Translations under genes and position numbers: made by a program | The notes under the pieces: generated by a model | The model's database searches: none | What the model was told of the DNA's origin: nothing | Seen by the model: the letters and a program-made list of their open reading frames with translations, nothing else | DNA from: Zancudomyces culisetae HAW-14-8 | Lineage: Eukaryota; Fungi; Kickxellomycota | Direction: 5' to 3' | Length of the DNA: 64,000 nucleotides | Assembly: GCA_052426225.1 (NCBI GenBank) | Contig: JBNJNM010000024.1 | Location: 1-64,000 of the forward strand | Shown here: positions 1-64,000 of the stretch, in pieces | Layout of the letters: every line of letters starts with the position of its first letter | How positions within the stretch are numbered: position 1 is the first letter of the stretch

Positions 1-2
1 TT

Positions 3-1145
3 GAATTGGTAAATACCGACATATTTATATTGGATATAATGATGTATAAAAATGTCAAGTTAACAGATAATAATTATTTAGATAGATTAAAATATGCAAA
101 ATATATACAAGATATAACTCATAATTATATAGTATATAATGAAGAAACTCGGAAATATATATCCGCTGATATAATAAAGAATGAACGTATACCTGAAAAT
201 ATATGTTCGATAAAACTAAAAAATATATATAAAATAACAGATTATGATAGTTTGCGAAATGCTAAAGATAATATATATAATATTTCAGCAAAAATAGACG
301 GTGTTATATTGACCAATGAAAAGGGTTATTATAATACAGTGTATAAATCTAAACCAAATCCTACAGTTGATTTACAATATATTAATGGATATTTATATTT
401 AGCTAGAGAAACCAATTCGCAAAGAATATCTCATATCGAGCTGGAAGAAGGATGTATATATGAGTTTGATATAAATTTAAATCCAATTAGAAAAAGAGAA
501 GATAAACTTATTCCAAATTATTATATGCCGGTTAAAGATGATGTTATTGATAATATATGCACAGGACATGGTATTCCATGTCTAAGATATCACCATAACA
601 AAATAAAGCTTATTATGCTAAAAAAATTTAATGGAATATTATTAGATATAGGTTCTGGATTGGGTGGTGATATATCTAAGTGGGATCATTTCACTAAAGT
701 GTATGCTATAGATCCCGAGACCAGGCTTAGAAATGTATCGGCAAATATAACATTTCTAAGATGTAAAGTTCAAGATATAAAAAATATATATTTTGATATA
801 GTAAGCATATTTTTCGTACCATGGTGTAACGATTTCATCAAATTCATGCTCCGATCTAAACATGCTCTACTTATTATTATGGATAAACCTTCCGATCTAG
901 ATAGTGATAATATAAAAATTACCAAATTGGAAAACAACATGGTAAATATAAATATACCCAATACTAGTACAGCTTCGAATATAACGGAGGAAATACCAGA
1001 TATAAAAAATATAGATAATATTATGATTGGAAACGGATATAAAAAACATGATTTGACTCATAAATATAACATATCATTTGCGACTAAAGAGGAAAAAGAA
1101 CTCTCCAAAATGTACACATATATAATATACTCCAAAATAATGTAA
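3..1145 (+). CDS. mRNA capping enzyme, 5'-truncated by window start
   Basis: Identical to the C-terminal part of 25363-27177; GTase motifs DGVIL, YKSKP, REDK and MTase motif LDIGSGLGGD. Confidence 0.9.
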   Translation, partial: ELVNTDIFILDIMMYKNVKLTDNNYLDRLKYAKYIQDITHNYIVYNEETRKYISADIIKNERIPENICSIKLKNIYKITDYDSLRNAKDNIYNISAKIDGVILTNEKGYYNTVYKSKPNPTVDLQYINGYLYLARETNSQRISHIELEEGCIYEFDINLNPIRKREDKLIPNYYMPVKDDVIDNICTGHGIPCLRYHHNKIKLIMLKKFNGILLDIGSGLGGDISKWDHFTKVYAIDPETRLRNVSANITFLRCKVQDIKNIYFDIVSIFFVPWCNDFIKFMLRSKHALLIIMDKPSDLDSDNIKITKLENNMVNINIPNTSTASNITEEIPDIKNIDNIMIGNGYKKHDLTHKYNISFATKEEKELSKMYTYIIYSKIM

Positions 1146-1183
1146 TAAATATTTTATGATGTTTTTATATTAAAAATAATATT

Positions 1184-1323
1184 TATTTTTCGAATAACAA
1201 AAAATATGTATACTAATATTATCGAAATATATATATTGTATATAGGAATATAGCATATCATCAAATAACAATATATAAAAAAAGTTTTAAAACTATTTTA
1301 TTTAAATAGCTAACTATTTAAAA
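1184..1323 (+). repeat. Inverted repeat IR-A (140 bp)
   Basis: TATTTTTCGAATAACAAAAAATATG...CTATTTAAAA is the reverse complement of 11964-12104, apart from a 1-bp indel and one substitution near the inner end. Confidence 0.95.
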
Positions 1324-1506
1324 TTATTTGTCTCCTTTGAATACTAATTTCATAGCAGCGTCGAAACCATACTTTTTTATAATATATCTTATATATACTT
1401 TTTGTATATTACCTTCTAATATACAGAATCTCTTTTTGCTATCCTCCCATGTTAATCCTTCTTCTATAATTATAGAGACATTATTGTATATTTTCTTATT
1501 ATGCAT
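1324..1506 (-). CDS. Hypothetical 60-aa protein
   Basis: ATG-initiated ORF filling the gap between IR-A and PolB, with protein-like composition; no recognisable motif. Confidence 0.45.
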   Translation of the reverse strand: MHNKKIYNNVSIIIEEGLTWEDSKKRFCILEGNIQKVYIRYIIKKYGFDAAMKLVFKGDK

Positions 1507-1591
1507 ATTTGATTTAATTTGTAATTAGTCAATCACAATTAAAAAATATCTAAATTTTATAAATAAAAATCCTTAATAGTATTCAGAGACA

Positions 1592-3685
1592 ATGGATAAA
1601 GAAACAATGAAAATTTTTATCTATAAATGGGAATATAAAAATAATTGGATATATGGATACGGTATCGCTAATAAAGATAAAGATAATGTTTATATAATTA
1701 TAAAAGATTTTTATCCCACTGTAGAAGTGAAAGGTTGCAATTTAAGAAAAAAATCTCTTATAATGTCAAAAGATGTAATGGTAGATATACAAACTAGAAA
1801 ACATAAGAATAGTGTACTGGAATTTCTTTATATTAAAGGTTTGAAACAATGTTGCTGGATCAAATTAATTAATAATGATCTGGAAAATTTATCTATGCAT
1901 GATATATATTATTTATCCATAGATATAATTCCCGAATTGCATATAATGAGTTTTGATATAGAAGTCTATTCTCGCGATAGAACATTCCCAGATCCTAAGA
2001 AAAAAGAAGATTCAATTATATGCATAAGTGTCGTATCTAATAAATGCGATAATATAACATTTATTAATACCAATATAGATATAAAATCTACCAACATTAA
2101 ATATTGCAATAGCGAAGATGAATTAATTATCAATTTTTACAATTATATAAAATCTGCAAATATATTAATTGGTTATAATACACACGGTTTCGACTGGAGA
2201 TATATAAATGCTAGACATCCACTAGATTCAAAAATGATTGAAATTACATGGAGTAGTTCTGCATACACCAATAATGATATAAGCTACCCTAGTATAGATG
2301 GTATATTATGTGTAGATCTATATCATTACTGTAAACGTACATTTAATATAGACGATTATAGATTAAATACCGTTTCCAATTTTTTCAACTGCGGATATAA
2401 AGAAGATTTAAATTCTTATGAAATGTGGGATTTATGGGATAACATACATAAAAATCCAGATAAAATATCCGATATAGTAAAATATTGCGTCAAAGATTGT
2501 CTATTGGTCATGGATATCGCAAAAAAATGTTCCATGCTGGAAAGCATCATTTCTTTATCTAATATAACATATACCAATGTTGAAGAATTATTTACTAGGG
2601 GGCAGCAGATAAGAATGAAAAATATGTTATATATCGAATGTAAAAAGTATAATTATCATATGGAATTTAACAAATATGATAAAGATGAATATAAAGGAGC
2701 TATAGTTGTAGAATGCAAACCAAAATTATATAAACATGCTGCATGTATGGACTTCACATCATTATATCCTTCTATTATAATTTCCGAAAATATATGCTAT
2801 AGTACATGGAATGGTAAATTCTTTGATAAAACTAAATTTGGTATTATTCCCAACATGGTAAAAAAATTAGTTGATGCTAGAGTTAAATATAAAAATAATA
2901 AACCATATGCTAATGCATTAAAAATATGTGCAAATTCTGTATATGGAATTTTTGGTTCTGCTGGTGAGTTATGTTTTACACAAGCTGCATCCAGGATAAC
3001 TTATATAGGTAGAATAAATCTGGAAAAATCTATAACTTTTTTAACTGATAAAGGTTTTGATGTAATATATGGCGATACAGATTCGTGTATATATACAAAC
3101 GATGTGGAAATGAATGATGAAATGCATATAAAACTAGCTGATGAAGTTACTAATCTATTTCCAGATCCGATAAAAATGAAGTTTGAATGTAGATATAAAA
3201 AATTTCTTTCATTAGGTAAGAAAATGTATATAACATTGGATTATGATAATAATATTAAATATAAAGGAGTAGTAGCTGTTAGAAGAGATAGATGCAAATT
3301 TGCAGTTAGTATATATAAAGATATAACATATAGAGTAATGAATGATATATTGTTTAGAGATCACTGTAGAATGCTGATATCAAATATTCATACTTTAGAT
3401 AAATCCGAATTTATTATAAAGAAAATATACAATGGACCTTATAAAATGGATAATTATCCATTAGAAGTATATAATAGAAAATACGGACCATTAAAAAAAG
3501 GTGAAACATTTTTTGTATTCGTATCAACTACGGAAAATGGTAAAAATAATCTCGGAGATAAACTAAGACCCATTGATAATACCGACCCCATTGATTATAA
3601 GTGGTATTTAAATAACATTTCTAAATCAATAGATTCGGTGATGGAAGCATCCGGTAAAGTGTTTAGAATGGTAAACAATATATAA
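1592..3685 (+). CDS. polB: Family B DNA polymerase (Pol delta/NCLDV-like, non-protein-primed) with 3'-5' exonuclease
   Basis: ExoI FDIEV, ExoII GYNTHGFDWRYI, ExoIII YCVKD; polymerase motifs DFTSLYPSII, KICANSVYG, YGDTDS, KKMY, KGVVAVRRD; TRGQQIR and YKGAIV as in delta-like enzymes. Confidence 0.97.
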   Translation: MDKETMKIFIYKWEYKNNWIYGYGIANKDKDNVYIIIKDFYPTVEVKGCNLRKKSLIMSKDVMVDIQTRKHKNSVLEFLYIKGLKQCCWIKLINNDLENLSMHDIYYLSIDIIPELHIMSFDIEVYSRDRTFPDPKKKEDSIICISVVSNKCDNITFINTNIDIKSTNIKYCNSEDELIINFYNYIKSANILIGYNTHGFDWRYINARHPLDSKMIEITWSSSAYTNNDISYPSIDGILCVDLYHYCKRTFNIDDYRLNTVSNFFNCGYKEDLNSYEMWDLWDNIHKNPDKISDIVKYCVKDCLLVMDIAKKCSMLESIISLSNITYTNVEELFTRGQQIRMKNMLYIECKKYNYHMEFNKYDKDEYKGAIVVECKPKLYKHAACMDFTSLYPSIIISENICYSTWNGKFFDKTKFGIIPNMVKKLVDARVKYKNNKPYANALKICANSVYGIFGSAGELCFTQAASRITYIGRINLEKSITFLTDKGFDVIYGDTDSCIYTNDVEMNDEMHIKLADEVTNLFPDPIKMKFECRYKKFLSLGKKMYITLDYDNNIKYKGVVAVRRDRCKFAVSIYKDITYRVMNDILFRDHCRMLISNIHTLDKSEFIIKKIYNGPYKMDNYPLEVYNRKYGPLKKGETFFVFVSTTENGKNNLGDKLRPIDNTDPIDYKWYLNNISKSIDSVMEASGKVFRMVNNI

Positions 3686-4016
3686 TAATCCAATATTTTT
3701 AAAAGTCGAATATTACTATTTTAAATATATATTATCAATTTGTTATTTTTTATTCAACTTGAATAATTTTAATCCGAAATCATTTTTTTCGTTATAACAA
3801 ATAATATCCATTGAATACTATAAAGGATAAAAAAATATTATCTTTTTATTAGGATTAAAAATATGTTTTGATTGATACTATTATCACGTATTTTTATAAA
3901 TATATATTGATTAACAGTATAATATACATGCTATTAATAATATACTATTTGATTTGTAATTATTAATGGAACTAAACATATATCGAGTATATATCAAAAA
4001 ATATAACATATAAATA

Positions 4017-5213
4017 ATGGATGAATCAATTTCGCCCGATAATAACAACCAAGCTTCAATATCACCTTCATCAGCCAGTAAAAGAAAACATCAGAGTCAA
4101 TTTTTTGATGATAATGATACTTATATATTCGATTCTGCAAGTCATTGGTCGGATAAATACATAAAATCTGGATTAAATGTTAGATTTGCATCTATAGAAT
4201 TTAATAGAAGTATAGATAGCATTCATTATAGATATTCTCTTTTCGAAAAATTCATAAATACTATCGGTATAAAAGAATTGGATAATATAATCAAGTGTAG
4301 TTTGAATGATTATATTGAAATTGTTAAAGCAAAAAATATCATGAAGCCAGAATATATAGATGCGTTAAAAACATATACCGATATTTTGTATAAAGATGAT
4401 TTTAGAACTAGGGATGAAATGAACACTATGCTTAAAGAATTCAAAATACTTGAATTTGTTTTGGATTTATATATTTTTATGCGTGATGCATACGTTAGCG
4501 AGAATATTGTTGATTCTTATGTGGCCAAACTGCTTAGTATATTTAGATTTGCCCCAGACAATTCATTCGCTATTGGCAAATTTACCATAAATATAAATAA
4601 TCATCTTTTAGAATTTTCATCTGAAATTGATATAGGAATAACTGATAGAAAGAATTATGCTAACATTGCTATAGAAAATAAAAAGTCAACTAATGTTACT
4701 AATTCGTCTACACTTATAGGGAAAGCTAGAGCTCAATTATTTGGAGAAATGTTATTGTTATATTTCAAACGTATAGGTAAAGATGGTTTTACTTCGGAAG
4801 ATTTTAAGGATGATATGATTTTTGGTATTTTATTTATGGGGTTAATACCCAGATTTTATTATATAAAATTTACACCTGAAAATATAAAAAAAATATTAGT
4901 AAATCATAAATGTTATAAAGAATTAGAATTGTATAAAAAAAATGTTAATAAAACTAATTATGAAATAGAACGAGAAATTGAATTAAAAAATGAGTTGTAT
5001 AATTTGGAAAATATATGCGTCTTGAATGAATTAGTCGTTTTCGATGATACTGATGAAATAATAGCTAATGTCGAATGTAGACATTTTCTATATAAAATTA
5101 TGGAATTATTTGGGAGGGTTGTAACATTTTATAGCTATATTAAAGATGGGAATACTGGTATACTTCCATTGGCTACATCGTCAGAATTAATCGAATCGTC
5201 GGAAAGTATTTAA
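4017..5213 (+). CDS. Putative PD-(D/E)xK (restriction-endonuclease fold) nuclease-like protein
   Basis: SEIDIGI...IAIENKK...ARAQLFGEML...IFGILFMGLIPRFY resembles the D...ExK...Q..E...GI pattern of eukaryotic Crinkler-type REase domains; N-terminal low-complexity tail with KRKH. Confidence 0.55.
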   Translation: MDESISPDNNNQASISPSSASKRKHQSQFFDDNDTYIFDSASHWSDKYIKSGLNVRFASIEFNRSIDSIHYRYSLFEKFINTIGIKELDNIIKCSLNDYIEIVKAKNIMKPEYIDALKTYTDILYKDDFRTRDEMNTMLKEFKILEFVLDLYIFMRDAYVSENIVDSYVAKLLSIFRFAPDNSFAIGKFTININNHLLEFSSEIDIGITDRKNYANIAIENKKSTNVTNSSTLIGKARAQLFGEMLLLYFKRIGKDGFTSEDFKDDMIFGILFMGLIPRFYYIKFTPENIKKILVNHKCYKELELYKKNVNKTNYEIEREIELKNELYNLENICVLNELVVFDDTDEIIANVECRHFLYKIMELFGRVVTFYSYIKDGNTGILPLATSSELIESSESI

Positions 5214-5354
5214 TATTTTCAACGTTTTACTATATTAAGTAGTTTTATATTTAAAATATATTCTAATATAGCAAAATTGAAAAAATAAAAATAATACATA
5301 TAACTTACAATATTTAATTATGAAAATAATGAAAGTTATTATCCCGATCAAGAA

Positions 5355-5549
5355 ATGAAACTATCTATAAATCGTATAGATGATGGTATTGAATTTGTAG
5401 AATCTAAATATAAAGGTATGTATTTTATAAAAAATGTGATTCATAACACATATTATAATATAAATGATGAAAATTATAGTTTCCCTATATTTATATCCAA
5501 TACTAAAAATATAAAAGATGCGTTATTATTTCAGTTTATTTATTTTTAA
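5355..5549 (+). pseudogene. Inverted partial duplicate of the 3' end of the 306-aa gene (5958-6878)
   Basis: KLSINRIDDGIEFVESKYK...IKDALLFQFI matches the last ~65 aa of the 306-aa protein. Confidence 0.75.
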
Positions 5550-5931
5550 TATTTTATTTGTTTTAAAGGTTGATTCATGCTTATTTATACTATCAGGATA
5601 TAAATCCAAACCATTTCACAATGTAGGTTCGGCATGTGTCTATTTATACAATGATGTGAAAATGAAACAATACGACAGTTTTGCTTTAGGAGTTAAAACT
5701 ATGGGATTCTATGAAGGAAATTATCATGTCGAACTGGGAATAGGTGATTTAAACATTGATTTTTCCAATGGCACATATAAAATAAATACCACGCCATTCT
5801 ACACGTGTAAAGGTAATGGCTATAAACTTAATTTTGATTGTTATGATCTTTACTCGTCGGTATACTGCCAGACATTCTGCGATAATGCTTTTGGAGCATG
5901 CATAAATTGGTTTAATAATGAAGTTCAATAA
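5518..5931 (+). CDS. Small secreted Cys-rich protein (candidate toxin/effector)
   Basis: Signal-peptide-like MRYYFSLFIFNILFVLKVDS followed by a ~117-aa mature region with 7 Cys. Confidence 0.6.
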   Translation: MRYYFSLFIFNILFVLKVDSCLFILSGYKSKPFHNVGSACVYLYNDVKMKQYDSFALGVKTMGFYEGNYHVELGIGDLNIDFSNGTYKINTTPFYTCKGNGYKLNFDCYDLYSSVYCQTFCDNAFGACINWFNNEVQ

Positions 5932-5957
5932 ATTAAAAATTTTAAAACTTTAAAATA

Positions 5958-6878
5958 TTAAAAATGAATAAACTGAAATAATAACGCATCTTTTATATCA
6001 TCAATATTTTTTATTTCATATGGATGCCCGAAATTAATGTCTTCTATAGCATAATATGTGTTGTATTTTATATTTTTTATATAATATGCGCTTTTATATT
6101 TAGATTCTACAAACTCAATACCGTCATCTATACGATTTATAGATAGTTTAAAATATGAATTTATATAATATTCCTCTCTACTGATAAGATCCATAACTTT
6201 TAGATAAGTCTTTTCTTTATCATCAATATCATCTTTATAGAATTCAAAAAATATTCCAAATGGTGAGTTATAAAATTTATCATCAAATATATACACTTTT
6301 CCTATATCATTTTCATTCGGAATGTCGTCATCTATGTTTATAGTAATATAAGCAGTTTCACCCTCATGAGCTAAACGCATAAAAAATGCACCTTTATTTC
6401 GAATACTGATACCATTCATTGTTATTACATCTTGCGTGTCAGATGCAAAATTGGACAAATTATCAGTATTTATCATATTAGACGAGTCCAGTTGTAATAT
6501 AATTGCATTTTTATCGGAATATTCAAAAGTCATACTTTTATTTAAATATAGATCTCCACACTTTATTCTATATACATCACAAAATCTGTAGTCATTAAAT
6601 ACTTTATCCAGAATAATTATATTATCATTTAAATGATCACACGCACCCATTTTATCGTTCATCATGCATAAATATTTATTATTATGCGCAATATACATTT
6701 TATCTCCATTTTCATTTAATAATATGCTAAATTCTTCTCCCAAAGAGTGATGTTCATTTTTTATACAGAAAATATTGTCATCGATAGATACAGATTTAAA
6801 CTCACCAGGTATTATGAATTTAAAATTTGCATAATTACAAACAATACTGCTTAAAGGGTTGTATTCGTCTATATTCAT
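5958..6878 (-). CDS. Hypothetical protein, possible beta-trefoil (ricin-B/fascin-like) repeats
   Basis: Repeated short hydrophobic strands such as MYIAHNNKYLC, VYRIKCGDLYL, YYIKNIKYNTYY...LLFQF; the fold is inferred only. Confidence 0.5.
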   Translation of the reverse strand: MNIDEYNPLSSIVCNYANFKFIIPGEFKSVSIDDNIFCIKNEHHSLGEEFSILLNENGDKMYIAHNNKYLCMMNDKMGACDHLNDNIIILDKVFNDYRFCDVYRIKCGDLYLNKSMTFEYSDKNAIILQLDSSNMINTDNLSNFASDTQDVITMNGISIRNKGAFFMRLAHEGETAYITINIDDDIPNENDIGKVYIFDDKFYNSPFGIFFEFYKDDIDDKEKTYLKVMDLISREEYYINSYFKLSINRIDDGIEFVESKYKSAYYIKNIKYNTYYAIEDINFGHPYEIKNIDDIKDALLFQFIHF

Positions 6879-6939
6879 TTTAATATTAATTTAAATATTT
6901 TAAAATGAGTTATATATTCATATAATAATAGGTGATGCT

Positions 6940-7407
6940 TCAATGTCTCAAATCCCTTAAATATGATATCAGATCGGTTAATTGTGTTGATGCATCAAAA
7001 CTGAAAAATTGATATATATTCGTACCTTCATTATTCATAGAAAAAATTCTTACAGAACTTGGATATATAATCATAGCTTTAGAGCAATTAAGTATTTTAA
7101 GAAAGTGCATCATTAATTTATCATCTTCATCACTATTAGATATTAAAGGCGTACATAATATAGCTATTATATTTTTATGTATATTTATATCTTCTACATA
7201 TTGTATAATATCTGATTTATGATATTTCACGGCACGCTTAGTTGATGTTATTGTTCTTCTTATATAACCATTTGACAAATTTAAACCCGAATAATGACAG
7301 CATAAAATAGCTATACTGTTATTTTTATATTTATCAGATGAATTGAAAAATAATTCTTTCAGATTATTAATTTCTATACTAGACATTTTAAAAAATAAAT
7401 ATTTCAT
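6940..7407 (-). CDS. Hypothetical protein, candidate toxin immunity factor
   Basis: 155-aa ORF overlapping the toxin stop by 4 nt (ATGA); no signal peptide; function inferred from position only. Confidence 0.5.
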   Translation of the reverse strand: MKYLFFKMSSIEINNLKELFFNSSDKYKNNSIAILCCHYSGLNLSNGYIRRTITSTKRAVKYHKSDIIQYVEDINIHKNIIAILCTPLISNSDEDDKLMMHFLKILNCSKAMIIYPSSVRIFSMNNEGTNIYQFFSFDASTQLTDLISYLRDLRH

Positions 7408-10400
7408 ATTCCTTTTTTTCTTTGCTGTATAATTACAGGCTCGTTACTAACAGGAAAAAACTCATTGAAATAATTTCTTACTCCTTGTCGTAATCCTGTT
7501 CTCACAGGAATAATAGCTGATTGCTGACATAGAGTTGGGTTGAAATTTAATAAATATACTCGAAAAGCCCCCCCGGGAGGTATAGGTCCAACGCGAGGAG
7601 ATGATAAAGGATTTAATATGTCGTTTTTTTTCCAAATTCCAGTCGCATTTAAAAAATGGCGAAATTGTATACCGTCATATGTATTTTCACTTTTATAAAC
7701 GCATCTAACAGAAATATAATATTCGTCCGGATTTGTTATGTTATTCATTCCTTCACTCATACTTCCAAATGGAAATTCATCTCTTTGATAATCTGGTATT
7801 ACCATTGTTTTGTTATCACTTCGATTAATTATTCGACCGGGTAGATTAACGCACGAATGCTGATCTAGATAAGGGTCGTCATTCTTTCGACCGTCTGGTC
7901 GACGTGTAAATGTATTATATGCAACGGGTAGTAGTTCTTGCGGGACATCTATTGCATCATCATCCCCATTAATAAGTCTAAGTCTATTAATTTCTGTAAA
8001 CACGAAATAAATATAAGCATTGCATGCTACACCTACGCTCCGACCGTGAAAGTTTACATAGTATATCGGCTCATCATCTCCATCATTATTTTCTGTTATA
8101 GTTTTCGTAAATATATTATAATCATCATCTATATTGGGATTTCTAACACAATAATTTTGCGGACTCGTAGCTTTTTTATACCAGTTAAAATAAGCTTTAT
8201 GTTGTAAAATCATAGGCATATCACTTACCGGTTGAATACTATACTGATCCTGATATTTTTCCATATCATACCCTATTAAATCATCATTTATTACAAAATC
8301 AACAGGATACTTTGAATTTGTGGGATTATTTATTAATTCTATTGTATGTTCTAAATTCGCTTGATTACTATTAATAATTTTCATTAGATCATCGGGGATG
8401 GGAAATGTGTCTTTATTATAATTTGCTATTATCGTGGCGATAGCGAGTAAACCAAGTGAAATTGCTCCGACAACTACACCAGAAGCTAGCCCTGGTATTG
8501 ATATCGCCAATAAAGCAGCTTGTAACCCACTTGTATACACTTGAACTCCAGTATAAACAAAAACACCAATAGCTGAAGTATTTATCATTCCAACAAAGGG
8601 TTCATTTAATCCTCTCTTTTTATTATTATAATTAATGGAAGAACCAAATACGATACATCTCTTATAATAAAAATATAATATGGCGTAGTTATTATCATTT
8701 TTAACATCTATATTAGTTATAAACTTATCCATTTTTGTAAATAATTCATCATAATCGGCTTTTGAACTTATAGAATATACTATATTGAATTTATCTTTGA
8801 ATTGTTTTATATCACTATCATAAGTTAAAGATGCATTGCTTCTCCAGTATGATATTACACCTTTTATATAATCAACCATAATATCTCTTAAATAGTTACG
8901 CGTACATGATGATGACAGTAGTGTATTGAAATCGTATATATCTGATGTGTCGCATGATATTTTATTTCCGGCATCTAGATCCTCTGCCCACGTAACAGTA
9001 CCCCCCATATTGGCGAATGAGGCTAGATCATTTCTGAAGCTAATTTGTTCATCTGTAAGATAAGAAACCCATTGATCTGTACCATATACCAGAATCTGAG
9101 ATAGATCGTCATCATAATGTTTTCTTATAGTTTCGCTTTTCAGAATATCTCTAATTTCCCCCAAAGCTAAATAACCAGGTGTATTTGTACATTTACCCGG
9201 TTTTGCTTTTGATTCTATACCGGCAAATCTACAATCTGGACCGTAGCAGTTGGGATCTTCCATGCCAAAAGTTCTACCATACTTAGCAATACCTAATAAA
9301 ACTTTATTGGATTTTACGCCTGCATGTGTTATCAAAGCTAGCATTTCTAAAGTTTCAGTCATATTTACGTGCGACTTAAGATAATTACCTGTCCATAAAT
9401 TGGTATAATCCCATTGTCCGTGCAAATCATAAGTCATAAATACTATATAATCTGTAAATTCCGACATTATATCTATTATAAAATTCTTAAGATACCAATA
9501 ACTAGCTGGTGCCGCTATAGATACAGTCTTACCTAATGGATAAAGTTTAATAAATAATTCATAAACAAACAATGTATAATATATTGGATCATAAGAATCA
9601 CCAATTGGAACACCTGGAATATCAGTAGCTCCTGGATATTCCCAATCTATATCTACACCATCCAGATTATTATCGATAATAAATTTGGCCACATTTGCAG
9701 CAGATACTTCCCAATTAGCTACAGCTTTTCTAAGATTATTATATGTACCACTATCTGTACTTATACCCCAACCACCTATACTTAATATTCTCTTAATACC
9801 TCTAAGAGATTTAAAAGCTTCGAATTGCTCTCTAGCTCTGAAATCCATTTGGACATTATAATCAACAATATCGGCAAATGCATAATGAAGATGGGTATAT
9901 TGAGACCAGTCTATTTCGTCAATACGTTTGTTCAAGCATGGCCAGTTTTGATTCCATGTTTCATAATAAGCAATTTTTCTAAAATTAGAAGGGGGTTCGG
10001 ACATTACGTATTCGATAACACAATTACTATAACAACCTGTAGTGCCTGGAGCGTTAGTTGTACTGTTTTTCTTTTTACAGAAGTCTTCGGTAATGCCACA
10101 ATAACCCCATTCACCACAGCAAGCGTTTAAAGGACAATCGGTATTATACTTATCTCCGGGTGCTAAAGGACCACATTCTGCATTGGGATCTGGAGTTGGA
10201 ATAGGAGGTTTACCAGGAGATATACATAATTTCTGACCAGGGTATAGTTTATCACACCCATCCCATTTCCATGTACTTTTATTATAATCGAATAACTGAG
10301 TTGACGAAATGCCAGCGTCATCTATAATTTTCTGACACCAATCACCAGGTTGCACTGTTATAAAATAACAATTGCCATCTTTATCCGGAGTTGGATCAGG

Positions 10401-10853
10401 TTTTACTGTATTGCTAGCCCACGTAGCTGAACAATTATTATCATAAATAACAAAGTTTCTATCACGTTGAAGCATAGCACAATACGGACCCGTTCCTCTG
10501 TTGGCAGTGTTAGAAGCCCATGTAGCTTTATTACCATCTGCATATAATACCAGATTACCATCAGGCTGCATCACAACATCATACTTACTAGCCGAACCCG
10601 AAGTACCACTCCACCATACACCAGAATCTTTGTCGGACAAAATAAAATATCCATCACGTCTAATGTTTAGTTTATAGTTACCAAAGCTCATACTATCCCA
10701 ACCAGAAGTTGATAATGAGTTGTATTGATCAACAGCTTTATATGTACCACTGTATGATACGATAGATACGCCTAATGCCCAATCTTGACATTTGCTGCAA
10801 TAACTGTTAATGTTTGGTATAAATAAAATACCAATAATAAATAACGCTAGCAT
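7404..10853 (-). CDS. Secreted zymocin-alpha-like killer toxin precursor: B-lectin + LysM + hevein (CBM18) + GH18 chitinase + KR site + hydrophobic segment + NucA/NucB-like nuclease
   Basis: Signal peptide; QPDGNLVLY and QRDRNFVIY (bulb lectin QxDxNxVxY); ITVQPGDWC...LYPGQKLCIS (LysM); CPLNACCGEWGYCG (hevein); SIGGW and LDGVDIDWEYP (GH18 DxxDxDxE); NNKKR|GL; hydrophobic helices; RDEFPFGSMSEG...VRCV..SEN..DG. Confidence 0.9.
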   Translation of the reverse strand: MLALFIIGILFIPNINSYCSKCQDWALGVSIVSYSGTYKAVDQYNSLSTSGWDSMSFGNYKLNIRRDGYFILSDKDSGVWWSGTSGSASKYDVVMQPDGNLVLYADGNKATWASNTANRGTGPYCAMLQRDRNFVIYDNNCSATWASNTVKPDPTPDKDGNCYFITVQPGDWCQKIIDDAGISSTQLFDYNKSTWKWDGCDKLYPGQKLCISPGKPPIPTPDPNAECGPLAPGDKYNTDCPLNACCGEWGYCGITEDFCKKKNSTTNAPGTTGCYSNCVIEYVMSEPPSNFRKIAYYETWNQNWPCLNKRIDEIDWSQYTHLHYAFADIVDYNVQMDFRAREQFEAFKSLRGIKRILSIGGWGISTDSGTYNNLRKAVANWEVSAANVAKFIIDNNLDGVDIDWEYPGATDIPGVPIGDSYDPIYYTLFVYELFIKLYPLGKTVSIAAPASYWYLKNFIIDIMSEFTDYIVFMTYDLHGQWDYTNLWTGNYLKSHVNMTETLEMLALITHAGVKSNKVLLGIAKYGRTFGMEDPNCYGPDCRFAGIESKAKPGKCTNTPGYLALGEIRDILKSETIRKHYDDDLSQILVYGTDQWVSYLTDEQISFRNDLASFANMGGTVTWAEDLDAGNKISCDTSDIYDFNTLLSSSCTRNYLRDIMVDYIKGVISYWRSNASLTYDSDIKQFKDKFNIVYSISSKADYDELFTKMDKFITNIDVKNDNNYAILYFYYKRCIVFGSSINYNNKKRGLNEPFVGMINTSAIGVFVYTGVQVYTSGLQAALLAISIPGLASGVVVGAISLGLLAIATIIANYNKDTFPIPDDLMKIINSNQANLEHTIELINNPTNSKYPVDFVINDDLIGYDMEKYQDQYSIQPVSDMPMILQHKAYFNWYKKATSPQNYCVRNPNIDDDYNIFTKTITENNDGDDEPIYYVNFHGRSVGVACNAYIYFVFTEINRLRLINGDDDAIDVPQELLPVAYNTFTRRPDGRKNDDPYLDQHSCVNLPGRIINRSDNKTMVIPDYQRDEFPFGSMSEGMNNITNPDEYYISVRCVYKSENTYDGIQFRHFLNATGIWKKNDILNPLSSPRVGPIPPGGAFRVYLLNFNPTLCQQSAIIPVRTGLRQGVRNYFNEFFPVSNEPVIIQQRKKGI

Positions 10854-10913
10854 ACTTATATAATATATTTATGATATATTTATGATATATATTTTAATTA
10901 GATTAATAAAGAA

Positions 10914-10923
10914 TCATATTTGA
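10914..10923. promoter_or_regulatory. Back-to-back ATNTGA (UCS-like) motifs for the divergent toxin and 307-aa genes
   Basis: TCATATTTGA gives ATATGA on the minus strand (61 nt before ATG 10853) and ATTTGA on the plus strand (78 nt before ATG 11001). Confidence 0.5.
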
Positions 10924-11000
10924 ACATTGTCTAATAAATATAAATATTATATACCAATATAAAAATAGAATATACCAATATAAAATAGAATATAATTGAA

Positions 11001-11924
11001 ATGAGAGATATATTATTATATATTTTATTTTTATGCGGTATACATGCTGGTGATACCGTCTTCTTTCTACTAATGAATGATATAGAGGATAATTTATCTT
11101 ATCTATGTTATAGTATCAACGGGGTTAATTTATACAAGGGGGTTACAGCGGATGATAGACATGTAATCAGAAGTACATATAAAATTATAAATGATGATAT
11201 GGTTACAGATCCTTTACTAGTTTTTGATAATATGGGTGATAATAAATATGCTATAAAAAACTTAAATACTACATTTACCCATTATGGTATATTGAATGCT
11301 GATTATGAAAGTGATTGTTTATATTTCGAGGAAGAATTCTTCATACAAAAAAATGAAAATATGTTATACCCTTCCAAAATAAATAATTCCGGATTAAATA
11401 ACACACAGTGTCAGATGTCAAATAATGATTGTCTATCATGGAGTAATGATATATTGAATTTCAATGTAACAAATATAAATGGTAAAAAATATATAAATAC
11501 AGCCTCATCCGCGAGAACAAAGGTTCGTATCCATCGCGAAGCTAATAAAAATGATAAAAGAGATAAAAATGATAAAAATGATAAAAATGATAAAAAGACT
11601 AACAGAAAAAATAATAAGCCCGCGAAAACAAAGATATATGCGAATGGCGTAAGTAGTAAAGCTGTTAATTATAGAGAAATATTAAATAAGAAAAAAACAC
11701 CAAAAATAACACCAGAAGCTAAAAATGAAGATAAATTAAATACGTATATTGACGGTGTGAATACATCATACACGAAACCAAAACCATCACCTACATACAC
11801 ACGCAAACCGATGCAAACTTACAAAATAGATCCCGGTCTAAATAGAATAGATCTATTATTGGATAGATATAAAGATATAATCCCCGATGATATTAAAAAT
11901 AAAATATCGAAAATGAGAAAATGA
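11001..11924 (+). CDS. Secreted hypothetical protein with NDK repeats and a basic C-terminal half
   Basis: Signal-peptide-like MRDILLYILFLCGIHA; (AATGATAAA)n repeat near 11545-11595; divergent from the toxin gene. Confidence 0.65.
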   Translation: MRDILLYILFLCGIHAGDTVFFLLMNDIEDNLSYLCYSINGVNLYKGVTADDRHVIRSTYKIINDDMVTDPLLVFDNMGDNKYAIKNLNTTFTHYGILNADYESDCLYFEEEFFIQKNENMLYPSKINNSGLNNTQCQMSNNDCLSWSNDILNFNVTNINGKKYINTASSARTKVRIHREANKNDKRDKNDKNDKNDKKTNRKNNKPAKTKIYANGVSSKAVNYREILNKKKTPKITPEAKNEDKLNTYIDGVNTSYTKPKPSPTYTRKPMQTYKIDPGLNRIDLLLDRYKDIIPDDIKNKISKMRK

Positions 11925-11963
11925 TTTATTTTATTTATATCGTTAATTGATAATATGCGAGAG

Positions 11964-12104
11964 TTTTAAATAGTTAGTTATTTAAATAAAAATAGTTTTA
12001 AAACTTTTTTTATATATTGTTATTTGATGATATGCTATATTCCTATATACAATATATATATTTCGATAATATTAGTATACATATTTTTTGTTATTCGAAA
12101 AATA
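11964..12104 (-). repeat. Inverted repeat IR-B (141 bp)
   Basis: Reverse complement of 1184-1323. Confidence 0.95.
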
Positions 12105-12145
12105 TTATATAAAAAATAATAAAAATAGTATATACATGCCGTTGT

Positions 12146-13048
12146 TCAATATTTACTTCTTGATAATATATATTCAATATTGACATCATTTATATCTAAA
12201 TTCCTAAGCATAGCAATCAATTTAGATTTACTCAAAACTATTCTATCAGAATCTATTTCAATTTCCGAATTAGATCTAAAGCAACCGTATGTTATTTTTT
12301 CAATGTTGATATACGCATTATCATTATCATGTATTCTACAACATATTAAACACATAGATGGTTCACTCCTATCCAATCTAAATATATTTTTACTAATTTG
12401 TTTTCCCCATTTGTATGATTGCAAACTATTATTTTTATTGGGTATTGATGATATAGAATTTTTATAATTATATGAAAGGCTGTTATCTTTAATCGATGTA
12501 GGAAGTATAAAATATTTATATCTATCTAATAAGTTGTTATTTTTAAACATGCGAAATTTTCTATTGGAAAAATGTTTATCAGAGCCTAATGTTCTAATCA
12601 ATCTATTTTTTGTATATATAGATCTATCGTATCTTTTAGATAGTATTAAATCGTTGGAAGAAGTAAGTATATCGAATTTATTTATCATATCTTTTATATT
12701 TAATATGTTATGTATAATAAAATGTAGAGATATATGTTTGTTAGTACTGCATGTTTTTATATTTATATCGGATATACCAAATATTTTTGTATATGTCGAA
12801 ATAAAATTATTTACAATTACATCTTCACCGATGTCAATATTTTTACCATCAAAATCATATATTTCTGTCCATCTATCTTCATCAGCTATCATTTGATAAT
12901 AGCAAGGATTATCTGTTTCATCTATAAGCTTTATAAGTGAATCTATACTATCTATAAATGAATATTCTTTACATCCTTTACTATTTATATCTCTAGCTAT
13001 TATTATTGAATTGTTAGGTACCGATGATAGATTTTTATACCATATCAT
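12146..13048 (-). CDS. Archaeo-eukaryotic primase, PrimPol/NCLDV-herpes clade, with C-terminal Zn finger
   Basis: Motif I YDFDG (DxD), motif II ISLH (SxH), motif III YDRSIYTKNRLIRTLGSDK; C-terminal CLICCRIHDNDN...GCFR. Confidence 0.85.
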   Translation of the reverse strand: MIWYKNLSSVPNNSIIIARDINSKGCKEYSFIDSIDSLIKLIDETDNPCYYQMIADEDRWTEIYDFDGKNIDIGEDVIVNNFISTYTKIFGISDINIKTCSTNKHISLHFIIHNILNIKDMINKFDILTSSNDLILSKRYDRSIYTKNRLIRTLGSDKHFSNRKFRMFKNNNLLDRYKYFILPTSIKDNSLSYNYKNSISSIPNKNNSLQSYKWGKQISKNIFRLDRSEPSMCLICCRIHDNDNAYINIEKITYGCFRSNSEIEIDSDRIVLSKSKLIAMLRNLDINDVNIEYILSRSKY

Positions 13049-13226
13049 TCTTACAAATTGATATTAAAATATATCAGAACAATGTAATTACAGGCAAATT
13101 GAGTGTAATTTATATTTTAAAAAGTGCATTCAAATTATATAACAACAATGTATTTTTTATCGAATGACGAATGATGCATCAGCGATAAATCGTAGCAAAA
13201 AATATTTAAACATTATATTGAATTGG

Positions 13227-16200
13227 TTATATTGATTTCTTATTGCATATAGAATTCAATTCTCCTGTATAAGGAGTATATATACCAATAGTAGATGCGG
13301 CTTCTCTAGCAGCTTTAGCTTGCAAATACCACTCATCATCTGATAATCCTTTCTGATAACAACTTTCTATAGTACCGATTTTTTCATTCTGAACTATAAC
13401 GTCTCCAATTCTTTCGTATATAAACTTAAAATTGAAATCTTTACCTTTGCTTTTATTATTTATCATAGTGTATATACCTTCTTTGTTGGCTGTTAAACCA
13501 TCTTCTGTTATATGTTTTGGATATCTATACTCTTTTTTATTATCGGGTATTGATAAAAGTTGACTATGATTATTATCTGAAGAGCAAGATATACCCAATA
13601 TATAATCTTGTATATATATAGGCCTTACTGGTAACTCGGTATATATCTTATTCATACCATAAACACACATCTCATCCCCATCAAAATCGGCATTAAAAGA
13701 ACTACATAATAAAGGATTTATGCGTATACATTGTGTATTACCAATCACTAATTTAACCGACATTATCGATTTATAACTTAATGATGGCTGTCTATTCAAT
13801 AACCCATAACTCGTACCAATATCGGATCCAAATGGTATTTCTATTGTATCAATAGGCAGTTCTGGATTTGGTACAATAACTGATCTTAGACAGTGATTTA
13901 TCTTATGACCTTCAACTAATCTATGATAAGCTCCATTTTTTCCAAATAATAATCTTTTATGTTCTTTAATAATTTTTTTACCCGCACCAAATCTACTATA
14001 TAGATTATTTAAATATGTAGATCTCAATATGCATGGTAGTACCGGTGTGTTTTTATAGAATCGCACATCTAATAAATCTGTATCGCCGAAGAATAAATCA
14101 TTGGTCTTATTATATTCATTTTCGGAATAATCAACTATAGAATATTCATTCGCGTCATACCAATATCGTATATCATAACCATTGGATCTCAGCAAAGAGC
14201 AACAAATTAGTAGATATTGATTGCAGTTTATCTTGACAAATGTACACTTGTCATCTTCATTCACGTCTTTTTTATTGTTTGGCGAATTCGTTAAACAATC
14301 TTTAAACCCATCGCAATATTTATTAATTATATGAGTCGATATAAACCCGCATATTGAGCAAGAATACGCTATAGTCTTATCCATCTTATATATCTCTTCT
14401 AGTATATCATGACATCCTATGGCTATCATAATATCTCTTTCCATACTACCAAATCTTAAACCTCCATTTTTCGATTTGCCTGATTTGGCTTGTTTTGTTA
14501 TATTATCAATTTGTCCGAAATCTCTATATTGTATTTTATCATCTACTTGATGTCTTAAAGCCATGTAATAACATATACCAACCAAAATTTTATTTTTTAC
14601 ATTTTTTATATTACCATTACCATCATTAAATCTGACATTATATTCTTTTTCCCCCATTTCCTTTATCTGTCCGTAAGTCATTCTACCCGGAAATGCATGT
14701 GGATTTATTAACAAATCTATATTAATCCATGCATTCTCCGAATCATCATAATATTGAGGCATATATTCATCATCAAGTATTAAGCTTACAATACCCTTTT
14801 GACCATGTCTATTGGACATTTTATCGCCAATTTTGATATTTCTGTAATTCCTAACAACTATGGTAAAACATTTTGGATTATATAAAATAGAAGATACTAT
14901 ACCTACGTGATTAGACCTAACATTTTCAATAGTAGTTATTTGTGACGGTTTAAACGATTTAAACAATTCGCTACCTTTGCTGACATAATCTCCAACTTTA
15001 ACATACACATTTAAAATTCTATCTTCGGAACTTTCCAATCTACATGAATAACAATTTTGTTTAACACTCATATATTTTTTACTGGTAGATTTACTTATAA
15101 CAACAGCATCCTCTATATTAAATCCATACCATGGCATTATAGCCGTTTTTAGATTCCAACCATACGGAGTTGGAAAAGATTTACCAATTATTGGTTGCTC
15201 ACCTTTTATAAGCCATTTAACATCATTAAACGGTAGTTTTAATCTATTATCAACAGTTAGAGCTTGTTTAATCATACTACAAGTAAACATCGCTCTAACA
15301 GCTGGATTATGTGTTATAAATGGAATATAATCAGCTGTTACAGATACATATCTATCTTTAATAGGATTATAAATTCTACCGTTATGTGTCCATACTATTA
15401 TTATTCTATCATCTTTGTATATGTTATCATTATTTGACACTTTTACATCTTTGACTTTACCGTTGAATTTACCATCGATAAAAAGATAATACTCATCAAT
15501 AGTTGATGATGCGTTATAATTAAATACCCATTCATTTGTTTGGATATTATTATGAATATTATGAATATTATTACAATTTGATGCATCGTTATGGATGATT
15601 TCATAATCTGTATTCTTATGAGTTATTCTAGCATCTTTAGATAAATATAAAATTGTACCGCATAAAGAACCATCAGAAGTTTGCACAGGACATATCAGAT
15701 ATTTATATTCATCTTTAACCAATCTTTCTTTCATAGACATATGTTCTCTTGCCGTGGGAAATGTTATACGTCTTATAGATTCTATATCTCCTAAAATAGA
15801 ATAATGTTTCATATCTTCCGATATAGAAGTAACGTTCTGTATATTTTTTATAACCCAGTTGTGTGTACGGAAAAATTTAACAACATCATATTCATGTTTG
15901 ATGCAATCATAAATCAGCTCACCGGGCGTTATCAATCTTCTCTTAATATTAACATTATTAGTTATACCAAGCCAGTTTTCAAACATATAACATAATATGA
16001 CGGCATCATCTTCTGATATTTCTTTAGAAAATTTAGTCTTCTTAGTTTTAGCCACTAAATCTAGATGAGTTTTTAACTTATGCATATCCACTGATTTGCG
16101 ATATATCAAATCGTAATTAATAGGCAAATTCCATTTGGTAGTTTTACCTTTTAGTGTTAGCTCGTAGTTACCCATAGAAATAATGCTTATTCTTCTACTT

Positions 16201-16511
16201 TCGGAAATATAAGCTCTATCTTTAGTATATAAAGTATTGCTCATCATAAGAATTAGAGATAATGATTTGCATATACCATCAATAATAAAATATCCATACA
16301 TTTCTATGGGGTTATCATTTTTATGTATAGATAAATGAATATCTGAACCAATCATTATTGGTATTCTCTTATTTTCTATAATTGCTACATAACTCAATTT
16401 ATTATTTATACATTGAGATGGATTATTCAATATAGTTATATTCGTATTATATGGATAATATATATTATATATTTCAATTTGTCCAAAACTTGTATAGTCG
16501 TATGATGACAT
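13227..16511 (-). CDS. DNA-directed RNA polymerase, fused Rpb2(beta)-Rpb1(beta') catalytic subunit
   Basis: Rpb2 motifs ICPVQTSDG, IPFITHNPAVR, GFNIEDA, GDKMSNRHGQKG, INPHAFPGRMT, GGLRFGSMERD; Rpb1 motifs LRSVIVP, NRQPSL, NADFDGDEM, and bridge helix GLSDDEWYLQAKAAREA...TPYTG at the C-terminus. Confidence 0.96.
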   Translation of the reverse strand: MSSYDYTSFGQIEIYNIYYPYNTNITILNNPSQCINNKLSYVAIIENKRIPIMIGSDIHLSIHKNDNPIEMYGYFIIDGICKSLSLILMMSNTLYTKDRAYISESRRISIISMGNYELTLKGKTTKWNLPINYDLIYRKSVDMHKLKTHLDLVAKTKKTKFSKEISEDDAVILCYMFENWLGITNNVNIKRRLITPGELIYDCIKHEYDVVKFFRTHNWVIKNIQNVTSISEDMKHYSILGDIESIRRITFPTAREHMSMKERLVKDEYKYLICPVQTSDGSLCGTILYLSKDARITHKNTDYEIIHNDASNCNNIHNIHNNIQTNEWVFNYNASSTIDEYYLFIDGKFNGKVKDVKVSNNDNIYKDDRIIIVWTHNGRIYNPIKDRYVSVTADYIPFITHNPAVRAMFTCSMIKQALTVDNRLKLPFNDVKWLIKGEQPIIGKSFPTPYGWNLKTAIMPWYGFNIEDAVVISKSTSKKYMSVKQNCYSCRLESSEDRILNVYVKVGDYVSKGSELFKSFKPSQITTIENVRSNHVGIVSSILYNPKCFTIVVRNYRNIKIGDKMSNRHGQKGIVSLILDDEYMPQYYDDSENAWINIDLLINPHAFPGRMTYGQIKEMGEKEYNVRFNDGNGNIKNVKNKILVGICYYMALRHQVDDKIQYRDFGQIDNITKQAKSGKSKNGGLRFGSMERDIMIAIGCHDILEEIYKMDKTIAYSCSICGFISTHIINKYCDGFKDCLTNSPNNKKDVNEDDKCTFVKINCNQYLLICCSLLRSNGYDIRYWYDANEYSIVDYSENEYNKTNDLFFGDTDLLDVRFYKNTPVLPCILRSTYLNNLYSRFGAGKKIIKEHKRLLFGKNGAYHRLVEGHKINHCLRSVIVPNPELPIDTIEIPFGSDIGTSYGLLNRQPSLSYKSIMSVKLVIGNTQCIRINPLLCSSFNADFDGDEMCVYGMNKIYTELPVRPIYIQDYILGISCSSDNNHSQLLSIPDNKKEYRYPKHITEDGLTANKEGIYTMINNKSKGKDFNFKFIYERIGDVIVQNEKIGTIESCYQKGLSDDEWYLQAKAAREAASTIGIYTPYTGELNSICNKKSI

Positions 16512-16887
16512 TTTTTAATATTATAACTATAATATTAAACAAAAAATTTACAAAACCATCTTTAATTATTCACATATTAATATTTCATTTTTTTAAAAAT
16601 ATATACAAAAACAATTAAAAAATATAATATATTACAACTTATTCAAAACTAAGTTAAATACTATATTACATTCTATCCGAAGCTTAAAATATATAATACA
16701 TGATGATCAATCAGTATTATCATATTAGATATAAAAATCGATAGTGGTTTTAAAGTATATTGATAGATGAATAATTTTAAAAAATATAAAATTACAGATT
16801 ATATATACTTATTATATGCAATATTATATCTATTTTTTATTTTATACTCTTTGAAATATGCTCGATTTTATTAACATTGATATTACT

Positions 16888-17331
16888 TTATTCGTTCGAT
16901 AAATTTTCAATTAATTGTTTCTCCTCTTTACTCAATTTTTCTATCTTAACAGATTTAGTTTTTTTATCTCTTGTATGTACCTCTCTCTCATCCTGTGACA
17001 TATGAGACCAGCAACTGTATTCGTTACTTTTAGGTGCCATACATTGTTGATCATTCTTCTTTCTTCTAGTACATCTGTTTTCTTCACTGATAACCTTCTT
17101 GCTTTTTGTCGATTTTATATTCGATAATTTCATATCATCCAACATATTAATAAGAGTAGATATATCCACATCTTCATTATAATTATCTAATTTATCTATA
17201 ATTTCATCAATTGTCTCATCTCTTATAGCATCTCTCAATTCCTTTTGAATTCTTTTACTCATTTTTATTAATATTATTCTGCTTATATAAAAATAATATA
17301 TATTAAATTTGCAGTCATCATCTAAATTCAT
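16888..17331 (-). CDS. Small protein with NCLDV-type C3H Zn finger (likely start at 17262, MSKRIQ)
   Basis: RCTRRKKNDQQCMAPKSNEYSCWSH = C-x9-C-x9-C-x2-H. Confidence 0.6.
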   Translation of the reverse strand: MNLDDDCKFNIYYFYISRIILIKMSKRIQKELRDAIRDETIDEIIDKLDNYNEDVDISTLINMLDDMKLSNIKSTKSKKVISEENRCTRRKKNDQQCMAPKSNEYSCWSHMSQDEREVHTRDKKTKSVKIEKLSKEEKQLIENLSNE

Positions 17332-18736
17332 ATACGCTCTTTTTATACTTAAAAGTTTTTAATCTATGTGTCTCCAACATACCACTACAGTATATCGTAC
17401 GCTTCTTATCGAATGGGAATGTTATTATATCATTATCATTAGGCTTCACTATTCCTATATAACTCAAATCCATCAATGGCCCATATCTCAATCTATTTAA
17501 ATAATTATAATCATGGATTATTTCTTTATAATAATAAGGCAATACTGGTATATTGTTTATCCTAACTCCGTTTACTATTTTTTCCTCGTAGTTATATTCG
17601 TTTTCATATTCATCTTTAATACATTTTATATATATCTTTGATATATTCCAGTCTGAATCAAGAACTTGAGCACATATATCAGCATGATACTTATGTATAT
17701 CTATTCTTTTATCAAAAGTGCTTATTATAATACCATCCATTACGATATATTTAGGATTTATATCTGTTGATATAAATTTTCCTCTCGCATCAATATATAT
17801 CGATGCTTCCGTATTGTGTTTACGTTGTTTCAAAAATGTTCCATTTTCTTCGCATATTCTTCTTACAATTACCGGTATTGTATTTTTTTTCGATATATAT
17901 TTATCGGTACTCTGATAAGTAGAATATAATCTCGGTAAATATATATAAGGATTATCATCATATCTTTCTTTCAATCTCACATATTTATTTGTATCTGGAT
18001 TCGAATAATAATTACCTCTGAATTCTATAGAACTCTTATTTAAAGGTTTTTTTGATATCATAGGCCATTCTCTCTGATTTTCTCTACGAGCTTTATACCA
18101 AACCTCATAATCTATAGATTGATGTATACTTGCCGGATCTATACTTGGCTTATCTAGCATATCGAATATTTTAATATAATTATCAGCTTCTCGATTATAT
18201 TGTTCTTCCAACTCTGCGCATAATTTATCCATTTCATCATGTTCTTCTTGGTTGGATGATGAATGCGATATAACACCAGATACTATATCCATTTCCATCT
18301 TTTTGTATCTAACTGTTGCTCTTGTTAAACATGGTTTATTGTCTTCCAATATTTCCATATCTTCCATCATTTCTATAATATTTAACAATATATGAAAATC
18401 GAAATTCCATCTGTATAATACTGTATGTGCTAATGATGTAGTTTTTGTTATATTTATTATATTTGAAAGGCTAGATAAAGCTGAAATTATGTCATATGTG
18501 ATAACAGATCCTTTATTTTTATTCATTCTATAAATTCTATATTTACTAAACATAAAAAAATCTGATTCTTTATCCTTATTTATCTGTGGTGATTTCCCGT
18601 TATATCCCAACGATACATTTTTAATAGATATATAAGGCCATAATTCTGACATATTAAAATTATCTATGAATATAAGAGGATTTATTTCTTCATATTCAAA
18701 TTCCAATAACCATCTAATGACTGAAATTCCCACCAT
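17318..18736 (-). CDS. Putative degenerate early transcription factor large subunit (VETF-L/A7-like)
   Basis: Segments FIDNFNMSELWPY and RENQREWPMI...EFRGNYY...NPYIYLPRLYSTYQ recall NCLDV VETF-L motifs with the Cys residues lost; recognised by eye only. Confidence 0.4.
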   Translation of the reverse strand: MVGISVIRWLLEFEYEEINPLIFIDNFNMSELWPYISIKNVSLGYNGKSPQINKDKESDFFMFSKYRIYRMNKNKGSVITYDIISALSSLSNIINITKTTSLAHTVLYRWNFDFHILLNIIEMMEDMEILEDNKPCLTRATVRYKKMEMDIVSGVISHSSSNQEEHDEMDKLCAELEEQYNREADNYIKIFDMLDKPSIDPASIHQSIDYEVWYKARRENQREWPMISKKPLNKSSIEFRGNYYSNPDTNKYVRLKERYDDNPYIYLPRLYSTYQSTDKYISKKNTIPVIVRRICEENGTFLKQRKHNTEASIYIDARGKFISTDINPKYIVMDGIIISTFDKRIDIHKYHADICAQVLDSDWNISKIYIKCIKDEYENEYNYEEKIVNGVRINNIPVLPYYYKEIIHDYNYLNRLRYGPLMDLSYIGIVKPNDNDIITFPFDKKRTIYCSGMLETHRLKTFKYKKSVYEFR

Positions 18737-18969
18737 TGTAGCTGTAAGATTGATATCATATAAATCTTTCAGCGTACCTTATAAGTTACTAATATCACAT
18801 ATATTAGGAGCAAATTGCGATAAAATAGGTAAATTAAGACTTAAACTCGAGGCCAATAGAAATCTGATTCAAGAAGGAGTTTACATACTACCACCCATCA
18901 GATGGATTACATCATTTGATGTCATTGATACATTTGAAATTGAATGCATAGTGGATAACGTTAAAGAAA

Positions 18970-19425
18970 ATGAAGTGTGCTATATGCCTGGAAACAAATT
19001 GCAAAAAGAACAATATGTTAATGGAAAACATGGATTATTTTTCGGAAATAACACAGAAAACTTTAAGCGCTTTTCATAGAGCCGGTTTAGATTCTGATGT
19101 TTATGATGAAATTAATTCTCTAAAATTAGCAATTAGCGAAAAAACTATGATATTAATTACTGCTGAAGAAATTGAAGGGGGGAAGGTTAAAAGATTTTTT
19201 GATACGGGTGATACAGATATAGTTGATATAAAAGATATATACACTACAAAATATTATACCAAAGATACTGATAATTTAAGAAAACATTCGGTCGTTATAG
19301 ATGCTTTAAATAGAAAAGAAAGTAATATATCCAAAATATATAGTTCAAAGAATATTGATAATTTGAAATGCGATAGAAAAAAAATTGATAAAATAACTGA
19401 ACATATATTTTTTAAACGCAATTGA
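18970..19425 (+). CDS. RNA polymerase small subunit carrying the Rpb1 trigger loop and C-terminal region
   Basis: FSEITQKTLSAFHRAG aligns with Rpb1 IGEPATQMTLNTFHFAG; RKHSVVIDAL and DKITEHIFF recall Rpb1 region H. Confidence 0.75.
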   Translation: MKCAICLETNCKKNNMLMENMDYFSEITQKTLSAFHRAGLDSDVYDEINSLKLAISEKTMILITAEEIEGGKVKRFFDTGDTDIVDIKDIYTTKYYTKDTDNLRKHSVVIDALNRKESNISKIYSSKNIDNLKCDRKKIDKITEHIFFKRN

Positions 19426-19938
19426 CAAATATTTTTTTGTCAGCCGATTTTATTTGGTAAATAGTATATATAATATATCTGTTAGCTTTACACGATGATT
19501 TTATTAAATAGTTATAGCATAAAACTATAAAAAATACTCATATAAAATATCTATCTAACCAAGCTTTATACATGGTATATTTTTATCGAATGTAATATTT
19601 AATACTTTACAAATAACATACTATTATAATTGTAAAAGTATTAAATATATTATATGACCCTATGCGATATTATATTTTTTAAGCGATATTATATTTAATA
19701 ATTTCATCTAACAGAAAAATATAAATCTGGGAGATATGGATATTTTTTATATTTATGTTTATTTCGCGGCATAACTGTCCAGTTATTATTGATAACTTTT
19801 TTTAAATATTATAAATAGGTTTAAAATAGTATATAATACGGATTTAAAACCATTGTTGAAAATATAAATATATATGAATATAATTCAGAATATTCAAATT
19901 TACCGTATCCAAATTATCACCGAAAAAATATAGTCAAT

Positions 19939-21276
19939 ATGGATGAATATCAAATAATAAAAAATATAATTCCGAATTATTCTTTCGAGTGTGATATAAT
20001 AGATATCTTTCATCAGTTAAACATTTCAAACACAAGAGAAATCTATGATGAAAAAATAAGAAACATAGAAGCAACAACAAATTACGATAAAGCTAATAAA
20101 TTTTCATTGTTATATAAAGATAAATTCGTATGTATAGACTGCGATAGAAAAATATTTTACGTTTTCAATAACGGTATATGGGAAATTGATCATGGTAATA
20201 TATGTTTGATTAAATATATTATAAATTTCTATCCATCTTGCGGTAGTAATTTCAATAAAAGAAAGAGTTTTATAAATGATATAGCACTACATTCTTATAA
20301 TAAAAAATTTACAGAGAAATTAAGCAATTTTAAATCTATTAGAATTGGGAATGTATCATTTGATGTATTTAACGGCAATCTGAGAGATGGTTATCCCAAT
20401 GATTACTGTTCTATAAATACTCACATGCCTTTAAATATAGATTATAAAGAGAAAGTATTGCGTATGCTAAAAGATATATTCCCTCAAGAAAATATAATGA
20501 AATATTTCTTAAGATATGCCGGCTCATTGTTAATACCTGGAAATAAAGATAAAATATTCATGATTTGGAATGGTATAGGTAATAATGGCAAATCTATATT
20601 GGCGAGATTAATCGAGTTGGCTATGGGAGAATATTCTATAAAATTACCGACATCTCTTGTAACTGGTAAAAGAACAATATCGTCTGGAGCCACACCAGAA
20701 CTGGCTCTATTGGAAAAAAAATTGGTAGCATTTCTACAAGAACCGTCTCATGATGAGAAGTTAAATATAGGGATAGTTAAAGAACTCACAGGAAATGATA
20801 CCATATATGTAAGAGGACTATATAAAGAAGGTTCGAATATAAATGTGCTTGCGAAAATAATATATATAGTAAATACAACAGATAATATAGCAGTATTGGA
20901 AGAAGCTATATGGAATAGAATAGTTGTTTTACCATTTATATCCAATTTTACAGATAAAATAATACTCCCTAATGATTTACCTGTAGATAAAATGTTAGGT
21001 GGTAAGTTAAGAACATATGCCGGTTCATTTATGGAAATAATGATTGAAGAAGCGCGTAGATATATAAATGAAGGATTGTTGGAATGTAAAGAGATAGAAG
21101 AATCAACAAGAGCCGTACAAGACGAGAATGATATTATAATTAAATATATAAAACAAAATAGATTCAGTAGTAATAGCTACGAAGGATTGATTGCTTTTAT
21201 TAGAGATTTTCATCCGCAAGCGCAAGTACCGAGTTTTAAGTTATTCAATAAAAGAATAAATACTATAAATGTATAA
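19939..21276 (+). CDS. D5-like superfamily 3 helicase (D5_N + P-loop NTPase), no primase domain
   Basis: FYVFNNGIWE and LRDGYPNDYCS (D5_N); Walker A GIGNNGKS; ATPELA; Walker B region AFLQEP; VKELTGNDTIYVRGLY; AIWNRIVVLPF. Confidence 0.93.
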   Translation: MDEYQIIKNIIPNYSFECDIIDIFHQLNISNTREIYDEKIRNIEATTNYDKANKFSLLYKDKFVCIDCDRKIFYVFNNGIWEIDHGNICLIKYIINFYPSCGSNFNKRKSFINDIALHSYNKKFTEKLSNFKSIRIGNVSFDVFNGNLRDGYPNDYCSINTHMPLNIDYKEKVLRMLKDIFPQENIMKYFLRYAGSLLIPGNKDKIFMIWNGIGNNGKSILARLIELAMGEYSIKLPTSLVTGKRTISSGATPELALLEKKLVAFLQEPSHDEKLNIGIVKELTGNDTIYVRGLYKEGSNINVLAKIIYIVNTTDNIAVLEEAIWNRIVVLPFISNFTDKIILPNDLPVDKMLGGKLRTYAGSFMEIMIEEARRYINEGLLECKEIEESTRAVQDENDIIIKYIKQNRFSSNSYEGLIAFIRDFHPQAQVPSFKLFNKRINTINV

Positions 21277-21292
21277 TATTACATCGGTAGTA

Positions 21293-21357
21293 TTTTAAAA
21301 GATGTATTATATTTATGTTTTAAAAGATGTATTATATTTATGTTTTAAAAGATGTAT
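21293..21357. repeat. 25-bp tandem repeat, ~2.6 copies
   Basis: TTTTAAAAGATGTATTATATTTATG repeated between the convergent D5 and 171-aa genes. Confidence 0.9.
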
Positions 21358-21421
21358 AAAATAAAAATCAATACGGATTTAGCAGCTTTAGTGATATTAT
21401 ATAGATAGAAACAACCCAATA

Positions 21422-21937
21422 TTAAATTTCGGATAATGTGAGTTTAGATATATCTATTTCCAGATCACTATCTTTTACTTTGCATATTACTATTTCATTA
21501 GCATTTAACTGAATAGTAGTTTTTGTATTCATTTGGAAAATGGATTGGACAGTAATTGATATACATGCGTAGAAAATTTTACCGGTTAAATCGGTATTTA
21601 GAATTTTTCTAGTTTTTACATCAGTTATTCTTGTTTTATCATTTATGTTTATTTTAATGTTGCCGTCATAAAAAGGATCAGTTACTGTTATGTCATATTT
21701 TTCTGATATTGAATCTATTATATCATTTATCATCTTTGTTAGAACTTTAGATTTCAACAAAATTTGTCTCTTGTTATATTTAGTTGTTGTTATACCATCT
21801 ATTATCATGAATTTGTTTTTCTCTGATATCTGTAGAATCCCTCCATCATAGTATATATCGATTAGAAATCCCTCACCCAATTTTCTTTTATCGTCGGATA
21901 AACTTATCAATGTTTTATCTATGCTATTATATATCAT
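21422..21937 (-). CDS. Hypothetical protein, candidate OB-fold ssDNA-binding protein
   Basis: 171 aa, beta-rich C-terminus (ACISITVQSIF...TIQLNANEIVI) and short acidic tail; fold is inference. Confidence 0.35.
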   Translation of the reverse strand: MIYNSIDKTLISLSDDKRKLGEGFLIDIYYDGGILQISEKNKFMIIDGITTTKYNKRQILLKSKVLTKMINDIIDSISEKYDITVTDPFYDGNIKININDKTRITDVKTRKILNTDLTGKIFYACISITVQSIFQMNTKTTIQLNANEIVICKVKDSDLEIDISKLTLSEI

Positions 21938-21979
21938 TTTTTGATCTTCGACTTTCTTTTTTTATTATTATTACTATTT

Positions 21980-23743
21980 TTATTCTTTGAGATATATTTG
22001 CTCTTCAAAATAGTAGTTATTTTTTGAAATATAGTCTATTATGTTGATATTTTTATCAATTTTGAGTGTTTGTTTTATTATTTCCCATTCATCACGATTC
22101 ATATTATCTATAAGTTTACCTCTTCTTTGAAATTTTTTATTCTTCGTTATATCTATATATGTAAATCTTAATCTTCTATCTACACAACTTCTCCATATAA
22201 GTGGAGTGTTTGGATAATCGCGAGTTGTAAATATGTTCATATCCGAGCATACGCTTATAGATTTCTTTCGATTTACGATATCATAACACTCAGCTTTATC
22301 CGGATATACATTGCACCATGATATTTTATTTTCATTTATATCGAAGCATTTCCTAAAATCCCATATAAAATCATCAATTTGAAATATTTGTATATTATCG
22401 GGTATTGGTGGATTGAATATCTCGGCTAGAGGTTTGCATACGTTTTCTGTTTTAATATCATTCATAACTTCCAATATCTTTATATTTTTATCGTATGCTA
22501 TTTTGTACATATCAATATCTATAGAATTTAAGCATACATGCTTATATATTTTTATTTGTACATTGGATGTATGAGAACCTTTTCGTATAACACGGCCTAT
22601 AGCCTGATTTATATATCCGTAATTCCAATACGGTGTTAATATATGTACATTTGTTACGTTTTTCAAAGTTATAGATTCGTTAAGCACGTTACTTCCTATC
22701 AAAAGACGTATTACTTTTCCGTTATAATTTTGCAAGCTATTGAAATCCCGCAATATATTATTTATTTCTTCGGTAGATACATTACCATTTATTACAGCAT
22801 AAGATTTCTCCTGACCTCTTACTGTTGTCCAACCTAAATGATTTAAAACATCGCATAAAAACGTAATCCCTCTTTTTATATAATAAACAAAAACTACAAC
22901 CAATTCATTTTCTGGTATGTTATTTATAAGAAAATTTATTTTGGCTGACTGTTCTTCTAAAGGAATATTTTTGTTATAAACACCGGTACTTAATGTTAGC
23001 TGACGTAATGTTGTATATATATCTTTGCATTTTTTACCTTTTTCATCATTATATTTTTTTAACTGTAAACCTTTCATTTCGGTCGCGAATAGCATATTGT
23101 TATTGATTATATCTTTTTCCGAATTATTCGAATATTTTATATCTTTATTTAGTATATAAACACCATATCCGTATTTAAACGTGTTTTCGGCATAAGCTAT
23201 TGGCGTTTCTATGGGTAGCATATTGCATAATGATTTCAATTCGTTAGGATTATCTATCATTGGCGTGGCTGATATTATAAGAAGTTTCGAGTTGGTGGAA
23301 TCATGCATTTTCTTTTTTATATATGTATATCTGCTAGCATTTTCTCTCATATTGTGAGCTTCATCTATAATTACCAAAGAATTGTCTATATTCACTTTAT
23401 TTCTCGAGAAGCTTGTTAAACCGTAATATTTTATATTCATACTTTTACTATTTAATCTATTCTCATTTATAAAAATTTTATATTCATTCTTAAAATTTGT
23501 TATTGTATTTGTGTTATGCGATATGAAAATGACATCAAAACCATTGATATTGAATAAATATGATAAGGCAGCTGCGCAGTAAGTTTTTCCAATTCCCAAC
23601 TGAAATGATAGTAGTAGACTTCTATATGGTGTTTTAGGATGCATATATGATAAAACAAAATTTTGTTCCGGGGTTGTTGTGGTAAATGATACATTTTCGA
23701 TGCAGTTATGAGGGTTATCTTCGTAATATATTGGAATATTCAT
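21980..23743 (-). CDS. SF2 DExH helicase/ATPase, poxvirus D6/D11 (VETF-S/NPH-I) family
   Basis: PEQ..HPKTPYRSLLL, Walker A LGIGKT, IIDEAHN, SATP, FNSLQNYNGKVIRLLIGS, ILTPYWN, QAIGRVIRKGSH. Confidence 0.92.
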   Translation of the reverse strand: MNIPIYYEDNPHNCIENVSFTTTTPEQNFVLSYMHPKTPYRSLLLSFQLGIGKTYCAAALSYLFNINGFDVIFISHNTNTITNFKNEYKIFINENRLNSKSMNIKYYGLTSFSRNKVNIDNSLVIIDEAHNMRENASRYTYIKKKMHDSTNSKLLIISATPMIDNPNELKSLCNMLPIETPIAYAENTFKYGYGVYILNKDIKYSNNSEKDIINNNMLFATEMKGLQLKKYNDEKGKKCKDIYTTLRQLTLSTGVYNKNIPLEEQSAKINFLINNIPENELVVVFVYYIKRGITFLCDVLNHLGWTTVRGQEKSYAVINGNVSTEEINNILRDFNSLQNYNGKVIRLLIGSNVLNESITLKNVTNVHILTPYWNYGYINQAIGRVIRKGSHTSNVQIKIYKHVCLNSIDIDMYKIAYDKNIKILEVMNDIKTENVCKPLAEIFNPPIPDNIQIFQIDDFIWDFRKCFDINENKISWCNVYPDKAECYDIVNRKKSISVCSDMNIFTTRDYPNTPLIWRSCVDRRLRFTYIDITKNKKFQRRGKLIDNMNRDEWEIIKQTLKIDKNINIIDYISKNNYYFEEQIYLKE

Positions 23744-23976
23744 AATATTAATTGTTTTTTATATCTTGAAATGTTATTAATAAATGAATATTATATGAAT
23801 GTCTTTAAGAATAGTATTGTCAGGACTGGATTAGAATGAATACTTATGTTTAATATATATTAAATATAGTGCTATATATAGTATAAAATACCGAATATGC
23901 TATATGTAAAATGGCAATGTGATTGTTTAGATTCTGAAAATATATTATTCATATTTGGTATATAAAAAGGCAAAAA

Positions 23977-24012
23977 AAGCCCCCCATATACTGACGGGGG
24001 GCTTCTTTTTTT
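23977..24012 (-). terminator. GC-rich stem-loop with flanking A/T tracts (intrinsic-terminator-like)
   Basis: AAGCCCCCC-ATATACTGAC-GGGGGGCTT between A7 and T7; on the minus strand it is a stem followed by U7, ~55 nt past the stop of 24062-25165. Confidence 0.55.
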
Positions 24013-24019
24013 ATAATAT

Positions 24020-24068
24020 ATAGCTATATAAAATATAAATAGCTATATAAAATATAAATAGCTATATA
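24020..24068. repeat. 19-bp tandem repeat, ~2.5 copies
   Basis: ATAGCTATATAAAATATAA repeated next to the GC hairpin. Confidence 0.85.
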
Positions 24069-25165
24069 TTATCTTTTATTTTATTTTTATTTTTATTTTT
24101 ATTTTTATTTTTATTTTTATTTTTGGTTTCATTCAATGATCTTAATCTAGCTTGCTCCATTAGCATTTTATGACGAATGTCTTTTTTTTCTTGTTCTTTT
24201 TCGTATCTCATCTTCTCAATAGCTTGTTCTTCTTTAAATTTTCTACTAAATTCTTCTATTTCTTCTCTTTCCTTAGCTTGCATTCTATATTTATCAAACT
24301 GTATTTGCATTTCTGGTGTTATTAGTTGACCACGCCATGTATCTCTATTTAGACTATCTTTACCAAATCCTGTTTTTACATTTCTTATATCAATATCGTG
24401 ATTTATACCATCATCACCGCTATCTGATAATATTTCAAGTTCTTGAGTGGGTTTAGCTTCTTGGATAGGTTTAAGTTCTTGAGTGGGTTTGATATTATAA
24501 ATTACACGCATATATCTCTGTTTCTTATTCGGATACTCATAAGAATCTTTCTCTTTTTTGGCGAATACTATAAGTTTATCTTCGTAATGTTTATTGCAAA
24601 ATACCGATGAACCTCTTTTATCTAAACAGAAAACTCCATCTAACCATATACATGTGCGAGCTTTAATTCTTTTATTTATAGAGAATCTTTTATGTAATCC
24701 GCACAATAATAATGATCTCTTACCTATCTCTTGTTCATCTAAATTCTTTATCATTCTATTACAATAAGTGATGCTATCTTTAGATTTTACTATACAACGA
24801 CCATCTATATGAGCTTTACTTTTTGTATGAATACCACATGTTTCATATCCATCCAATGCTTTGTATTTGCAATTTAATCCTTTTTTGGTTAAAGCGTTAC
24901 ATTTAATATTAATCTCAGACTTAATATTAATCTCGGACTTAATATTAATCTCGGACTTAATATTACTCCTTATTTTGCTATGTATTCCGCATTTTTCATT
25001 ACCCTGTTTTTTTATACTTCTATTACAATATAGTTTATTTTTCATTATATAAGAACATCTACCTTCTATATGAGTATCACTACTTATATGCTTACCACAT
25101 ACTTCATAGTTAATAAGTGGCTTATATGCACATTTAACCCCTGATAAAGTTTTTGCTATACACAT
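24062..25165 (-). CDS. Multi-C3H Zn-finger protein with coiled-coil and NK-repeat tail
   Basis: Five C-x6-10-C-x9-19-C-x2-H units (e.g. CNALTKKGLNCKYKALDGYETCGIH); NIKSEI repeats; (NK)n tail. Confidence 0.7.
   Translation of the reverse strand: MCIAKTLSGVKCAYKPLINYEVCGKHISSDTHIEGRCSYIMKNKLYCNRSIKKQGNEKCGIHSKIRSNIKSEINIKSEINIKSEINIKCNALTKKGLNCKYKALDGYETCGIHTKSKAHIDGRCIVKSKDSITYCNRMIKNLDEQEIGKRSLLLCGLHKRFSINKRIKARTCIWLDGVFCLDKRGSSVFCNKHYEDKLIVFAKKEKDSYEYPNKKQRYMRVIYNIKPTQELKPIQEAKPTQELEILSDSGDDGINHDIDIRNVKTGFGKDSLNRDTWRGQLITPEMQIQFDKYRMQAKEREEIEEFSRKFKEEQAIEKMRYEKEQEKKDIRHKMLMEQARLRSLNETKNKNKNKNKNKNKNKIKDNI
24903..24965. repeat. 18-bp coding tandem repeat, ~3.5 copies (NIKSEI)
   Basis: TTAATATTAATCTC(A/G)GAC repeated. 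Confidence 0.9.
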
Positions 25166-25290
25166 TTTTTATATTCGATTTTACTGGTTTGATTTGAGCA
25201 AAATAGTTGTCCTAATTTTTTATGTGATAATTCGTATATCAATATATTCTCGATATTAATATCAATTTTTATATTTTGAAATCCTAAAGA

Positions 25291-25302
25291 ATCATATATG
25301 AT
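25291..25302. promoter_or_regulatory. Palindromic double ATNTGA (UCS-like) motif between the divergent Zn-finger and capping genes
   Basis: ATCATATATGAT; ATATGA ends 62 nt before ATG 25363. Confidence 0.5.
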
Positions 25303-25362
25303 ATATATTTATTATAAAAAAACATCGATGATAAAAAATAAAAAACAATCTAACATTATATA

Positions 25363-27177
25363 ATGGATGATAAAATACAAAAAATCGAGAATATATTAAA
25401 TGTATTCGAATCTATACAATGTAATGTATTACATACTAATATAGAATTGGAAGCTAGAATGTGTATACCCCCACCTACAAACTTTATAGATTATGAGACT
25501 ATAACAATTCAATATTATAAATCTCAAGATTTACCAACATTAACTATACGAAAGGAATATGGAAAGGATTATATAGAAACAAAAGAACTAGTCGATAGAG
25601 TTATTATAGAAAATATTAATATAGTATGTTCTGTAGAGAAAAGATATAGAAATTTTGATTATATATTAAATAAACACATATTAAGAAAAATCGACAGGCT
25701 CAAAATACAAGATAATCCATTAGTAGTTATAAATAGAGAAAATAATATATATATGTTGGAAGTTGAATTTGAGAGAGATACACTATCCGAGACAATAGAT
25801 ATATTGAATAGTTATTCTGTACCATTTTGGCCGTGTGTAAAACCACAAGATGCTTACGCATCAGAAATATTATCTAATATAGATAATAATATATTATATA
25901 TATCGCCTAAATATGATGGCGAACATGCTGTTATGTATCTCGATACTGAAACAAGGGTAATATGTATAATTAAAGATAATGGAGAGATAAACATGAGCAA
26001 TTCATTGGATAATTTTGATACTGTTTATGAAGTTGAATTGGTAAATACCGACATATTTATATTGGATATAATGATGTATAAAAATGTCAAGTTAACAGAT
26101 AATAATTATTTAGATAGATTAAAATATGCAAAATATATACAAGATATAACTCATAATTATATAGTATATAATGAAGAAACTCGGAAATATATATCCGCTG
26201 ATATAATAAAGAATGAACGTATACCTGAAAATATATGTTCGATAAAACTAAAAAATATATATAAAATAACAGATTATGATAGTTTGCGAAATGCTAAAGA
26301 TAATATATATAATATTTCAGCAAAAATAGACGGTGTTATATTGACCAATGAAAAGGGTTATTATAATACAGTGTATAAATCTAAACCAAATCCTACAGTT
26401 GATTTACAATATATTAATGGATATTTATATTTAGCTAGAGAAACCAATTCGCAAAGAATATCTCATATCGAGCTGGAAGAAGGATGTATATATGAGTTTG
26501 ATATAAATTTAAATCCAATTAGAAAAAGAGAAGATAAACTTATTCCAAATTATTATATGCCGGTTAAAGATGATGTTATTGATAATATATGCACAGGACA
26601 TGGTATTCCATGTCTAAGATATCACCATAACAAAATAAAGCTTATTATGCTAAAAAAATTTAATGGAATATTATTAGATATAGGTTCTGGATTGGGTGGT
26701 GATATATCTAAGTGGGATCATTTCACTAAAGTGTATGCTATAGATCCCGAGACCAGGCTTAGAAATGTATCGGCAAATATAACATTTCTAAGATGTAAAG
26801 TTCAAGATATAAAAAATATATATTTTGATATAGTAAGCATATTTTTCGTACCATGGTGTAACGATTTCATCAAATTCATGCTCCGATCTAAACATGCTCT
26901 ACTTATTATTATGGATAAACCTTCCGATCTAGATAGTGATAATATAAAAATTACCAAATTGGAAAACAACATGGTAAATATAAATATACCCAATACTAGT
27001 ACAGCTTCGAATATAACGGAGGAAATACCAGATATAAAAAATATAGATAATATTATGATTGGAAACGGATATAAAAAACATGATTTGACTCATAAATATA
27101 ACATATCATTTGCGACTAAAGAGGAAAAAGAACTCTCCAAAATGTACACATATATAATATACTCCAAAATAATGTAA
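25363..27177 (+). CDS. Trifunctional mRNA capping enzyme (triphosphatase, guanylyltransferase, N7-methyltransferase)
   Basis: TTM motifs ELEAR and LEVEF; GTase KYDG, YEVEL, ILDI, DGVIL, YKSKP, REDK; MTase HNKIK and LDIGSGLGGDISKW. Confidence 0.93.
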   Translation: MDDKIQKIENILNVFESIQCNVLHTNIELEARMCIPPPTNFIDYETITIQYYKSQDLPTLTIRKEYGKDYIETKELVDRVIIENINIVCSVEKRYRNFDYILNKHILRKIDRLKIQDNPLVVINRENNIYMLEVEFERDTLSETIDILNSYSVPFWPCVKPQDAYASEILSNIDNNILYISPKYDGEHAVMYLDTETRVICIIKDNGEINMSNSLDNFDTVYEVELVNTDIFILDIMMYKNVKLTDNNYLDRLKYAKYIQDITHNYIVYNEETRKYISADIIKNERIPENICSIKLKNIYKITDYDSLRNAKDNIYNISAKIDGVILTNEKGYYNTVYKSKPNPTVDLQYINGYLYLARETNSQRISHIELEEGCIYEFDINLNPIRKREDKLIPNYYMPVKDDVIDNICTGHGIPCLRYHHNKIKLIMLKKFNGILLDIGSGLGGDISKWDHFTKVYAIDPETRLRNVSANITFLRCKVQDIKNIYFDIVSIFFVPWCNDFIKFMLRSKHALLIIMDKPSDLDSDNIKITKLENNMVNINIPNTSTASNITEEIPDIKNIDNIMIGNGYKKHDLTHKYNISFATKEEKELSKMYTYIIYSKIM

Positions 27178-27215
27178 TAAATATTTTATGATGTTTTTAT
27201 ATTAAAAATAATATT

Positions 27216-27355
27216 TATTTTTCGAATAACAAAAAATATGTATACTAATATTATCGAAATATATATATTGTATATAGGAATATAGCATATCATCAAATAA
27301 CAATATATAAAAAAAGTTTTAAAACTATTTTATTTAAATAGCTAACTATTTAAAA
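27216..27355 (+). repeat. IR-A, copy 2
   Basis: Same as 1184-1323 at +26,032. Confidence 0.95.
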
Positions 27356-27538
27356 TTATTTGTCTCCTTTGAATACTAATTTCATAGCAGCGTCGAAACC
27401 ATACTTTTTTATAATATATCTTATATATACTTTTTGTATATTACCTTCTAATATACAGAATCTCTTTTTGCTATCCTCCCATGTTAATCCTTCTTCTATA
27501 ATTATAGAGACATTATTGTATATTTTCTTATTATGCAT
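27356..27538 (-). CDS. Hypothetical 60-aa protein (copy 2)
   Basis: Identical to 1324-1506. Confidence 0.45.
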   Translation of the reverse strand: MHNKKIYNNVSIIIEEGLTWEDSKKRFCILEGNIQKVYIRYIIKKYGFDAAMKLVFKGDK

Positions 27539-27623
27539 ATTTGATTTAATTTGTAATTAGTCAATCACAATTAAAAAATATCTAAATTTTATAAATAAAA
27601 ATCCTTAATAGTATTCAGAGACA

Positions 27624-29717
27624 ATGGATAAAGAAACAATGAAAATTTTTATCTATAAATGGGAATATAAAAATAATTGGATATATGGATACGGTATCGC
27701 TAATAAAGATAAAGATAATGTTTATATAATTATAAAAGATTTTTATCCCACTGTAGAAGTGAAAGGTTGCAATTTAAGAAAAAAATCTCTTATAATGTCA
27801 AAAGATGTAATGGTAGATATACAAACTAGAAAACATAAGAATAGTGTACTGGAATTTCTTTATATTAAAGGTTTGAAACAATGTTGCTGGATCAAATTAA
27901 TTAATAATGATCTGGAAAATTTATCTATGCATGATATATATTATTTATCCATAGATATAATTCCCGAATTGCATATAATGAGTTTTGATATAGAAGTCTA
28001 TTCTCGCGATAGAACATTCCCAGATCCTAAGAAAAAAGAAGATTCAATTATATGCATAAGTGTCGTATCTAATAAATGCGATAATATAACATTTATTAAT
28101 ACCAATATAGATATAAAATCTACCAACATTAAATATTGCAATAGCGAAGATGAATTAATTATCAATTTTTACAATTATATAAAATCTGCAAATATATTAA
28201 TTGGTTATAATACACACGGTTTCGACTGGAGATATATAAATGCTAGACATCCACTAGATTCAAAAATGATTGAAATTACATGGAGTAGTTCTGCATACAC
28301 CAATAATGATATAAGCTACCCTAGTATAGATGGTATATTATGTGTAGATCTATATCATTACTGTAAACGTACATTTAATATAGACGATTATAGATTAAAT
28401 ACCGTTTCCAATTTTTTCAACTGCGGATATAAAGAAGATTTAAATTCTTATGAAATGTGGGATTTATGGGATAACATACATAAAAATCCAGATAAAATAT
28501 CCGATATAGTAAAATATTGCGTCAAAGATTGTCTATTGGTCATGGATATCGCAAAAAAATGTTCCATGCTGGAAAGCATCATTTCTTTATCTAATATAAC
28601 ATATACCAATGTTGAAGAATTATTTACTAGGGGGCAGCAGATAAGAATGAAAAATATGTTATATATCGAATGTAAAAAGTATAATTATCATATGGAATTT
28701 AACAAATATGATAAAGATGAATATAAAGGAGCTATAGTTGTAGAATGCAAACCAAAATTATATAAACATGCTGCATGTATGGACTTCACATCATTATATC
28801 CTTCTATTATAATTTCCGAAAATATATGCTATAGTACATGGAATGGTAAATTCTTTGATAAAACTAAATTTGGTATTATTCCCAACATGGTAAAAAAATT
28901 AGTTGATGCTAGAGTTAAATATAAAAATAATAAACCATATGCTAATGCATTAAAAATATGTGCAAATTCTGTATATGGAATTTTTGGTTCTGCTGGTGAG
29001 TTATGTTTTACACAAGCTGCATCCAGGATAACTTATATAGGTAGAATAAATCTGGAAAAATCTATAACTTTTTTAACTGATAAAGGTTTTGATGTAATAT
29101 ATGGCGATACAGATTCGTGTATATATACAAACGATGTGGAAATGAATGATGAAATGCATATAAAACTAGCTGATGAAGTTACTAATCTATTTCCAGATCC
29201 GATAAAAATGAAGTTTGAATGTAGATATAAAAAATTTCTTTCATTAGGTAAGAAAATGTATATAACATTGGATTATGATAATAATATTAAATATAAAGGA
29301 GTAGTAGCTGTTAGAAGAGATAGATGCAAATTTGCAGTTAGTATATATAAAGATATAACATATAGAGTAATGAATGATATATTGTTTAGAGATCACTGTA
29401 GAATGCTGATATCAAATATTCATACTTTAGATAAATCCGAATTTATTATAAAGAAAATATACAATGGACCTTATAAAATGGATAATTATCCATTAGAAGT
29501 ATATAATAGAAAATACGGACCATTAAAAAAAGGTGAAACATTTTTTGTATTCGTATCAACTACGGAAAATGGTAAAAATAATCTCGGAGATAAACTAAGA
29601 CCCATTGATAATACCGACCCCATTGATTATAAGTGGTATTTAAATAACATTTCTAAATCAATAGATTCGGTGATGGAAGCATCCGGTAAAGTGTTTAGAA
29701 TGGTAAACAATATATAA
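27624..29717 (+). CDS. polB: Family B DNA polymerase (copy 2)
   Basis: Identical to 1592-3685. Confidence 0.97.
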   Translation: MDKETMKIFIYKWEYKNNWIYGYGIANKDKDNVYIIIKDFYPTVEVKGCNLRKKSLIMSKDVMVDIQTRKHKNSVLEFLYIKGLKQCCWIKLINNDLENLSMHDIYYLSIDIIPELHIMSFDIEVYSRDRTFPDPKKKEDSIICISVVSNKCDNITFINTNIDIKSTNIKYCNSEDELIINFYNYIKSANILIGYNTHGFDWRYINARHPLDSKMIEITWSSSAYTNNDISYPSIDGILCVDLYHYCKRTFNIDDYRLNTVSNFFNCGYKEDLNSYEMWDLWDNIHKNPDKISDIVKYCVKDCLLVMDIAKKCSMLESIISLSNITYTNVEELFTRGQQIRMKNMLYIECKKYNYHMEFNKYDKDEYKGAIVVECKPKLYKHAACMDFTSLYPSIIISENICYSTWNGKFFDKTKFGIIPNMVKKLVDARVKYKNNKPYANALKICANSVYGIFGSAGELCFTQAASRITYIGRINLEKSITFLTDKGFDVIYGDTDSCIYTNDVEMNDEMHIKLADEVTNLFPDPIKMKFECRYKKFLSLGKKMYITLDYDNNIKYKGVVAVRRDRCKFAVSIYKDITYRVMNDILFRDHCRMLISNIHTLDKSEFIIKKIYNGPYKMDNYPLEVYNRKYGPLKKGETFFVFVSTTENGKNNLGDKLRPIDNTDPIDYKWYLNNISKSIDSVMEASGKVFRMVNNI

Positions 29718-30048
29718 TAATCCAATATTTTTAAAAGTCGAATATTACTATTTTAAATATATATTATCAATTTGTTATTTTTTATTCAACTTGAATAATT
29801 TTAATCCGAAATCATTTTTTTCGTTATAACAAATAATATCCATTGAATACTATAAAGGATAAAAAAATATTATCTTTTTATTAGGATTAAAAATATGTTT
29901 TGATTGATACTATTATCACGTATTTTTATAAATATATATTGATTAACAGTATAATATACATGCTATTAATAATATACTATTTGATTTGTAATTATTAATG
30001 GAACTAAACATATATCGAGTATATATCAAAAAATATAACATATAAATA

Positions 30049-31245
30049 ATGGATGAATCAATTTCGCCCGATAATAACAACCAAGCTTCAATATCACCTT
30101 CATCAGCCAGTAAAAGAAAACATCAGAGTCAATTTTTTGATGATAATGATACTTATATATTCGATTCTGCAAGTCATTGGTCGGATAAATACATAAAATC
30201 TGGATTAAATGTTAGATTTGCATCTATAGAATTTAATAGAAGTATAGATAGCATTCATTATAGATATTCTCTTTTCGAAAAATTCATAAATACTATCGGT
30301 ATAAAAGAATTGGATAATATAATCAAGTGTAGTTTGAATGATTATATTGAAATTGTTAAAGCAAAAAATATCATGAAGCCAGAATATATAGATGCGTTAA
30401 AAACATATACCGATATTTTGTATAAAGATGATTTTAGAACTAGGGATGAAATGAACACTATGCTTAAAGAATTCAAAATACTTGAATTTGTTTTGGATTT
30501 ATATATTTTTATGCGTGATGCATACGTTAGCGAGAATATTGTTGATTCTTATGTGGCCAAACTGCTTAGTATATTTAGATTTGCCCCAGACAATTCATTC
30601 GCTATTGGCAAATTTACCATAAATATAAATAATCATCTTTTAGAATTTTCATCTGAAATTGATATAGGAATAACTGATAGAAAGAATTATGCTAACATTG
30701 CTATAGAAAATAAAAAGTCAACTAATGTTACTAATTCGTCTACACTTATAGGGAAAGCTAGAGCTCAATTATTTGGAGAAATGTTATTGTTATATTTCAA
30801 ACGTATAGGTAAAGATGGTTTTACTTCGGAAGATTTTAAGGATGATATGATTTTTGGTATTTTATTTATGGGGTTAATACCCAGATTTTATTATATAAAA
30901 TTTACACCTGAAAATATAAAAAAAATATTAGTAAATCATAAATGTTATAAAGAATTAGAATTGTATAAAAAAAATGTTAATAAAACTAATTATGAAATAG
31001 AACGAGAAATTGAATTAAAAAATGAGTTGTATAATTTGGAAAATATATGCGTCTTGAATGAATTAGTCGTTTTCGATGATACTGATGAAATAATAGCTAA
31101 TGTCGAATGTAGACATTTTCTATATAAAATTATGGAATTATTTGGGAGGGTTGTAACATTTTATAGCTATATTAAAGATGGGAATACTGGTATACTTCCA
31201 TTGGCTACATCGTCAGAATTAATCGAATCGTCGGAAAGTATTTAA
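30049..31245 (+). CDS. Putative PD-(D/E)xK nuclease-like protein (copy 2)
   Basis: Identical to 4017-5213. Confidence 0.55.
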   Translation: MDESISPDNNNQASISPSSASKRKHQSQFFDDNDTYIFDSASHWSDKYIKSGLNVRFASIEFNRSIDSIHYRYSLFEKFINTIGIKELDNIIKCSLNDYIEIVKAKNIMKPEYIDALKTYTDILYKDDFRTRDEMNTMLKEFKILEFVLDLYIFMRDAYVSENIVDSYVAKLLSIFRFAPDNSFAIGKFTININNHLLEFSSEIDIGITDRKNYANIAIENKKSTNVTNSSTLIGKARAQLFGEMLLLYFKRIGKDGFTSEDFKDDMIFGILFMGLIPRFYYIKFTPENIKKILVNHKCYKELELYKKNVNKTNYEIEREIELKNELYNLENICVLNELVVFDDTDEIIANVECRHFLYKIMELFGRVVTFYSYIKDGNTGILPLATSSELIESSESI

Positions 31246-31386
31246 TATTTTCAACGTTTTACTATATTAAGTAGTTTTATATTTAAAATATATTCTAATA
31301 TAGCAAAATTGAAAAAATAAAAATAATACATATAACTTACAATATTTAATTATGAAAATAATGAAAGTTATTATCCCGATCAAGAA

Positions 31387-31581
31387 ATGAAACTATCTAT
31401 AAATCGTATAGATGATGGTATTGAATTTGTAGAATCTAAATATAAAGGTATGTATTTTATAAAAAATGTGATTCATAACACATATTATAATATAAATGAT
31501 GAAAATTATAGTTTCCCTATATTTATATCCAATACTAAAAATATAAAAGATGCGTTATTATTTCAGTTTATTTATTTTTAA
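31387..31581 (+). pseudogene. Inverted partial duplicate fragment (copy 2)
   Basis: Identical to 5355-5549. Confidence 0.75.
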
Positions 31582-31963
31582 TATTTTATTTGTTTTAAAG
31601 GTTGATTCATGCTTATTTATACTATCAGGATATAAATCCAAACCATTTCACAATGTAGGTTCGGCATGTGTCTATTTATACAATGATGTGAAAATGAAAC
31701 AATACGACAGTTTTGCTTTAGGAGTTAAAACTATGGGATTCTATGAAGGAAATTATCATGTCGAACTGGGAATAGGTGATTTAAACATTGATTTTTCCAA
31801 TGGCACATATAAAATAAATACCACGCCATTCTACACGTGTAAAGGTAATGGCTATAAACTTAATTTTGATTGTTATGATCTTTACTCGTCGGTATACTGC
31901 CAGACATTCTGCGATAATGCTTTTGGAGCATGCATAAATTGGTTTAATAATGAAGTTCAATAA
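31550..31963 (+). CDS. Small secreted Cys-rich protein (copy 2)
   Basis: Identical to 5518-5931. Confidence 0.6.
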   Translation: MRYYFSLFIFNILFVLKVDSCLFILSGYKSKPFHNVGSACVYLYNDVKMKQYDSFALGVKTMGFYEGNYHVELGIGDLNIDFSNGTYKINTTPFYTCKGNGYKLNFDCYDLYSSVYCQTFCDNAFGACINWFNNEVQ

Positions 31964-31989
31964 ATTAAAAATTTTAAAACTTTAAAATA

Positions 31990-32910
31990 TTAAAAATGAA
32001 TAAACTGAAATAATAACGCATCTTTTATATCATCAATATTTTTTATTTCATATGGATGCCCGAAATTAATGTCTTCTATAGCATAATATGTGTTGTATTT
32101 TATATTTTTTATATAATATGCGCTTTTATATTTAGATTCTACAAACTCAATACCGTCATCTATACGATTTATAGATAGTTTAAAATATGAATTTATATAA
32201 TATTCCTCTCTACTGATAAGATCCATAACTTTTAGATAAGTCTTTTCTTTATCATCAATATCATCTTTATAGAATTCAAAAAATATTCCAAATGGTGAGT
32301 TATAAAATTTATCATCAAATATATACACTTTTCCTATATCATTTTCATTCGGAATGTCGTCATCTATGTTTATAGTAATATAAGCAGTTTCACCCTCATG
32401 AGCTAAACGCATAAAAAATGCACCTTTATTTCGAATACTGATACCATTCATTGTTATTACATCTTGCGTGTCAGATGCAAAATTGGACAAATTATCAGTA
32501 TTTATCATATTAGACGAGTCCAGTTGTAATATAATTGCATTTTTATCGGAATATTCAAAAGTCATACTTTTATTTAAATATAGATCTCCACACTTTATTC
32601 TATATACATCACAAAATCTGTAGTCATTAAATACTTTATCCAGAATAATTATATTATCATTTAAATGATCACACGCACCCATTTTATCGTTCATCATGCA
32701 TAAATATTTATTATTATGCGCAATATACATTTTATCTCCATTTTCATTTAATAATATGCTAAATTCTTCTCCCAAAGAGTGATGTTCATTTTTTATACAG
32801 AAAATATTGTCATCGATAGATACAGATTTAAACTCACCAGGTATTATGAATTTAAAATTTGCATAATTACAAACAATACTGCTTAAAGGGTTGTATTCGT
32901 CTATATTCAT
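31990..32910 (-). CDS. Hypothetical, possible beta-trefoil protein (copy 2)
   Basis: Identical to 5958-6878. Confidence 0.5.
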   Translation of the reverse strand: MNIDEYNPLSSIVCNYANFKFIIPGEFKSVSIDDNIFCIKNEHHSLGEEFSILLNENGDKMYIAHNNKYLCMMNDKMGACDHLNDNIIILDKVFNDYRFCDVYRIKCGDLYLNKSMTFEYSDKNAIILQLDSSNMINTDNLSNFASDTQDVITMNGISIRNKGAFFMRLAHEGETAYITINIDDDIPNENDIGKVYIFDDKFYNSPFGIFFEFYKDDIDDKEKTYLKVMDLISREEYYINSYFKLSINRIDDGIEFVESKYKSAYYIKNIKYNTYYAIEDINFGHPYEIKNIDDIKDALLFQFIHF

Positions 32911-32971
32911 TTTAATATTAATTTAAATATTTTAAAATGAGTTATATATTCATATAATAATAGGTGATGCT

Positions 32972-33439
32972 TCAATGTCTCAAATCCCTTAAATATGATA
33001 TCAGATCGGTTAATTGTGTTGATGCATCAAAACTGAAAAATTGATATATATTCGTACCTTCATTATTCATAGAAAAAATTCTTACAGAACTTGGATATAT
33101 AATCATAGCTTTAGAGCAATTAAGTATTTTAAGAAAGTGCATCATTAATTTATCATCTTCATCACTATTAGATATTAAAGGCGTACATAATATAGCTATT
33201 ATATTTTTATGTATATTTATATCTTCTACATATTGTATAATATCTGATTTATGATATTTCACGGCACGCTTAGTTGATGTTATTGTTCTTCTTATATAAC
33301 CATTTGACAAATTTAAACCCGAATAATGACAGCATAAAATAGCTATACTGTTATTTTTATATTTATCAGATGAATTGAAAAATAATTCTTTCAGATTATT
33401 AATTTCTATACTAGACATTTTAAAAAATAAATATTTCAT
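32972..33439 (-). CDS. Candidate immunity protein (copy 2)
   Basis: Identical to 6940-7407. Confidence 0.5.
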   Translation of the reverse strand: MKYLFFKMSSIEINNLKELFFNSSDKYKNNSIAILCCHYSGLNLSNGYIRRTITSTKRAVKYHKSDIIQYVEDINIHKNIIAILCTPLISNSDEDDKLMMHFLKILNCSKAMIIYPSSVRIFSMNNEGTNIYQFFSFDASTQLTDLISYLRDLRH

Positions 33440-36400
33440 ATTCCTTTTTTTCTTTGCTGTATAATTACAGGCTCGTTACTAACAGGAAAAAACTCATTGA
33501 AATAATTTCTTACTCCTTGTCGTAATCCTGTTCTCACAGGAATAATAGCTGATTGCTGACATAGAGTTGGGTTGAAATTTAATAAATATACTCGAAAAGC
33601 CCCCCCGGGAGGTATAGGTCCAACGCGAGGAGATGATAAAGGATTTAATATGTCGTTTTTTTTCCAAATTCCAGTCGCATTTAAAAAATGGCGAAATTGT
33701 ATACCGTCATATGTATTTTCACTTTTATAAACGCATCTAACAGAAATATAATATTCGTCCGGATTTGTTATGTTATTCATTCCTTCACTCATACTTCCAA
33801 ATGGAAATTCATCTCTTTGATAATCTGGTATTACCATTGTTTTGTTATCACTTCGATTAATTATTCGACCGGGTAGATTAACGCACGAATGCTGATCTAG
33901 ATAAGGGTCGTCATTCTTTCGACCGTCTGGTCGACGTGTAAATGTATTATATGCAACGGGTAGTAGTTCTTGCGGGACATCTATTGCATCATCATCCCCA
34001 TTAATAAGTCTAAGTCTATTAATTTCTGTAAACACGAAATAAATATAAGCATTGCATGCTACACCTACGCTCCGACCGTGAAAGTTTACATAGTATATCG
34101 GCTCATCATCTCCATCATTATTTTCTGTTATAGTTTTCGTAAATATATTATAATCATCATCTATATTGGGATTTCTAACACAATAATTTTGCGGACTCGT
34201 AGCTTTTTTATACCAGTTAAAATAAGCTTTATGTTGTAAAATCATAGGCATATCACTTACCGGTTGAATACTATACTGATCCTGATATTTTTCCATATCA
34301 TACCCTATTAAATCATCATTTATTACAAAATCAACAGGATACTTTGAATTTGTGGGATTATTTATTAATTCTATTGTATGTTCTAAATTCGCTTGATTAC
34401 TATTAATAATTTTCATTAGATCATCGGGGATGGGAAATGTGTCTTTATTATAATTTGCTATTATCGTGGCGATAGCGAGTAAACCAAGTGAAATTGCTCC
34501 GACAACTACACCAGAAGCTAGCCCTGGTATTGATATCGCCAATAAAGCAGCTTGTAACCCACTTGTATACACTTGAACTCCAGTATAAACAAAAACACCA
34601 ATAGCTGAAGTATTTATCATTCCAACAAAGGGTTCATTTAATCCTCTCTTTTTATTATTATAATTAATGGAAGAACCAAATACGATACATCTCTTATAAT
34701 AAAAATATAATATGGCGTAGTTATTATCATTTTTAACATCTATATTAGTTATAAACTTATCCATTTTTGTAAATAATTCATCATAATCGGCTTTTGAACT
34801 TATAGAATATACTATATTGAATTTATCTTTGAATTGTTTTATATCACTATCATAAGTTAAAGATGCATTGCTTCTCCAGTATGATATTACACCTTTTATA
34901 TAATCAACCATAATATCTCTTAAATAGTTACGCGTACATGATGATGACAGTAGTGTATTGAAATCGTATATATCTGATGTGTCGCATGATATTTTATTTC
35001 CGGCATCTAGATCCTCTGCCCACGTAACAGTACCCCCCATATTGGCGAATGAGGCTAGATCATTTCTGAAGCTAATTTGTTCATCTGTAAGATAAGAAAC
35101 CCATTGATCTGTACCATATACCAGAATCTGAGATAGATCGTCATCATAATGTTTTCTTATAGTTTCGCTTTTCAGAATATCTCTAATTTCCCCCAAAGCT
35201 AAATAACCAGGTGTATTTGTACATTTACCCGGTTTTGCTTTTGATTCTATACCGGCAAATCTACAATCTGGACCGTAGCAGTTGGGATCTTCCATGCCAA
35301 AAGTTCTACCATACTTAGCAATACCTAATAAAACTTTATTGGATTTTACGCCTGCATGTGTTATCAAAGCTAGCATTTCTAAAGTTTCAGTCATATTTAC
35401 GTGCGACTTAAGATAATTACCTGTCCATAAATTGGTATAATCCCATTGTCCGTGCAAATCATAAGTCATAAATACTATATAATCTGTAAATTCCGACATT
35501 ATATCTATTATAAAATTCTTAAGATACCAATAACTAGCTGGTGCCGCTATAGATACAGTCTTACCTAATGGATAAAGTTTAATAAATAATTCATAAACAA
35601 ACAATGTATAATATATTGGATCATAAGAATCACCAATTGGAACACCTGGAATATCAGTAGCTCCTGGATATTCCCAATCTATATCTACACCATCCAGATT
35701 ATTATCGATAATAAATTTGGCCACATTTGCAGCAGATACTTCCCAATTAGCTACAGCTTTTCTAAGATTATTATATGTACCACTATCTGTACTTATACCC
35801 CAACCACCTATACTTAATATTCTCTTAATACCTCTAAGAGATTTAAAAGCTTCGAATTGCTCTCTAGCTCTGAAATCCATTTGGACATTATAATCAACAA
35901 TATCGGCAAATGCATAATGAAGATGGGTATATTGAGACCAGTCTATTTCGTCAATACGTTTGTTCAAGCATGGCCAGTTTTGATTCCATGTTTCATAATA
36001 AGCAATTTTTCTAAAATTAGAAGGGGGTTCGGACATTACGTATTCGATAACACAATTACTATAACAACCTGTAGTGCCTGGAGCGTTAGTTGTACTGTTT
36101 TTCTTTTTACAGAAGTCTTCGGTAATGCCACAATAACCCCATTCACCACAGCAAGCGTTTAAAGGACAATCGGTATTATACTTATCTCCGGGTGCTAAAG
36201 GACCACATTCTGCATTGGGATCTGGAGTTGGAATAGGAGGTTTACCAGGAGATATACATAATTTCTGACCAGGGTATAGTTTATCACACCCATCCCATTT
36301 CCATGTACTTTTATTATAATCGAATAACTGAGTTGACGAAATGCCAGCGTCATCTATAATTTTCTGACACCAATCACCAGGTTGCACTGTTATAAAATAA

Positions 36401-36885
36401 CAATTGCCATCTTTATCCGGAGTTGGATCAGGTTTTACTGTATTGCTAGCCCACGTAGCTGAACAATTATTATCATAAATAACAAAGTTTCTATCACGTT
36501 GAAGCATAGCACAATACGGACCCGTTCCTCTGTTGGCAGTGTTAGAAGCCCATGTAGCTTTATTACCATCTGCATATAATACCAGATTACCATCAGGCTG
36601 CATCACAACATCATACTTACTAGCCGAACCCGAAGTACCACTCCACCATACACCAGAATCTTTGTCGGACAAAATAAAATATCCATCACGTCTAATGTTT
36701 AGTTTATAGTTACCAAAGCTCATACTATCCCAACCAGAAGTTGATAATGAGTTGTATTGATCAACAGCTTTATATGTACCACTGTATGATACGATAGATA
36801 CGCCTAATGCCCAATCTTGACATTTGCTGCAATAACTGTTAATGTTTGGTATAAATAAAATACCAATAATAAATAACGCTAGCAT
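33436..36885 (-). CDS. GH18 chitinase / nuclease killer toxin precursor (copy 2)
   Basis: Identical to 7404-10853. Confidence 0.9.
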   Translation of the reverse strand: MLALFIIGILFIPNINSYCSKCQDWALGVSIVSYSGTYKAVDQYNSLSTSGWDSMSFGNYKLNIRRDGYFILSDKDSGVWWSGTSGSASKYDVVMQPDGNLVLYADGNKATWASNTANRGTGPYCAMLQRDRNFVIYDNNCSATWASNTVKPDPTPDKDGNCYFITVQPGDWCQKIIDDAGISSTQLFDYNKSTWKWDGCDKLYPGQKLCISPGKPPIPTPDPNAECGPLAPGDKYNTDCPLNACCGEWGYCGITEDFCKKKNSTTNAPGTTGCYSNCVIEYVMSEPPSNFRKIAYYETWNQNWPCLNKRIDEIDWSQYTHLHYAFADIVDYNVQMDFRAREQFEAFKSLRGIKRILSIGGWGISTDSGTYNNLRKAVANWEVSAANVAKFIIDNNLDGVDIDWEYPGATDIPGVPIGDSYDPIYYTLFVYELFIKLYPLGKTVSIAAPASYWYLKNFIIDIMSEFTDYIVFMTYDLHGQWDYTNLWTGNYLKSHVNMTETLEMLALITHAGVKSNKVLLGIAKYGRTFGMEDPNCYGPDCRFAGIESKAKPGKCTNTPGYLALGEIRDILKSETIRKHYDDDLSQILVYGTDQWVSYLTDEQISFRNDLASFANMGGTVTWAEDLDAGNKISCDTSDIYDFNTLLSSSCTRNYLRDIMVDYIKGVISYWRSNASLTYDSDIKQFKDKFNIVYSISSKADYDELFTKMDKFITNIDVKNDNNYAILYFYYKRCIVFGSSINYNNKKRGLNEPFVGMINTSAIGVFVYTGVQVYTSGLQAALLAISIPGLASGVVVGAISLGLLAIATIIANYNKDTFPIPDDLMKIINSNQANLEHTIELINNPTNSKYPVDFVINDDLIGYDMEKYQDQYSIQPVSDMPMILQHKAYFNWYKKATSPQNYCVRNPNIDDDYNIFTKTITENNDGDDEPIYYVNFHGRSVGVACNAYIYFVFTEINRLRLINGDDDAIDVPQELLPVAYNTFTRRPDGRKNDDPYLDQHSCVNLPGRIINRSDNKTMVIPDYQRDEFPFGSMSEGMNNITNPDEYYISVRCVYKSENTYDGIQFRHFLNATGIWKKNDILNPLSSPRVGPIPPGGAFRVYLLNFNPTLCQQSAIIPVRTGLRQGVRNYFNEFFPVSNEPVIIQQRKKGI

Positions 36886-37032
36886 ACTTATATAATATAT
36901 TTATGATATATTTATGATATATATTTTAATTAGATTAATAAAGAATCATATTTGAACATTGTCTAATAAATATAAATATTATATACCAATATAAAAATAG
37001 AATATACCAATATAAAATAGAATATAATTGAA

Positions 37033-37956
37033 ATGAGAGATATATTATTATATATTTTATTTTTATGCGGTATACATGCTGGTGATACCGTCTTCTTTCT
37101 ACTAATGAATGATATAGAGGATAATTTATCTTATCTATGTTATAGTATCAACGGGGTTAATTTATACAAGGGGGTTACAGCGGATGATAGACATGTAATC
37201 AGAAGTACATATAAAATTATAAATGATGATATGGTTACAGATCCTTTACTAGTTTTTGATAATATGGGTGATAATAAATATGCTATAAAAAACTTAAATA
37301 CTACATTTACCCATTATGGTATATTGAATGCTGATTATGAAAGTGATTGTTTATATTTCGAGGAAGAATTCTTCATACAAAAAAATGAAAATATGTTATA
37401 CCCTTCCAAAATAAATAATTCCGGATTAAATAACACACAGTGTCAGATGTCAAATAATGATTGTCTATCATGGAGTAATGATATATTGAATTTCAATGTA
37501 ACAAATATAAATGGTAAAAAATATATAAATACAGCCTCATCCGCGAGAACAAAGGTTCGTATCCATCGCGAAGCTAATAAAAATGATAAAAGAGATAAAA
37601 ATGATAAAAATGATAAAAATGATAAAAAGACTAACAGAAAAAATAATAAGCCCGCGAAAACAAAGATATATGCGAATGGCGTAAGTAGTAAAGCTGTTAA
37701 TTATAGAGAAATATTAAATAAGAAAAAAACACCAAAAATAACACCAGAAGCTAAAAATGAAGATAAATTAAATACGTATATTGACGGTGTGAATACATCA
37801 TACACGAAACCAAAACCATCACCTACATACACACGCAAACCGATGCAAACTTACAAAATAGATCCCGGTCTAAATAGAATAGATCTATTATTGGATAGAT
37901 ATAAAGATATAATCCCCGATGATATTAAAAATAAAATATCGAAAATGAGAAAATGA
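37033..37956 (+). CDS. Secreted hypothetical protein (copy 2)
   Basis: Identical to 11001-11924. Confidence 0.65.
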   Translation: MRDILLYILFLCGIHAGDTVFFLLMNDIEDNLSYLCYSINGVNLYKGVTADDRHVIRSTYKIINDDMVTDPLLVFDNMGDNKYAIKNLNTTFTHYGILNADYESDCLYFEEEFFIQKNENMLYPSKINNSGLNNTQCQMSNNDCLSWSNDILNFNVTNINGKKYINTASSARTKVRIHREANKNDKRDKNDKNDKNDKKTNRKNNKPAKTKIYANGVSSKAVNYREILNKKKTPKITPEAKNEDKLNTYIDGVNTSYTKPKPSPTYTRKPMQTYKIDPGLNRIDLLLDRYKDIIPDDIKNKISKMRK

Positions 37957-37995
37957 TTTATTTTATTTATATCGTTAATTGATAATATGCGAGAG

Positions 37996-38136
37996 TTTTA
38001 AATAGTTAGTTATTTAAATAAAAATAGTTTTAAAACTTTTTTTATATATTGTTATTTGATGATATGCTATATTCCTATATACAATATATATATTTCGATA
38101 ATATTAGTATACATATTTTTTGTTATTCGAAAAATA
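37996..38136 (-). repeat. IR-B, copy 2
   Basis: Same as 11964-12104 at +26,032. Confidence 0.95.
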
Positions 38137-38177
38137 TTATATAAAAAATAATAAAAATAGTATATACATGCCGTTGT

Positions 38178-39080
38178 TCAATATTTACTTCTTGATAATA
38201 TATATTCAATATTGACATCATTTATATCTAAATTCCTAAGCATAGCAATCAATTTAGATTTACTCAAAACTATTCTATCAGAATCTATTTCAATTTCCGA
38301 ATTAGATCTAAAGCAACCGTATGTTATTTTTTCAATGTTGATATACGCATTATCATTATCATGTATTCTACAACATATTAAACACATAGATGGTTCACTC
38401 CTATCCAATCTAAATATATTTTTACTAATTTGTTTTCCCCATTTGTATGATTGCAAACTATTATTTTTATTGGGTATTGATGATATAGAATTTTTATAAT
38501 TATATGAAAGGCTGTTATCTTTAATCGATGTAGGAAGTATAAAATATTTATATCTATCTAATAAGTTGTTATTTTTAAACATGCGAAATTTTCTATTGGA
38601 AAAATGTTTATCAGAGCCTAATGTTCTAATCAATCTATTTTTTGTATATATAGATCTATCGTATCTTTTAGATAGTATTAAATCGTTGGAAGAAGTAAGT
38701 ATATCGAATTTATTTATCATATCTTTTATATTTAATATGTTATGTATAATAAAATGTAGAGATATATGTTTGTTAGTACTGCATGTTTTTATATTTATAT
38801 CGGATATACCAAATATTTTTGTATATGTCGAAATAAAATTATTTACAATTACATCTTCACCGATGTCAATATTTTTACCATCAAAATCATATATTTCTGT
38901 CCATCTATCTTCATCAGCTATCATTTGATAATAGCAAGGATTATCTGTTTCATCTATAAGCTTTATAAGTGAATCTATACTATCTATAAATGAATATTCT
39001 TTACATCCTTTACTATTTATATCTCTAGCTATTATTATTGAATTGTTAGGTACCGATGATAGATTTTTATACCATATCAT
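38178..39080 (-). CDS. AEP primase (copy 2)
   Basis: Identical to 12146-13048. Confidence 0.85.
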   Translation of the reverse strand: MIWYKNLSSVPNNSIIIARDINSKGCKEYSFIDSIDSLIKLIDETDNPCYYQMIADEDRWTEIYDFDGKNIDIGEDVIVNNFISTYTKIFGISDINIKTCSTNKHISLHFIIHNILNIKDMINKFDILTSSNDLILSKRYDRSIYTKNRLIRTLGSDKHFSNRKFRMFKNNNLLDRYKYFILPTSIKDNSLSYNYKNSISSIPNKNNSLQSYKWGKQISKNIFRLDRSEPSMCLICCRIHDNDNAYINIEKITYGCFRSNSEIEIDSDRIVLSKSKLIAMLRNLDINDVNIEYILSRSKY

Positions 39081-39258
39081 TCTTACAAATTGATATTAAA
39101 ATATATCAGAACAATGTAATTACAGGCAAATTGAGTGTAATTTATATTTTAAAAAGTGCATTCAAATTATATAACAACAATGTATTTTTTATCGAATGAC
39201 GAATGATGCATCAGCGATAAATCGTAGCAAAAAATATTTAAACATTATATTGAATTGG

Positions 39259-42200
39259 TTATATTGATTTCTTATTGCATATAGAATTCAATTCTCCTGT
39301 ATAAGGAGTATATATACCAATAGTAGATGCGGCTTCTCTAGCAGCTTTAGCTTGCAAATACCACTCATCATCTGATAATCCTTTCTGATAACAACTTTCT
39401 ATAGTACCGATTTTTTCATTCTGAACTATAACGTCTCCAATTCTTTCGTATATAAACTTAAAATTGAAATCTTTACCTTTGCTTTTATTATTTATCATAG
39501 TGTATATACCTTCTTTGTTGGCTGTTAAACCATCTTCTGTTATATGTTTTGGATATCTATACTCTTTTTTATTATCGGGTATTGATAAAAGTTGACTATG
39601 ATTATTATCTGAAGAGCAAGATATACCCAATATATAATCTTGTATATATATAGGCCTTACTGGTAACTCGGTATATATCTTATTCATACCATAAACACAC
39701 ATCTCATCCCCATCAAAATCGGCATTAAAAGAACTACATAATAAAGGATTTATGCGTATACATTGTGTATTACCAATCACTAATTTAACCGACATTATCG
39801 ATTTATAACTTAATGATGGCTGTCTATTCAATAACCCATAACTCGTACCAATATCGGATCCAAATGGTATTTCTATTGTATCAATAGGCAGTTCTGGATT
39901 TGGTACAATAACTGATCTTAGACAGTGATTTATCTTATGACCTTCAACTAATCTATGATAAGCTCCATTTTTTCCAAATAATAATCTTTTATGTTCTTTA
40001 ATAATTTTTTTACCCGCACCAAATCTACTATATAGATTATTTAAATATGTAGATCTCAATATGCATGGTAGTACCGGTGTGTTTTTATAGAATCGCACAT
40101 CTAATAAATCTGTATCGCCGAAGAATAAATCATTGGTCTTATTATATTCATTTTCGGAATAATCAACTATAGAATATTCATTCGCGTCATACCAATATCG
40201 TATATCATAACCATTGGATCTCAGCAAAGAGCAACAAATTAGTAGATATTGATTGCAGTTTATCTTGACAAATGTACACTTGTCATCTTCATTCACGTCT
40301 TTTTTATTGTTTGGCGAATTCGTTAAACAATCTTTAAACCCATCGCAATATTTATTAATTATATGAGTCGATATAAACCCGCATATTGAGCAAGAATACG
40401 CTATAGTCTTATCCATCTTATATATCTCTTCTAGTATATCATGACATCCTATGGCTATCATAATATCTCTTTCCATACTACCAAATCTTAAACCTCCATT
40501 TTTCGATTTGCCTGATTTGGCTTGTTTTGTTATATTATCAATTTGTCCGAAATCTCTATATTGTATTTTATCATCTACTTGATGTCTTAAAGCCATGTAA
40601 TAACATATACCAACCAAAATTTTATTTTTTACATTTTTTATATTACCATTACCATCATTAAATCTGACATTATATTCTTTTTCCCCCATTTCCTTTATCT
40701 GTCCGTAAGTCATTCTACCCGGAAATGCATGTGGATTTATTAACAAATCTATATTAATCCATGCATTCTCCGAATCATCATAATATTGAGGCATATATTC
40801 ATCATCAAGTATTAAGCTTACAATACCCTTTTGACCATGTCTATTGGACATTTTATCGCCAATTTTGATATTTCTGTAATTCCTAACAACTATGGTAAAA
40901 CATTTTGGATTATATAAAATAGAAGATACTATACCTACGTGATTAGACCTAACATTTTCAATAGTAGTTATTTGTGACGGTTTAAACGATTTAAACAATT
41001 CGCTACCTTTGCTGACATAATCTCCAACTTTAACATACACATTTAAAATTCTATCTTCGGAACTTTCCAATCTACATGAATAACAATTTTGTTTAACACT
41101 CATATATTTTTTACTGGTAGATTTACTTATAACAACAGCATCCTCTATATTAAATCCATACCATGGCATTATAGCCGTTTTTAGATTCCAACCATACGGA
41201 GTTGGAAAAGATTTACCAATTATTGGTTGCTCACCTTTTATAAGCCATTTAACATCATTAAACGGTAGTTTTAATCTATTATCAACAGTTAGAGCTTGTT
41301 TAATCATACTACAAGTAAACATCGCTCTAACAGCTGGATTATGTGTTATAAATGGAATATAATCAGCTGTTACAGATACATATCTATCTTTAATAGGATT
41401 ATAAATTCTACCGTTATGTGTCCATACTATTATTATTCTATCATCTTTGTATATGTTATCATTATTTGACACTTTTACATCTTTGACTTTACCGTTGAAT
41501 TTACCATCGATAAAAAGATAATACTCATCAATAGTTGATGATGCGTTATAATTAAATACCCATTCATTTGTTTGGATATTATTATGAATATTATGAATAT
41601 TATTACAATTTGATGCATCGTTATGGATGATTTCATAATCTGTATTCTTATGAGTTATTCTAGCATCTTTAGATAAATATAAAATTGTACCGCATAAAGA
41701 ACCATCAGAAGTTTGCACAGGACATATCAGATATTTATATTCATCTTTAACCAATCTTTCTTTCATAGACATATGTTCTCTTGCCGTGGGAAATGTTATA
41801 CGTCTTATAGATTCTATATCTCCTAAAATAGAATAATGTTTCATATCTTCCGATATAGAAGTAACGTTCTGTATATTTTTTATAACCCAGTTGTGTGTAC
41901 GGAAAAATTTAACAACATCATATTCATGTTTGATGCAATCATAAATCAGCTCACCGGGCGTTATCAATCTTCTCTTAATATTAACATTATTAGTTATACC
42001 AAGCCAGTTTTCAAACATATAACATAATATGACGGCATCATCTTCTGATATTTCTTTAGAAAATTTAGTCTTCTTAGTTTTAGCCACTAAATCTAGATGA
42101 GTTTTTAACTTATGCATATCCACTGATTTGCGATATATCAAATCGTAATTAATAGGCAAATTCCATTTGGTAGTTTTACCTTTTAGTGTTAGCTCGTAGT

Positions 42201-42543
42201 TACCCATAGAAATAATGCTTATTCTTCTACTTTCGGAAATATAAGCTCTATCTTTAGTATATAAAGTATTGCTCATCATAAGAATTAGAGATAATGATTT
42301 GCATATACCATCAATAATAAAATATCCATACATTTCTATGGGGTTATCATTTTTATGTATAGATAAATGAATATCTGAACCAATCATTATTGGTATTCTC
42401 TTATTTTCTATAATTGCTACATAACTCAATTTATTATTTATACATTGAGATGGATTATTCAATATAGTTATATTCGTATTATATGGATAATATATATTAT
42501 ATATTTCAATTTGTCCAAAACTTGTATAGTCGTATGATGACAT
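39259..42543 (-). CDS. Fused Rpb2-Rpb1 RNA polymerase (copy 2)
   Basis: Identical to 13227-16511. Confidence 0.96.
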   Translation of the reverse strand: MSSYDYTSFGQIEIYNIYYPYNTNITILNNPSQCINNKLSYVAIIENKRIPIMIGSDIHLSIHKNDNPIEMYGYFIIDGICKSLSLILMMSNTLYTKDRAYISESRRISIISMGNYELTLKGKTTKWNLPINYDLIYRKSVDMHKLKTHLDLVAKTKKTKFSKEISEDDAVILCYMFENWLGITNNVNIKRRLITPGELIYDCIKHEYDVVKFFRTHNWVIKNIQNVTSISEDMKHYSILGDIESIRRITFPTAREHMSMKERLVKDEYKYLICPVQTSDGSLCGTILYLSKDARITHKNTDYEIIHNDASNCNNIHNIHNNIQTNEWVFNYNASSTIDEYYLFIDGKFNGKVKDVKVSNNDNIYKDDRIIIVWTHNGRIYNPIKDRYVSVTADYIPFITHNPAVRAMFTCSMIKQALTVDNRLKLPFNDVKWLIKGEQPIIGKSFPTPYGWNLKTAIMPWYGFNIEDAVVISKSTSKKYMSVKQNCYSCRLESSEDRILNVYVKVGDYVSKGSELFKSFKPSQITTIENVRSNHVGIVSSILYNPKCFTIVVRNYRNIKIGDKMSNRHGQKGIVSLILDDEYMPQYYDDSENAWINIDLLINPHAFPGRMTYGQIKEMGEKEYNVRFNDGNGNIKNVKNKILVGICYYMALRHQVDDKIQYRDFGQIDNITKQAKSGKSKNGGLRFGSMERDIMIAIGCHDILEEIYKMDKTIAYSCSICGFISTHIINKYCDGFKDCLTNSPNNKKDVNEDDKCTFVKINCNQYLLICCSLLRSNGYDIRYWYDANEYSIVDYSENEYNKTNDLFFGDTDLLDVRFYKNTPVLPCILRSTYLNNLYSRFGAGKKIIKEHKRLLFGKNGAYHRLVEGHKINHCLRSVIVPNPELPIDTIEIPFGSDIGTSYGLLNRQPSLSYKSIMSVKLVIGNTQCIRINPLLCSSFNADFDGDEMCVYGMNKIYTELPVRPIYIQDYILGISCSSDNNHSQLLSIPDNKKEYRYPKHITEDGLTANKEGIYTMINNKSKGKDFNFKFIYERIGDVIVQNEKIGTIESCYQKGLSDDEWYLQAKAAREAASTIGIYTPYTGELNSICNKKSI

Positions 42544-42919
42544 TTTTTAATATTATAACTATAATATTAAACAAAAAATTTACAAAACCATCTTTAATTA
42601 TTCACATATTAATATTTCATTTTTTTAAAAATATATACAAAAACAATTAAAAAATATAATATATTACAACTTATTCAAAACTAAGTTAAATACTATATTA
42701 CATTCTATCCGAAGCTTAAAATATATAATACATGATGATCAATCAGTATTATCATATTAGATATAAAAATCGATAGTGGTTTTAAAGTATATTGATAGAT
42801 GAATAATTTTAAAAAATATAAAATTACAGATTATATATACTTATTATATGCAATATTATATCTATTTTTTATTTTATACTCTTTGAAATATGCTCGATTT
42901 TATTAACATTGATATTACT

Positions 42920-43363
42920 TTATTCGTTCGATAAATTTTCAATTAATTGTTTCTCCTCTTTACTCAATTTTTCTATCTTAACAGATTTAGTTTTTTTATC
43001 TCTTGTATGTACCTCTCTCTCATCCTGTGACATATGAGACCAGCAACTGTATTCGTTACTTTTAGGTGCCATACATTGTTGATCATTCTTCTTTCTTCTA
43101 GTACATCTGTTTTCTTCACTGATAACCTTCTTGCTTTTTGTCGATTTTATATTCGATAATTTCATATCATCCAACATATTAATAAGAGTAGATATATCCA
43201 CATCTTCATTATAATTATCTAATTTATCTATAATTTCATCAATTGTCTCATCTCTTATAGCATCTCTCAATTCCTTTTGAATTCTTTTACTCATTTTTAT
43301 TAATATTATTCTGCTTATATAAAAATAATATATATTAAATTTGCAGTCATCATCTAAATTCAT
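42920..43363 (-). CDS. C3H Zn-finger protein (copy 2)
   Basis: Identical to 16888-17331. Confidence 0.6.
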   Translation of the reverse strand: MNLDDDCKFNIYYFYISRIILIKMSKRIQKELRDAIRDETIDEIIDKLDNYNEDVDISTLINMLDDMKLSNIKSTKSKKVISEENRCTRRKKNDQQCMAPKSNEYSCWSHMSQDEREVHTRDKKTKSVKIEKLSKEEKQLIENLSNE

Positions 43364-44768
43364 ATACGCTCTTTTTATACTTAAAAGTTTTTAATCTATG
43401 TGTCTCCAACATACCACTACAGTATATCGTACGCTTCTTATCGAATGGGAATGTTATTATATCATTATCATTAGGCTTCACTATTCCTATATAACTCAAA
43501 TCCATCAATGGCCCATATCTCAATCTATTTAAATAATTATAATCATGGATTATTTCTTTATAATAATAAGGCAATACTGGTATATTGTTTATCCTAACTC
43601 CGTTTACTATTTTTTCCTCGTAGTTATATTCGTTTTCATATTCATCTTTAATACATTTTATATATATCTTTGATATATTCCAGTCTGAATCAAGAACTTG
43701 AGCACATATATCAGCATGATACTTATGTATATCTATTCTTTTATCAAAAGTGCTTATTATAATACCATCCATTACGATATATTTAGGATTTATATCTGTT
43801 GATATAAATTTTCCTCTCGCATCAATATATATCGATGCTTCCGTATTGTGTTTACGTTGTTTCAAAAATGTTCCATTTTCTTCGCATATTCTTCTTACAA
43901 TTACCGGTATTGTATTTTTTTTCGATATATATTTATCGGTACTCTGATAAGTAGAATATAATCTCGGTAAATATATATAAGGATTATCATCATATCTTTC
44001 TTTCAATCTCACATATTTATTTGTATCTGGATTCGAATAATAATTACCTCTGAATTCTATAGAACTCTTATTTAAAGGTTTTTTTGATATCATAGGCCAT
44101 TCTCTCTGATTTTCTCTACGAGCTTTATACCAAACCTCATAATCTATAGATTGATGTATACTTGCCGGATCTATACTTGGCTTATCTAGCATATCGAATA
44201 TTTTAATATAATTATCAGCTTCTCGATTATATTGTTCTTCCAACTCTGCGCATAATTTATCCATTTCATCATGTTCTTCTTGGTTGGATGATGAATGCGA
44301 TATAACACCAGATACTATATCCATTTCCATCTTTTTGTATCTAACTGTTGCTCTTGTTAAACATGGTTTATTGTCTTCCAATATTTCCATATCTTCCATC
44401 ATTTCTATAATATTTAACAATATATGAAAATCGAAATTCCATCTGTATAATACTGTATGTGCTAATGATGTAGTTTTTGTTATATTTATTATATTTGAAA
44501 GGCTAGATAAAGCTGAAATTATGTCATATGTGATAACAGATCCTTTATTTTTATTCATTCTATAAATTCTATATTTACTAAACATAAAAAAATCTGATTC
44601 TTTATCCTTATTTATCTGTGGTGATTTCCCGTTATATCCCAACGATACATTTTTAATAGATATATAAGGCCATAATTCTGACATATTAAAATTATCTATG
44701 AATATAAGAGGATTTATTTCTTCATATTCAAATTCCAATAACCATCTAATGACTGAAATTCCCACCAT
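43350..44768 (-). CDS. Putative VETF-L-like protein (copy 2)
   Basis: Identical to 17318-18736. Confidence 0.4.
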   Translation of the reverse strand: MVGISVIRWLLEFEYEEINPLIFIDNFNMSELWPYISIKNVSLGYNGKSPQINKDKESDFFMFSKYRIYRMNKNKGSVITYDIISALSSLSNIINITKTTSLAHTVLYRWNFDFHILLNIIEMMEDMEILEDNKPCLTRATVRYKKMEMDIVSGVISHSSSNQEEHDEMDKLCAELEEQYNREADNYIKIFDMLDKPSIDPASIHQSIDYEVWYKARRENQREWPMISKKPLNKSSIEFRGNYYSNPDTNKYVRLKERYDDNPYIYLPRLYSTYQSTDKYISKKNTIPVIVRRICEENGTFLKQRKHNTEASIYIDARGKFISTDINPKYIVMDGIIISTFDKRIDIHKYHADICAQVLDSDWNISKIYIKCIKDEYENEYNYEEKIVNGVRINNIPVLPYYYKEIIHDYNYLNRLRYGPLMDLSYIGIVKPNDNDIITFPFDKKRTIYCSGMLETHRLKTFKYKKSVYEFR

Positions 44769-45001
44769 TGTAGCTGTAAGATTGATATCATATAAATCTT
44801 TCAGCGTACCTTATAAGTTACTAATATCACATATATTAGGAGCAAATTGCGATAAAATAGGTAAATTAAGACTTAAACTCGAGGCCAATAGAAATCTGAT
44901 TCAAGAAGGAGTTTACATACTACCACCCATCAGATGGATTACATCATTTGATGTCATTGATACATTTGAAATTGAATGCATAGTGGATAACGTTAAAGAA
45001 A

Positions 45002-45457
45002 ATGAAGTGTGCTATATGCCTGGAAACAAATTGCAAAAAGAACAATATGTTAATGGAAAACATGGATTATTTTTCGGAAATAACACAGAAAACTTTAAGC
45101 GCTTTTCATAGAGCCGGTTTAGATTCTGATGTTTATGATGAAATTAATTCTCTAAAATTAGCAATTAGCGAAAAAACTATGATATTAATTACTGCTGAAG
45201 AAATTGAAGGGGGGAAGGTTAAAAGATTTTTTGATACGGGTGATACAGATATAGTTGATATAAAAGATATATACACTACAAAATATTATACCAAAGATAC
45301 TGATAATTTAAGAAAACATTCGGTCGTTATAGATGCTTTAAATAGAAAAGAAAGTAATATATCCAAAATATATAGTTCAAAGAATATTGATAATTTGAAA
45401 TGCGATAGAAAAAAAATTGATAAAATAACTGAACATATATTTTTTAAACGCAATTGA
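45002..45457 (+). CDS. RNA polymerase trigger-loop subunit (copy 2)
   Basis: Identical to 18970-19425. Confidence 0.75.
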   Translation: MKCAICLETNCKKNNMLMENMDYFSEITQKTLSAFHRAGLDSDVYDEINSLKLAISEKTMILITAEEIEGGKVKRFFDTGDTDIVDIKDIYTTKYYTKDTDNLRKHSVVIDALNRKESNISKIYSSKNIDNLKCDRKKIDKITEHIFFKRN

Positions 45458-45970
45458 CAAATATTTTTTTGTCAGCCGATTTTATTTGGTAAATAGTATA
45501 TATAATATATCTGTTAGCTTTACACGATGATTTTATTAAATAGTTATAGCATAAAACTATAAAAAATACTCATATAAAATATCTATCTAACCAAGCTTTA
45601 TACATGGTATATTTTTATCGAATGTAATATTTAATACTTTACAAATAACATACTATTATAATTGTAAAAGTATTAAATATATTATATGACCCTATGCGAT
45701 ATTATATTTTTTAAGCGATATTATATTTAATAATTTCATCTAACAGAAAAATATAAATCTGGGAGATATGGATATTTTTTATATTTATGTTTATTTCGCG
45801 GCATAACTGTCCAGTTATTATTGATAACTTTTTTTAAATATTATAAATAGGTTTAAAATAGTATATAATACGGATTTAAAACCATTGTTGAAAATATAAA
45901 TATATATGAATATAATTCAGAATATTCAAATTTACCGTATCCAAATTATCACCGAAAAAATATAGTCAAT

Positions 45971-47308
45971 ATGGATGAATATCAAATAATAAAAAATATA
46001 ATTCCGAATTATTCTTTCGAGTGTGATATAATAGATATCTTTCATCAGTTAAACATTTCAAACACAAGAGAAATCTATGATGAAAAAATAAGAAACATAG
46101 AAGCAACAACAAATTACGATAAAGCTAATAAATTTTCATTGTTATATAAAGATAAATTCGTATGTATAGACTGCGATAGAAAAATATTTTACGTTTTCAA
46201 TAACGGTATATGGGAAATTGATCATGGTAATATATGTTTGATTAAATATATTATAAATTTCTATCCATCTTGCGGTAGTAATTTCAATAAAAGAAAGAGT
46301 TTTATAAATGATATAGCACTACATTCTTATAATAAAAAATTTACAGAGAAATTAAGCAATTTTAAATCTATTAGAATTGGGAATGTATCATTTGATGTAT
46401 TTAACGGCAATCTGAGAGATGGTTATCCCAATGATTACTGTTCTATAAATACTCACATGCCTTTAAATATAGATTATAAAGAGAAAGTATTGCGTATGCT
46501 AAAAGATATATTCCCTCAAGAAAATATAATGAAATATTTCTTAAGATATGCCGGCTCATTGTTAATACCTGGAAATAAAGATAAAATATTCATGATTTGG
46601 AATGGTATAGGTAATAATGGCAAATCTATATTGGCGAGATTAATCGAGTTGGCTATGGGAGAATATTCTATAAAATTACCGACATCTCTTGTAACTGGTA
46701 AAAGAACAATATCGTCTGGAGCCACACCAGAACTGGCTCTATTGGAAAAAAAATTGGTAGCATTTCTACAAGAACCGTCTCATGATGAGAAGTTAAATAT
46801 AGGGATAGTTAAAGAACTCACAGGAAATGATACCATATATGTAAGAGGACTATATAAAGAAGGTTCGAATATAAATGTGCTTGCGAAAATAATATATATA
46901 GTAAATACAACAGATAATATAGCAGTATTGGAAGAAGCTATATGGAATAGAATAGTTGTTTTACCATTTATATCCAATTTTACAGATAAAATAATACTCC
47001 CTAATGATTTACCTGTAGATAAAATGTTAGGTGGTAAGTTAAGAACATATGCCGGTTCATTTATGGAAATAATGATTGAAGAAGCGCGTAGATATATAAA
47101 TGAAGGATTGTTGGAATGTAAAGAGATAGAAGAATCAACAAGAGCCGTACAAGACGAGAATGATATTATAATTAAATATATAAAACAAAATAGATTCAGT
47201 AGTAATAGCTACGAAGGATTGATTGCTTTTATTAGAGATTTTCATCCGCAAGCGCAAGTACCGAGTTTTAAGTTATTCAATAAAAGAATAAATACTATAA
47301 ATGTATAA
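45971..47308 (+). CDS. D5-like SF3 helicase (copy 2)
   Basis: Identical to 19939-21276. Confidence 0.93.
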   Translation: MDEYQIIKNIIPNYSFECDIIDIFHQLNISNTREIYDEKIRNIEATTNYDKANKFSLLYKDKFVCIDCDRKIFYVFNNGIWEIDHGNICLIKYIINFYPSCGSNFNKRKSFINDIALHSYNKKFTEKLSNFKSIRIGNVSFDVFNGNLRDGYPNDYCSINTHMPLNIDYKEKVLRMLKDIFPQENIMKYFLRYAGSLLIPGNKDKIFMIWNGIGNNGKSILARLIELAMGEYSIKLPTSLVTGKRTISSGATPELALLEKKLVAFLQEPSHDEKLNIGIVKELTGNDTIYVRGLYKEGSNINVLAKIIYIVNTTDNIAVLEEAIWNRIVVLPFISNFTDKIILPNDLPVDKMLGGKLRTYAGSFMEIMIEEARRYINEGLLECKEIEESTRAVQDENDIIIKYIKQNRFSSNSYEGLIAFIRDFHPQAQVPSFKLFNKRINTINV

Positions 47309-47453
47309 TATTACATCGGTAGTATTTTAAAAGATGTATTATATTTATGTTTTAAAAGATGTATTATATTTATGTTTTAAAAGATGTATAAAATAAAAAT
47401 CAATACGGATTTAGCAGCTTTAGTGATATTATATAGATAGAAACAACCCAATA

Positions 47454-47969
47454 TTAAATTTCGGATAATGTGAGTTTAGATATATCTATTTCCAGATCAC
47501 TATCTTTTACTTTGCATATTACTATTTCATTAGCATTTAACTGAATAGTAGTTTTTGTATTCATTTGGAAAATGGATTGGACAGTAATTGATATACATGC
47601 GTAGAAAATTTTACCGGTTAAATCGGTATTTAGAATTTTTCTAGTTTTTACATCAGTTATTCTTGTTTTATCATTTATGTTTATTTTAATGTTGCCGTCA
47701 TAAAAAGGATCAGTTACTGTTATGTCATATTTTTCTGATATTGAATCTATTATATCATTTATCATCTTTGTTAGAACTTTAGATTTCAACAAAATTTGTC
47801 TCTTGTTATATTTAGTTGTTGTTATACCATCTATTATCATGAATTTGTTTTTCTCTGATATCTGTAGAATCCCTCCATCATAGTATATATCGATTAGAAA
47901 TCCCTCACCCAATTTTCTTTTATCGTCGGATAAACTTATCAATGTTTTATCTATGCTATTATATATCAT
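47454..47969 (-). CDS. Candidate SSB (copy 2)
   Basis: Identical to 21422-21937. Confidence 0.35.
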   Translation of the reverse strand: MIYNSIDKTLISLSDDKRKLGEGFLIDIYYDGGILQISEKNKFMIIDGITTTKYNKRQILLKSKVLTKMINDIIDSISEKYDITVTDPFYDGNIKININDKTRITDVKTRKILNTDLTGKIFYACISITVQSIFQMNTKTTIQLNANEIVICKVKDSDLEIDISKLTLSEI

Positions 47970-48011
47970 TTTTTGATCTTCGACTTTCTTTTTTTATTAT
48001 TATTACTATTT

Positions 48012-49775
48012 TTATTCTTTGAGATATATTTGCTCTTCAAAATAGTAGTTATTTTTTGAAATATAGTCTATTATGTTGATATTTTTATCAATTTTGAGTG
48101 TTTGTTTTATTATTTCCCATTCATCACGATTCATATTATCTATAAGTTTACCTCTTCTTTGAAATTTTTTATTCTTCGTTATATCTATATATGTAAATCT
48201 TAATCTTCTATCTACACAACTTCTCCATATAAGTGGAGTGTTTGGATAATCGCGAGTTGTAAATATGTTCATATCCGAGCATACGCTTATAGATTTCTTT
48301 CGATTTACGATATCATAACACTCAGCTTTATCCGGATATACATTGCACCATGATATTTTATTTTCATTTATATCGAAGCATTTCCTAAAATCCCATATAA
48401 AATCATCAATTTGAAATATTTGTATATTATCGGGTATTGGTGGATTGAATATCTCGGCTAGAGGTTTGCATACGTTTTCTGTTTTAATATCATTCATAAC
48501 TTCCAATATCTTTATATTTTTATCGTATGCTATTTTGTACATATCAATATCTATAGAATTTAAGCATACATGCTTATATATTTTTATTTGTACATTGGAT
48601 GTATGAGAACCTTTTCGTATAACACGGCCTATAGCCTGATTTATATATCCGTAATTCCAATACGGTGTTAATATATGTACATTTGTTACGTTTTTCAAAG
48701 TTATAGATTCGTTAAGCACGTTACTTCCTATCAAAAGACGTATTACTTTTCCGTTATAATTTTGCAAGCTATTGAAATCCCGCAATATATTATTTATTTC
48801 TTCGGTAGATACATTACCATTTATTACAGCATAAGATTTCTCCTGACCTCTTACTGTTGTCCAACCTAAATGATTTAAAACATCGCATAAAAACGTAATC
48901 CCTCTTTTTATATAATAAACAAAAACTACAACCAATTCATTTTCTGGTATGTTATTTATAAGAAAATTTATTTTGGCTGACTGTTCTTCTAAAGGAATAT
49001 TTTTGTTATAAACACCGGTACTTAATGTTAGCTGACGTAATGTTGTATATATATCTTTGCATTTTTTACCTTTTTCATCATTATATTTTTTTAACTGTAA
49101 ACCTTTCATTTCGGTCGCGAATAGCATATTGTTATTGATTATATCTTTTTCCGAATTATTCGAATATTTTATATCTTTATTTAGTATATAAACACCATAT
49201 CCGTATTTAAACGTGTTTTCGGCATAAGCTATTGGCGTTTCTATGGGTAGCATATTGCATAATGATTTCAATTCGTTAGGATTATCTATCATTGGCGTGG
49301 CTGATATTATAAGAAGTTTCGAGTTGGTGGAATCATGCATTTTCTTTTTTATATATGTATATCTGCTAGCATTTTCTCTCATATTGTGAGCTTCATCTAT
49401 AATTACCAAAGAATTGTCTATATTCACTTTATTTCTCGAGAAGCTTGTTAAACCGTAATATTTTATATTCATACTTTTACTATTTAATCTATTCTCATTT
49501 ATAAAAATTTTATATTCATTCTTAAAATTTGTTATTGTATTTGTGTTATGCGATATGAAAATGACATCAAAACCATTGATATTGAATAAATATGATAAGG
49601 CAGCTGCGCAGTAAGTTTTTCCAATTCCCAACTGAAATGATAGTAGTAGACTTCTATATGGTGTTTTAGGATGCATATATGATAAAACAAAATTTTGTTC
49701 CGGGGTTGTTGTGGTAAATGATACATTTTCGATGCAGTTATGAGGGTTATCTTCGTAATATATTGGAATATTCAT
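48012..49775 (-). CDS. D6/D11-like SF2 helicase (copy 2)
   Basis: Identical to 21980-23743. Confidence 0.92.
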   Translation of the reverse strand: MNIPIYYEDNPHNCIENVSFTTTTPEQNFVLSYMHPKTPYRSLLLSFQLGIGKTYCAAALSYLFNINGFDVIFISHNTNTITNFKNEYKIFINENRLNSKSMNIKYYGLTSFSRNKVNIDNSLVIIDEAHNMRENASRYTYIKKKMHDSTNSKLLIISATPMIDNPNELKSLCNMLPIETPIAYAENTFKYGYGVYILNKDIKYSNNSEKDIINNNMLFATEMKGLQLKKYNDEKGKKCKDIYTTLRQLTLSTGVYNKNIPLEEQSAKINFLINNIPENELVVVFVYYIKRGITFLCDVLNHLGWTTVRGQEKSYAVINGNVSTEEINNILRDFNSLQNYNGKVIRLLIGSNVLNESITLKNVTNVHILTPYWNYGYINQAIGRVIRKGSHTSNVQIKIYKHVCLNSIDIDMYKIAYDKNIKILEVMNDIKTENVCKPLAEIFNPPIPDNIQIFQIDDFIWDFRKCFDINENKISWCNVYPDKAECYDIVNRKKSISVCSDMNIFTTRDYPNTPLIWRSCVDRRLRFTYIDITKNKKFQRRGKLIDNMNRDEWEIIKQTLKIDKNINIIDYISKNNYYFEEQIYLKE

Positions 49776-50008
49776 AATATTAATTGTTTTTTATATCTTG
49801 AAATGTTATTAATAAATGAATATTATATGAATGTCTTTAAGAATAGTATTGTCAGGACTGGATTAGAATGAATACTTATGTTTAATATATATTAAATATA
49901 GTGCTATATATAGTATAAAATACCGAATATGCTATATGTAAAATGGCAATGTGATTGTTTAGATTCTGAAAATATATTATTCATATTTGGTATATAAAAA
50001 GGCAAAAA

Positions 50009-50044
50009 AAGCCCCCCATATACTGACGGGGGGCTTCTTTTTTT
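50009..50044 (-). terminator. GC-rich stem-loop, copy 2
   Basis: Same as 23977-24012. Confidence 0.55.
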
Positions 50045-50093
50045 ATAATATATAGCTATATAAAATATAAATAGCTATATAAAATATAAATAG

Positions 50094-51197
50094 CTATATA
50101 TTATCTTTTATTTTATTTTTATTTTTATTTTTATTTTTATTTTTATTTTTATTTTTGGTTTCATTCAATGATCTTAATCTAGCTTGCTCCATTAGCATTT
50201 TATGACGAATGTCTTTTTTTTCTTGTTCTTTTTCGTATCTCATCTTCTCAATAGCTTGTTCTTCTTTAAATTTTCTACTAAATTCTTCTATTTCTTCTCT
50301 TTCCTTAGCTTGCATTCTATATTTATCAAACTGTATTTGCATTTCTGGTGTTATTAGTTGACCACGCCATGTATCTCTATTTAGACTATCTTTACCAAAT
50401 CCTGTTTTTACATTTCTTATATCAATATCGTGATTTATACCATCATCACCGCTATCTGATAATATTTCAAGTTCTTGAGTGGGTTTAGCTTCTTGGATAG
50501 GTTTAAGTTCTTGAGTGGGTTTGATATTATAAATTACACGCATATATCTCTGTTTCTTATTCGGATACTCATAAGAATCTTTCTCTTTTTTGGCGAATAC
50601 TATAAGTTTATCTTCGTAATGTTTATTGCAAAATACCGATGAACCTCTTTTATCTAAACAGAAAACTCCATCTAACCATATACATGTGCGAGCTTTAATT
50701 CTTTTATTTATAGAGAATCTTTTATGTAATCCGCACAATAATAATGATCTCTTACCTATCTCTTGTTCATCTAAATTCTTTATCATTCTATTACAATAAG
50801 TGATGCTATCTTTAGATTTTACTATACAACGACCATCTATATGAGCTTTACTTTTTGTATGAATACCACATGTTTCATATCCATCCAATGCTTTGTATTT
50901 GCAATTTAATCCTTTTTTGGTTAAAGCGTTACATTTAATATTAATCTCAGACTTAATATTAATCTCGGACTTAATATTAATCTCGGACTTAATATTACTC
51001 CTTATTTTGCTATGTATTCCGCATTTTTCATTACCCTGTTTTTTTATACTTCTATTACAATATAGTTTATTTTTCATTATATAAGAACATCTACCTTCTA
51101 TATGAGTATCACTACTTATATGCTTACCACATACTTCATAGTTAATAAGTGGCTTATATGCACATTTAACCCCTGATAAAGTTTTTGCTATACACAT
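50094..51197 (-). CDS. Multi-C3H Zn-finger protein (copy 2)
   Basis: Identical to 24062-25165. Confidence 0.7.
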   Translation of the reverse strand: MCIAKTLSGVKCAYKPLINYEVCGKHISSDTHIEGRCSYIMKNKLYCNRSIKKQGNEKCGIHSKIRSNIKSEINIKSEINIKSEINIKCNALTKKGLNCKYKALDGYETCGIHTKSKAHIDGRCIVKSKDSITYCNRMIKNLDEQEIGKRSLLLCGLHKRFSINKRIKARTCIWLDGVFCLDKRGSSVFCNKHYEDKLIVFAKKEKDSYEYPNKKQRYMRVIYNIKPTQELKPIQEAKPTQELEILSDSGDDGINHDIDIRNVKTGFGKDSLNRDTWRGQLITPEMQIQFDKYRMQAKEREEIEEFSRKFKEEQAIEKMRYEKEQEKKDIRHKMLMEQARLRSLNETKNKNKNKNKNKNKNKIKDNI

Positions 51198-51394
51198 TTT
51201 TTATATTCGATTTTACTGGTTTGATTTGAGCAAAATAGTTGTCCTAATTTTTTATGTGATAATTCGTATATCAATATATTCTCGATATTAATATCAATTT
51301 TTATATTTTGAAATCCTAAAGAATCATATATGATATATATTTATTATAAAAAAACATCGATGATAAAAAATAAAAAACAATCTAACATTATATA

Positions 51395-53209
51395 ATGGAT
51401 GATAAAATACAAAAAATCGAGAATATATTAAATGTATTCGAATCTATACAATGTAATGTATTACATACTAATATAGAATTGGAAGCTAGAATGTGTATAC
51501 CCCCACCTACAAACTTTATAGATTATGAGACTATAACAATTCAATATTATAAATCTCAAGATTTACCAACATTAACTATACGAAAGGAATATGGAAAGGA
51601 TTATATAGAAACAAAAGAACTAGTCGATAGAGTTATTATAGAAAATATTAATATAGTATGTTCTGTAGAGAAAAGATATAGAAATTTTGATTATATATTA
51701 AATAAACACATATTAAGAAAAATCGACAGGCTCAAAATACAAGATAATCCATTAGTAGTTATAAATAGAGAAAATAATATATATATGTTGGAAGTTGAAT
51801 TTGAGAGAGATACACTATCCGAGACAATAGATATATTGAATAGTTATTCTGTACCATTTTGGCCGTGTGTAAAACCACAAGATGCTTACGCATCAGAAAT
51901 ATTATCTAATATAGATAATAATATATTATATATATCGCCTAAATATGATGGCGAACATGCTGTTATGTATCTCGATACTGAAACAAGGGTAATATGTATA
52001 ATTAAAGATAATGGAGAGATAAACATGAGCAATTCATTGGATAATTTTGATACTGTTTATGAAGTTGAATTGGTAAATACCGACATATTTATATTGGATA
52101 TAATGATGTATAAAAATGTCAAGTTAACAGATAATAATTATTTAGATAGATTAAAATATGCAAAATATATACAAGATATAACTCATAATTATATAGTATA
52201 TAATGAAGAAACTCGGAAATATATATCCGCTGATATAATAAAGAATGAACGTATACCTGAAAATATATGTTCGATAAAACTAAAAAATATATATAAAATA
52301 ACAGATTATGATAGTTTGCGAAATGCTAAAGATAATATATATAATATTTCAGCAAAAATAGACGGTGTTATATTGACCAATGAAAAGGGTTATTATAATA
52401 CAGTGTATAAATCTAAACCAAATCCTACAGTTGATTTACAATATATTAATGGATATTTATATTTAGCTAGAGAAACCAATTCGCAAAGAATATCTCATAT
52501 CGAGCTGGAAGAAGGATGTATATATGAGTTTGATATAAATTTAAATCCAATTAGAAAAAGAGAAGATAAACTTATTCCAAATTATTATATGCCGGTTAAA
52601 GATGATGTTATTGATAATATATGCACAGGACATGGTATTCCATGTCTAAGATATCACCATAACAAAATAAAGCTTATTATGCTAAAAAAATTTAATGGAA
52701 TATTATTAGATATAGGTTCTGGATTGGGTGGTGATATATCTAAGTGGGATCATTTCACTAAAGTGTATGCTATAGATCCCGAGACCAGGCTTAGAAATGT
52801 ATCGGCAAATATAACATTTCTAAGATGTAAAGTTCAAGATATAAAAAATATATATTTTGATATAGTAAGCATATTTTTCGTACCATGGTGTAACGATTTC
52901 ATCAAATTCATGCTCCGATCTAAACATGCTCTACTTATTATTATGGATAAACCTTCCGATCTAGATAGTGATAATATAAAAATTACCAAATTGGAAAACA
53001 ACATGGTAAATATAAATATACCCAATACTAGTACAGCTTCGAATATAACGGAGGAAATACCAGATATAAAAAATATAGATAATATTATGATTGGAAACGG
53101 ATATAAAAAACATGATTTGACTCATAAATATAACATATCATTTGCGACTAAAGAGGAAAAAGAACTCTCCAAAATGTACACATATATAATATACTCCAAA
53201 ATAATGTAA
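51395..53209 (+). CDS. Trifunctional mRNA capping enzyme (further copy)
   Basis: Identical to 25363-27177. Confidence 0.93.
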   Translation: MDDKIQKIENILNVFESIQCNVLHTNIELEARMCIPPPTNFIDYETITIQYYKSQDLPTLTIRKEYGKDYIETKELVDRVIIENINIVCSVEKRYRNFDYILNKHILRKIDRLKIQDNPLVVINRENNIYMLEVEFERDTLSETIDILNSYSVPFWPCVKPQDAYASEILSNIDNNILYISPKYDGEHAVMYLDTETRVICIIKDNGEINMSNSLDNFDTVYEVELVNTDIFILDIMMYKNVKLTDNNYLDRLKYAKYIQDITHNYIVYNEETRKYISADIIKNERIPENICSIKLKNIYKITDYDSLRNAKDNIYNISAKIDGVILTNEKGYYNTVYKSKPNPTVDLQYINGYLYLARETNSQRISHIELEEGCIYEFDINLNPIRKREDKLIPNYYMPVKDDVIDNICTGHGIPCLRYHHNKIKLIMLKKFNGILLDIGSGLGGDISKWDHFTKVYAIDPETRLRNVSANITFLRCKVQDIKNIYFDIVSIFFVPWCNDFIKFMLRSKHALLIIMDKPSDLDSDNIKITKLENNMVNINIPNTSTASNITEEIPDIKNIDNIMIGNGYKKHDLTHKYNISFATKEEKELSKMYTYIIYSKIM

Positions 53210-53247
53210 TAAATATTTTATGATGTTTTTATATTAAAAATAATATT

Positions 53248-53388
53248 TATTTTTCGAATAACAAAAAATATGTATACTAATATTATCGAAATATATATAT
53301 TGTATATAGGAATATAGCATATCATCAAATAACAATATATAAAAAAAGTTTTAAAACTATTTTTATTTAAATAACTAACTATTTAAAA
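53248..53388 (+). repeat. Recombinant IR at the inversion junction (IR-A outer flank, IR-B inner alleles)
   Basis: Preceded by the capping-gene flank as IR-A is, but carries the IR-B variants (CTATTTTTA with 5 T; TAACTAACT) and continues into the reverse complement of 11963 and below. Confidence 0.93.
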
Positions 53389-53427
53389 CTCTCGCATATT
53401 ATCAATTAACGATATAAATAAAATAAA

Positions 53428-54351
53428 TCATTTTCTCATTTTCGATATTTTATTTTTAATATCATCGGGGATTATATCTTTATATCTATCCAATAATAGA
53501 TCTATTCTATTTAGACCGGGATCTATTTTGTAAGTTTGCATCGGTTTGCGTGTGTATGTAGGTGATGGTTTTGGTTTCGTGTATGATGTATTCACACCGT
53601 CAATATACGTATTTAATTTATCTTCATTTTTAGCTTCTGGTGTTATTTTTGGTGTTTTTTTCTTATTTAATATTTCTCTATAATTAACAGCTTTACTACT
53701 TACGCCATTCGCATATATCTTTGTTTTCGCGGGCTTATTATTTTTTCTGTTAGTCTTTTTATCATTTTTATCATTTTTATCATTTTTATCTCTTTTATCA
53801 TTTTTATTAGCTTCGCGATGGATACGAACCTTTGTTCTCGCGGATGAGGCTGTATTTATATATTTTTTACCATTTATATTTGTTACATTGAAATTCAATA
53901 TATCATTACTCCATGATAGACAATCATTATTTGACATCTGACACTGTGTGTTATTTAATCCGGAATTATTTATTTTGGAAGGGTATAACATATTTTCATT
54001 TTTTTGTATGAAGAATTCTTCCTCGAAATATAAACAATCACTTTCATAATCAGCATTCAATATACCATAATGGGTAAATGTAGTATTTAAGTTTTTTATA
54101 GCATATTTATTATCACCCATATTATCAAAAACTAGTAAAGGATCTGTAACCATATCATCATTTATAATTTTATATGTACTTCTGATTACATGTCTATCAT
54201 CCGCTGTAACCCCCTTGTATAAATTAACCCCGTTGATACTATAACATAGATAAGATAAATTATCCTCTATATCATTCATTAGTAGAAAGAAGACGGTATC
54301 ACCAGCATGTATACCGCATAAAAATAAAATATATAATAATATATCTCTCAT
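53428..54351 (-). CDS. Secreted hypothetical protein (inverted copy)
   Basis: Identical to 11001-11924. Confidence 0.65.
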   Translation of the reverse strand: MRDILLYILFLCGIHAGDTVFFLLMNDIEDNLSYLCYSINGVNLYKGVTADDRHVIRSTYKIINDDMVTDPLLVFDNMGDNKYAIKNLNTTFTHYGILNADYESDCLYFEEEFFIQKNENMLYPSKINNSGLNNTQCQMSNNDCLSWSNDILNFNVTNINGKKYINTASSARTKVRIHREANKNDKRDKNDKNDKNDKKTNRKNNKPAKTKIYANGVSSKAVNYREILNKKKTPKITPEAKNEDKLNTYIDGVNTSYTKPKPSPTYTRKPMQTYKIDPGLNRIDLLLDRYKDIIPDDIKNKISKMRK

Positions 54352-54498
54352 TTCAATTATATTCTATTTTATATTGGTATATTCTATTTTTATATTGGTA
54401 TATAATATTTATATTTATTAGACAATGTTCAAATATGATTCTTTATTAATCTAATTAAAATATATATCATAAATATATCATAAATATATTATATAAGT

Positions 54499-57400
54499 AT
54501 GCTAGCGTTATTTATTATTGGTATTTTATTTATACCAAACATTAACAGTTATTGCAGCAAATGTCAAGATTGGGCATTAGGCGTATCTATCGTATCATAC
54601 AGTGGTACATATAAAGCTGTTGATCAATACAACTCATTATCAACTTCTGGTTGGGATAGTATGAGCTTTGGTAACTATAAACTAAACATTAGACGTGATG
54701 GATATTTTATTTTGTCCGACAAAGATTCTGGTGTATGGTGGAGTGGTACTTCGGGTTCGGCTAGTAAGTATGATGTTGTGATGCAGCCTGATGGTAATCT
54801 GGTATTATATGCAGATGGTAATAAAGCTACATGGGCTTCTAACACTGCCAACAGAGGAACGGGTCCGTATTGTGCTATGCTTCAACGTGATAGAAACTTT
54901 GTTATTTATGATAATAATTGTTCAGCTACGTGGGCTAGCAATACAGTAAAACCTGATCCAACTCCGGATAAAGATGGCAATTGTTATTTTATAACAGTGC
55001 AACCTGGTGATTGGTGTCAGAAAATTATAGATGACGCTGGCATTTCGTCAACTCAGTTATTCGATTATAATAAAAGTACATGGAAATGGGATGGGTGTGA
55101 TAAACTATACCCTGGTCAGAAATTATGTATATCTCCTGGTAAACCTCCTATTCCAACTCCAGATCCCAATGCAGAATGTGGTCCTTTAGCACCCGGAGAT
55201 AAGTATAATACCGATTGTCCTTTAAACGCTTGCTGTGGTGAATGGGGTTATTGTGGCATTACCGAAGACTTCTGTAAAAAGAAAAACAGTACAACTAACG
55301 CTCCAGGCACTACAGGTTGTTATAGTAATTGTGTTATCGAATACGTAATGTCCGAACCCCCTTCTAATTTTAGAAAAATTGCTTATTATGAAACATGGAA
55401 TCAAAACTGGCCATGCTTGAACAAACGTATTGACGAAATAGACTGGTCTCAATATACCCATCTTCATTATGCATTTGCCGATATTGTTGATTATAATGTC
55501 CAAATGGATTTCAGAGCTAGAGAGCAATTCGAAGCTTTTAAATCTCTTAGAGGTATTAAGAGAATATTAAGTATAGGTGGTTGGGGTATAAGTACAGATA
55601 GTGGTACATATAATAATCTTAGAAAAGCTGTAGCTAATTGGGAAGTATCTGCTGCAAATGTGGCCAAATTTATTATCGATAATAATCTGGATGGTGTAGA
55701 TATAGATTGGGAATATCCAGGAGCTACTGATATTCCAGGTGTTCCAATTGGTGATTCTTATGATCCAATATATTATACATTGTTTGTTTATGAATTATTT
55801 ATTAAACTTTATCCATTAGGTAAGACTGTATCTATAGCGGCACCAGCTAGTTATTGGTATCTTAAGAATTTTATAATAGATATAATGTCGGAATTTACAG
55901 ATTATATAGTATTTATGACTTATGATTTGCACGGACAATGGGATTATACCAATTTATGGACAGGTAATTATCTTAAGTCGCACGTAAATATGACTGAAAC
56001 TTTAGAAATGCTAGCTTTGATAACACATGCAGGCGTAAAATCCAATAAAGTTTTATTAGGTATTGCTAAGTATGGTAGAACTTTTGGCATGGAAGATCCC
56101 AACTGCTACGGTCCAGATTGTAGATTTGCCGGTATAGAATCAAAAGCAAAACCGGGTAAATGTACAAATACACCTGGTTATTTAGCTTTGGGGGAAATTA
56201 GAGATATTCTGAAAAGCGAAACTATAAGAAAACATTATGATGACGATCTATCTCAGATTCTGGTATATGGTACAGATCAATGGGTTTCTTATCTTACAGA
56301 TGAACAAATTAGCTTCAGAAATGATCTAGCCTCATTCGCCAATATGGGGGGTACTGTTACGTGGGCAGAGGATCTAGATGCCGGAAATAAAATATCATGC
56401 GACACATCAGATATATACGATTTCAATACACTACTGTCATCATCATGTACGCGTAACTATTTAAGAGATATTATGGTTGATTATATAAAAGGTGTAATAT
56501 CATACTGGAGAAGCAATGCATCTTTAACTTATGATAGTGATATAAAACAATTCAAAGATAAATTCAATATAGTATATTCTATAAGTTCAAAAGCCGATTA
56601 TGATGAATTATTTACAAAAATGGATAAGTTTATAACTAATATAGATGTTAAAAATGATAATAACTACGCCATATTATATTTTTATTATAAGAGATGTATC
56701 GTATTTGGTTCTTCCATTAATTATAATAATAAAAAGAGAGGATTAAATGAACCCTTTGTTGGAATGATAAATACTTCAGCTATTGGTGTTTTTGTTTATA
56801 CTGGAGTTCAAGTGTATACAAGTGGGTTACAAGCTGCTTTATTGGCGATATCAATACCAGGGCTAGCTTCTGGTGTAGTTGTCGGAGCAATTTCACTTGG
56901 TTTACTCGCTATCGCCACGATAATAGCAAATTATAATAAAGACACATTTCCCATCCCCGATGATCTAATGAAAATTATTAATAGTAATCAAGCGAATTTA
57001 GAACATACAATAGAATTAATAAATAATCCCACAAATTCAAAGTATCCTGTTGATTTTGTAATAAATGATGATTTAATAGGGTATGATATGGAAAAATATC
57101 AGGATCAGTATAGTATTCAACCGGTAAGTGATATGCCTATGATTTTACAACATAAAGCTTATTTTAACTGGTATAAAAAAGCTACGAGTCCGCAAAATTA
57201 TTGTGTTAGAAATCCCAATATAGATGATGATTATAATATATTTACGAAAACTATAACAGAAAATAATGATGGAGATGATGAGCCGATATACTATGTAAAC
57301 TTTCACGGTCGGAGCGTAGGTGTAGCATGCAATGCTTATATTTATTTCGTGTTTACAGAAATTAATAGACTTAGACTTATTAATGGGGATGATGATGCAA

Positions 57401-57948
57401 TAGATGTCCCGCAAGAACTACTACCCGTTGCATATAATACATTTACACGTCGACCAGACGGTCGAAAGAATGACGACCCTTATCTAGATCAGCATTCGTG
57501 CGTTAATCTACCCGGTCGAATAATTAATCGAAGTGATAACAAAACAATGGTAATACCAGATTATCAAAGAGATGAATTTCCATTTGGAAGTATGAGTGAA
57601 GGAATGAATAACATAACAAATCCGGACGAATATTATATTTCTGTTAGATGCGTTTATAAAAGTGAAAATACATATGACGGTATACAATTTCGCCATTTTT
57701 TAAATGCGACTGGAATTTGGAAAAAAAACGACATATTAAATCCTTTATCATCTCCTCGCGTTGGACCTATACCTCCCGGGGGGGCTTTTCGAGTATATTT
57801 ATTAAATTTCAACCCAACTCTATGTCAGCAATCAGCTATTATTCCTGTGAGAACAGGATTACGACAAGGAGTAAGAAATTATTTCAATGAGTTTTTTCCT
57901 GTTAGTAACGAGCCTGTAATTATACAGCAAAGAAAAAAAGGAATATGA
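54499..57948 (+). CDS. GH18 chitinase / nuclease killer toxin precursor (inverted copy)
   Basis: Identical to 7404-10853. Confidence 0.9.
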   Translation: MLALFIIGILFIPNINSYCSKCQDWALGVSIVSYSGTYKAVDQYNSLSTSGWDSMSFGNYKLNIRRDGYFILSDKDSGVWWSGTSGSASKYDVVMQPDGNLVLYADGNKATWASNTANRGTGPYCAMLQRDRNFVIYDNNCSATWASNTVKPDPTPDKDGNCYFITVQPGDWCQKIIDDAGISSTQLFDYNKSTWKWDGCDKLYPGQKLCISPGKPPIPTPDPNAECGPLAPGDKYNTDCPLNACCGEWGYCGITEDFCKKKNSTTNAPGTTGCYSNCVIEYVMSEPPSNFRKIAYYETWNQNWPCLNKRIDEIDWSQYTHLHYAFADIVDYNVQMDFRAREQFEAFKSLRGIKRILSIGGWGISTDSGTYNNLRKAVANWEVSAANVAKFIIDNNLDGVDIDWEYPGATDIPGVPIGDSYDPIYYTLFVYELFIKLYPLGKTVSIAAPASYWYLKNFIIDIMSEFTDYIVFMTYDLHGQWDYTNLWTGNYLKSHVNMTETLEMLALITHAGVKSNKVLLGIAKYGRTFGMEDPNCYGPDCRFAGIESKAKPGKCTNTPGYLALGEIRDILKSETIRKHYDDDLSQILVYGTDQWVSYLTDEQISFRNDLASFANMGGTVTWAEDLDAGNKISCDTSDIYDFNTLLSSSCTRNYLRDIMVDYIKGVISYWRSNASLTYDSDIKQFKDKFNIVYSISSKADYDELFTKMDKFITNIDVKNDNNYAILYFYYKRCIVFGSSINYNNKKRGLNEPFVGMINTSAIGVFVYTGVQVYTSGLQAALLAISIPGLASGVVVGAISLGLLAIATIIANYNKDTFPIPDDLMKIINSNQANLEHTIELINNPTNSKYPVDFVINDDLIGYDMEKYQDQYSIQPVSDMPMILQHKAYFNWYKKATSPQNYCVRNPNIDDDYNIFTKTITENNDGDDEPIYYVNFHGRSVGVACNAYIYFVFTEINRLRLINGDDDAIDVPQELLPVAYNTFTRRPDGRKNDDPYLDQHSCVNLPGRIINRSDNKTMVIPDYQRDEFPFGSMSEGMNNITNPDEYYISVRCVYKSENTYDGIQFRHFLNATGIWKKNDILNPLSSPRVGPIPPGGAFRVYLLNFNPTLCQQSAIIPVRTGLRQGVRNYFNEFFPVSNEPVIIQQRKKGI

Positions 57949-58412
57949 AATATTTATTTTTTAAAATGTCTAGTATAGAAATTAATAATCTGAAAGAATT
58001 ATTTTTCAATTCATCTGATAAATATAAAAATAACAGTATAGCTATTTTATGCTGTCATTATTCGGGTTTAAATTTGTCAAATGGTTATATAAGAAGAACA
58101 ATAACATCAACTAAGCGTGCCGTGAAATATCATAAATCAGATATTATACAATATGTAGAAGATATAAATATACATAAAAATATAATAGCTATATTATGTA
58201 CGCCTTTAATATCTAATAGTGATGAAGATGATAAATTAATGATGCACTTTCTTAAAATACTTAATTGCTCTAAAGCTATGATTATATATCCAAGTTCTGT
58301 AAGAATTTTTTCTATGAATAATGAAGGTACGAATATATATCAATTTTTCAGTTTTGATGCATCAACACAATTAACCGATCTGATATCATATTTAAGGGAT
58401 TTGAGACATTGA
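57945..58412 (+). CDS. Candidate immunity protein (inverted copy)
   Basis: Identical to 6940-7407. Confidence 0.5.
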   Translation: MKYLFFKMSSIEINNLKELFFNSSDKYKNNSIAILCCHYSGLNLSNGYIRRTITSTKRAVKYHKSDIIQYVEDINIHKNIIAILCTPLISNSDEDDKLMMHFLKILNCSKAMIIYPSSVRIFSMNNEGTNIYQFFSFDASTQLTDLISYLRDLRH

Positions 58413-58473
58413 AGCATCACCTATTATTATATGAATATATAACTCATTTTAAAATATTTAAATTAATATTAAA

Positions 58474-59394
58474 ATGAATATAGACGAATACAACCCTTTA
58501 AGCAGTATTGTTTGTAATTATGCAAATTTTAAATTCATAATACCTGGTGAGTTTAAATCTGTATCTATCGATGACAATATTTTCTGTATAAAAAATGAAC
58601 ATCACTCTTTGGGAGAAGAATTTAGCATATTATTAAATGAAAATGGAGATAAAATGTATATTGCGCATAATAATAAATATTTATGCATGATGAACGATAA
58701 AATGGGTGCGTGTGATCATTTAAATGATAATATAATTATTCTGGATAAAGTATTTAATGACTACAGATTTTGTGATGTATATAGAATAAAGTGTGGAGAT
58801 CTATATTTAAATAAAAGTATGACTTTTGAATATTCCGATAAAAATGCAATTATATTACAACTGGACTCGTCTAATATGATAAATACTGATAATTTGTCCA
58901 ATTTTGCATCTGACACGCAAGATGTAATAACAATGAATGGTATCAGTATTCGAAATAAAGGTGCATTTTTTATGCGTTTAGCTCATGAGGGTGAAACTGC
59001 TTATATTACTATAAACATAGATGACGACATTCCGAATGAAAATGATATAGGAAAAGTGTATATATTTGATGATAAATTTTATAACTCACCATTTGGAATA
59101 TTTTTTGAATTCTATAAAGATGATATTGATGATAAAGAAAAGACTTATCTAAAAGTTATGGATCTTATCAGTAGAGAGGAATATTATATAAATTCATATT
59201 TTAAACTATCTATAAATCGTATAGATGACGGTATTGAGTTTGTAGAATCTAAATATAAAAGCGCATATTATATAAAAAATATAAAATACAACACATATTA
59301 TGCTATAGAAGACATTAATTTCGGGCATCCATATGAAATAAAAAATATTGATGATATAAAAGATGCGTTATTATTTCAGTTTATTCATTTTTAA
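58474..59394 (+). CDS. Hypothetical, possible beta-trefoil protein (inverted copy)
   Basis: Identical to 5958-6878. Confidence 0.5.
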   Translation: MNIDEYNPLSSIVCNYANFKFIIPGEFKSVSIDDNIFCIKNEHHSLGEEFSILLNENGDKMYIAHNNKYLCMMNDKMGACDHLNDNIIILDKVFNDYRFCDVYRIKCGDLYLNKSMTFEYSDKNAIILQLDSSNMINTDNLSNFASDTQDVITMNGISIRNKGAFFMRLAHEGETAYITINIDDDIPNENDIGKVYIFDDKFYNSPFGIFFEFYKDDIDDKEKTYLKVMDLISREEYYINSYFKLSINRIDDGIEFVESKYKSAYYIKNIKYNTYYAIEDINFGHPYEIKNIDDIKDALLFQFIHF

Positions 59395-59420
59395 TATTTT
59401 AAAGTTTTAAAATTTTTAAT

Positions 59421-59834
59421 TTATTGAACTTCATTATTAAACCAATTTATGCATGCTCCAAAAGCATTATCGCAGAATGTCTGGCAGTATACCGACGAGT
59501 AAAGATCATAACAATCAAAATTAAGTTTATAGCCATTACCTTTACACGTGTAGAATGGCGTGGTATTTATTTTATATGTGCCATTGGAAAAATCAATGTT
59601 TAAATCACCTATTCCCAGTTCGACATGATAATTTCCTTCATAGAATCCCATAGTTTTAACTCCTAAAGCAAAACTGTCGTATTGTTTCATTTTCACATCA
59701 TTGTATAAATAGACACATGCCGAACCTACATTGTGAAATGGTTTGGATTTATATCCTGATAGTATAAATAAGCATGAATCAACCTTTAAAACAAATAAAA
59801 TATTAAAAATAAATAAACTGAAATAATAACGCAT
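59421..59834 (-). CDS. Small secreted Cys-rich protein (inverted copy)
   Basis: Identical to 5518-5931. Confidence 0.6.
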   Translation of the reverse strand: MRYYFSLFIFNILFVLKVDSCLFILSGYKSKPFHNVGSACVYLYNDVKMKQYDSFALGVKTMGFYEGNYHVELGIGDLNIDFSNGTYKINTTPFYTCKGNGYKLNFDCYDLYSSVYCQTFCDNAFGACINWFNNEVQ

Positions 59835-59997
59835 CTTTTATATTTTTAGTATTGGATATAAATATAGGGAAACTATAATTTTCATCATTTATATTATAAT
59901 ATGTGTTATGAATCACATTTTTTATAAAATACATACCTTTATATTTAGATTCTACAAATTCAATACCATCATCTATACGATTTATAGATAGTTTCAT
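59803..59997 (-). pseudogene. Partial duplicate fragment (inverted copy)
   Basis: Identical to 5355-5549. Confidence 0.75.
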
Positions 59998-60138
59998 TTC
60001 TTGATCGGGATAATAACTTTCATTATTTTCATAATTAAATATTGTAAGTTATATGTATTATTTTTATTTTTTCAATTTTGCTATATTAGAATATATTTTA
60101 AATATAAAACTACTTAATATAGTAAAACGTTGAAAATA

Positions 60139-61335
60139 TTAAATACTTTCCGACGATTCGATTAATTCTGACGATGTAGCCAATGGAAGTATACCAGTAT
60201 TCCCATCTTTAATATAGCTATAAAATGTTACAACCCTCCCAAATAATTCCATAATTTTATATAGAAAATGTCTACATTCGACATTAGCTATTATTTCATC
60301 AGTATCATCGAAAACGACTAATTCATTCAAGACGCATATATTTTCCAAATTATACAACTCATTTTTTAATTCAATTTCTCGTTCTATTTCATAATTAGTT
60401 TTATTAACATTTTTTTTATACAATTCTAATTCTTTATAACATTTATGATTTACTAATATTTTTTTTATATTTTCAGGTGTAAATTTTATATAATAAAATC
60501 TGGGTATTAACCCCATAAATAAAATACCAAAAATCATATCATCCTTAAAATCTTCCGAAGTAAAACCATCTTTACCTATACGTTTGAAATATAACAATAA
60601 CATTTCTCCAAATAATTGAGCTCTAGCTTTCCCTATAAGTGTAGACGAATTAGTAACATTAGTTGACTTTTTATTTTCTATAGCAATGTTAGCATAATTC
60701 TTTCTATCAGTTATTCCTATATCAATTTCAGATGAAAATTCTAAAAGATGATTATTTATATTTATGGTAAATTTGCCAATAGCGAATGAATTGTCTGGGG
60801 CAAATCTAAATATACTAAGCAGTTTGGCCACATAAGAATCAACAATATTCTCGCTAACGTATGCATCACGCATAAAAATATATAAATCCAAAACAAATTC
60901 AAGTATTTTGAATTCTTTAAGCATAGTGTTCATTTCATCCCTAGTTCTAAAATCATCTTTATACAAAATATCGGTATATGTTTTTAACGCATCTATATAT
61001 TCTGGCTTCATGATATTTTTTGCTTTAACAATTTCAATATAATCATTCAAACTACACTTGATTATATTATCCAATTCTTTTATACCGATAGTATTTATGA
61101 ATTTTTCGAAAAGAGAATATCTATAATGAATGCTATCTATACTTCTATTAAATTCTATAGATGCAAATCTAACATTTAATCCAGATTTTATGTATTTATC
61201 CGACCAATGACTTGCAGAATCGAATATATAAGTATCATTATCATCAAAAAATTGACTCTGATGTTTTCTTTTACTGGCTGATGAAGGTGATATTGAAGCT
61301 TGGTTGTTATTATCGGGCGAAATTGATTCATCCAT
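60139..61335 (-). CDS. Putative PD-(D/E)xK nuclease-like protein (inverted copy)
   Basis: Identical to 4017-5213. Confidence 0.55.
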   Translation of the reverse strand: MDESISPDNNNQASISPSSASKRKHQSQFFDDNDTYIFDSASHWSDKYIKSGLNVRFASIEFNRSIDSIHYRYSLFEKFINTIGIKELDNIIKCSLNDYIEIVKAKNIMKPEYIDALKTYTDILYKDDFRTRDEMNTMLKEFKILEFVLDLYIFMRDAYVSENIVDSYVAKLLSIFRFAPDNSFAIGKFTININNHLLEFSSEIDIGITDRKNYANIAIENKKSTNVTNSSTLIGKARAQLFGEMLLLYFKRIGKDGFTSEDFKDDMIFGILFMGLIPRFYYIKFTPENIKKILVNHKCYKELELYKKNVNKTNYEIEREIELKNELYNLENICVLNELVVFDDTDEIIANVECRHFLYKIMELFGRVVTFYSYIKDGNTGILPLATSSELIESSESI

Positions 61336-61666
61336 TATTTATATGTTATATTTTTTGATATATACTCGATATATGTTTAGTTCCATTAATAATTACAAAT
61401 CAAATAGTATATTATTAATAGCATGTATATTATACTGTTAATCAATATATATTTATAAAAATACGTGATAATAGTATCAATCAAAACATATTTTTAATCC
61501 TAATAAAAAGATAATATTTTTTTATCCTTTATAGTATTCAATGGATATTATTTGTTATAACGAAAAAAATGATTTCGGATTAAAATTATTCAAGTTGAAT
61601 AAAAAATAACAAATTGATAATATATATTTAAAATAGTAATATTCGACTTTTAAAAATATTGGATTA

Positions 61667-63760
61667 TTATATATTGTTTACCATTCTAAACACTTTACCG
61701 GATGCTTCCATCACCGAATCTATTGATTTAGAAATGTTATTTAAATACCACTTATAATCAATGGGGTCGGTATTATCAATGGGTCTTAGTTTATCTCCGA
61801 GATTATTTTTACCATTTTCCGTAGTTGATACGAATACAAAAAATGTTTCACCTTTTTTTAATGGTCCGTATTTTCTATTATATACTTCTAATGGATAATT
61901 ATCCATTTTATAAGGTCCATTGTATATTTTCTTTATAATAAATTCGGATTTATCTAAAGTATGAATATTTGATATCAGCATTCTACAGTGATCTCTAAAC
62001 AATATATCATTCATTACTCTATATGTTATATCTTTATATATACTAACTGCAAATTTGCATCTATCTCTTCTAACAGCTACTACTCCTTTATATTTAATAT
62101 TATTATCATAATCCAATGTTATATACATTTTCTTACCTAATGAAAGAAATTTTTTATATCTACATTCAAACTTCATTTTTATCGGATCTGGAAATAGATT
62201 AGTAACTTCATCAGCTAGTTTTATATGCATTTCATCATTCATTTCCACATCGTTTGTATATATACACGAATCTGTATCGCCATATATTACATCAAAACCT
62301 TTATCAGTTAAAAAAGTTATAGATTTTTCCAGATTTATTCTACCTATATAAGTTATCCTGGATGCAGCTTGTGTAAAACATAACTCACCAGCAGAACCAA
62401 AAATTCCATATACAGAATTTGCACATATTTTTAATGCATTAGCATATGGTTTATTATTTTTATATTTAACTCTAGCATCAACTAATTTTTTTACCATGTT
62501 GGGAATAATACCAAATTTAGTTTTATCAAAGAATTTACCATTCCATGTACTATAGCATATATTTTCGGAAATTATAATAGAAGGATATAATGATGTGAAG
62601 TCCATACATGCAGCATGTTTATATAATTTTGGTTTGCATTCTACAACTATAGCTCCTTTATATTCATCTTTATCATATTTGTTAAATTCCATATGATAAT
62701 TATACTTTTTACATTCGATATATAACATATTTTTCATTCTTATCTGCTGCCCCCTAGTAAATAATTCTTCAACATTGGTATATGTTATATTAGATAAAGA
62801 AATGATGCTTTCCAGCATGGAACATTTTTTTGCGATATCCATGACCAATAGACAATCTTTGACGCAATATTTTACTATATCGGATATTTTATCTGGATTT
62901 TTATGTATGTTATCCCATAAATCCCACATTTCATAAGAATTTAAATCTTCTTTATATCCGCAGTTGAAAAAATTGGAAACGGTATTTAATCTATAATCGT
63001 CTATATTAAATGTACGTTTACAGTAATGATATAGATCTACACATAATATACCATCTATACTAGGGTAGCTTATATCATTATTGGTGTATGCAGAACTACT
63101 CCATGTAATTTCAATCATTTTTGAATCTAGTGGATGTCTAGCATTTATATATCTCCAGTCGAAACCGTGTGTATTATAACCAATTAATATATTTGCAGAT
63201 TTTATATAATTGTAAAAATTGATAATTAATTCATCTTCGCTATTGCAATATTTAATGTTGGTAGATTTTATATCTATATTGGTATTAATAAATGTTATAT
63301 TATCGCATTTATTAGATACGACACTTATGCATATAATTGAATCTTCTTTTTTCTTAGGATCTGGGAATGTTCTATCGCGAGAATAGACTTCTATATCAAA
63401 ACTCATTATATGCAATTCGGGAATTATATCTATGGATAAATAATATATATCATGCATAGATAAATTTTCCAGATCATTATTAATTAATTTGATCCAGCAA
63501 CATTGTTTCAAACCTTTAATATAAAGAAATTCCAGTACACTATTCTTATGTTTTCTAGTTTGTATATCTACCATTACATCTTTTGACATTATAAGAGATT
63601 TTTTTCTTAAATTGCAACCTTTCACTTCTACAGTGGGATAAAAATCTTTTATAATTATATAAACATTATCTTTATCTTTATTAGCGATACCGTATCCATA
63701 TATCCAATTATTTTTATATTCCCATTTATAGATAAAAATTTTCATTGTTTCTTTATCCAT
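61667..63760 (-). CDS. polB: Family B DNA polymerase (inverted copy)
   Basis: Identical to 1592-3685. Confidence 0.97.
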   Translation of the reverse strand: MDKETMKIFIYKWEYKNNWIYGYGIANKDKDNVYIIIKDFYPTVEVKGCNLRKKSLIMSKDVMVDIQTRKHKNSVLEFLYIKGLKQCCWIKLINNDLENLSMHDIYYLSIDIIPELHIMSFDIEVYSRDRTFPDPKKKEDSIICISVVSNKCDNITFINTNIDIKSTNIKYCNSEDELIINFYNYIKSANILIGYNTHGFDWRYINARHPLDSKMIEITWSSSAYTNNDISYPSIDGILCVDLYHYCKRTFNIDDYRLNTVSNFFNCGYKEDLNSYEMWDLWDNIHKNPDKISDIVKYCVKDCLLVMDIAKKCSMLESIISLSNITYTNVEELFTRGQQIRMKNMLYIECKKYNYHMEFNKYDKDEYKGAIVVECKPKLYKHAACMDFTSLYPSIIISENICYSTWNGKFFDKTKFGIIPNMVKKLVDARVKYKNNKPYANALKICANSVYGIFGSAGELCFTQAASRITYIGRINLEKSITFLTDKGFDVIYGDTDSCIYTNDVEMNDEMHIKLADEVTNLFPDPIKMKFECRYKKFLSLGKKMYITLDYDNNIKYKGVVAVRRDRCKFAVSIYKDITYRVMNDILFRDHCRMLISNIHTLDKSEFIIKKIYNGPYKMDNYPLEVYNRKYGPLKKGETFFVFVSTTENGKNNLGDKLRPIDNTDPIDYKWYLNNISKSIDSVMEASGKVFRMVNNI

Positions 63761-64000
63761 TGTCTCTGAATACTATTAAGGATTTTTATTTATAAAATTT
63801 AGATATTTTTTAATTGTGATTGACTAATTACAAATTAAATCAAATATGCATAATAAGAAAATATACAATAATGTCTCTATAATTATAGAAGAAGGATTAA
63901 CATGGGAGGATAGCAAAAAGAGATTCTGTATATTAGAAGGTAATATACAAAAAGTATATATAAGATATATTATAAAAAAGTATGGTTTCGACGCTGCTAT

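Follow-up and report, generated by a model that had tools for sequence, protein, structure and literature searches.

A 26-kb relative of fungal virus-like elements that carries NCLDV-type replication genes

The window analysed here, a stretch of 64,000 nucleotides from one contig (JBNJNM010000024.1) of the Zancudomyces culisetae HAW-14-8 assembly, contains a 26,032-bp element that, by its RNA polymerase (RNAP) identity and its promoter motif, belongs with the fungal virus-like elements (VLEs). We consider it quite probable that this is an autonomous VLE relative, which has an NCLDV-type replicon and a GH18-DNase cargo, exists as a circle or concatemer that flips at inverted repeats (IRs), and represents a sister lineage of the yeast type with pPolB. 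What is new is a VLE lineage that is not protein-primed, is sister to the yeast VLEs, and has a compact NCLDV-like contig as its nearest RNAP relative. A previous reading of the sequence alone had proposed an autonomous, capsid-less, cytoplasmic-type replicon with VLE transcription genes and an NCLDV-type replication set, and the present analysis supports it. The features are collected in Table 1.

Table 1. Features of the element and its repeats in the window
Feature	Position	Strand	Basis or remark
IR copy a	1184..1323	+	141 bp; first 116 bp equal to copy b; short palindrome at end
60-aa ORF, possibly YKP11-like by size	1324..1506	-	No family match (Pfam, PHROGs, NCBIfam)
Family B DNA polymerase (PolB), 697 aa, Pol-delta/NCLDV-like	1592..3685	+	Pfam, family alignment
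398-aa protein, PD-(D/E)xK nuclease look (by eye); candidate resolvase or cargo	4017..5213	+	Atlas
Partial inverted duplicate (79%) of 3' end of 306-aa gene, likely remnant	5358..5567	+	Self-comparison
137-aa protein, candidate small secreted cargo	5518..5931	+	Hydrophobic N-terminus, 7 Cys
306-aa protein	5958..6878	-	ORF call
155-aa non-secreted protein, candidate immunity protein by position only	6940..7407	-	Overlaps chitinase stop
1149-aa predicted secreted protein	7404..10853	-	B-lectin, LysM, CBM18, GH18, C-terminal NucA/NucB DNase domain
307-aa protein	11001..11924	+	Hydrophobic N-terminus, Lys-rich tail
IR copy b	11964..12104	-	Window self-comparison
AEP (PrimPol-like) primase, 300 aa	12146..13048	-	D65-x-D67, S107-x-H109, D141, C-terminal Zn finger
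Fused Rpb2-Rpb1 RNAP, YKP6 orthologue, 1094 aa	13227..16511	-	Pfam, pGKL2 ORF6 alignment
147-aa ORF, YKP10-like by gene order only	16888..17331	-	Against Fig. S2 text
DUF5483 protein, 472 aa	17318..18736	-	Pfam E=6.8e-62; YKP9 by order
DUF5474 protein	18717..19079	+	Pfam; YKP8 by order
151-aa ORF, likely YKP7, small RNAP subunit	18970..19425	+	Gene order, paper Fig. S2 text
D5-like SF3 helicase, 445 aa, no fused primase domain	19939..21276	+	PHROGs, NCBIfam, ASFV match
DUF5482 protein	21422..21937	-	Pfam E=5.3e-25; YKP5 by order
YKP4, D6/D11-like SF2 helicase	21980..23743	-	Pfam, vaccinia matches
367-aa Cys/His repeat (Zn-finger-like) protein	24062..25165	-	Weak likeness to L164 protein, pairwise E=8e-4
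Likely YKP3, trifunctional capping enzyme, 604 aa	25363..27177	+	Motifs, weak ligase-type domain
IR copy a again	27216-27355		
Hybrid IR copy	53248-53388		
Third, partial copy of unit	53248..64000	-	Same sequence as 1352-12104 in reverse; junction of the second isomer

Copies of the unit follow one another head-to-tail, the match between positions 1-27355 and 26033-53388 being 99.993%. The unit contains 19 main ORFs with a coding share of ~88%, in agreement with the sequence-only reading of a repeating unit with a complete set of about 19 genes. The closed topology proposed there is also supported in this assembly by the head-to-tail repeat, and the DNA is likely circular. That reading overlooked a 141-bp IR that splits the unit, and also that the third copy does not repeat the others directly, since its 10.6-kb segment between the IRs is flipped. 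The depth of the IR core corresponds to two copies in run X1. Topology and flip are read from one assembled contig, and the contigs of the individual runs do not resolve the 116-bp repeat. A contig from run X3 joins the AEP-side flank, the IR and the PolB side, as in a reciprocal isomer; the other flank is uncovered in X3, and this contig was not counted as proof. With its head-to-tail repeat and internal IRs, this assembly contains no linear form with terminal inverted repeats (TIRs). Recombination between the 141-bp IRs probably generates two isomers and concatemers; since no recombinase was found in the element, we infer homologous or replication-linked exchange.

The polymerase matches PF00136 (E=1.3e-46) and has no PF03175 match in Pfam, and the best match of its family profile is Pol delta (3.5e-80). 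In the family alignment, 16/16 rows have 49 aa between motifs B and C and 50-52 aa between C and KxY, distances no longer than in longer PolBs outside the family, and at most 129 aa stand ahead of Exo I; a terminal protein (TP) has no room, and the TPR1 and TPR2 inserts are absent. The AEP motifs are intact, and the family profile finds PrimPol at 3.5e-22 and, more weakly, the primase domain of poxvirus D5 (2e-9). The D5 helicase matches ASFV C962R (1.9e-11) and holds the only Walker A motif among the called ORFs. The sequence-only reading had named all three proteins and had seen no terminal protein, and these calls stand. NCLDVs use an RNA-primed PolB with a D5 primase-helicase. Because the element encodes both a primase and a D5-type helicase, and because its Pol-delta-like PolB lacks protein-priming parts, giant-virus-like copying is likely: these three proteins of the element would carry out RNA-primed synthesis, with no protein primer.

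Among the transcription genes, the fused RNAP is collinear with pGKL2 ORF6 (44% identity over 1093 aligned positions), and the D6/D11 helicase matches vaccinia VETFS (8.4e-11) and NPH-I (4.2e-8), so that both earlier identifications are borne out. The trifunctional capping enzyme is a weaker point: by its motifs the 604-aa ORF is likely this enzyme, its nucleotidyltransferase match (E=0.001) is sub-threshold, and a PDB search returned nothing for it. The 151-aa ORF, a likely small RNAP subunit by gene order, showed no match to Rpb1 C-terminal pieces. The motif ATNTGA, the UCS promoter of yeast-type VLEs, is found 55-100 nt upstream of 12/19 ORFs, against 2.1 in shuffles, in an interval that was set after the positions had been seen; it ranks first among 1024 patterns of the same shape, and the opposite strand gives 7/19. 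The fused RNAP, capping enzyme and D6/D11 helicase are predicted to transcribe from these promoters.

We take the DUF5483 and DUF5474 proteins to be YKP9 and YKP8, respectively, both also by gene order, and the DUF5482 protein is presumably YKP5, ssDNA-binding. The 398-aa protein matches uncharacterised fungal clusters in Atlas at 0.97, most commonly from Mucoromycota, while its restriction-nuclease lead reached only 0.80; the 472-aa protein had no usable Atlas match. Single-sequence AlphaFold models of the 472-aa and 306-aa proteins were of low confidence (pLDDT 31 and 34). No capsid, A32 ATPase or integrase was detected by Pfam (20 ORFs), PHROGs (15 ORFs) or NCBIfam (18 ORFs), which agrees, at the sequence level, with the earlier reading, in which no capsid, packaging ATPase or integrase was recognised; a very divergent virion gene could escape such searches.

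The 1149-aa protein has the GH18 site DGVDIDWEYP, KKR at 745-747 and a hydrophobic stretch near 792; the PDB search returned nothing for its nuclease domain. Of the chitinase-based toxin proposed earlier, the predicted secreted, chitin-binding GH18 protein (Pfam) is retained, and killing by the element is putative. This GH18-DNase protein would pay the element's way, and the adjacent 155-aa gene is a candidate for immunity to it. Chitinase-NucA/NucB fusions are already known: ORF2 of pDH5A (1226 aa, with a NucA/NucB fragment) is encoded on a linear element that has a B-type polymerase of its own. Yeast VLEs carrying a comparable GH18-NucA/NucB protein played no part in the biocontrol of two cheese fungi (PMC8472843). 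Related toxin candidates failed to inhibit S. cerevisiae. The toxin candidate and the replicon lie on a single molecule here, as the earlier reading had noted; single molecules that unite killer and helper genes have been described before (PMC11848437).

The family consists of 15 PolB, 27 D5 and 17 RNAP clusters. PolB, RNAP and D5 occur together on a 68,961-bp contig of Cunninghamella echinulata, whose proteins are 43% (PolB), 49% (RNAP) and 49% (D5) identical to those of the element, and D5 occurs also in two Umbelopsis assemblies. In trees, the short PolB, RNAP and D5 fall in one clade with the Cunninghamella/Umbelopsis elements. The C. echinulata proteins were tied to the published contig by species, size and copy number; the synteny and IRs of the relatives were derived from accession order, contigs of equal size and published figure text. 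The notion that the element belongs to no described class was given up, as it is a fungal VLE with Cunninghamella and Umbelopsis relatives in print: a 2026 paper describes VLEs of these fungi with 'Group 5' polymerases and handles them as protein-primed; it calls a fused TP unclear, and the words 'primase' and 'circular' are absent from its main text (PMC13348850). Published Group 5 contigs include CDSBDD010000003 and those of U. isabellina (36 kb), U. nana (53 kb), Podila, Coemansia (53 kb) and Kappamyces (26 kb). The Cunninghamella polymerase has no pPolB features and lies on the same contig as D5. Scans of IMG/VR with YKP9, RNAP and sister-clade D5 gave no family member, and in PolB-alignment scans generic-motif matches predominated among the matches listed. 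An RNAP motif scan found only two giant-virus contigs and nothing in prokaryote genomes, and PLSDB gave no match. One D5 match lay on a 13,149-bp contig, a size equal to that of pGKL2 contigs, and was taken as coincidence.

In the RNAP tree, the family pairs with the yeast RNAPs, and the sister of this pair is the IMG/VR contig L164 (SH-aLRT 97); it replaced L162 and L163, which were dropped as nearest relatives. L164 has Rpb1 split across two genes and a short Rpb2. The PolB tree does not place the family next to the L164 clade, but such a grouping is not rejected (AU p=0.198), and the deep branches of the D5 tree are without resolution. All are quick IQ-TREE trees with long branches. Since the sister lineage of the yeast VLEs is not protein-primed and an NCLDV-like contig is nearest by RNAP, we mildly favour the view that VLEs are reduced NCLDVs with later pPolB uptake. 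Descent by reduction from an NCLDV, as claimed earlier, is favoured, though not proven. The yeast pPolB type would be the sister lineage that replaced the PolB-AEP-D5 replicon. We are evenly divided on a broader version, in which these are living capsid-less Nucleocytoviricota from the compact L164 lineage, vertically inherited as fungal plasmids of 16-50 kb that keep the ancestral PolB-AEP-D5 set, and pGKL2 arose by a polinton pPolB swap.

A possible, if rather unlikely, alternative is that VLEs were protein-primed from the start and PolB, AEP and D5 were later taken from a co-infecting NCLDV, so that the element would be derived and no missing link. This accords with the standing model, which derives cytoplasmic plasmids from polintons, and with the family not joining the L164 clade in the PolB tree; the position of a YKP10-like 'telomere-binding' gene, judged by order only, is also kept. 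Yeast cytoplasmic plasmids are said to keep the ancestral pPolB, and NCLDVs to have swapped in PolB and D5 (PMC4405056). One study, which speaks against our main reading, placed the VLE transcription genes with eukaryotes (PMC10328495). Against a protein-primed start, L164 is both the nearest in the RNAP tree and the top non-family PolB match, the top non-family D5 matches and same-clade PolBs lie on contigs of equal size, and three replication genes would have to be gained, as against one pPolB in the NCLDV-first scenario.

Two further alternatives concern the molecule itself. The same genes might reside on a linear DNA that ends in poxvirus-like hairpins or in TIRs; the array and flip would then be replication concatemers or an assembler walk through the repeat. 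A linear form fits the Cunninghamella relatives, where C. blakesleeana Node83 has TIRs and C. echinulata has four copies that alternate head-to-head with TIR sequence between them (PMC13348850; figure text and accession order), whereas Umbelopsis elements have internal IRs and no TIRs. The palindrome at the IR end would suit a hairpin, but it is partly deleted in one IR copy in runs X1 and X2. Moreover, two full copies stand head-to-tail without any end in the window, and the two segments see the IR in opposite orientations, which would not be expected of two linear molecules sharing a TIR. We therefore regard a linear native molecule as improbable. That the element is a genuine small virus, or one segment of such a virus, whose capsid is unrecognised or supplied in trans, is very improbable: about nine ORFs are without assignment and both folds were poor, but the profile searches gave neither capsid nor ATPase, the sole Walker A motif is in D5, the fused RNAP is VLE-specific, and five relevant IMG/VR scans, one of them judged by the matches listed, yielded no family member.

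Cytoplasmic plasmids of yeasts are cited as the bridge from protein-primed polintons to giant viruses (PMC4405056). A sister lineage that shares their transcription machine but has an NCLDV replicon makes the direction of the swap testable in cultured fungi. An RNA-primed-type replicon in killer-plasmid kin would revise the origin of killer plasmids; if the broader version above is true, the nuclear-escape reading, in which yeast plasmids are pre-NCLDV relics, would be reversed and the published 'Group 5 pPolB' reassigned. The results suggest that protein priming does not hold for one of the five polymerase groups of the 2026 VLE survey, a point that touches its helper 'Supergroup H'. NCLDV-type DNA replication would also gain a very small model in a 15-kb core that serves both replication and transcription in the cytoplasm.

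The element is likely autonomous kin of the yeast killer/helper plasmids, a cytoplasmic DNA with a presumptive mucoromycete host and a presumptive circular or concatemeric form. With the pGKL1/pGKL2-type VLEs, which are cytoplasmic and multicopy and form no particles, it shares the fused RNAP, ATNTGA promoter, helicase, capping enzyme and secreted GH18 protein. Unlike it, these VLEs are linear, with TIRs and a TP-fused pPolB with TPR1/TPR2, their reported promoter spacing is shorter (20-40 nt), and to our knowledge they have no AEP and no D5. The Mucoromycota Group 5 VLEs have the same YKP blocks, but the element forms a separate branch, with the YKP7-10 block inverted and D5 within the YKP cluster; the Umbelopsis elements resemble it in their repeats and also in having chitinases. 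Nucleocytoviricota, especially the compact unclassified L164, share the primer-dependent-type PolB, D5, AEP and D6/D11 helicase, whereas the element is only 26 kb, has a fused, reduced RNAP and no detected capsid or A32 ATPase, and differs from L164, which additionally carries TFIIS, UDG, Rpb5 and FEN1-like genes. In layout it resembles the yeast 2-micron plasmid, a circle that an inverted repeat divides and that occurs as two isomers, but no tyrosine recombinase was found. As in zymocin-type killer systems, there is a secreted chitin-binding GH18 carrier. Such systems also have immunity of the Imm family and a separate tRNase gamma subunit; no such subunit was recognised here, and a fused NucA/NucB domain is present instead. 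Compared by description, ORF2 of Debaryomyces pDH5A is likewise a secreted chitin-binding GH18 protein with NucA/NucB (PMC8472843).

The 26,032-bp element is a real feature that has transcription like that of virus-like elements (VLEs, the yeast cytoplasmic plasmids such as pGKL1/pGKL2) and likely replicates in the NCLDV manner. Protein-primed polymerases (pPolB) are defined by the inserts TPR1 and TPR2, to which VLE enzymes add an N-terminal terminal protein (TP) and a vOTU domain, according to the accessible part of bioRxiv 2024.03.18.585575. In Pfam, the window PolB matches PF00136 and no pPolB family. The profile of its family (16 sequences, with relatives in Cunninghamella and Umbelopsis) finds Pol delta as its best PDB match, and the best 60 of 119 matches include no protein-primed polymerase. 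In all 16 rows, 89-129 aa precede Exo I, motif B is 49 aa from motif C, and C is 50-52 aa from KxY, the latter two being intervals in which pPolBs carry the TPRs. The 300-aa ORF has no match in a Pfam search; in an alignment of its family (28 of the 37 available sequences), the AEP motifs are invariant and a Zn finger is present, and the resulting profile matches PrimPol (3.5e-22). The D5 helicase (445 aa) matches ASFV C962R, and primase and helicase are encoded by two separate genes.

The transcription module is that of VLEs. The 1094-aa RNAP is 44% identical over its full length to K. lactis pGKL2 ORF6, and fused enzymes of this kind make up 33 of the 42 matches in its search (37-52% identity); the SF2 helicase matches both vaccinia D6 and D11. 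Three ORFs have one Pfam match each, to DUF5483, DUF5482 and DUF5474, which we take to be pGKL2 ORF9, ORF5 and ORF8, respectively. These equivalences are consistent with the order of the VLE core (YKP) genes in Fig. S2, within the available portion of PMC13348850. Characteristic motifs and a weak domain match suggest that the 604-aa ORF is a capping enzyme, and gene order points to the 151-aa ORF, which gave no match in sequence comparisons for this subunit, as the putative small RNAP subunit. Otherwise, the inventory drawn up in the sequence-only reading (PolB, AEP, D5, fused RNAP, D6/D11 helicase and GH18) was recovered. ATNTGA, a VLE promoter motif in the accessible text of PMC6211774, begins 55-100 nt upstream in 12 of the 19 ORFs, an interval fixed post hoc from upstream sequences already inspected; shuffles give 2.1 (maximum 8 in 5000), the opposite strand gives 7, and the motif ranks first among 1024 patterns of its shape.

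The 1149-aa cargo protein, hydrophobic at its N-terminus, carries B-lectin, LysM, CBM18 and GH18 domains, the last with the motif DxxDxDxE. It also contains a KKR site and a hydrophobic stretch, and its NucA/NucB domain scores 27.3 bits against a cut-off of 23.8. It may bring a DNase into competing fungi, against which the product of the overlapping 155-aa ORF might confer immunity. A similar GH18-NucA/NucB fusion is reported for Debaryomyces pDH5A in the part of PMC8472843 available. Virion genes appear to be missing at the sequence level, as had been claimed: Pfam, PHROGs and NCBIfam searches of the ORFs gave zero matches to capsid or packaging genes, and D5 alone among the called ORFs has a Walker A.

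The unit (26.8% GC) is present in 2.46 copies, and a pair of inverted repeats (IR) splits it into segments of 10,640 bp and 15,111 bp. At the third-copy junction, the outer flank of the PolB-side IR copy is joined to the inner variants of the primase-side copy, as expected for a crossover within the identical IR core. Since the head-to-tail copies are followed by a flipped third copy, the contig contains three of the four junctions that a two-isomer circle would be expected to give. Near-identical pieces are present in four public runs from three studies, and in one of these (X1, which may be the source) the IR core forms a separate contig with a depth of 29.4 versus 12.5-18.8 in the long flanking contigs; such assembled contigs cannot prove the flip. 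No recombinase was recognised among the window ORFs, and the look-alikes of the 398-aa ORF are unnamed fungal proteins.

Coordinates of repeats in the window and of stretches on the IMG/VR contigs L162-L164
Feature	Position	Observation
Successive copies	1-27355 and 26033-53388	99.993% match in window self-comparison
Flipped copy	1352-12104 and 53248-64000	Exact reverse complement
141-bp IR (PolB side; AEP primase side)	1184-1323 and 11964-12104	First 116 bp identical between copies
Terminal palindrome, PolB-side IR copy	1299-1315	16 nt missing in runs X1 and X2; run X3 as window
Imperfect palindromes, 55-60 bp	19595-19648 and 24013-24072	Intergenic, hairpin-capable; candidate origins or terminators
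Inverted partial duplicate of 3' end of 306-aa gene	5358-5567 and 5941-6149	79% identical; flanks a 137-aa putative secreted ORF
L164	1-16134	Compact NCLDV-like contig, short Rpb2; nearest relative here of VLE RNAPs
L162	9583-14796	AT-rich giant-virus contig; very long Rpb2 (about 1750 aa) with VLE-type LRHQVxDKxQ motif
L163	9583-14853	As L162

Among the 120 PolB matches listed, 15 relatives are at 43-50% identity, and the next ones reach at most 35%; for D5, 27 of 97 matches are at 45-53%. A single C. echinulata contig of 68,961 bp carries PolB and RNAP at four accessions each and D5 at two listed ones, other named members come from Umbelopsis sp. WA50703 and U. isabellina, and equal contig size, a proxy only, points to further contigs apparently with PolB and RNAP (8) or PolB and D5 (4). 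AEP relatives are tied to no named contig. A 69-kb C. echinulata contig, which we equate with the 68,961-bp one on species, size and copy number, appears in the available portion of PMC13348850 as four alternating 16.2-kb 'helper VLE' copies. These show 94% identity to C. blakesleeana Node83, and the Node83 polymerase belongs to 'Group 5'. That paper handles 'Group 5' polymerases as pPolB, calls TP unclear, and lists a U. isabellina polymerase of 2,034 bp, the size of 677-aa family members; our comparison covers the Cunninghamella and Umbelopsis members of 'Group 5', which also includes Coemansia and Podila proteins. We infer that the element's host is a mucoromycete. In the public assembly, the U. 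isabellina D5 (P0196) belongs to a contig of 569 kb, as against a 36-kb high-copy element in the reassembly of that paper, as far as accessible, reflecting either a mis-join or integration. A D5-like protein (P0226) on a 73.8-kb Linderina pennispora contig falls in a separate D5 clade and may mark a similar element in a zoopagomycete. Debaryomyces-type VLE RNA polymerases filed under the bacterium Senegalia sp. (P0343) and the microsporidian Vairimorpha ceranae (P0346) are likely contamination.

In trees that are all quick or FastTree, with long branches, family PolB, D5 and RNAP are each monophyletic. With outgroups, the family and yeast-side RNAPs (5 of 12 rows being named yeasts) are sister groups (support 83 and 70); with nine rows removed and L164 added, the family reaches support 99, and L164 branches as sister group of the VLE RNAPs as a whole (97). 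L164 encodes a 966-aa Rpb2 and, as in VLEs, Rpb1 as two genes. It also carries TFIIS, UDG, Rpb5 and a FEN1-like gene, and its PolB is the best match outside the family; its PolB clade comprises unclassified contigs of 7-50 kb. L162 and L163, with a long branch, were ruled out as the closest VLE RNAP relative. The NCLDV derivation proposed in the sequence-only reading is favoured. Counting against it, the family stands apart from the L164 clade in the 41-row PolB tree (their grouping is not rejected, p-AU 0.198), and the deep branches of the D5 tree are weak. Among the nearest non-family D5 proteins is a Physcomitrium patens SF3 helicase (P0236), which we take to be a likely endogenous giant-virus relic.

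Published accounts, in their accessible parts, derive VLEs from polintons with pPolB retained (PMC4405056; bioRxiv 2024.03.18.585575), and their transcription genes from NCLDVs or poxviruses (PMC6211774) or from the host (PMC10328495). We lean slightly towards the PolB-AEP-D5 replicon as the ancestral state. No description of a primase- or D5-bearing VLE was found in the literature, where subscription papers and supplements could differ. The proposal of an undescribed class has nevertheless to be given up, since the Cunninghamella and Umbelopsis relatives are already published as 'Group 5' VLEs in the available portion of PMC13348850; what is new in the window element is its replicon, its flip architecture and its bearing on VLE origin. 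Compared with yeast-type VLEs, it departs from their definition in two features, pPolB and linear TIR ends.

Follow-up and report, generated by a model that had tools for sequence, protein, structure and literature searches.

A two-subunit RNA polymerase split as in yeast pGKL2, on a likely fungal VLE that also encodes an RNA-primed-type DNA polymerase, a predicted primase and a D5-type helicase

Fungal virus-like elements (VLEs) have been defined by their terminal-protein replication, and their origin has been explained as the union of a polinton-type polymerase with transcription genes from giant viruses, the transcription module having already been attributed to Nucleocytoviricota. For the RNA polymerase encoded by yeast pGKL2, Sykora et al. 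(2018) placed the division between ORF6 and ORF7 between beta'a15 (bridge helix) and beta'a16 (trigger loop); in K. lactis the ORF6-ORF7 complex was shown in vivo by co-immunoprecipitation, and ORF7 is essential (PMC6211774). Outside Dikarya, helper and helper-killer fusion VLEs were described by Heneghan et al. (2026) in Cunninghamella, Umbelopsis, Podila and Coemansia (PMC13348850). All polymerases were classed there as protein-primed, with only an unclear terminal protein noted in Group 5, and the words "primase" and "circular" are absent from both the text and the supplement text of that paper.

The window analyzed here (the whole stretch of 64,000 nucleotides) contains repeated copies of one unit, a VLE of 26,032 bp whose genes recur at +26,032, in a tandem and inverted layout typical of assembly output. 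Judging from its named relatives, the host is likely fungal. On the basis of sequence comparisons, two of the genes very probably specify the two chains of a YKP6/YKP7 RNA polymerase belonging to this likely fungal VLE and split as in yeast pGKL2; the chains would assemble into a single active site and transcribe the element's own genes. The split architecture is already published and the window enzyme is one more member of a known family; the element that carries it is of more interest than the RNA polymerase itself.

13227..16511, minus strand: large RNA polymerase subunit, YKP6 / pGKL2 ORF6 orthologue, 1094 aa (Pfam, identity to K. lactis, C-terminal column, hhalign, tree)
18970..19425, plus strand: small RNA polymerase subunit with trigger loop, YKP7 / pGKL2 ORF7 orthologue, 151 aa (homologues, alignment, profiles)

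The large subunit proved to be an Rpb2::Rpb1 fusion in a single ORF, with both double-psi barrels, as the sequence-only reading of this DNA had proposed. Pfam domains followed the order Rpb2_3 (residues 234-296), Rpb2_6, Rpb2_7 (683-737) and Rpb1_2 (904-951), and NADFDGD was located at residue 940 (nt 13694-13674). The last 134 residues, compared as a family profile, matched the canonical Rpb1/RpoA' funnel and bridge helix (hhalign probability 96.5, E 9.6e-10), and the chain ends 26 residues from the bridge-helix Arg1069 (inclusive count), in agreement with the proposed end at the bridge helix. The suggested kinship to pGKL2 was also borne out, with 43.6% identity to K. lactis ORF6 (P05472) across residues 9-1091, and approximately 40 full-length homologues were found at 36-52% BLAST identity, named yeast VLE enzymes among them.

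The same reading had raised the possibility that the enzyme is divided elsewhere than its yeast counterparts, which would make this a new minimal RNA polymerase. Three observations could be taken in that sense: the large-subunit gene has moved in the gene order with respect to yeast helpers, an extra N-terminal Cys motif (roughly 15 aa) occurs in six of 30 small subunits, the window's included, and a quick tree, which had no reliable root and in which a Conidiobolus-linked row formed a long branch, placed the window enzyme in a separate non-yeast clade (SH-aLRT 99). On the large-subunit side, however, the idea was refuted by a C-terminal column common to 41 of the 43 alignment rows (the window protein, K. 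lactis ORF6 and 39 other homologues), leaving a new split hardly tenable. Since these rows end at one column, and a division between bridge helix and trigger loop is already published, the architecture is not new. NADFDGD, GDK and HGQKG were present in all 43 rows, and the trigger-loop motif was absent from every large subunit among them.

A trigger-loop signature with its Gln and catalytic His had been claimed for the 151-aa ORF, and this held: FSEITQKTLSAFHRAG occupies residues 24-39 (nt 19039-19086), includes Gln29 and His36, and contains the motif TQxTLSAFH. It is very improbable that this motif arose by chance in an ORF that is not a trigger-loop subunit, the large subunit working without a trigger loop. 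Such an explanation could draw on the single-sequence searches, since the 151-aa protein returned nothing relevant, and no link to Rpb1, from Pfam, PDB, PHROG, NCBIfam or plasmid searches; a 2010 review (PMC2919709), whose text does not contain the word orf7, detected no trigger domain in Orf6 and raised the idea that such a domain may be dispensable. Against chance stands the alignment of the protein with the 29 homologues identified: T28, Q29, L32, S33 and F35 were invariant among the 30 members and His36 was present in 29, which places the motif, the sole invariant block, beyond chance. A named homologue (P0302; 48% across 71 aa) is annotated as "accessory subunit of RNA polymerase" of Saccharomycopsis crataegensis; K2ORF7 was not among the named matches. 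The top PDB match of the family profile was the yeast Rpb1 trigger loop (1076-1114), weak when taken alone (E 0.19). In profile-profile comparison with 45 RpoA''/Rpb1 C-terminal regions, E was 3.2e-5, compared to 0.08 or worse for 20 column shuffles, which supplied the profile match to Rpb1 C-terminal regions that the initial claim called for. Rpb1/RpoA'' trigger loops were also 12 of the 13 top matches of the small-subunit profile among 12,243 six-frame segments, a ranking that left out one locus retrieved through the trigger-loop motif (L161) and drew on loci enriched for RNA polymerase genes, with several matches near-identical. The essential role of K. lactis ORF7 and its co-purification with ORF6 likewise argue against chance.

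Region-H-like segments, which had been claimed for the same protein, were not recovered, a point in favour of the chance explanation: the similarity score of 6.5 fell within the range of 40 shuffles (4.6-11.0), and profile comparisons were also negative; the published region-H match (beta'a20 / switch 5) of K2ORF7 103-132 shows 13% identity (PMC6211774). The monomer model (pLDDT 84, pTM 0.45) drew residues 15-55 as a single long helix, and fold searches with it retrieved generic helices only (best Z 4.8), with nothing in BFVD at E below 0.001. The small-subunit tree had little resolution in most of its parts. Overall, Pfam domains and profiles agree with the two-barrel RNA polymerase of roughly 1250 aa that had been described, in which a fused large subunit is combined with a small one carrying the trigger loop, and alpha-like subunits were, as stated, not recognised among the 18 ORFs scanned.

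Sequence and profile show that the large chain supplies the two double-psi barrels and the NADFDGD loop that binds Mg, and that it finishes with the bridge helix; the trigger loop with Gln29 and His36 comes, as its profile shows, from the small chain. In cellular enzymes the trigger loop folds on the bridge helix at nucleotide addition, and the small-chain loop would likewise fold against the bridge helix for each nucleotide added. Aided by the capping enzyme and the SF2 helicase of the element, the RNA polymerase may start at ATNTGA promoters in the cytosol; cytosolic transcription from such promoters is known in K. lactis. For 13 of 18 genes, ATNTGA was present in the 120 nt upstream (mean of 6.3 in shuffles, of which 1 in 1000 reached 13), and in antisense upstream of 8 of 18. 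The remaining genes of the helper set and the killer-type gene were the following:

7404..10853, minus strand: killer-toxin alpha/beta-type chitinase, 1149 aa, with a hydrophobic N-terminus (Pfam, hydropathy)
16888..17331, minus strand: 147-aa ORF at the position of YKP10, a terminal-region binding protein (position only)
17318..18736, minus strand: DUF5483 protein (Pfam E 7e-62), likely YKP9/ORF9 from length and orientation
18666..19079, plus strand: DUF5474 protein (Pfam E 8e-15), likely YKP8/ORF8 from the profile length of 77 and the D. hansenii table
21422..21937, minus strand: DUF5482 protein (Pfam E 5e-25), likely the YKP5 single-stranded DNA-binding protein from length and order
21980..23743, minus strand: SF2 helicase, YKP4-like (NPH-I/D11-like), 587 aa (Pfam; DEAH and other motifs)
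25363..27177, plus strand: likely three-domain mRNA capping enzyme, YKP3-like, 604 aa (motifs only)

Helper-set neighbours and their orientations agreed with those of the D. hansenii helper, and the DUF5474 gene overlapped the small-subunit gene by 110 nt. YKP4, YKP6 and YKP7 were recognised directly, YKP5, YKP8 and YKP9 probably through their DUF matches, YKP3 by motifs only and YKP10 by position only. The 147-aa ORF had no convincing family match in Pfam, PHROG or NCBIfam. The putative capping enzyme gave no Pfam, PHROG, NCBIfam or PDB match; what we take to be triphosphatase, KxDG and SAM-binding motifs were located in its sequence. No YKP11 candidate was found among ORFs of 45-99 aa, and no Rfam match in positions 1-27400. 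The chitinase carried B-lectin, LysM, hevein, GH18 and NucA/NucB-like domains.

The replication set differs from that of described VLEs, a family for which protein-primed copying has been reported:

1592..3685, plus strand: family B DNA polymerase (PolB) of the RNA-primed (Pol delta / giant-virus) type, 697 aa (Pfam, PDB, model)
12146..13048, minus strand: predicted archaeo-eukaryotic primase (AEP/PrimPol) with C-terminal Zn motif, 300 aa (ESM Atlas, motifs)
19939..21276, plus strand: D5-type superfamily 3 helicase, 445 aa (PHROG, TIGR01613, PDB, Walker A)

The PolB matched PF00136 and PF03104 in Pfam, with no match to PF03175, and its motifs were spaced by 57 (A-B) and 49 (B-C). Its best PDB match was Pol delta (E 3e-45), on which 686 of the 697 residues of the model (pLDDT 92) superposed with Z 30.3 and rmsd 3.5, and its best predicted-structure match was a pithovirus enzyme (E 2e-53). 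With 697 aa, compared to about 1000 aa in D. hansenii, and without a terminal-protein region, it leaves no room for a terminal protein, and the fused terminal protein (TPR1/TPR2) of protein-primed pGKL2-type PolB (PMC11161782) was not found in it. In a FastTree phylogeny that used every third distant match and unnamed outgroups, it fell in a distinct clade of 17 rows with no nameable sister. The AEP was predicted from a language-model search and motifs only: ESM Atlas gave 0.98 and the ten best family matches, carried by 16-37% of the members of the top clusters, were all AEP_C962R/Herpes_UL52, with no Pfam or PDB sequence match for the 300-aa protein. The D5-type helicase matched PHROG primase/helicase families (to E 9e-39), TIGR01613 (E 5e-24) and, in PDB, the C962R primase-helicase (E 2e-11), with a Walker A motif at residue 212. 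Because the element combines a polymerase like Pol delta with a predicted AEP primase and a helicase of D5 type, sequence and models suggest that its copying is fairly likely to be started by a primase, on a template that is circular or concatemeric, and not by terminal proteins. No published description of an RNA-primed VLE was found in the literature searched, mostly papers outside subscription.

The element contains an internal inverted repeat, whose copies separate segments of 10.6 and 15.1 kb:

11964..12104, no strand: 141-bp inverted repeat, copy 2 (partner 1184-1323 = 27216-27355)
27216..27355, no strand: inverted repeat, copy 1, at the junction of the 15.1-kb and 10.6-kb segments

An ordinary linear terminal-protein system would also have to be considered, either as two molecules (10.6 and 15.1 kb) mis-joined at a shared repeat, or with a protein-primed polymerase encoded elsewhere and PolB, AEP and D5 as passengers. 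In its favour, the size and gene content of the two segments recall killer-like and helper-like plasmids, Cunninghamella has additional protein-primed VLEs, terminal repeats have been reported for the Cunninghamella helper, and the window layout is the one expected of assembly output. Nevertheless, the two copies of the repeat point towards the inside of one segment and away from the second, which shows that they are not termini common to both. The junction (27173-27515) was spanned by a contig of run X5 and its flipped form by a contig of run X3, so that two separate studies bridged the repeat, between them in either orientation, with one contig per junction and molecule ends that contigs do not reveal. 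Moreover, read depth was similar across both segments in run X2, the PolB, AEP and D5 genes were intact and preceded by ATNTGA, and the PolB clade accompanied the RNA polymerase clade in 7 clusters (matched by equal contig sizes). Taken together, these observations make an ordinary linear terminal-protein system unlikely. A recombinase that would act on the inverted repeat was not recognised.

Primase-started copying may extend to published elements. The window proteins were 49% (YKP6) and 43% (PolB) identical to C. echinulata proteins on a 68,961-bp contig, and the published Cunninghamella helper VLE carries the same PolB clade, which is why the Group 5 polymerases, published as protein-primed, are probably RNA-primed; that they are not protein-primed is very likely. 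The co-location of genes in these relatives was read from equal contig sizes and accession order, and covers PolB and YKP6 only. Motif-based locus searches for related elements gave giant-virus-like loci or nothing, or were dominated by universal motifs, with no VLE contig among the matches listed. The element casts doubt on a published tree of polymerases, where an ancient helper clade draws support from Group 5.

Two accounts of the RNA-primed module were weighed. In the first, which we advance tentatively and consider possible rather than probable, non-Dikarya helper VLEs (Group 5) would be a capsid-less, RNA-primed lineage, circular or hairpin-ended, that kept a Nucleocytoviricota-type PolB, AEP and D5 beside a transcription set in reduced form; on this view VLEs descend from giant viruses that shrank to 16-50 kb, with a polinton-type protein-primed polymerase taken up later in the yeast lineage. 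In the second, to which we give nearly an even chance, an ancestral protein-primed VLE would have acquired all three genes (PolB, primase, helicase) either from a giant virus or from its host, a later replacement that would be uninformative on VLE origin. Such a replacement is consistent with cellular Pol delta as the best solved match of the PolB, with the far greater diversity of protein-primed polymerases among non-Dikarya VLEs, and with the rooting and long branch of the RNA polymerase tree described above. The AEP and D5 look-alikes, on the other hand, are of Nucleocytoviricota type, as is the pithovirus match of the PolB, and since the transcription module points to the same group, a single donor is the simpler account. 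Trees could now test a reduced giant virus against a polinton recombinant with this element, which joins a VLE transcription set to an RNA-primed replication set, a combination so far assigned to giant viruses only, and may represent a very small autonomous cytosolic system of replication and transcription. For the RNA polymerase, the approximately 40 large and 30 small subunits now fix the split point and the trigger-loop residues.

Compared with known systems, the element shares with Nucleocytoviricota an encoded core of PolB, D5 primase-helicase, RNA polymerase, capping enzyme and D11-like helicase; it has the RNA-primed PolB and D5-type primase-helicase typical of that group, the AEP being a prediction, and its D5 and AEP each look like a different half of a C962R-type protein. 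Unlike those viruses, it is 26 kb long, its RNA polymerase is fused and reduced (no separate full-size Rpb1 and Rpb2), and its cargo is a killer-type chitinase; no double jelly-roll capsid or packaging ATPase was matched by Pfam among the 18 ORFs. With non-Dikarya VLEs it shares a probable YKP set joined on a single molecule to a chitinase and to small secreted proteins, and with those of Umbelopsis internal inverted repeats, apparently without terminal repeats (PMC13348850), but it departs from that account in its RNA-primed type of polymerase and its AEP and D5 genes. The archaeal RpoA'/RpoA'' split likewise separates the bridge helix of the largest subunit from its trigger loop, and of 33 canonical chains with the bridge-helix motif, 22 had no trigger loop in the same chain; RpoA', however, extends 66-116 residues beyond that motif, RpoA'' measures about 380-400 aa, and the archaeal enzyme has an unfused RpoB and a full set of small subunits. 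The RNA polymerase is closest to pGKL2 ORF6/ORF7, with which it shares the Rpb2::Rpb1 fusion, the end after the bridge helix and the separate small trigger-loop subunit. With yeast helpers in general, it has in common the lack of a recognised clamp-head domain, the neighbouring DUF5474, DUF5483, DUF5482, helicase and capping enzyme genes, and the ATNTGA motif. It differs from the yeast enzyme in a large subunit about 110 aa longer and in the N-terminal Cys motif of the small one, and from the yeast helpers in a large-subunit gene set apart from YKP5/YKP7, beyond the YKP9 and YKP10-position genes.

The more interesting feature of the 26,032-bp virus-like element (VLE) lies outside the coordinates covered by the sequence-only reading and consists of its replication genes: judging from sequence comparison and modelling, a PolB, a predicted AEP primase and a D5-type helicase appear to replace the protein-primed polymerase on this VLE. 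These genes are listed below with further features of the window.

1184-1323, 11964-12104, 27216-27355, 37996-38136 and 53248-53388: 141-bp inverted repeat, both flip isomers backed by contigs from two separate studies
1592-3685: Pol-delta-like PolB, 697 aa, matching PF00136 and PF03104
5518-5931: 137-aa ORF with a hydrophobic N-terminus
7404-10853: killer-type chitinase with B-lectin, LysM, hevein, GH18 and NucA/NucB-like domains
11001-11924: 307-aa ORF with a hydrophobic N-terminus
12146-13048: predicted AEP primase, 300 aa, from language-model search and motifs
19939-21276: D5-type helicase, 445 aa

No match to PF03175 was obtained for the 697-aa PolB, and its best solved match was Pol delta both by sequence (E 3e-45) and by structure, archaeal enzymes tying with Pol delta in the structure comparison. 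In the predicted model (pLDDT 92), 686 of the 697 residues, spanning 1 to 697, superposed on the core of Pol delta (Z 30.3, rmsd 3.5), which leaves this chain without space for a terminal protein. The best predicted viral match was a pithovirus enzyme. Since the best solved match is cellular, later capture of the replication module, to which we give slightly less than even chances, is at least as open as its retention from an ancestor, which we put forward as a tentative option. The 300-aa AEP candidate had no match in sequence libraries. The ATNTGA motif was found upstream of the PolB, AEP and D5 genes alike, and upstream of 13 of 18 genes (shuffle mean 6.3, with 13 reached in one of 1000 shuffles; antisense 8).

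The window (G+C 24-34%) reads this single 26,032-bp unit more than two times. The host of the element, to judge from relatives, is probably a fungus. Segments A (about 10.6 kb) and B (about 15.1 kb) are parted by the inverted repeat (1184-1323 / 11964-12104) and follow the order A-B-A-B-A inverted. A single contig from sequencing run X5 covers B-right, the repeat and A-left (27173-27515), and a single contig from run X3, of a different study, joins reversed B-left, the repeat and A-left, the reciprocal junction of the window's flipped form; in run X2, depth over A was similar to depth over B. This topology fits a circle or a concatemer with two isomers, each junction being represented by one contig and molecule ends being invisible to contigs. 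No recombinase for the repeat was recognised on the element. At 27308-27347, within one repeat copy, runs X1 and X2 deviate from the window (1-base insertion, 16-base deletion), and the repeat is therefore variable between strains. According to the text of a preprint (bioRxiv 10.1101/2025.10.13.682091), YKP4 of the Umbelopsis isabellina element is divided between the two ends, with 127 bp of overlap, which we read as a signature of circular assembly.

The RNA polymerase is of a known kind and is divided at a known place: for ORF6/ORF7 of K. lactis, Sykora et al. 2018 (PMC6211774) put the boundary after beta'a15 (bridge helix) and before beta'a16 (trigger loop). The observation of a fusion ORF (1094 aa, 13227-16511, minus strand) together with a trigger-loop ORF (151 aa, 18970-19425, plus strand) in the sequence-only reading was correct, as indicated by Pfam domains, a bridge-helix profile match and the trigger-loop motif at nt 19039-19086. 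The large subunit comprises Rpb2 domains 3, 6 and 7 and, after them, Rpb1 domain 2 (Pfam), with NADFDGD at residue 940, and a profile of the last 134 residues of its family matched the canonical funnel and bridge helix (probability 96.5, E 9.6e-10; 31 fetched chains). About 40 full-length homologues were found, including the VLE enzymes of L. kluyveri, M. acaciae, P. etchellsii, S. crataegensis, D. hansenii and K. lactis (ORF6, 43.6% identity) and the enzyme of Cunninghamella echinulata. A split point different from that of the yeast enzymes, as had been proposed, was contradicted by the alignment, where the chain ended 26 residues from the bridge-helix Arg in 41 of 43 rows (one other truncated, one longer by 6 residues; the partial P0041 excluded, and two rows being cluster mates of others). 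The trigger-loop motif occurred in none of these 43 rows. In a quick tree with an unreliable root, the window enzyme and that of Cunninghamella belonged to a non-yeast clade (SH-aLRT 99), the clade of the named yeasts being separate (92). A distant (25%) Rpb2::Rpb1 fusion, P0042, shares the bridge-helix end column; it is in one cluster with a Conidiobolus protein, the contigs being 32-91 kb long, and may mark an additional, larger class of elements.

The 151-aa sequence alone had no relevant match in Pfam or PDB. A full HMMER scan yielded 29 homologues, with TQxTLSAFH as the only near-invariant block, and the best PDB match of the family profile, a weak one, was yeast Rpb1 1076-1114 (E 0.19). 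Against 12,243 six-frame segments from 161 fetched loci, 79 of them with a trigger-loop pattern, 12 of the 13 top profile matches were trigger loops once L161, a locus fetched by the trigger-loop motif itself, had been dropped for that reason; polymerase genes are over-represented in these loci, and several matches are close kin. Profile-profile comparison with 45 RpoA''/Rpb1 C-terminal regions gave E 3.2e-5 (20 shuffles, 0.08 or worse). The Gln and His of the trigger loop act in nucleotide addition. Region-H-like segments, also claimed for this ORF, were undetected in the small subunit. One homologue, from S. crataegensis (48% over 71 aa), bears the name 'accessory subunit of RNA polymerase'. 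At 18970-19010, the N-terminus carries a Cys-x2-Cys-x4/5-Cys motif, a possible zinc site, that occurs in 6 of the 30 family members and is lacking in the shorter ones. An intact Rpb1-like chain whose contig is assigned to a bacterial MAG has the VLE-type TQxTLSAFH (L161:2590-2640), and its lineage is a candidate donor of the small subunit. By length and orientation, the neighbouring genes DUF5474, DUF5483 and DUF5482 would correspond to ORF8, ORF9 and ORF5. The large and small subunits of this pair would assemble and transcribe the element in the cytosol; complex formation and essentiality are established for K. lactis ORF6/ORF7, according to Sykora et al. 2018 (PMC6211774).

Regarding cargo and other ORFs, the 137-aa ORF agrees in length with non-Dikarya cargo candidates (130-167 aa). 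The 398-aa ORF at 4017-5213 is possibly a host-derived nuclease-like protein: its Atlas look-alikes are Mucoromycota and Basidiomycota proteins, and the nearest named family is HSDR_N (0.80, a lead only). The 306-aa gene has its 3' end repeated as an inverted copy (5358-5567 vs 5941-6149, 79% identical), which includes a 64-aa ORF (5355-5549). Between the helicase and capping genes, a 367-aa ORF (24062-25165) contains repeated Cys/His motifs and short tandem repeats, with weak zf-C3Hc3H and HGGxSTG matches.

Relatives of the PolB form a distinct clade of fifteen clusters (43-50% identity). A PolB of this clade was found on a contig of exactly equal size (indirect evidence of co-location) for 7 of the 18 other non-yeast-clade RNA polymerase clusters, and for none of the yeast-clade cluster representatives. 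In C. echinulata, four accessions each of YKP6 (large subunit) and PolB lie on a single 68,961-bp contig, which fits the 69-kb Cunninghamella contig with four copies of a 16.2-kb helper VLE described in PMC13348850. According to the same text, this helper shares 94% identity with Node83, the polymerase of which falls in 'Group 5' of non-Dikarya VLEs, a terminal protein in 'Group 5' was not visible to the authors, and the U. isabellina Group 5 gene has 2034 nt. This length corresponds to that of cluster P0175 (677 aa), whose members include an Umbelopsis protein. The C. echinulata and Umbelopsis PolB proteins matched PF00136/PF03104 and left PF03175 unmatched. On these sequence grounds, the published Group 5 VLE polymerases are probably RNA-primed; the terminal repeats on record for Cunninghamella helpers (PMC13348850) speak against this reading. 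'Primase' and 'circular' are absent from the text and supplement text of that paper, figures and Figshare annotations being outside this scope, and no report of an RNA-primed Group 5 or VLE was found in the literature searched. Described VLEs, as presented in PMC11161782, rely on a protein-primed polymerase that contains TPR1/TPR2 inserts and is fused to a terminal protein; the D. hansenii VLE polymerase has about 1000 aa, in contrast to 697 aa for the only polymerase of the window's element.

What the first reader, a model, noticed from the sequence alone, without database searches (positions are those of the whole stretch)
53248..64000. Flip-flop isomer: the 10.64-kb segment inverts exactly at 140-bp IRs inside a concatemer (2-micron-like geometry)
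Seen: IR-A (1184-1323) and IR-B (11964-12104) split the unit into unique arms of 10,640 and 15,111 bp. In the third copy the short arm is reversed. The junction IR has the IR-A outer flank but both IR-B diagnostic alleles, so the exchange lies in the ~110-bp identical outer part. Established: the yeast 2-micron circle has two IRs, exists as A/B isomers, and inversion during replication produces rolling-circle concatemers for copy-number amplification. Inference: this element may amplify in the same way, although no Flp-like tyrosine recombinase is evident, so recombination may be homologous or use an unrecognised enzyme.
Basis: partly seen in the sequence, partly recalled or inferred. Interest (0 to 1): 0.85.

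Follow-up and report, generated by a model that had tools for sequence, protein, structure and literature searches.

The report
Flip-flop fungal plasmid, poxvirus-style replication
This is a 26-kb virus-like plasmid, likely from an early-branching fungus, whose 10.6-kb arm appears in both orientations at a 140-bp inverted repeat; it likely flips by ordinary homologous recombination rather than by a yeast 2-micron-type enzyme, and it carries a primase, a helicase and a predicted RNA-primed polymerase instead of the protein-primed system described for killer plasmids.

Summary
Observation confirmed exactly: a 26,032-bp unit repeats head-to-tail, and at 53248 the 10,640-bp arm is reversed at a 140/141-bp inverted repeat (IR), the exchange lying in a 116-bp identical core. 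The element is a killer-helper fusion virus-like element (VLE) related to those of Cunninghamella and Umbelopsis. Unlike described VLEs it encodes a Pol-delta-like PolB without room for a terminal protein, a PrimPol and a D5-type helicase. Public short-read contigs show the same element with long arm and short arm joined through the IR, so the geometry is not peculiar to this assembly. That the flipped isomer is native is likely (about 65%) but unproven: one contig holds the reciprocal junction, weak evidence (likelihood ratio 1.1-4 with tip clipping). The 2-micron reading is not supported: no recombinase in 52 ORFs, no FRT-like site. Best mechanism: replication-coupled homologous recombination, as in poxviruses; the multi-copy contig is more likely assembler chaining than amplification. 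The replication gene set is the more solid novelty.

The parts
1184..1323 (+). IR-A, 140 bp; outer 116 bp identical to IR-B; repeated at 27216-27355
11964..12104 (-). IR-B, 141 bp; repeated at 37996-38136
53248..53388 (+). Recombinant junction J3: right end of long arm + IR with both IR-B alleles + far end of short arm
53389..64000 (-). Third copy of the short arm, reversed (10,612 of 10,640 bp in the window)
1324..11963 (.). Short arm S (10,640 bp): DNA polymerase and toxin-like genes
12105..27215 (.). Long arm L (15,111 bp): primase, helicases, transcription genes; identical copy 38137-53247
1592..3685 (+). Family B DNA polymerase, 697 aa, Pol-delta/archaeal type with proofreading domain; ~115 aa before ExoI
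   Evidence: Pfam PF00136, PF03104; PDB top hits Pol delta; motif spacing
4017..5213 (+). 398-aa protein of a Mucoromycota/Basidiomycota family without Pfam name; D..ExK-like motif read by eye
   Evidence: Atlas 0.97; fold unusable, pLDDT 33
5518..5931 (+). 137-aa Cys-rich ORF with hydrophobic N-terminus, possible secreted cargo (by eye)
   Evidence: no family
7404..10853 (-). 1149-aa zymocin alpha/beta-like protein: B-lectin, LysM, chitin-binding, GH18 chitinase, C-terminal NucA/NucB-like domain
11001..11924 (+). 307-aa ORF, hydrophobic N-terminus, stops 39 bp before IR-B
12146..13048 (-). PrimPol-type AEP primase, 300 aa, DxD / SxH / D motifs and C-C-H-C zinc finger; stops 41 bp before IR-B
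13227..16511 (-). Fused Rpb2/Rpb1 RNA polymerase, 1094 aa (YKP6 type)
17318..18736 (-). DUF5483 protein, homologous to a Pichia etchellsii plasmid ORF and a Coemansia protein (YKP9 label inferred)
18666..19079 (+). DUF5474 protein (YKP8 label recalled)
18970..19425 (+). 151-aa ORF, weak likeness to Rpb1 C-terminal domains (possible YKP7); lead only
19939..21276 (+). D5-type SF3 helicase, 445 aa
   Evidence: PHROGs primase families; ASFV C962R E 2e-11
21422..21937 (-). DUF5482 protein (ssDNA-binding YKP5 label recalled)
21980..23743 (-). SF2 helicase, 587 aa (YKP4 type)
25363..27177 (+). mRNA capping enzyme, 604 aa (YKP3 type); stops 38 bp before IR-A
   Evidence: 38% to Saccharomycopsis selenospora capping enzyme

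Best explanation
The unit is a 26-kb killer-helper fusion virus-like element, likely cytosolic and likely closed (circular or head-to-tail), with two arms joined through a 140-bp inverted repeat; the reversed arm likely records a natural second isomer made by homologous recombination in the 116-bp identical core, predicted to be driven by the element's own proofreading polymerase and single-strand binding protein during replication. Shown: the geometry, the crossover interval, the gene content, arm-IR-arm joints in other data sets. Inferred: RNA-primed fork replication by PolB + PrimPol + D5 helicase needs no protein-capped ends, so a closed genome is viable; broken forks re-anneal at either IR copy and flip the arm. 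The flip should be nearly silent, because both long-arm ends deliver a gene's 3' end into the IR. The 2.5-copy contig is more likely an assembler chaining reads of two isomers through the shared long arm than a record of amplification, though native concatemers are not excluded.
For: Exact, seamless junction with B alleles. Any read or k-mer of 117 bp or more phases the IR, so a long-read or high-k assembler would not make J3 without a read holding it (inference). Run X1: the IR core is its own 100-nt contig at depth 29.4 with neighbours at 12.5, 16.7 and 14.1; X1 and X2 have similar depth on both arms (18.8 vs 16.7; 9.0 vs 8.3) (depth is only a rough guide). Run X4 (another study) has one 331-nt contig with IR-B's outer flank, IR-A alleles and the start of the short arm, the reciprocal junction. 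Polymerase is on S, primase and helicase on L, so neither arm has a full replisome. Poxvirus E9 exonuclease plus I3 anneal homologous ends and make concatemers with all marker arrangements (PMC9415595). A ~150-bp IR yields a minor isomer in Juniperus plastids (PMC7145664). Related Umbelopsis fusion VLE contigs lack terminal repeats and have internal IRs (PMC13348850).
Against: No read that phases a recombinant junction was seen; the source reads are not available. The X4 contig comes from a graph that cannot phase 116 bp: simulated likelihood ratio for mixed versus single isomer is 1.1-4.1 with tip clipping and 3.7-21 without; 1 of 4 runs laid shows it. Plastids with 399-440 bp IRs showed one isomer only. 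Recombination activity of this polymerase is an analogy, untested. The closest named relative, in C. echinulata, assembles as a helper unit in alternating orientation with terminal repeats, which points to linear ends there.
Confidence: 0.52

Rival explanations
1. The element is real but has one orientation; J3 is an artefact: a template switch or chimeric read at the IR, or a path choice by an assembler that cannot phase 116 bp.
For: Only one recombinant junction lies in the window and its partner is 28 bp outside. All copies are identical base for base, as expected if one consensus was reused. Assemblers multiply plasmids. At k up to 116 the IR is unresolved. The X4 contig arises under a single isomer in 0.3-9.5% of simulations.
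Against: A low-k assembler normally breaks at the repeat, as the Logan contigs do, rather than writing 64 kb through it; a single-isomer circle would be a simple cycle for a long-read assembler (inference). The reciprocal junction in X4 leans the other way.
Confidence: 0.3
2. J3 is a native single crossover between two molecules or a fork turned round at the IR (inverted dimer or branched replication intermediate), or a joint between arms that also exist as separate linear replicons, as in C. echinulata.
For: The window cannot tell a two-ended inversion from a single crossover. C. echinulata has separate 16.2-kb helper and 10.2-kb chitinase VLE contigs with terminal repeats.
Against: One IR copy sits at each joint, pointing inward for S and outward for L, and is not a palindrome (self reverse-complement score 34 vs 33.9 in shuffles), so it is neither a head-to-head telomere junction nor a terminal repeat shared by two linear plasmids. 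IR depth is about the sum of the flanks, not a drop.
Confidence: 0.11
3. 2-micron-like system: an unrecognised site-specific recombinase flips the arm during replication to launch rolling-circle amplification, and the contig is a native concatemer.
For: Same two-IR, unequal-arm layout; head-to-tail array with a switch. Several ORFs remain unassigned (398, 367, 307, 306, 155, 147 aa).
Against: No recombinase family or convincing motif. No FRT/lox-like dyad; dyads in the IR are not in excess (82 of 300 simulations match or exceed). The only short-spacer dyad lies inward of the first B allele, so it cannot be the crossover site of J3, and a 16-nt deletion in the IR-A of runs X1 and X2 cuts it. 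An element with its own replisome needs no trick to escape once-per-cycle licensing (established knowledge).
Confidence: 0.07

Closest known systems
Non-Dikarya VLEs of Cunninghamella, Umbelopsis, Coemansia (Heneghan, Salzberg, Wolfe 2026, PMC13348850)
   Same: Housekeeping set (RNA polymerase, capping enzyme, SF2 helicase, DUF5483, DUF5482, DUF5474) plus chitinase; PolB 43% identical to the one on the C. echinulata 68,961-nt contig; killer-helper fusion; internal IRs without terminal repeats as in U. isabellina 36 kb and U. nana 53 kb.
   Different: The paper treats all as linear, protein-primed plasmids; the words circular, primase, inversion and concatem- do not occur in its main text. Here the polymerase is of the RNA-primed type, PrimPol and D5 helicase are present, and two orientations are assembled.
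Kluyveromyces lactis pGKL1/pGKL2 and Saccharomycotina killer-helper fusion plasmids (PMC11848437)
   Same: Toxin-side and helper-side gene blocks; zymocin alpha/beta-like chitinase; fused RNA polymerase.
   Different: Those are linear with terminal proteins and pPolB; here one IR-split unit, no terminal-protein region.
Yeast 2-micron circle (features recalled)
   Same: Two IRs, two unequal arms, two isomers.
   Different: No Flp, no FRT-like site, no Rep1/Rep2 match, IR 140 bp rather than 599 bp, own replication and transcription enzymes.
Poxvirus / ASFV replication and recombination (PMC9415595)
   Same: Proofreading PolB, AEP primase and D5-type helicase; recombination expected to ride on replication.
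   Different: Primase and helicase are separate genes; no capsid or resolvase family found; no hairpin-type head-to-head junction in this window.
Plastid flip-flop isomers (PMC7145664); herpesvirus segment inversion (recalled)
   Same: Homology-driven inversion of a single-copy arm between IRs, usually silent.
   Different: Plastid equimolar isomers need IRs of many kb; short IRs give none or a minor isomer.

Membership tests
2-micron-type plasmid | Two inverted repeats dividing two unique arms | tested here: met
2-micron-type plasmid | Flp-type tyrosine recombinase gene | tested here: not met
   0 of 52 ORFs with a recombinase family; motif scan of 186 six-frame ORFs gave only loose hits
2-micron-type plasmid | FRT-like dyad (11-13 bp arms, 6-8 bp spacer) in the IR | tested here: not met
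2-micron-type plasmid | Host-replicated, with Rep1/Rep2 partition genes | tested here: not met
   own PolB, primase, helicase; no such Pfam match
2-micron-type plasmid | Equimolar isomers and flip-driven amplification in vivo | not testable with these tools
   no phased reads
Fungal VLE (pGKL2 lineage) | Housekeeping genes: RNA polymerase, capping enzyme, helicase, plasmid-specific DUFs | tested here: met
Fungal VLE (pGKL2 lineage) | Zymocin alpha/beta-like GH18 chitinase with chitin-binding domains (killer type) | tested here: met
   killing activity untested
Fungal VLE (pGKL2 lineage) | Protein-primed PolB with fused terminal protein | tested here: not met
   PF00136 not PF03175; none of the 60 PDB hits shown of 67 is a phi29-type enzyme; ExoI at residue 120
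Fungal VLE (pGKL2 lineage) | Linear genome with terminal inverted repeats | tested here: inconclusive
   repeats are internal and bridged on both sides in the window and in run X1; topology not measured
Fungal VLE (pGKL2 lineage) | Cytosolic, extrachromosomal, high copy | not testable with these tools
   no host genome held
Nucleocytoviricota virus | PolB, D5-type primase-helicase, RNA polymerase, capping enzyme | tested here: met
Nucleocytoviricota virus | Major capsid protein and packaging ATPase | tested here: not met
   no such family above threshold among 52 ORFs; unassigned ORFs not folded reliably

The most novel reading that the evidence does not exclude
A lineage of fungal killer VLEs (the published 'Group 5' helpers) replicates with a miniature giant-virus replisome (RNA-primed PolB, PrimPol, D5 helicase) and, freed from protein-capped ends, includes closed genomes that natively flip between two isomers at a short IR; it would be a capsid-less link between Nucleocytoviricota and the linear yeast killer plasmids, which would then have gained protein priming by replacement.
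Probability: 0.5. Interest if true: 0.82.

Novelty: new variant of a known kind. Interest (0 to 1): 0.64.

Why it matters
VLEs are described as linear, protein-primed plasmids of dual origin: transcription genes from giant viruses, polymerase from polinton-like viruses (PMC13348850). An element with the same transcription and toxin genes but an RNA-primed replisome and an IR-split, probably closed genome offers an all-Nucleocytoviricota-like state, makes the order of events testable on trees, and suggests that some published 'terminal repeats' and separate contigs could be assembly breaks at internal IRs. The flip itself, if native, is a neat but probably silent by-product.

Tried and rejected
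No own genome is held, so the contig beyond 64000 could not be read. So IR conservation in diverged relatives is untested. No RNA holder listed. Single-sequence fold of the 398-aa protein was unusable. Idea that the IR is two half-telomeres or a hairpin junction: rejected, not palindromic. Inner dyad as recombination site: rejected. Target-site duplication around S: none by eye. GC skew follows gene strand and gave no origin. The recalled yeast VLE promoter ATNTGA was found upstream of only 3 of 17 ORFs. An early note that the long arm keeps the C. echinulata gene order was withdrawn. Four look-ups of earlier findings returned nothing. One paper search on poxvirus terms was empty.
Full report
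OBSERVATION. Self-comparison shows a 26,032-bp unit in head-to-tail order and then a reversed copy of its short arm: 53248-64000 equals the reverse complement of 1352-12104 at 10,753 of 10,753 bases. IR-A (1184-1323) and IR-B (11964-12104) differ at two sites, both near the short arm; their outer 116 bp are identical. The junction at 53248-53388 joins the right end of the long arm to an IR identical to IR-B and then to the far end of the short arm. The window ends 28 bp before the reciprocal junction, so one crossover is shown, not both.

WHAT THE ELEMENT IS. The long arm encodes a fused RNA polymerase, an SF2 helicase, DUF5483, DUF5482, DUF5474 and a capping enzyme 38% identical to that of Saccharomycopsis selenospora. 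The short arm encodes a DNA polymerase and a 1149-aa B-lectin/LysM/chitin-binding/GH18 protein with a C-terminal NucA/NucB-like domain. This is a killer-helper fusion VLE. Named relatives come from Cunninghamella, Umbelopsis and Coemansia, so the host is likely a non-Dikarya fungus (inference). Heneghan, Salzberg and Wolfe 2026 (PMC13348850; I read parts 1-6 of 7 of the text and passages of the supplement, figures not seen) describe such VLEs as linear plasmids with protein-primed polymerases.

THE REPLISOME DIFFERS. The polymerase matches PF00136 and PF03104; its best solved relatives are Pol delta (E 3e-45) and archaeal PolB, with no phi29-type enzyme among the 60 of 67 hits shown. ExoI starts at residue 120; motif A-B and B-C spacings are 57 and 49, too short for the terminal-protein-region inserts of phi29-type enzymes (recalled). 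It forms one side of a branch with 15 relatives (16 of 61 rows, SH-aLRT 100, quick tree, midpoint root), among them the C. echinulata protein on a 68,961-nt contig (43% identical). The paper's supplement describes a 69-kb contig of that species with four helper copies, 94% identical to a C. blakesleeana helper whose polymerase is in 'Group 5', the group for which the authors could not establish a terminal protein. That Group 5 is this RNA-primed clade is my inference. The 300-aa ORF is a PrimPol-type primase: a 28-sequence profile hits human PrimPol (E 4e-22) and poxvirus D5, and its model (pLDDT 85) matches the same folds. The 445-aa ORF is a D5-type helicase. Relatives of primase, polymerase and capping enzyme share contig lengths (11,679; 13,149; 27,204; 10,068 nt), a hint that they travel together. 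RNA priming removes the need for protein-capped ends, so a closed genome is possible (inference).

IS THE GEOMETRY REAL? Nine public runs of six studies hold words of the element. Four were laid on 1-5300, which covers IR-A and its flanks; IR-B's flanks were seen only as loose ends. In X1 the IR core is a separate 100-nt contig at depth 29.4, flanked by contigs at 12.5 (long arm), 16.7 (short arm) and 14.1 (an IR-B-type piece); the fourth joint is inferred from the break, as 38 rows were not shown. X2 shows the core on IR-B's outer flank branching to two inner pieces; X3 shows IR-B with its inner flank. Arm depths are similar (18.8 vs 16.7; 9.0 vs 8.3), a rough hint of one replicon; the tool warns that depth is not copy number, and X1 and X2 are one study that could be the source. 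Their IR-A differs from the window by a 16-nt deletion and one insertion in the inner part, so they are a different variant. The two-IR layout is therefore not peculiar to this assembly.

IS THE FLIP REAL? X4, a rhizosphere run of another study, has one 331-nt contig with IR-B's outer flank, IR-A without a difference, and 77 nt of the short arm: the reciprocal junction. Short-k graphs cannot phase 116 bp, so I simulated patchy coverage under assumed read and fragment sizes: the likelihood ratio for mixed versus single isomer was 1.1-4.1 in the 8 settings with tip clipping and 3.7-20.7 in the 4 without. This is weak support. The second argument is inferential: reads of 117 bp or more phase the IR, a single-isomer circle is a simple cycle, and two isomers sharing a 15-kb arm would let an assembler chain copies exactly as seen. 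Assemblers are known to multiply plasmids (PMC10272865, passages). I put a native isomer at about 65% and regard the concatemer as uninformative about amplification.

MECHANISM. No recombinase family was found in 52 of 53 distinct ATG ORFs of 40 aa or more (one 40-aa ORF left out), nor in PHROGs or NCBIfam for 13 and 12 of them; a motif scan of 186 six-frame ORFs gave 4 loose hits and none for the stricter patterns. The IR has no FRT/lox-like dyad and no excess of dyads. Its one short-spacer dyad (1301-1322) is inward of the first IR-B allele carried by J3 and is cut by the X1/X2 deletion, so it is not the crossover site. The crossover therefore lies in plain homology. Poxviruses recombine by polymerase exonuclease plus single-strand binding protein, tied to replication, producing concatemers with all marker arrangements (PMC9415595, passages); this element has the counterparts, though the ssDNA-binding label of DUF5482 is recalled and the activity is untested. 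Short IRs give mixed results in plastids: none at 399-440 bp in two conifers, a 0.8-5% isomer at ~150 bp in Juniperus (PMC7145664, passages), so equal isomers should not be assumed. Both long-arm ends carry a stop codon 38-41 bp from the IR, so flipping swaps equivalent neighbours and is likely silent.

COMPARISON AND NOVELTY. It works like a plastid or herpesvirus segment inversion, not like the 2-micron circle, whose defining enzyme and site (recalled) were tested and not met. It belongs to the VLE lineage by gene content but fails the protein-priming feature. Umbelopsis fusion VLE contigs without terminal repeats but with internal IRs may share the layout; against that, the C. echinulata helper assembles in alternating orientation with terminal repeats, which suggests other end structures in the same clade, and the U. 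nana paper lists only mitochondrial contigs as circular (PMC13042297, passages). Six literature searches and word counts in PMC13348850, PMC13556262 and PMC13442484 found no report of circular, isomerising or primase-bearing VLEs; PMC11848437 (passages) describes fusion plasmids as linear. The library lacks most subscription journals, and the authors' Figshare annotations and figures were not seen.

VERDICT. Real feature, new variant of a known kind. The inversion is exact and probably native but unproven; the 2-micron amplification model is unlikely (7%); the RNA-primed replisome is well supported by sequence and predicted structure and carries most of the interest. Interest 0.64.

Noticed in passing
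window 1592-3685, 12146-13048, 19939-21276: RNA-primed-type PolB, PrimPol and D5 helicase in a VLE; the same polymerase clade includes the C. echinulata helper and an Umbelopsis protein published or clustered as VLE polymerases.
   Followed up: yes
window 5358-5567 and 5941-6149: Second, diverged inverted repeat (211 bp, 79%) around the 137-aa ORF; looks like an inverted duplicate of the 3' end of the 306-aa ORF. U. isabellina's VLE also has two IR pairs.
   Followed up: no
window 7404-10853 (-): The chitinase protein carries an N-terminal B-lectin and a C-terminal NucA/NucB-like domain (residues 990-1072, just above the Pfam cut-off), a possible fused cargo.
   Followed up: no
window 4017-5213 (+): Member of a large unnamed Mucoromycota/Basidiomycota protein family (Atlas 0.97); possible nuclease; not excluded as a branch-cutting enzyme.
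   Followed up: partly
window 24013-24072 and 19595-19648: Imperfect palindromes of 55-60 bp in intergenic gaps of the long arm; possible terminators or origins.
   Followed up: no
window 1276-1315, runs X1 and X2: A natural variant of IR-A with a 16-nt deletion and one insertion in the inner part, while the outer 100 bp stay shared between the IR copies.
   Followed up: partly
proteins P0013/P0121 (C. echinulata 68,961-nt contig): Published as four helper copies in alternating orientation with varying repeat between them; this pattern would fit hairpin ends read through by Nanopore.
   Followed up: no
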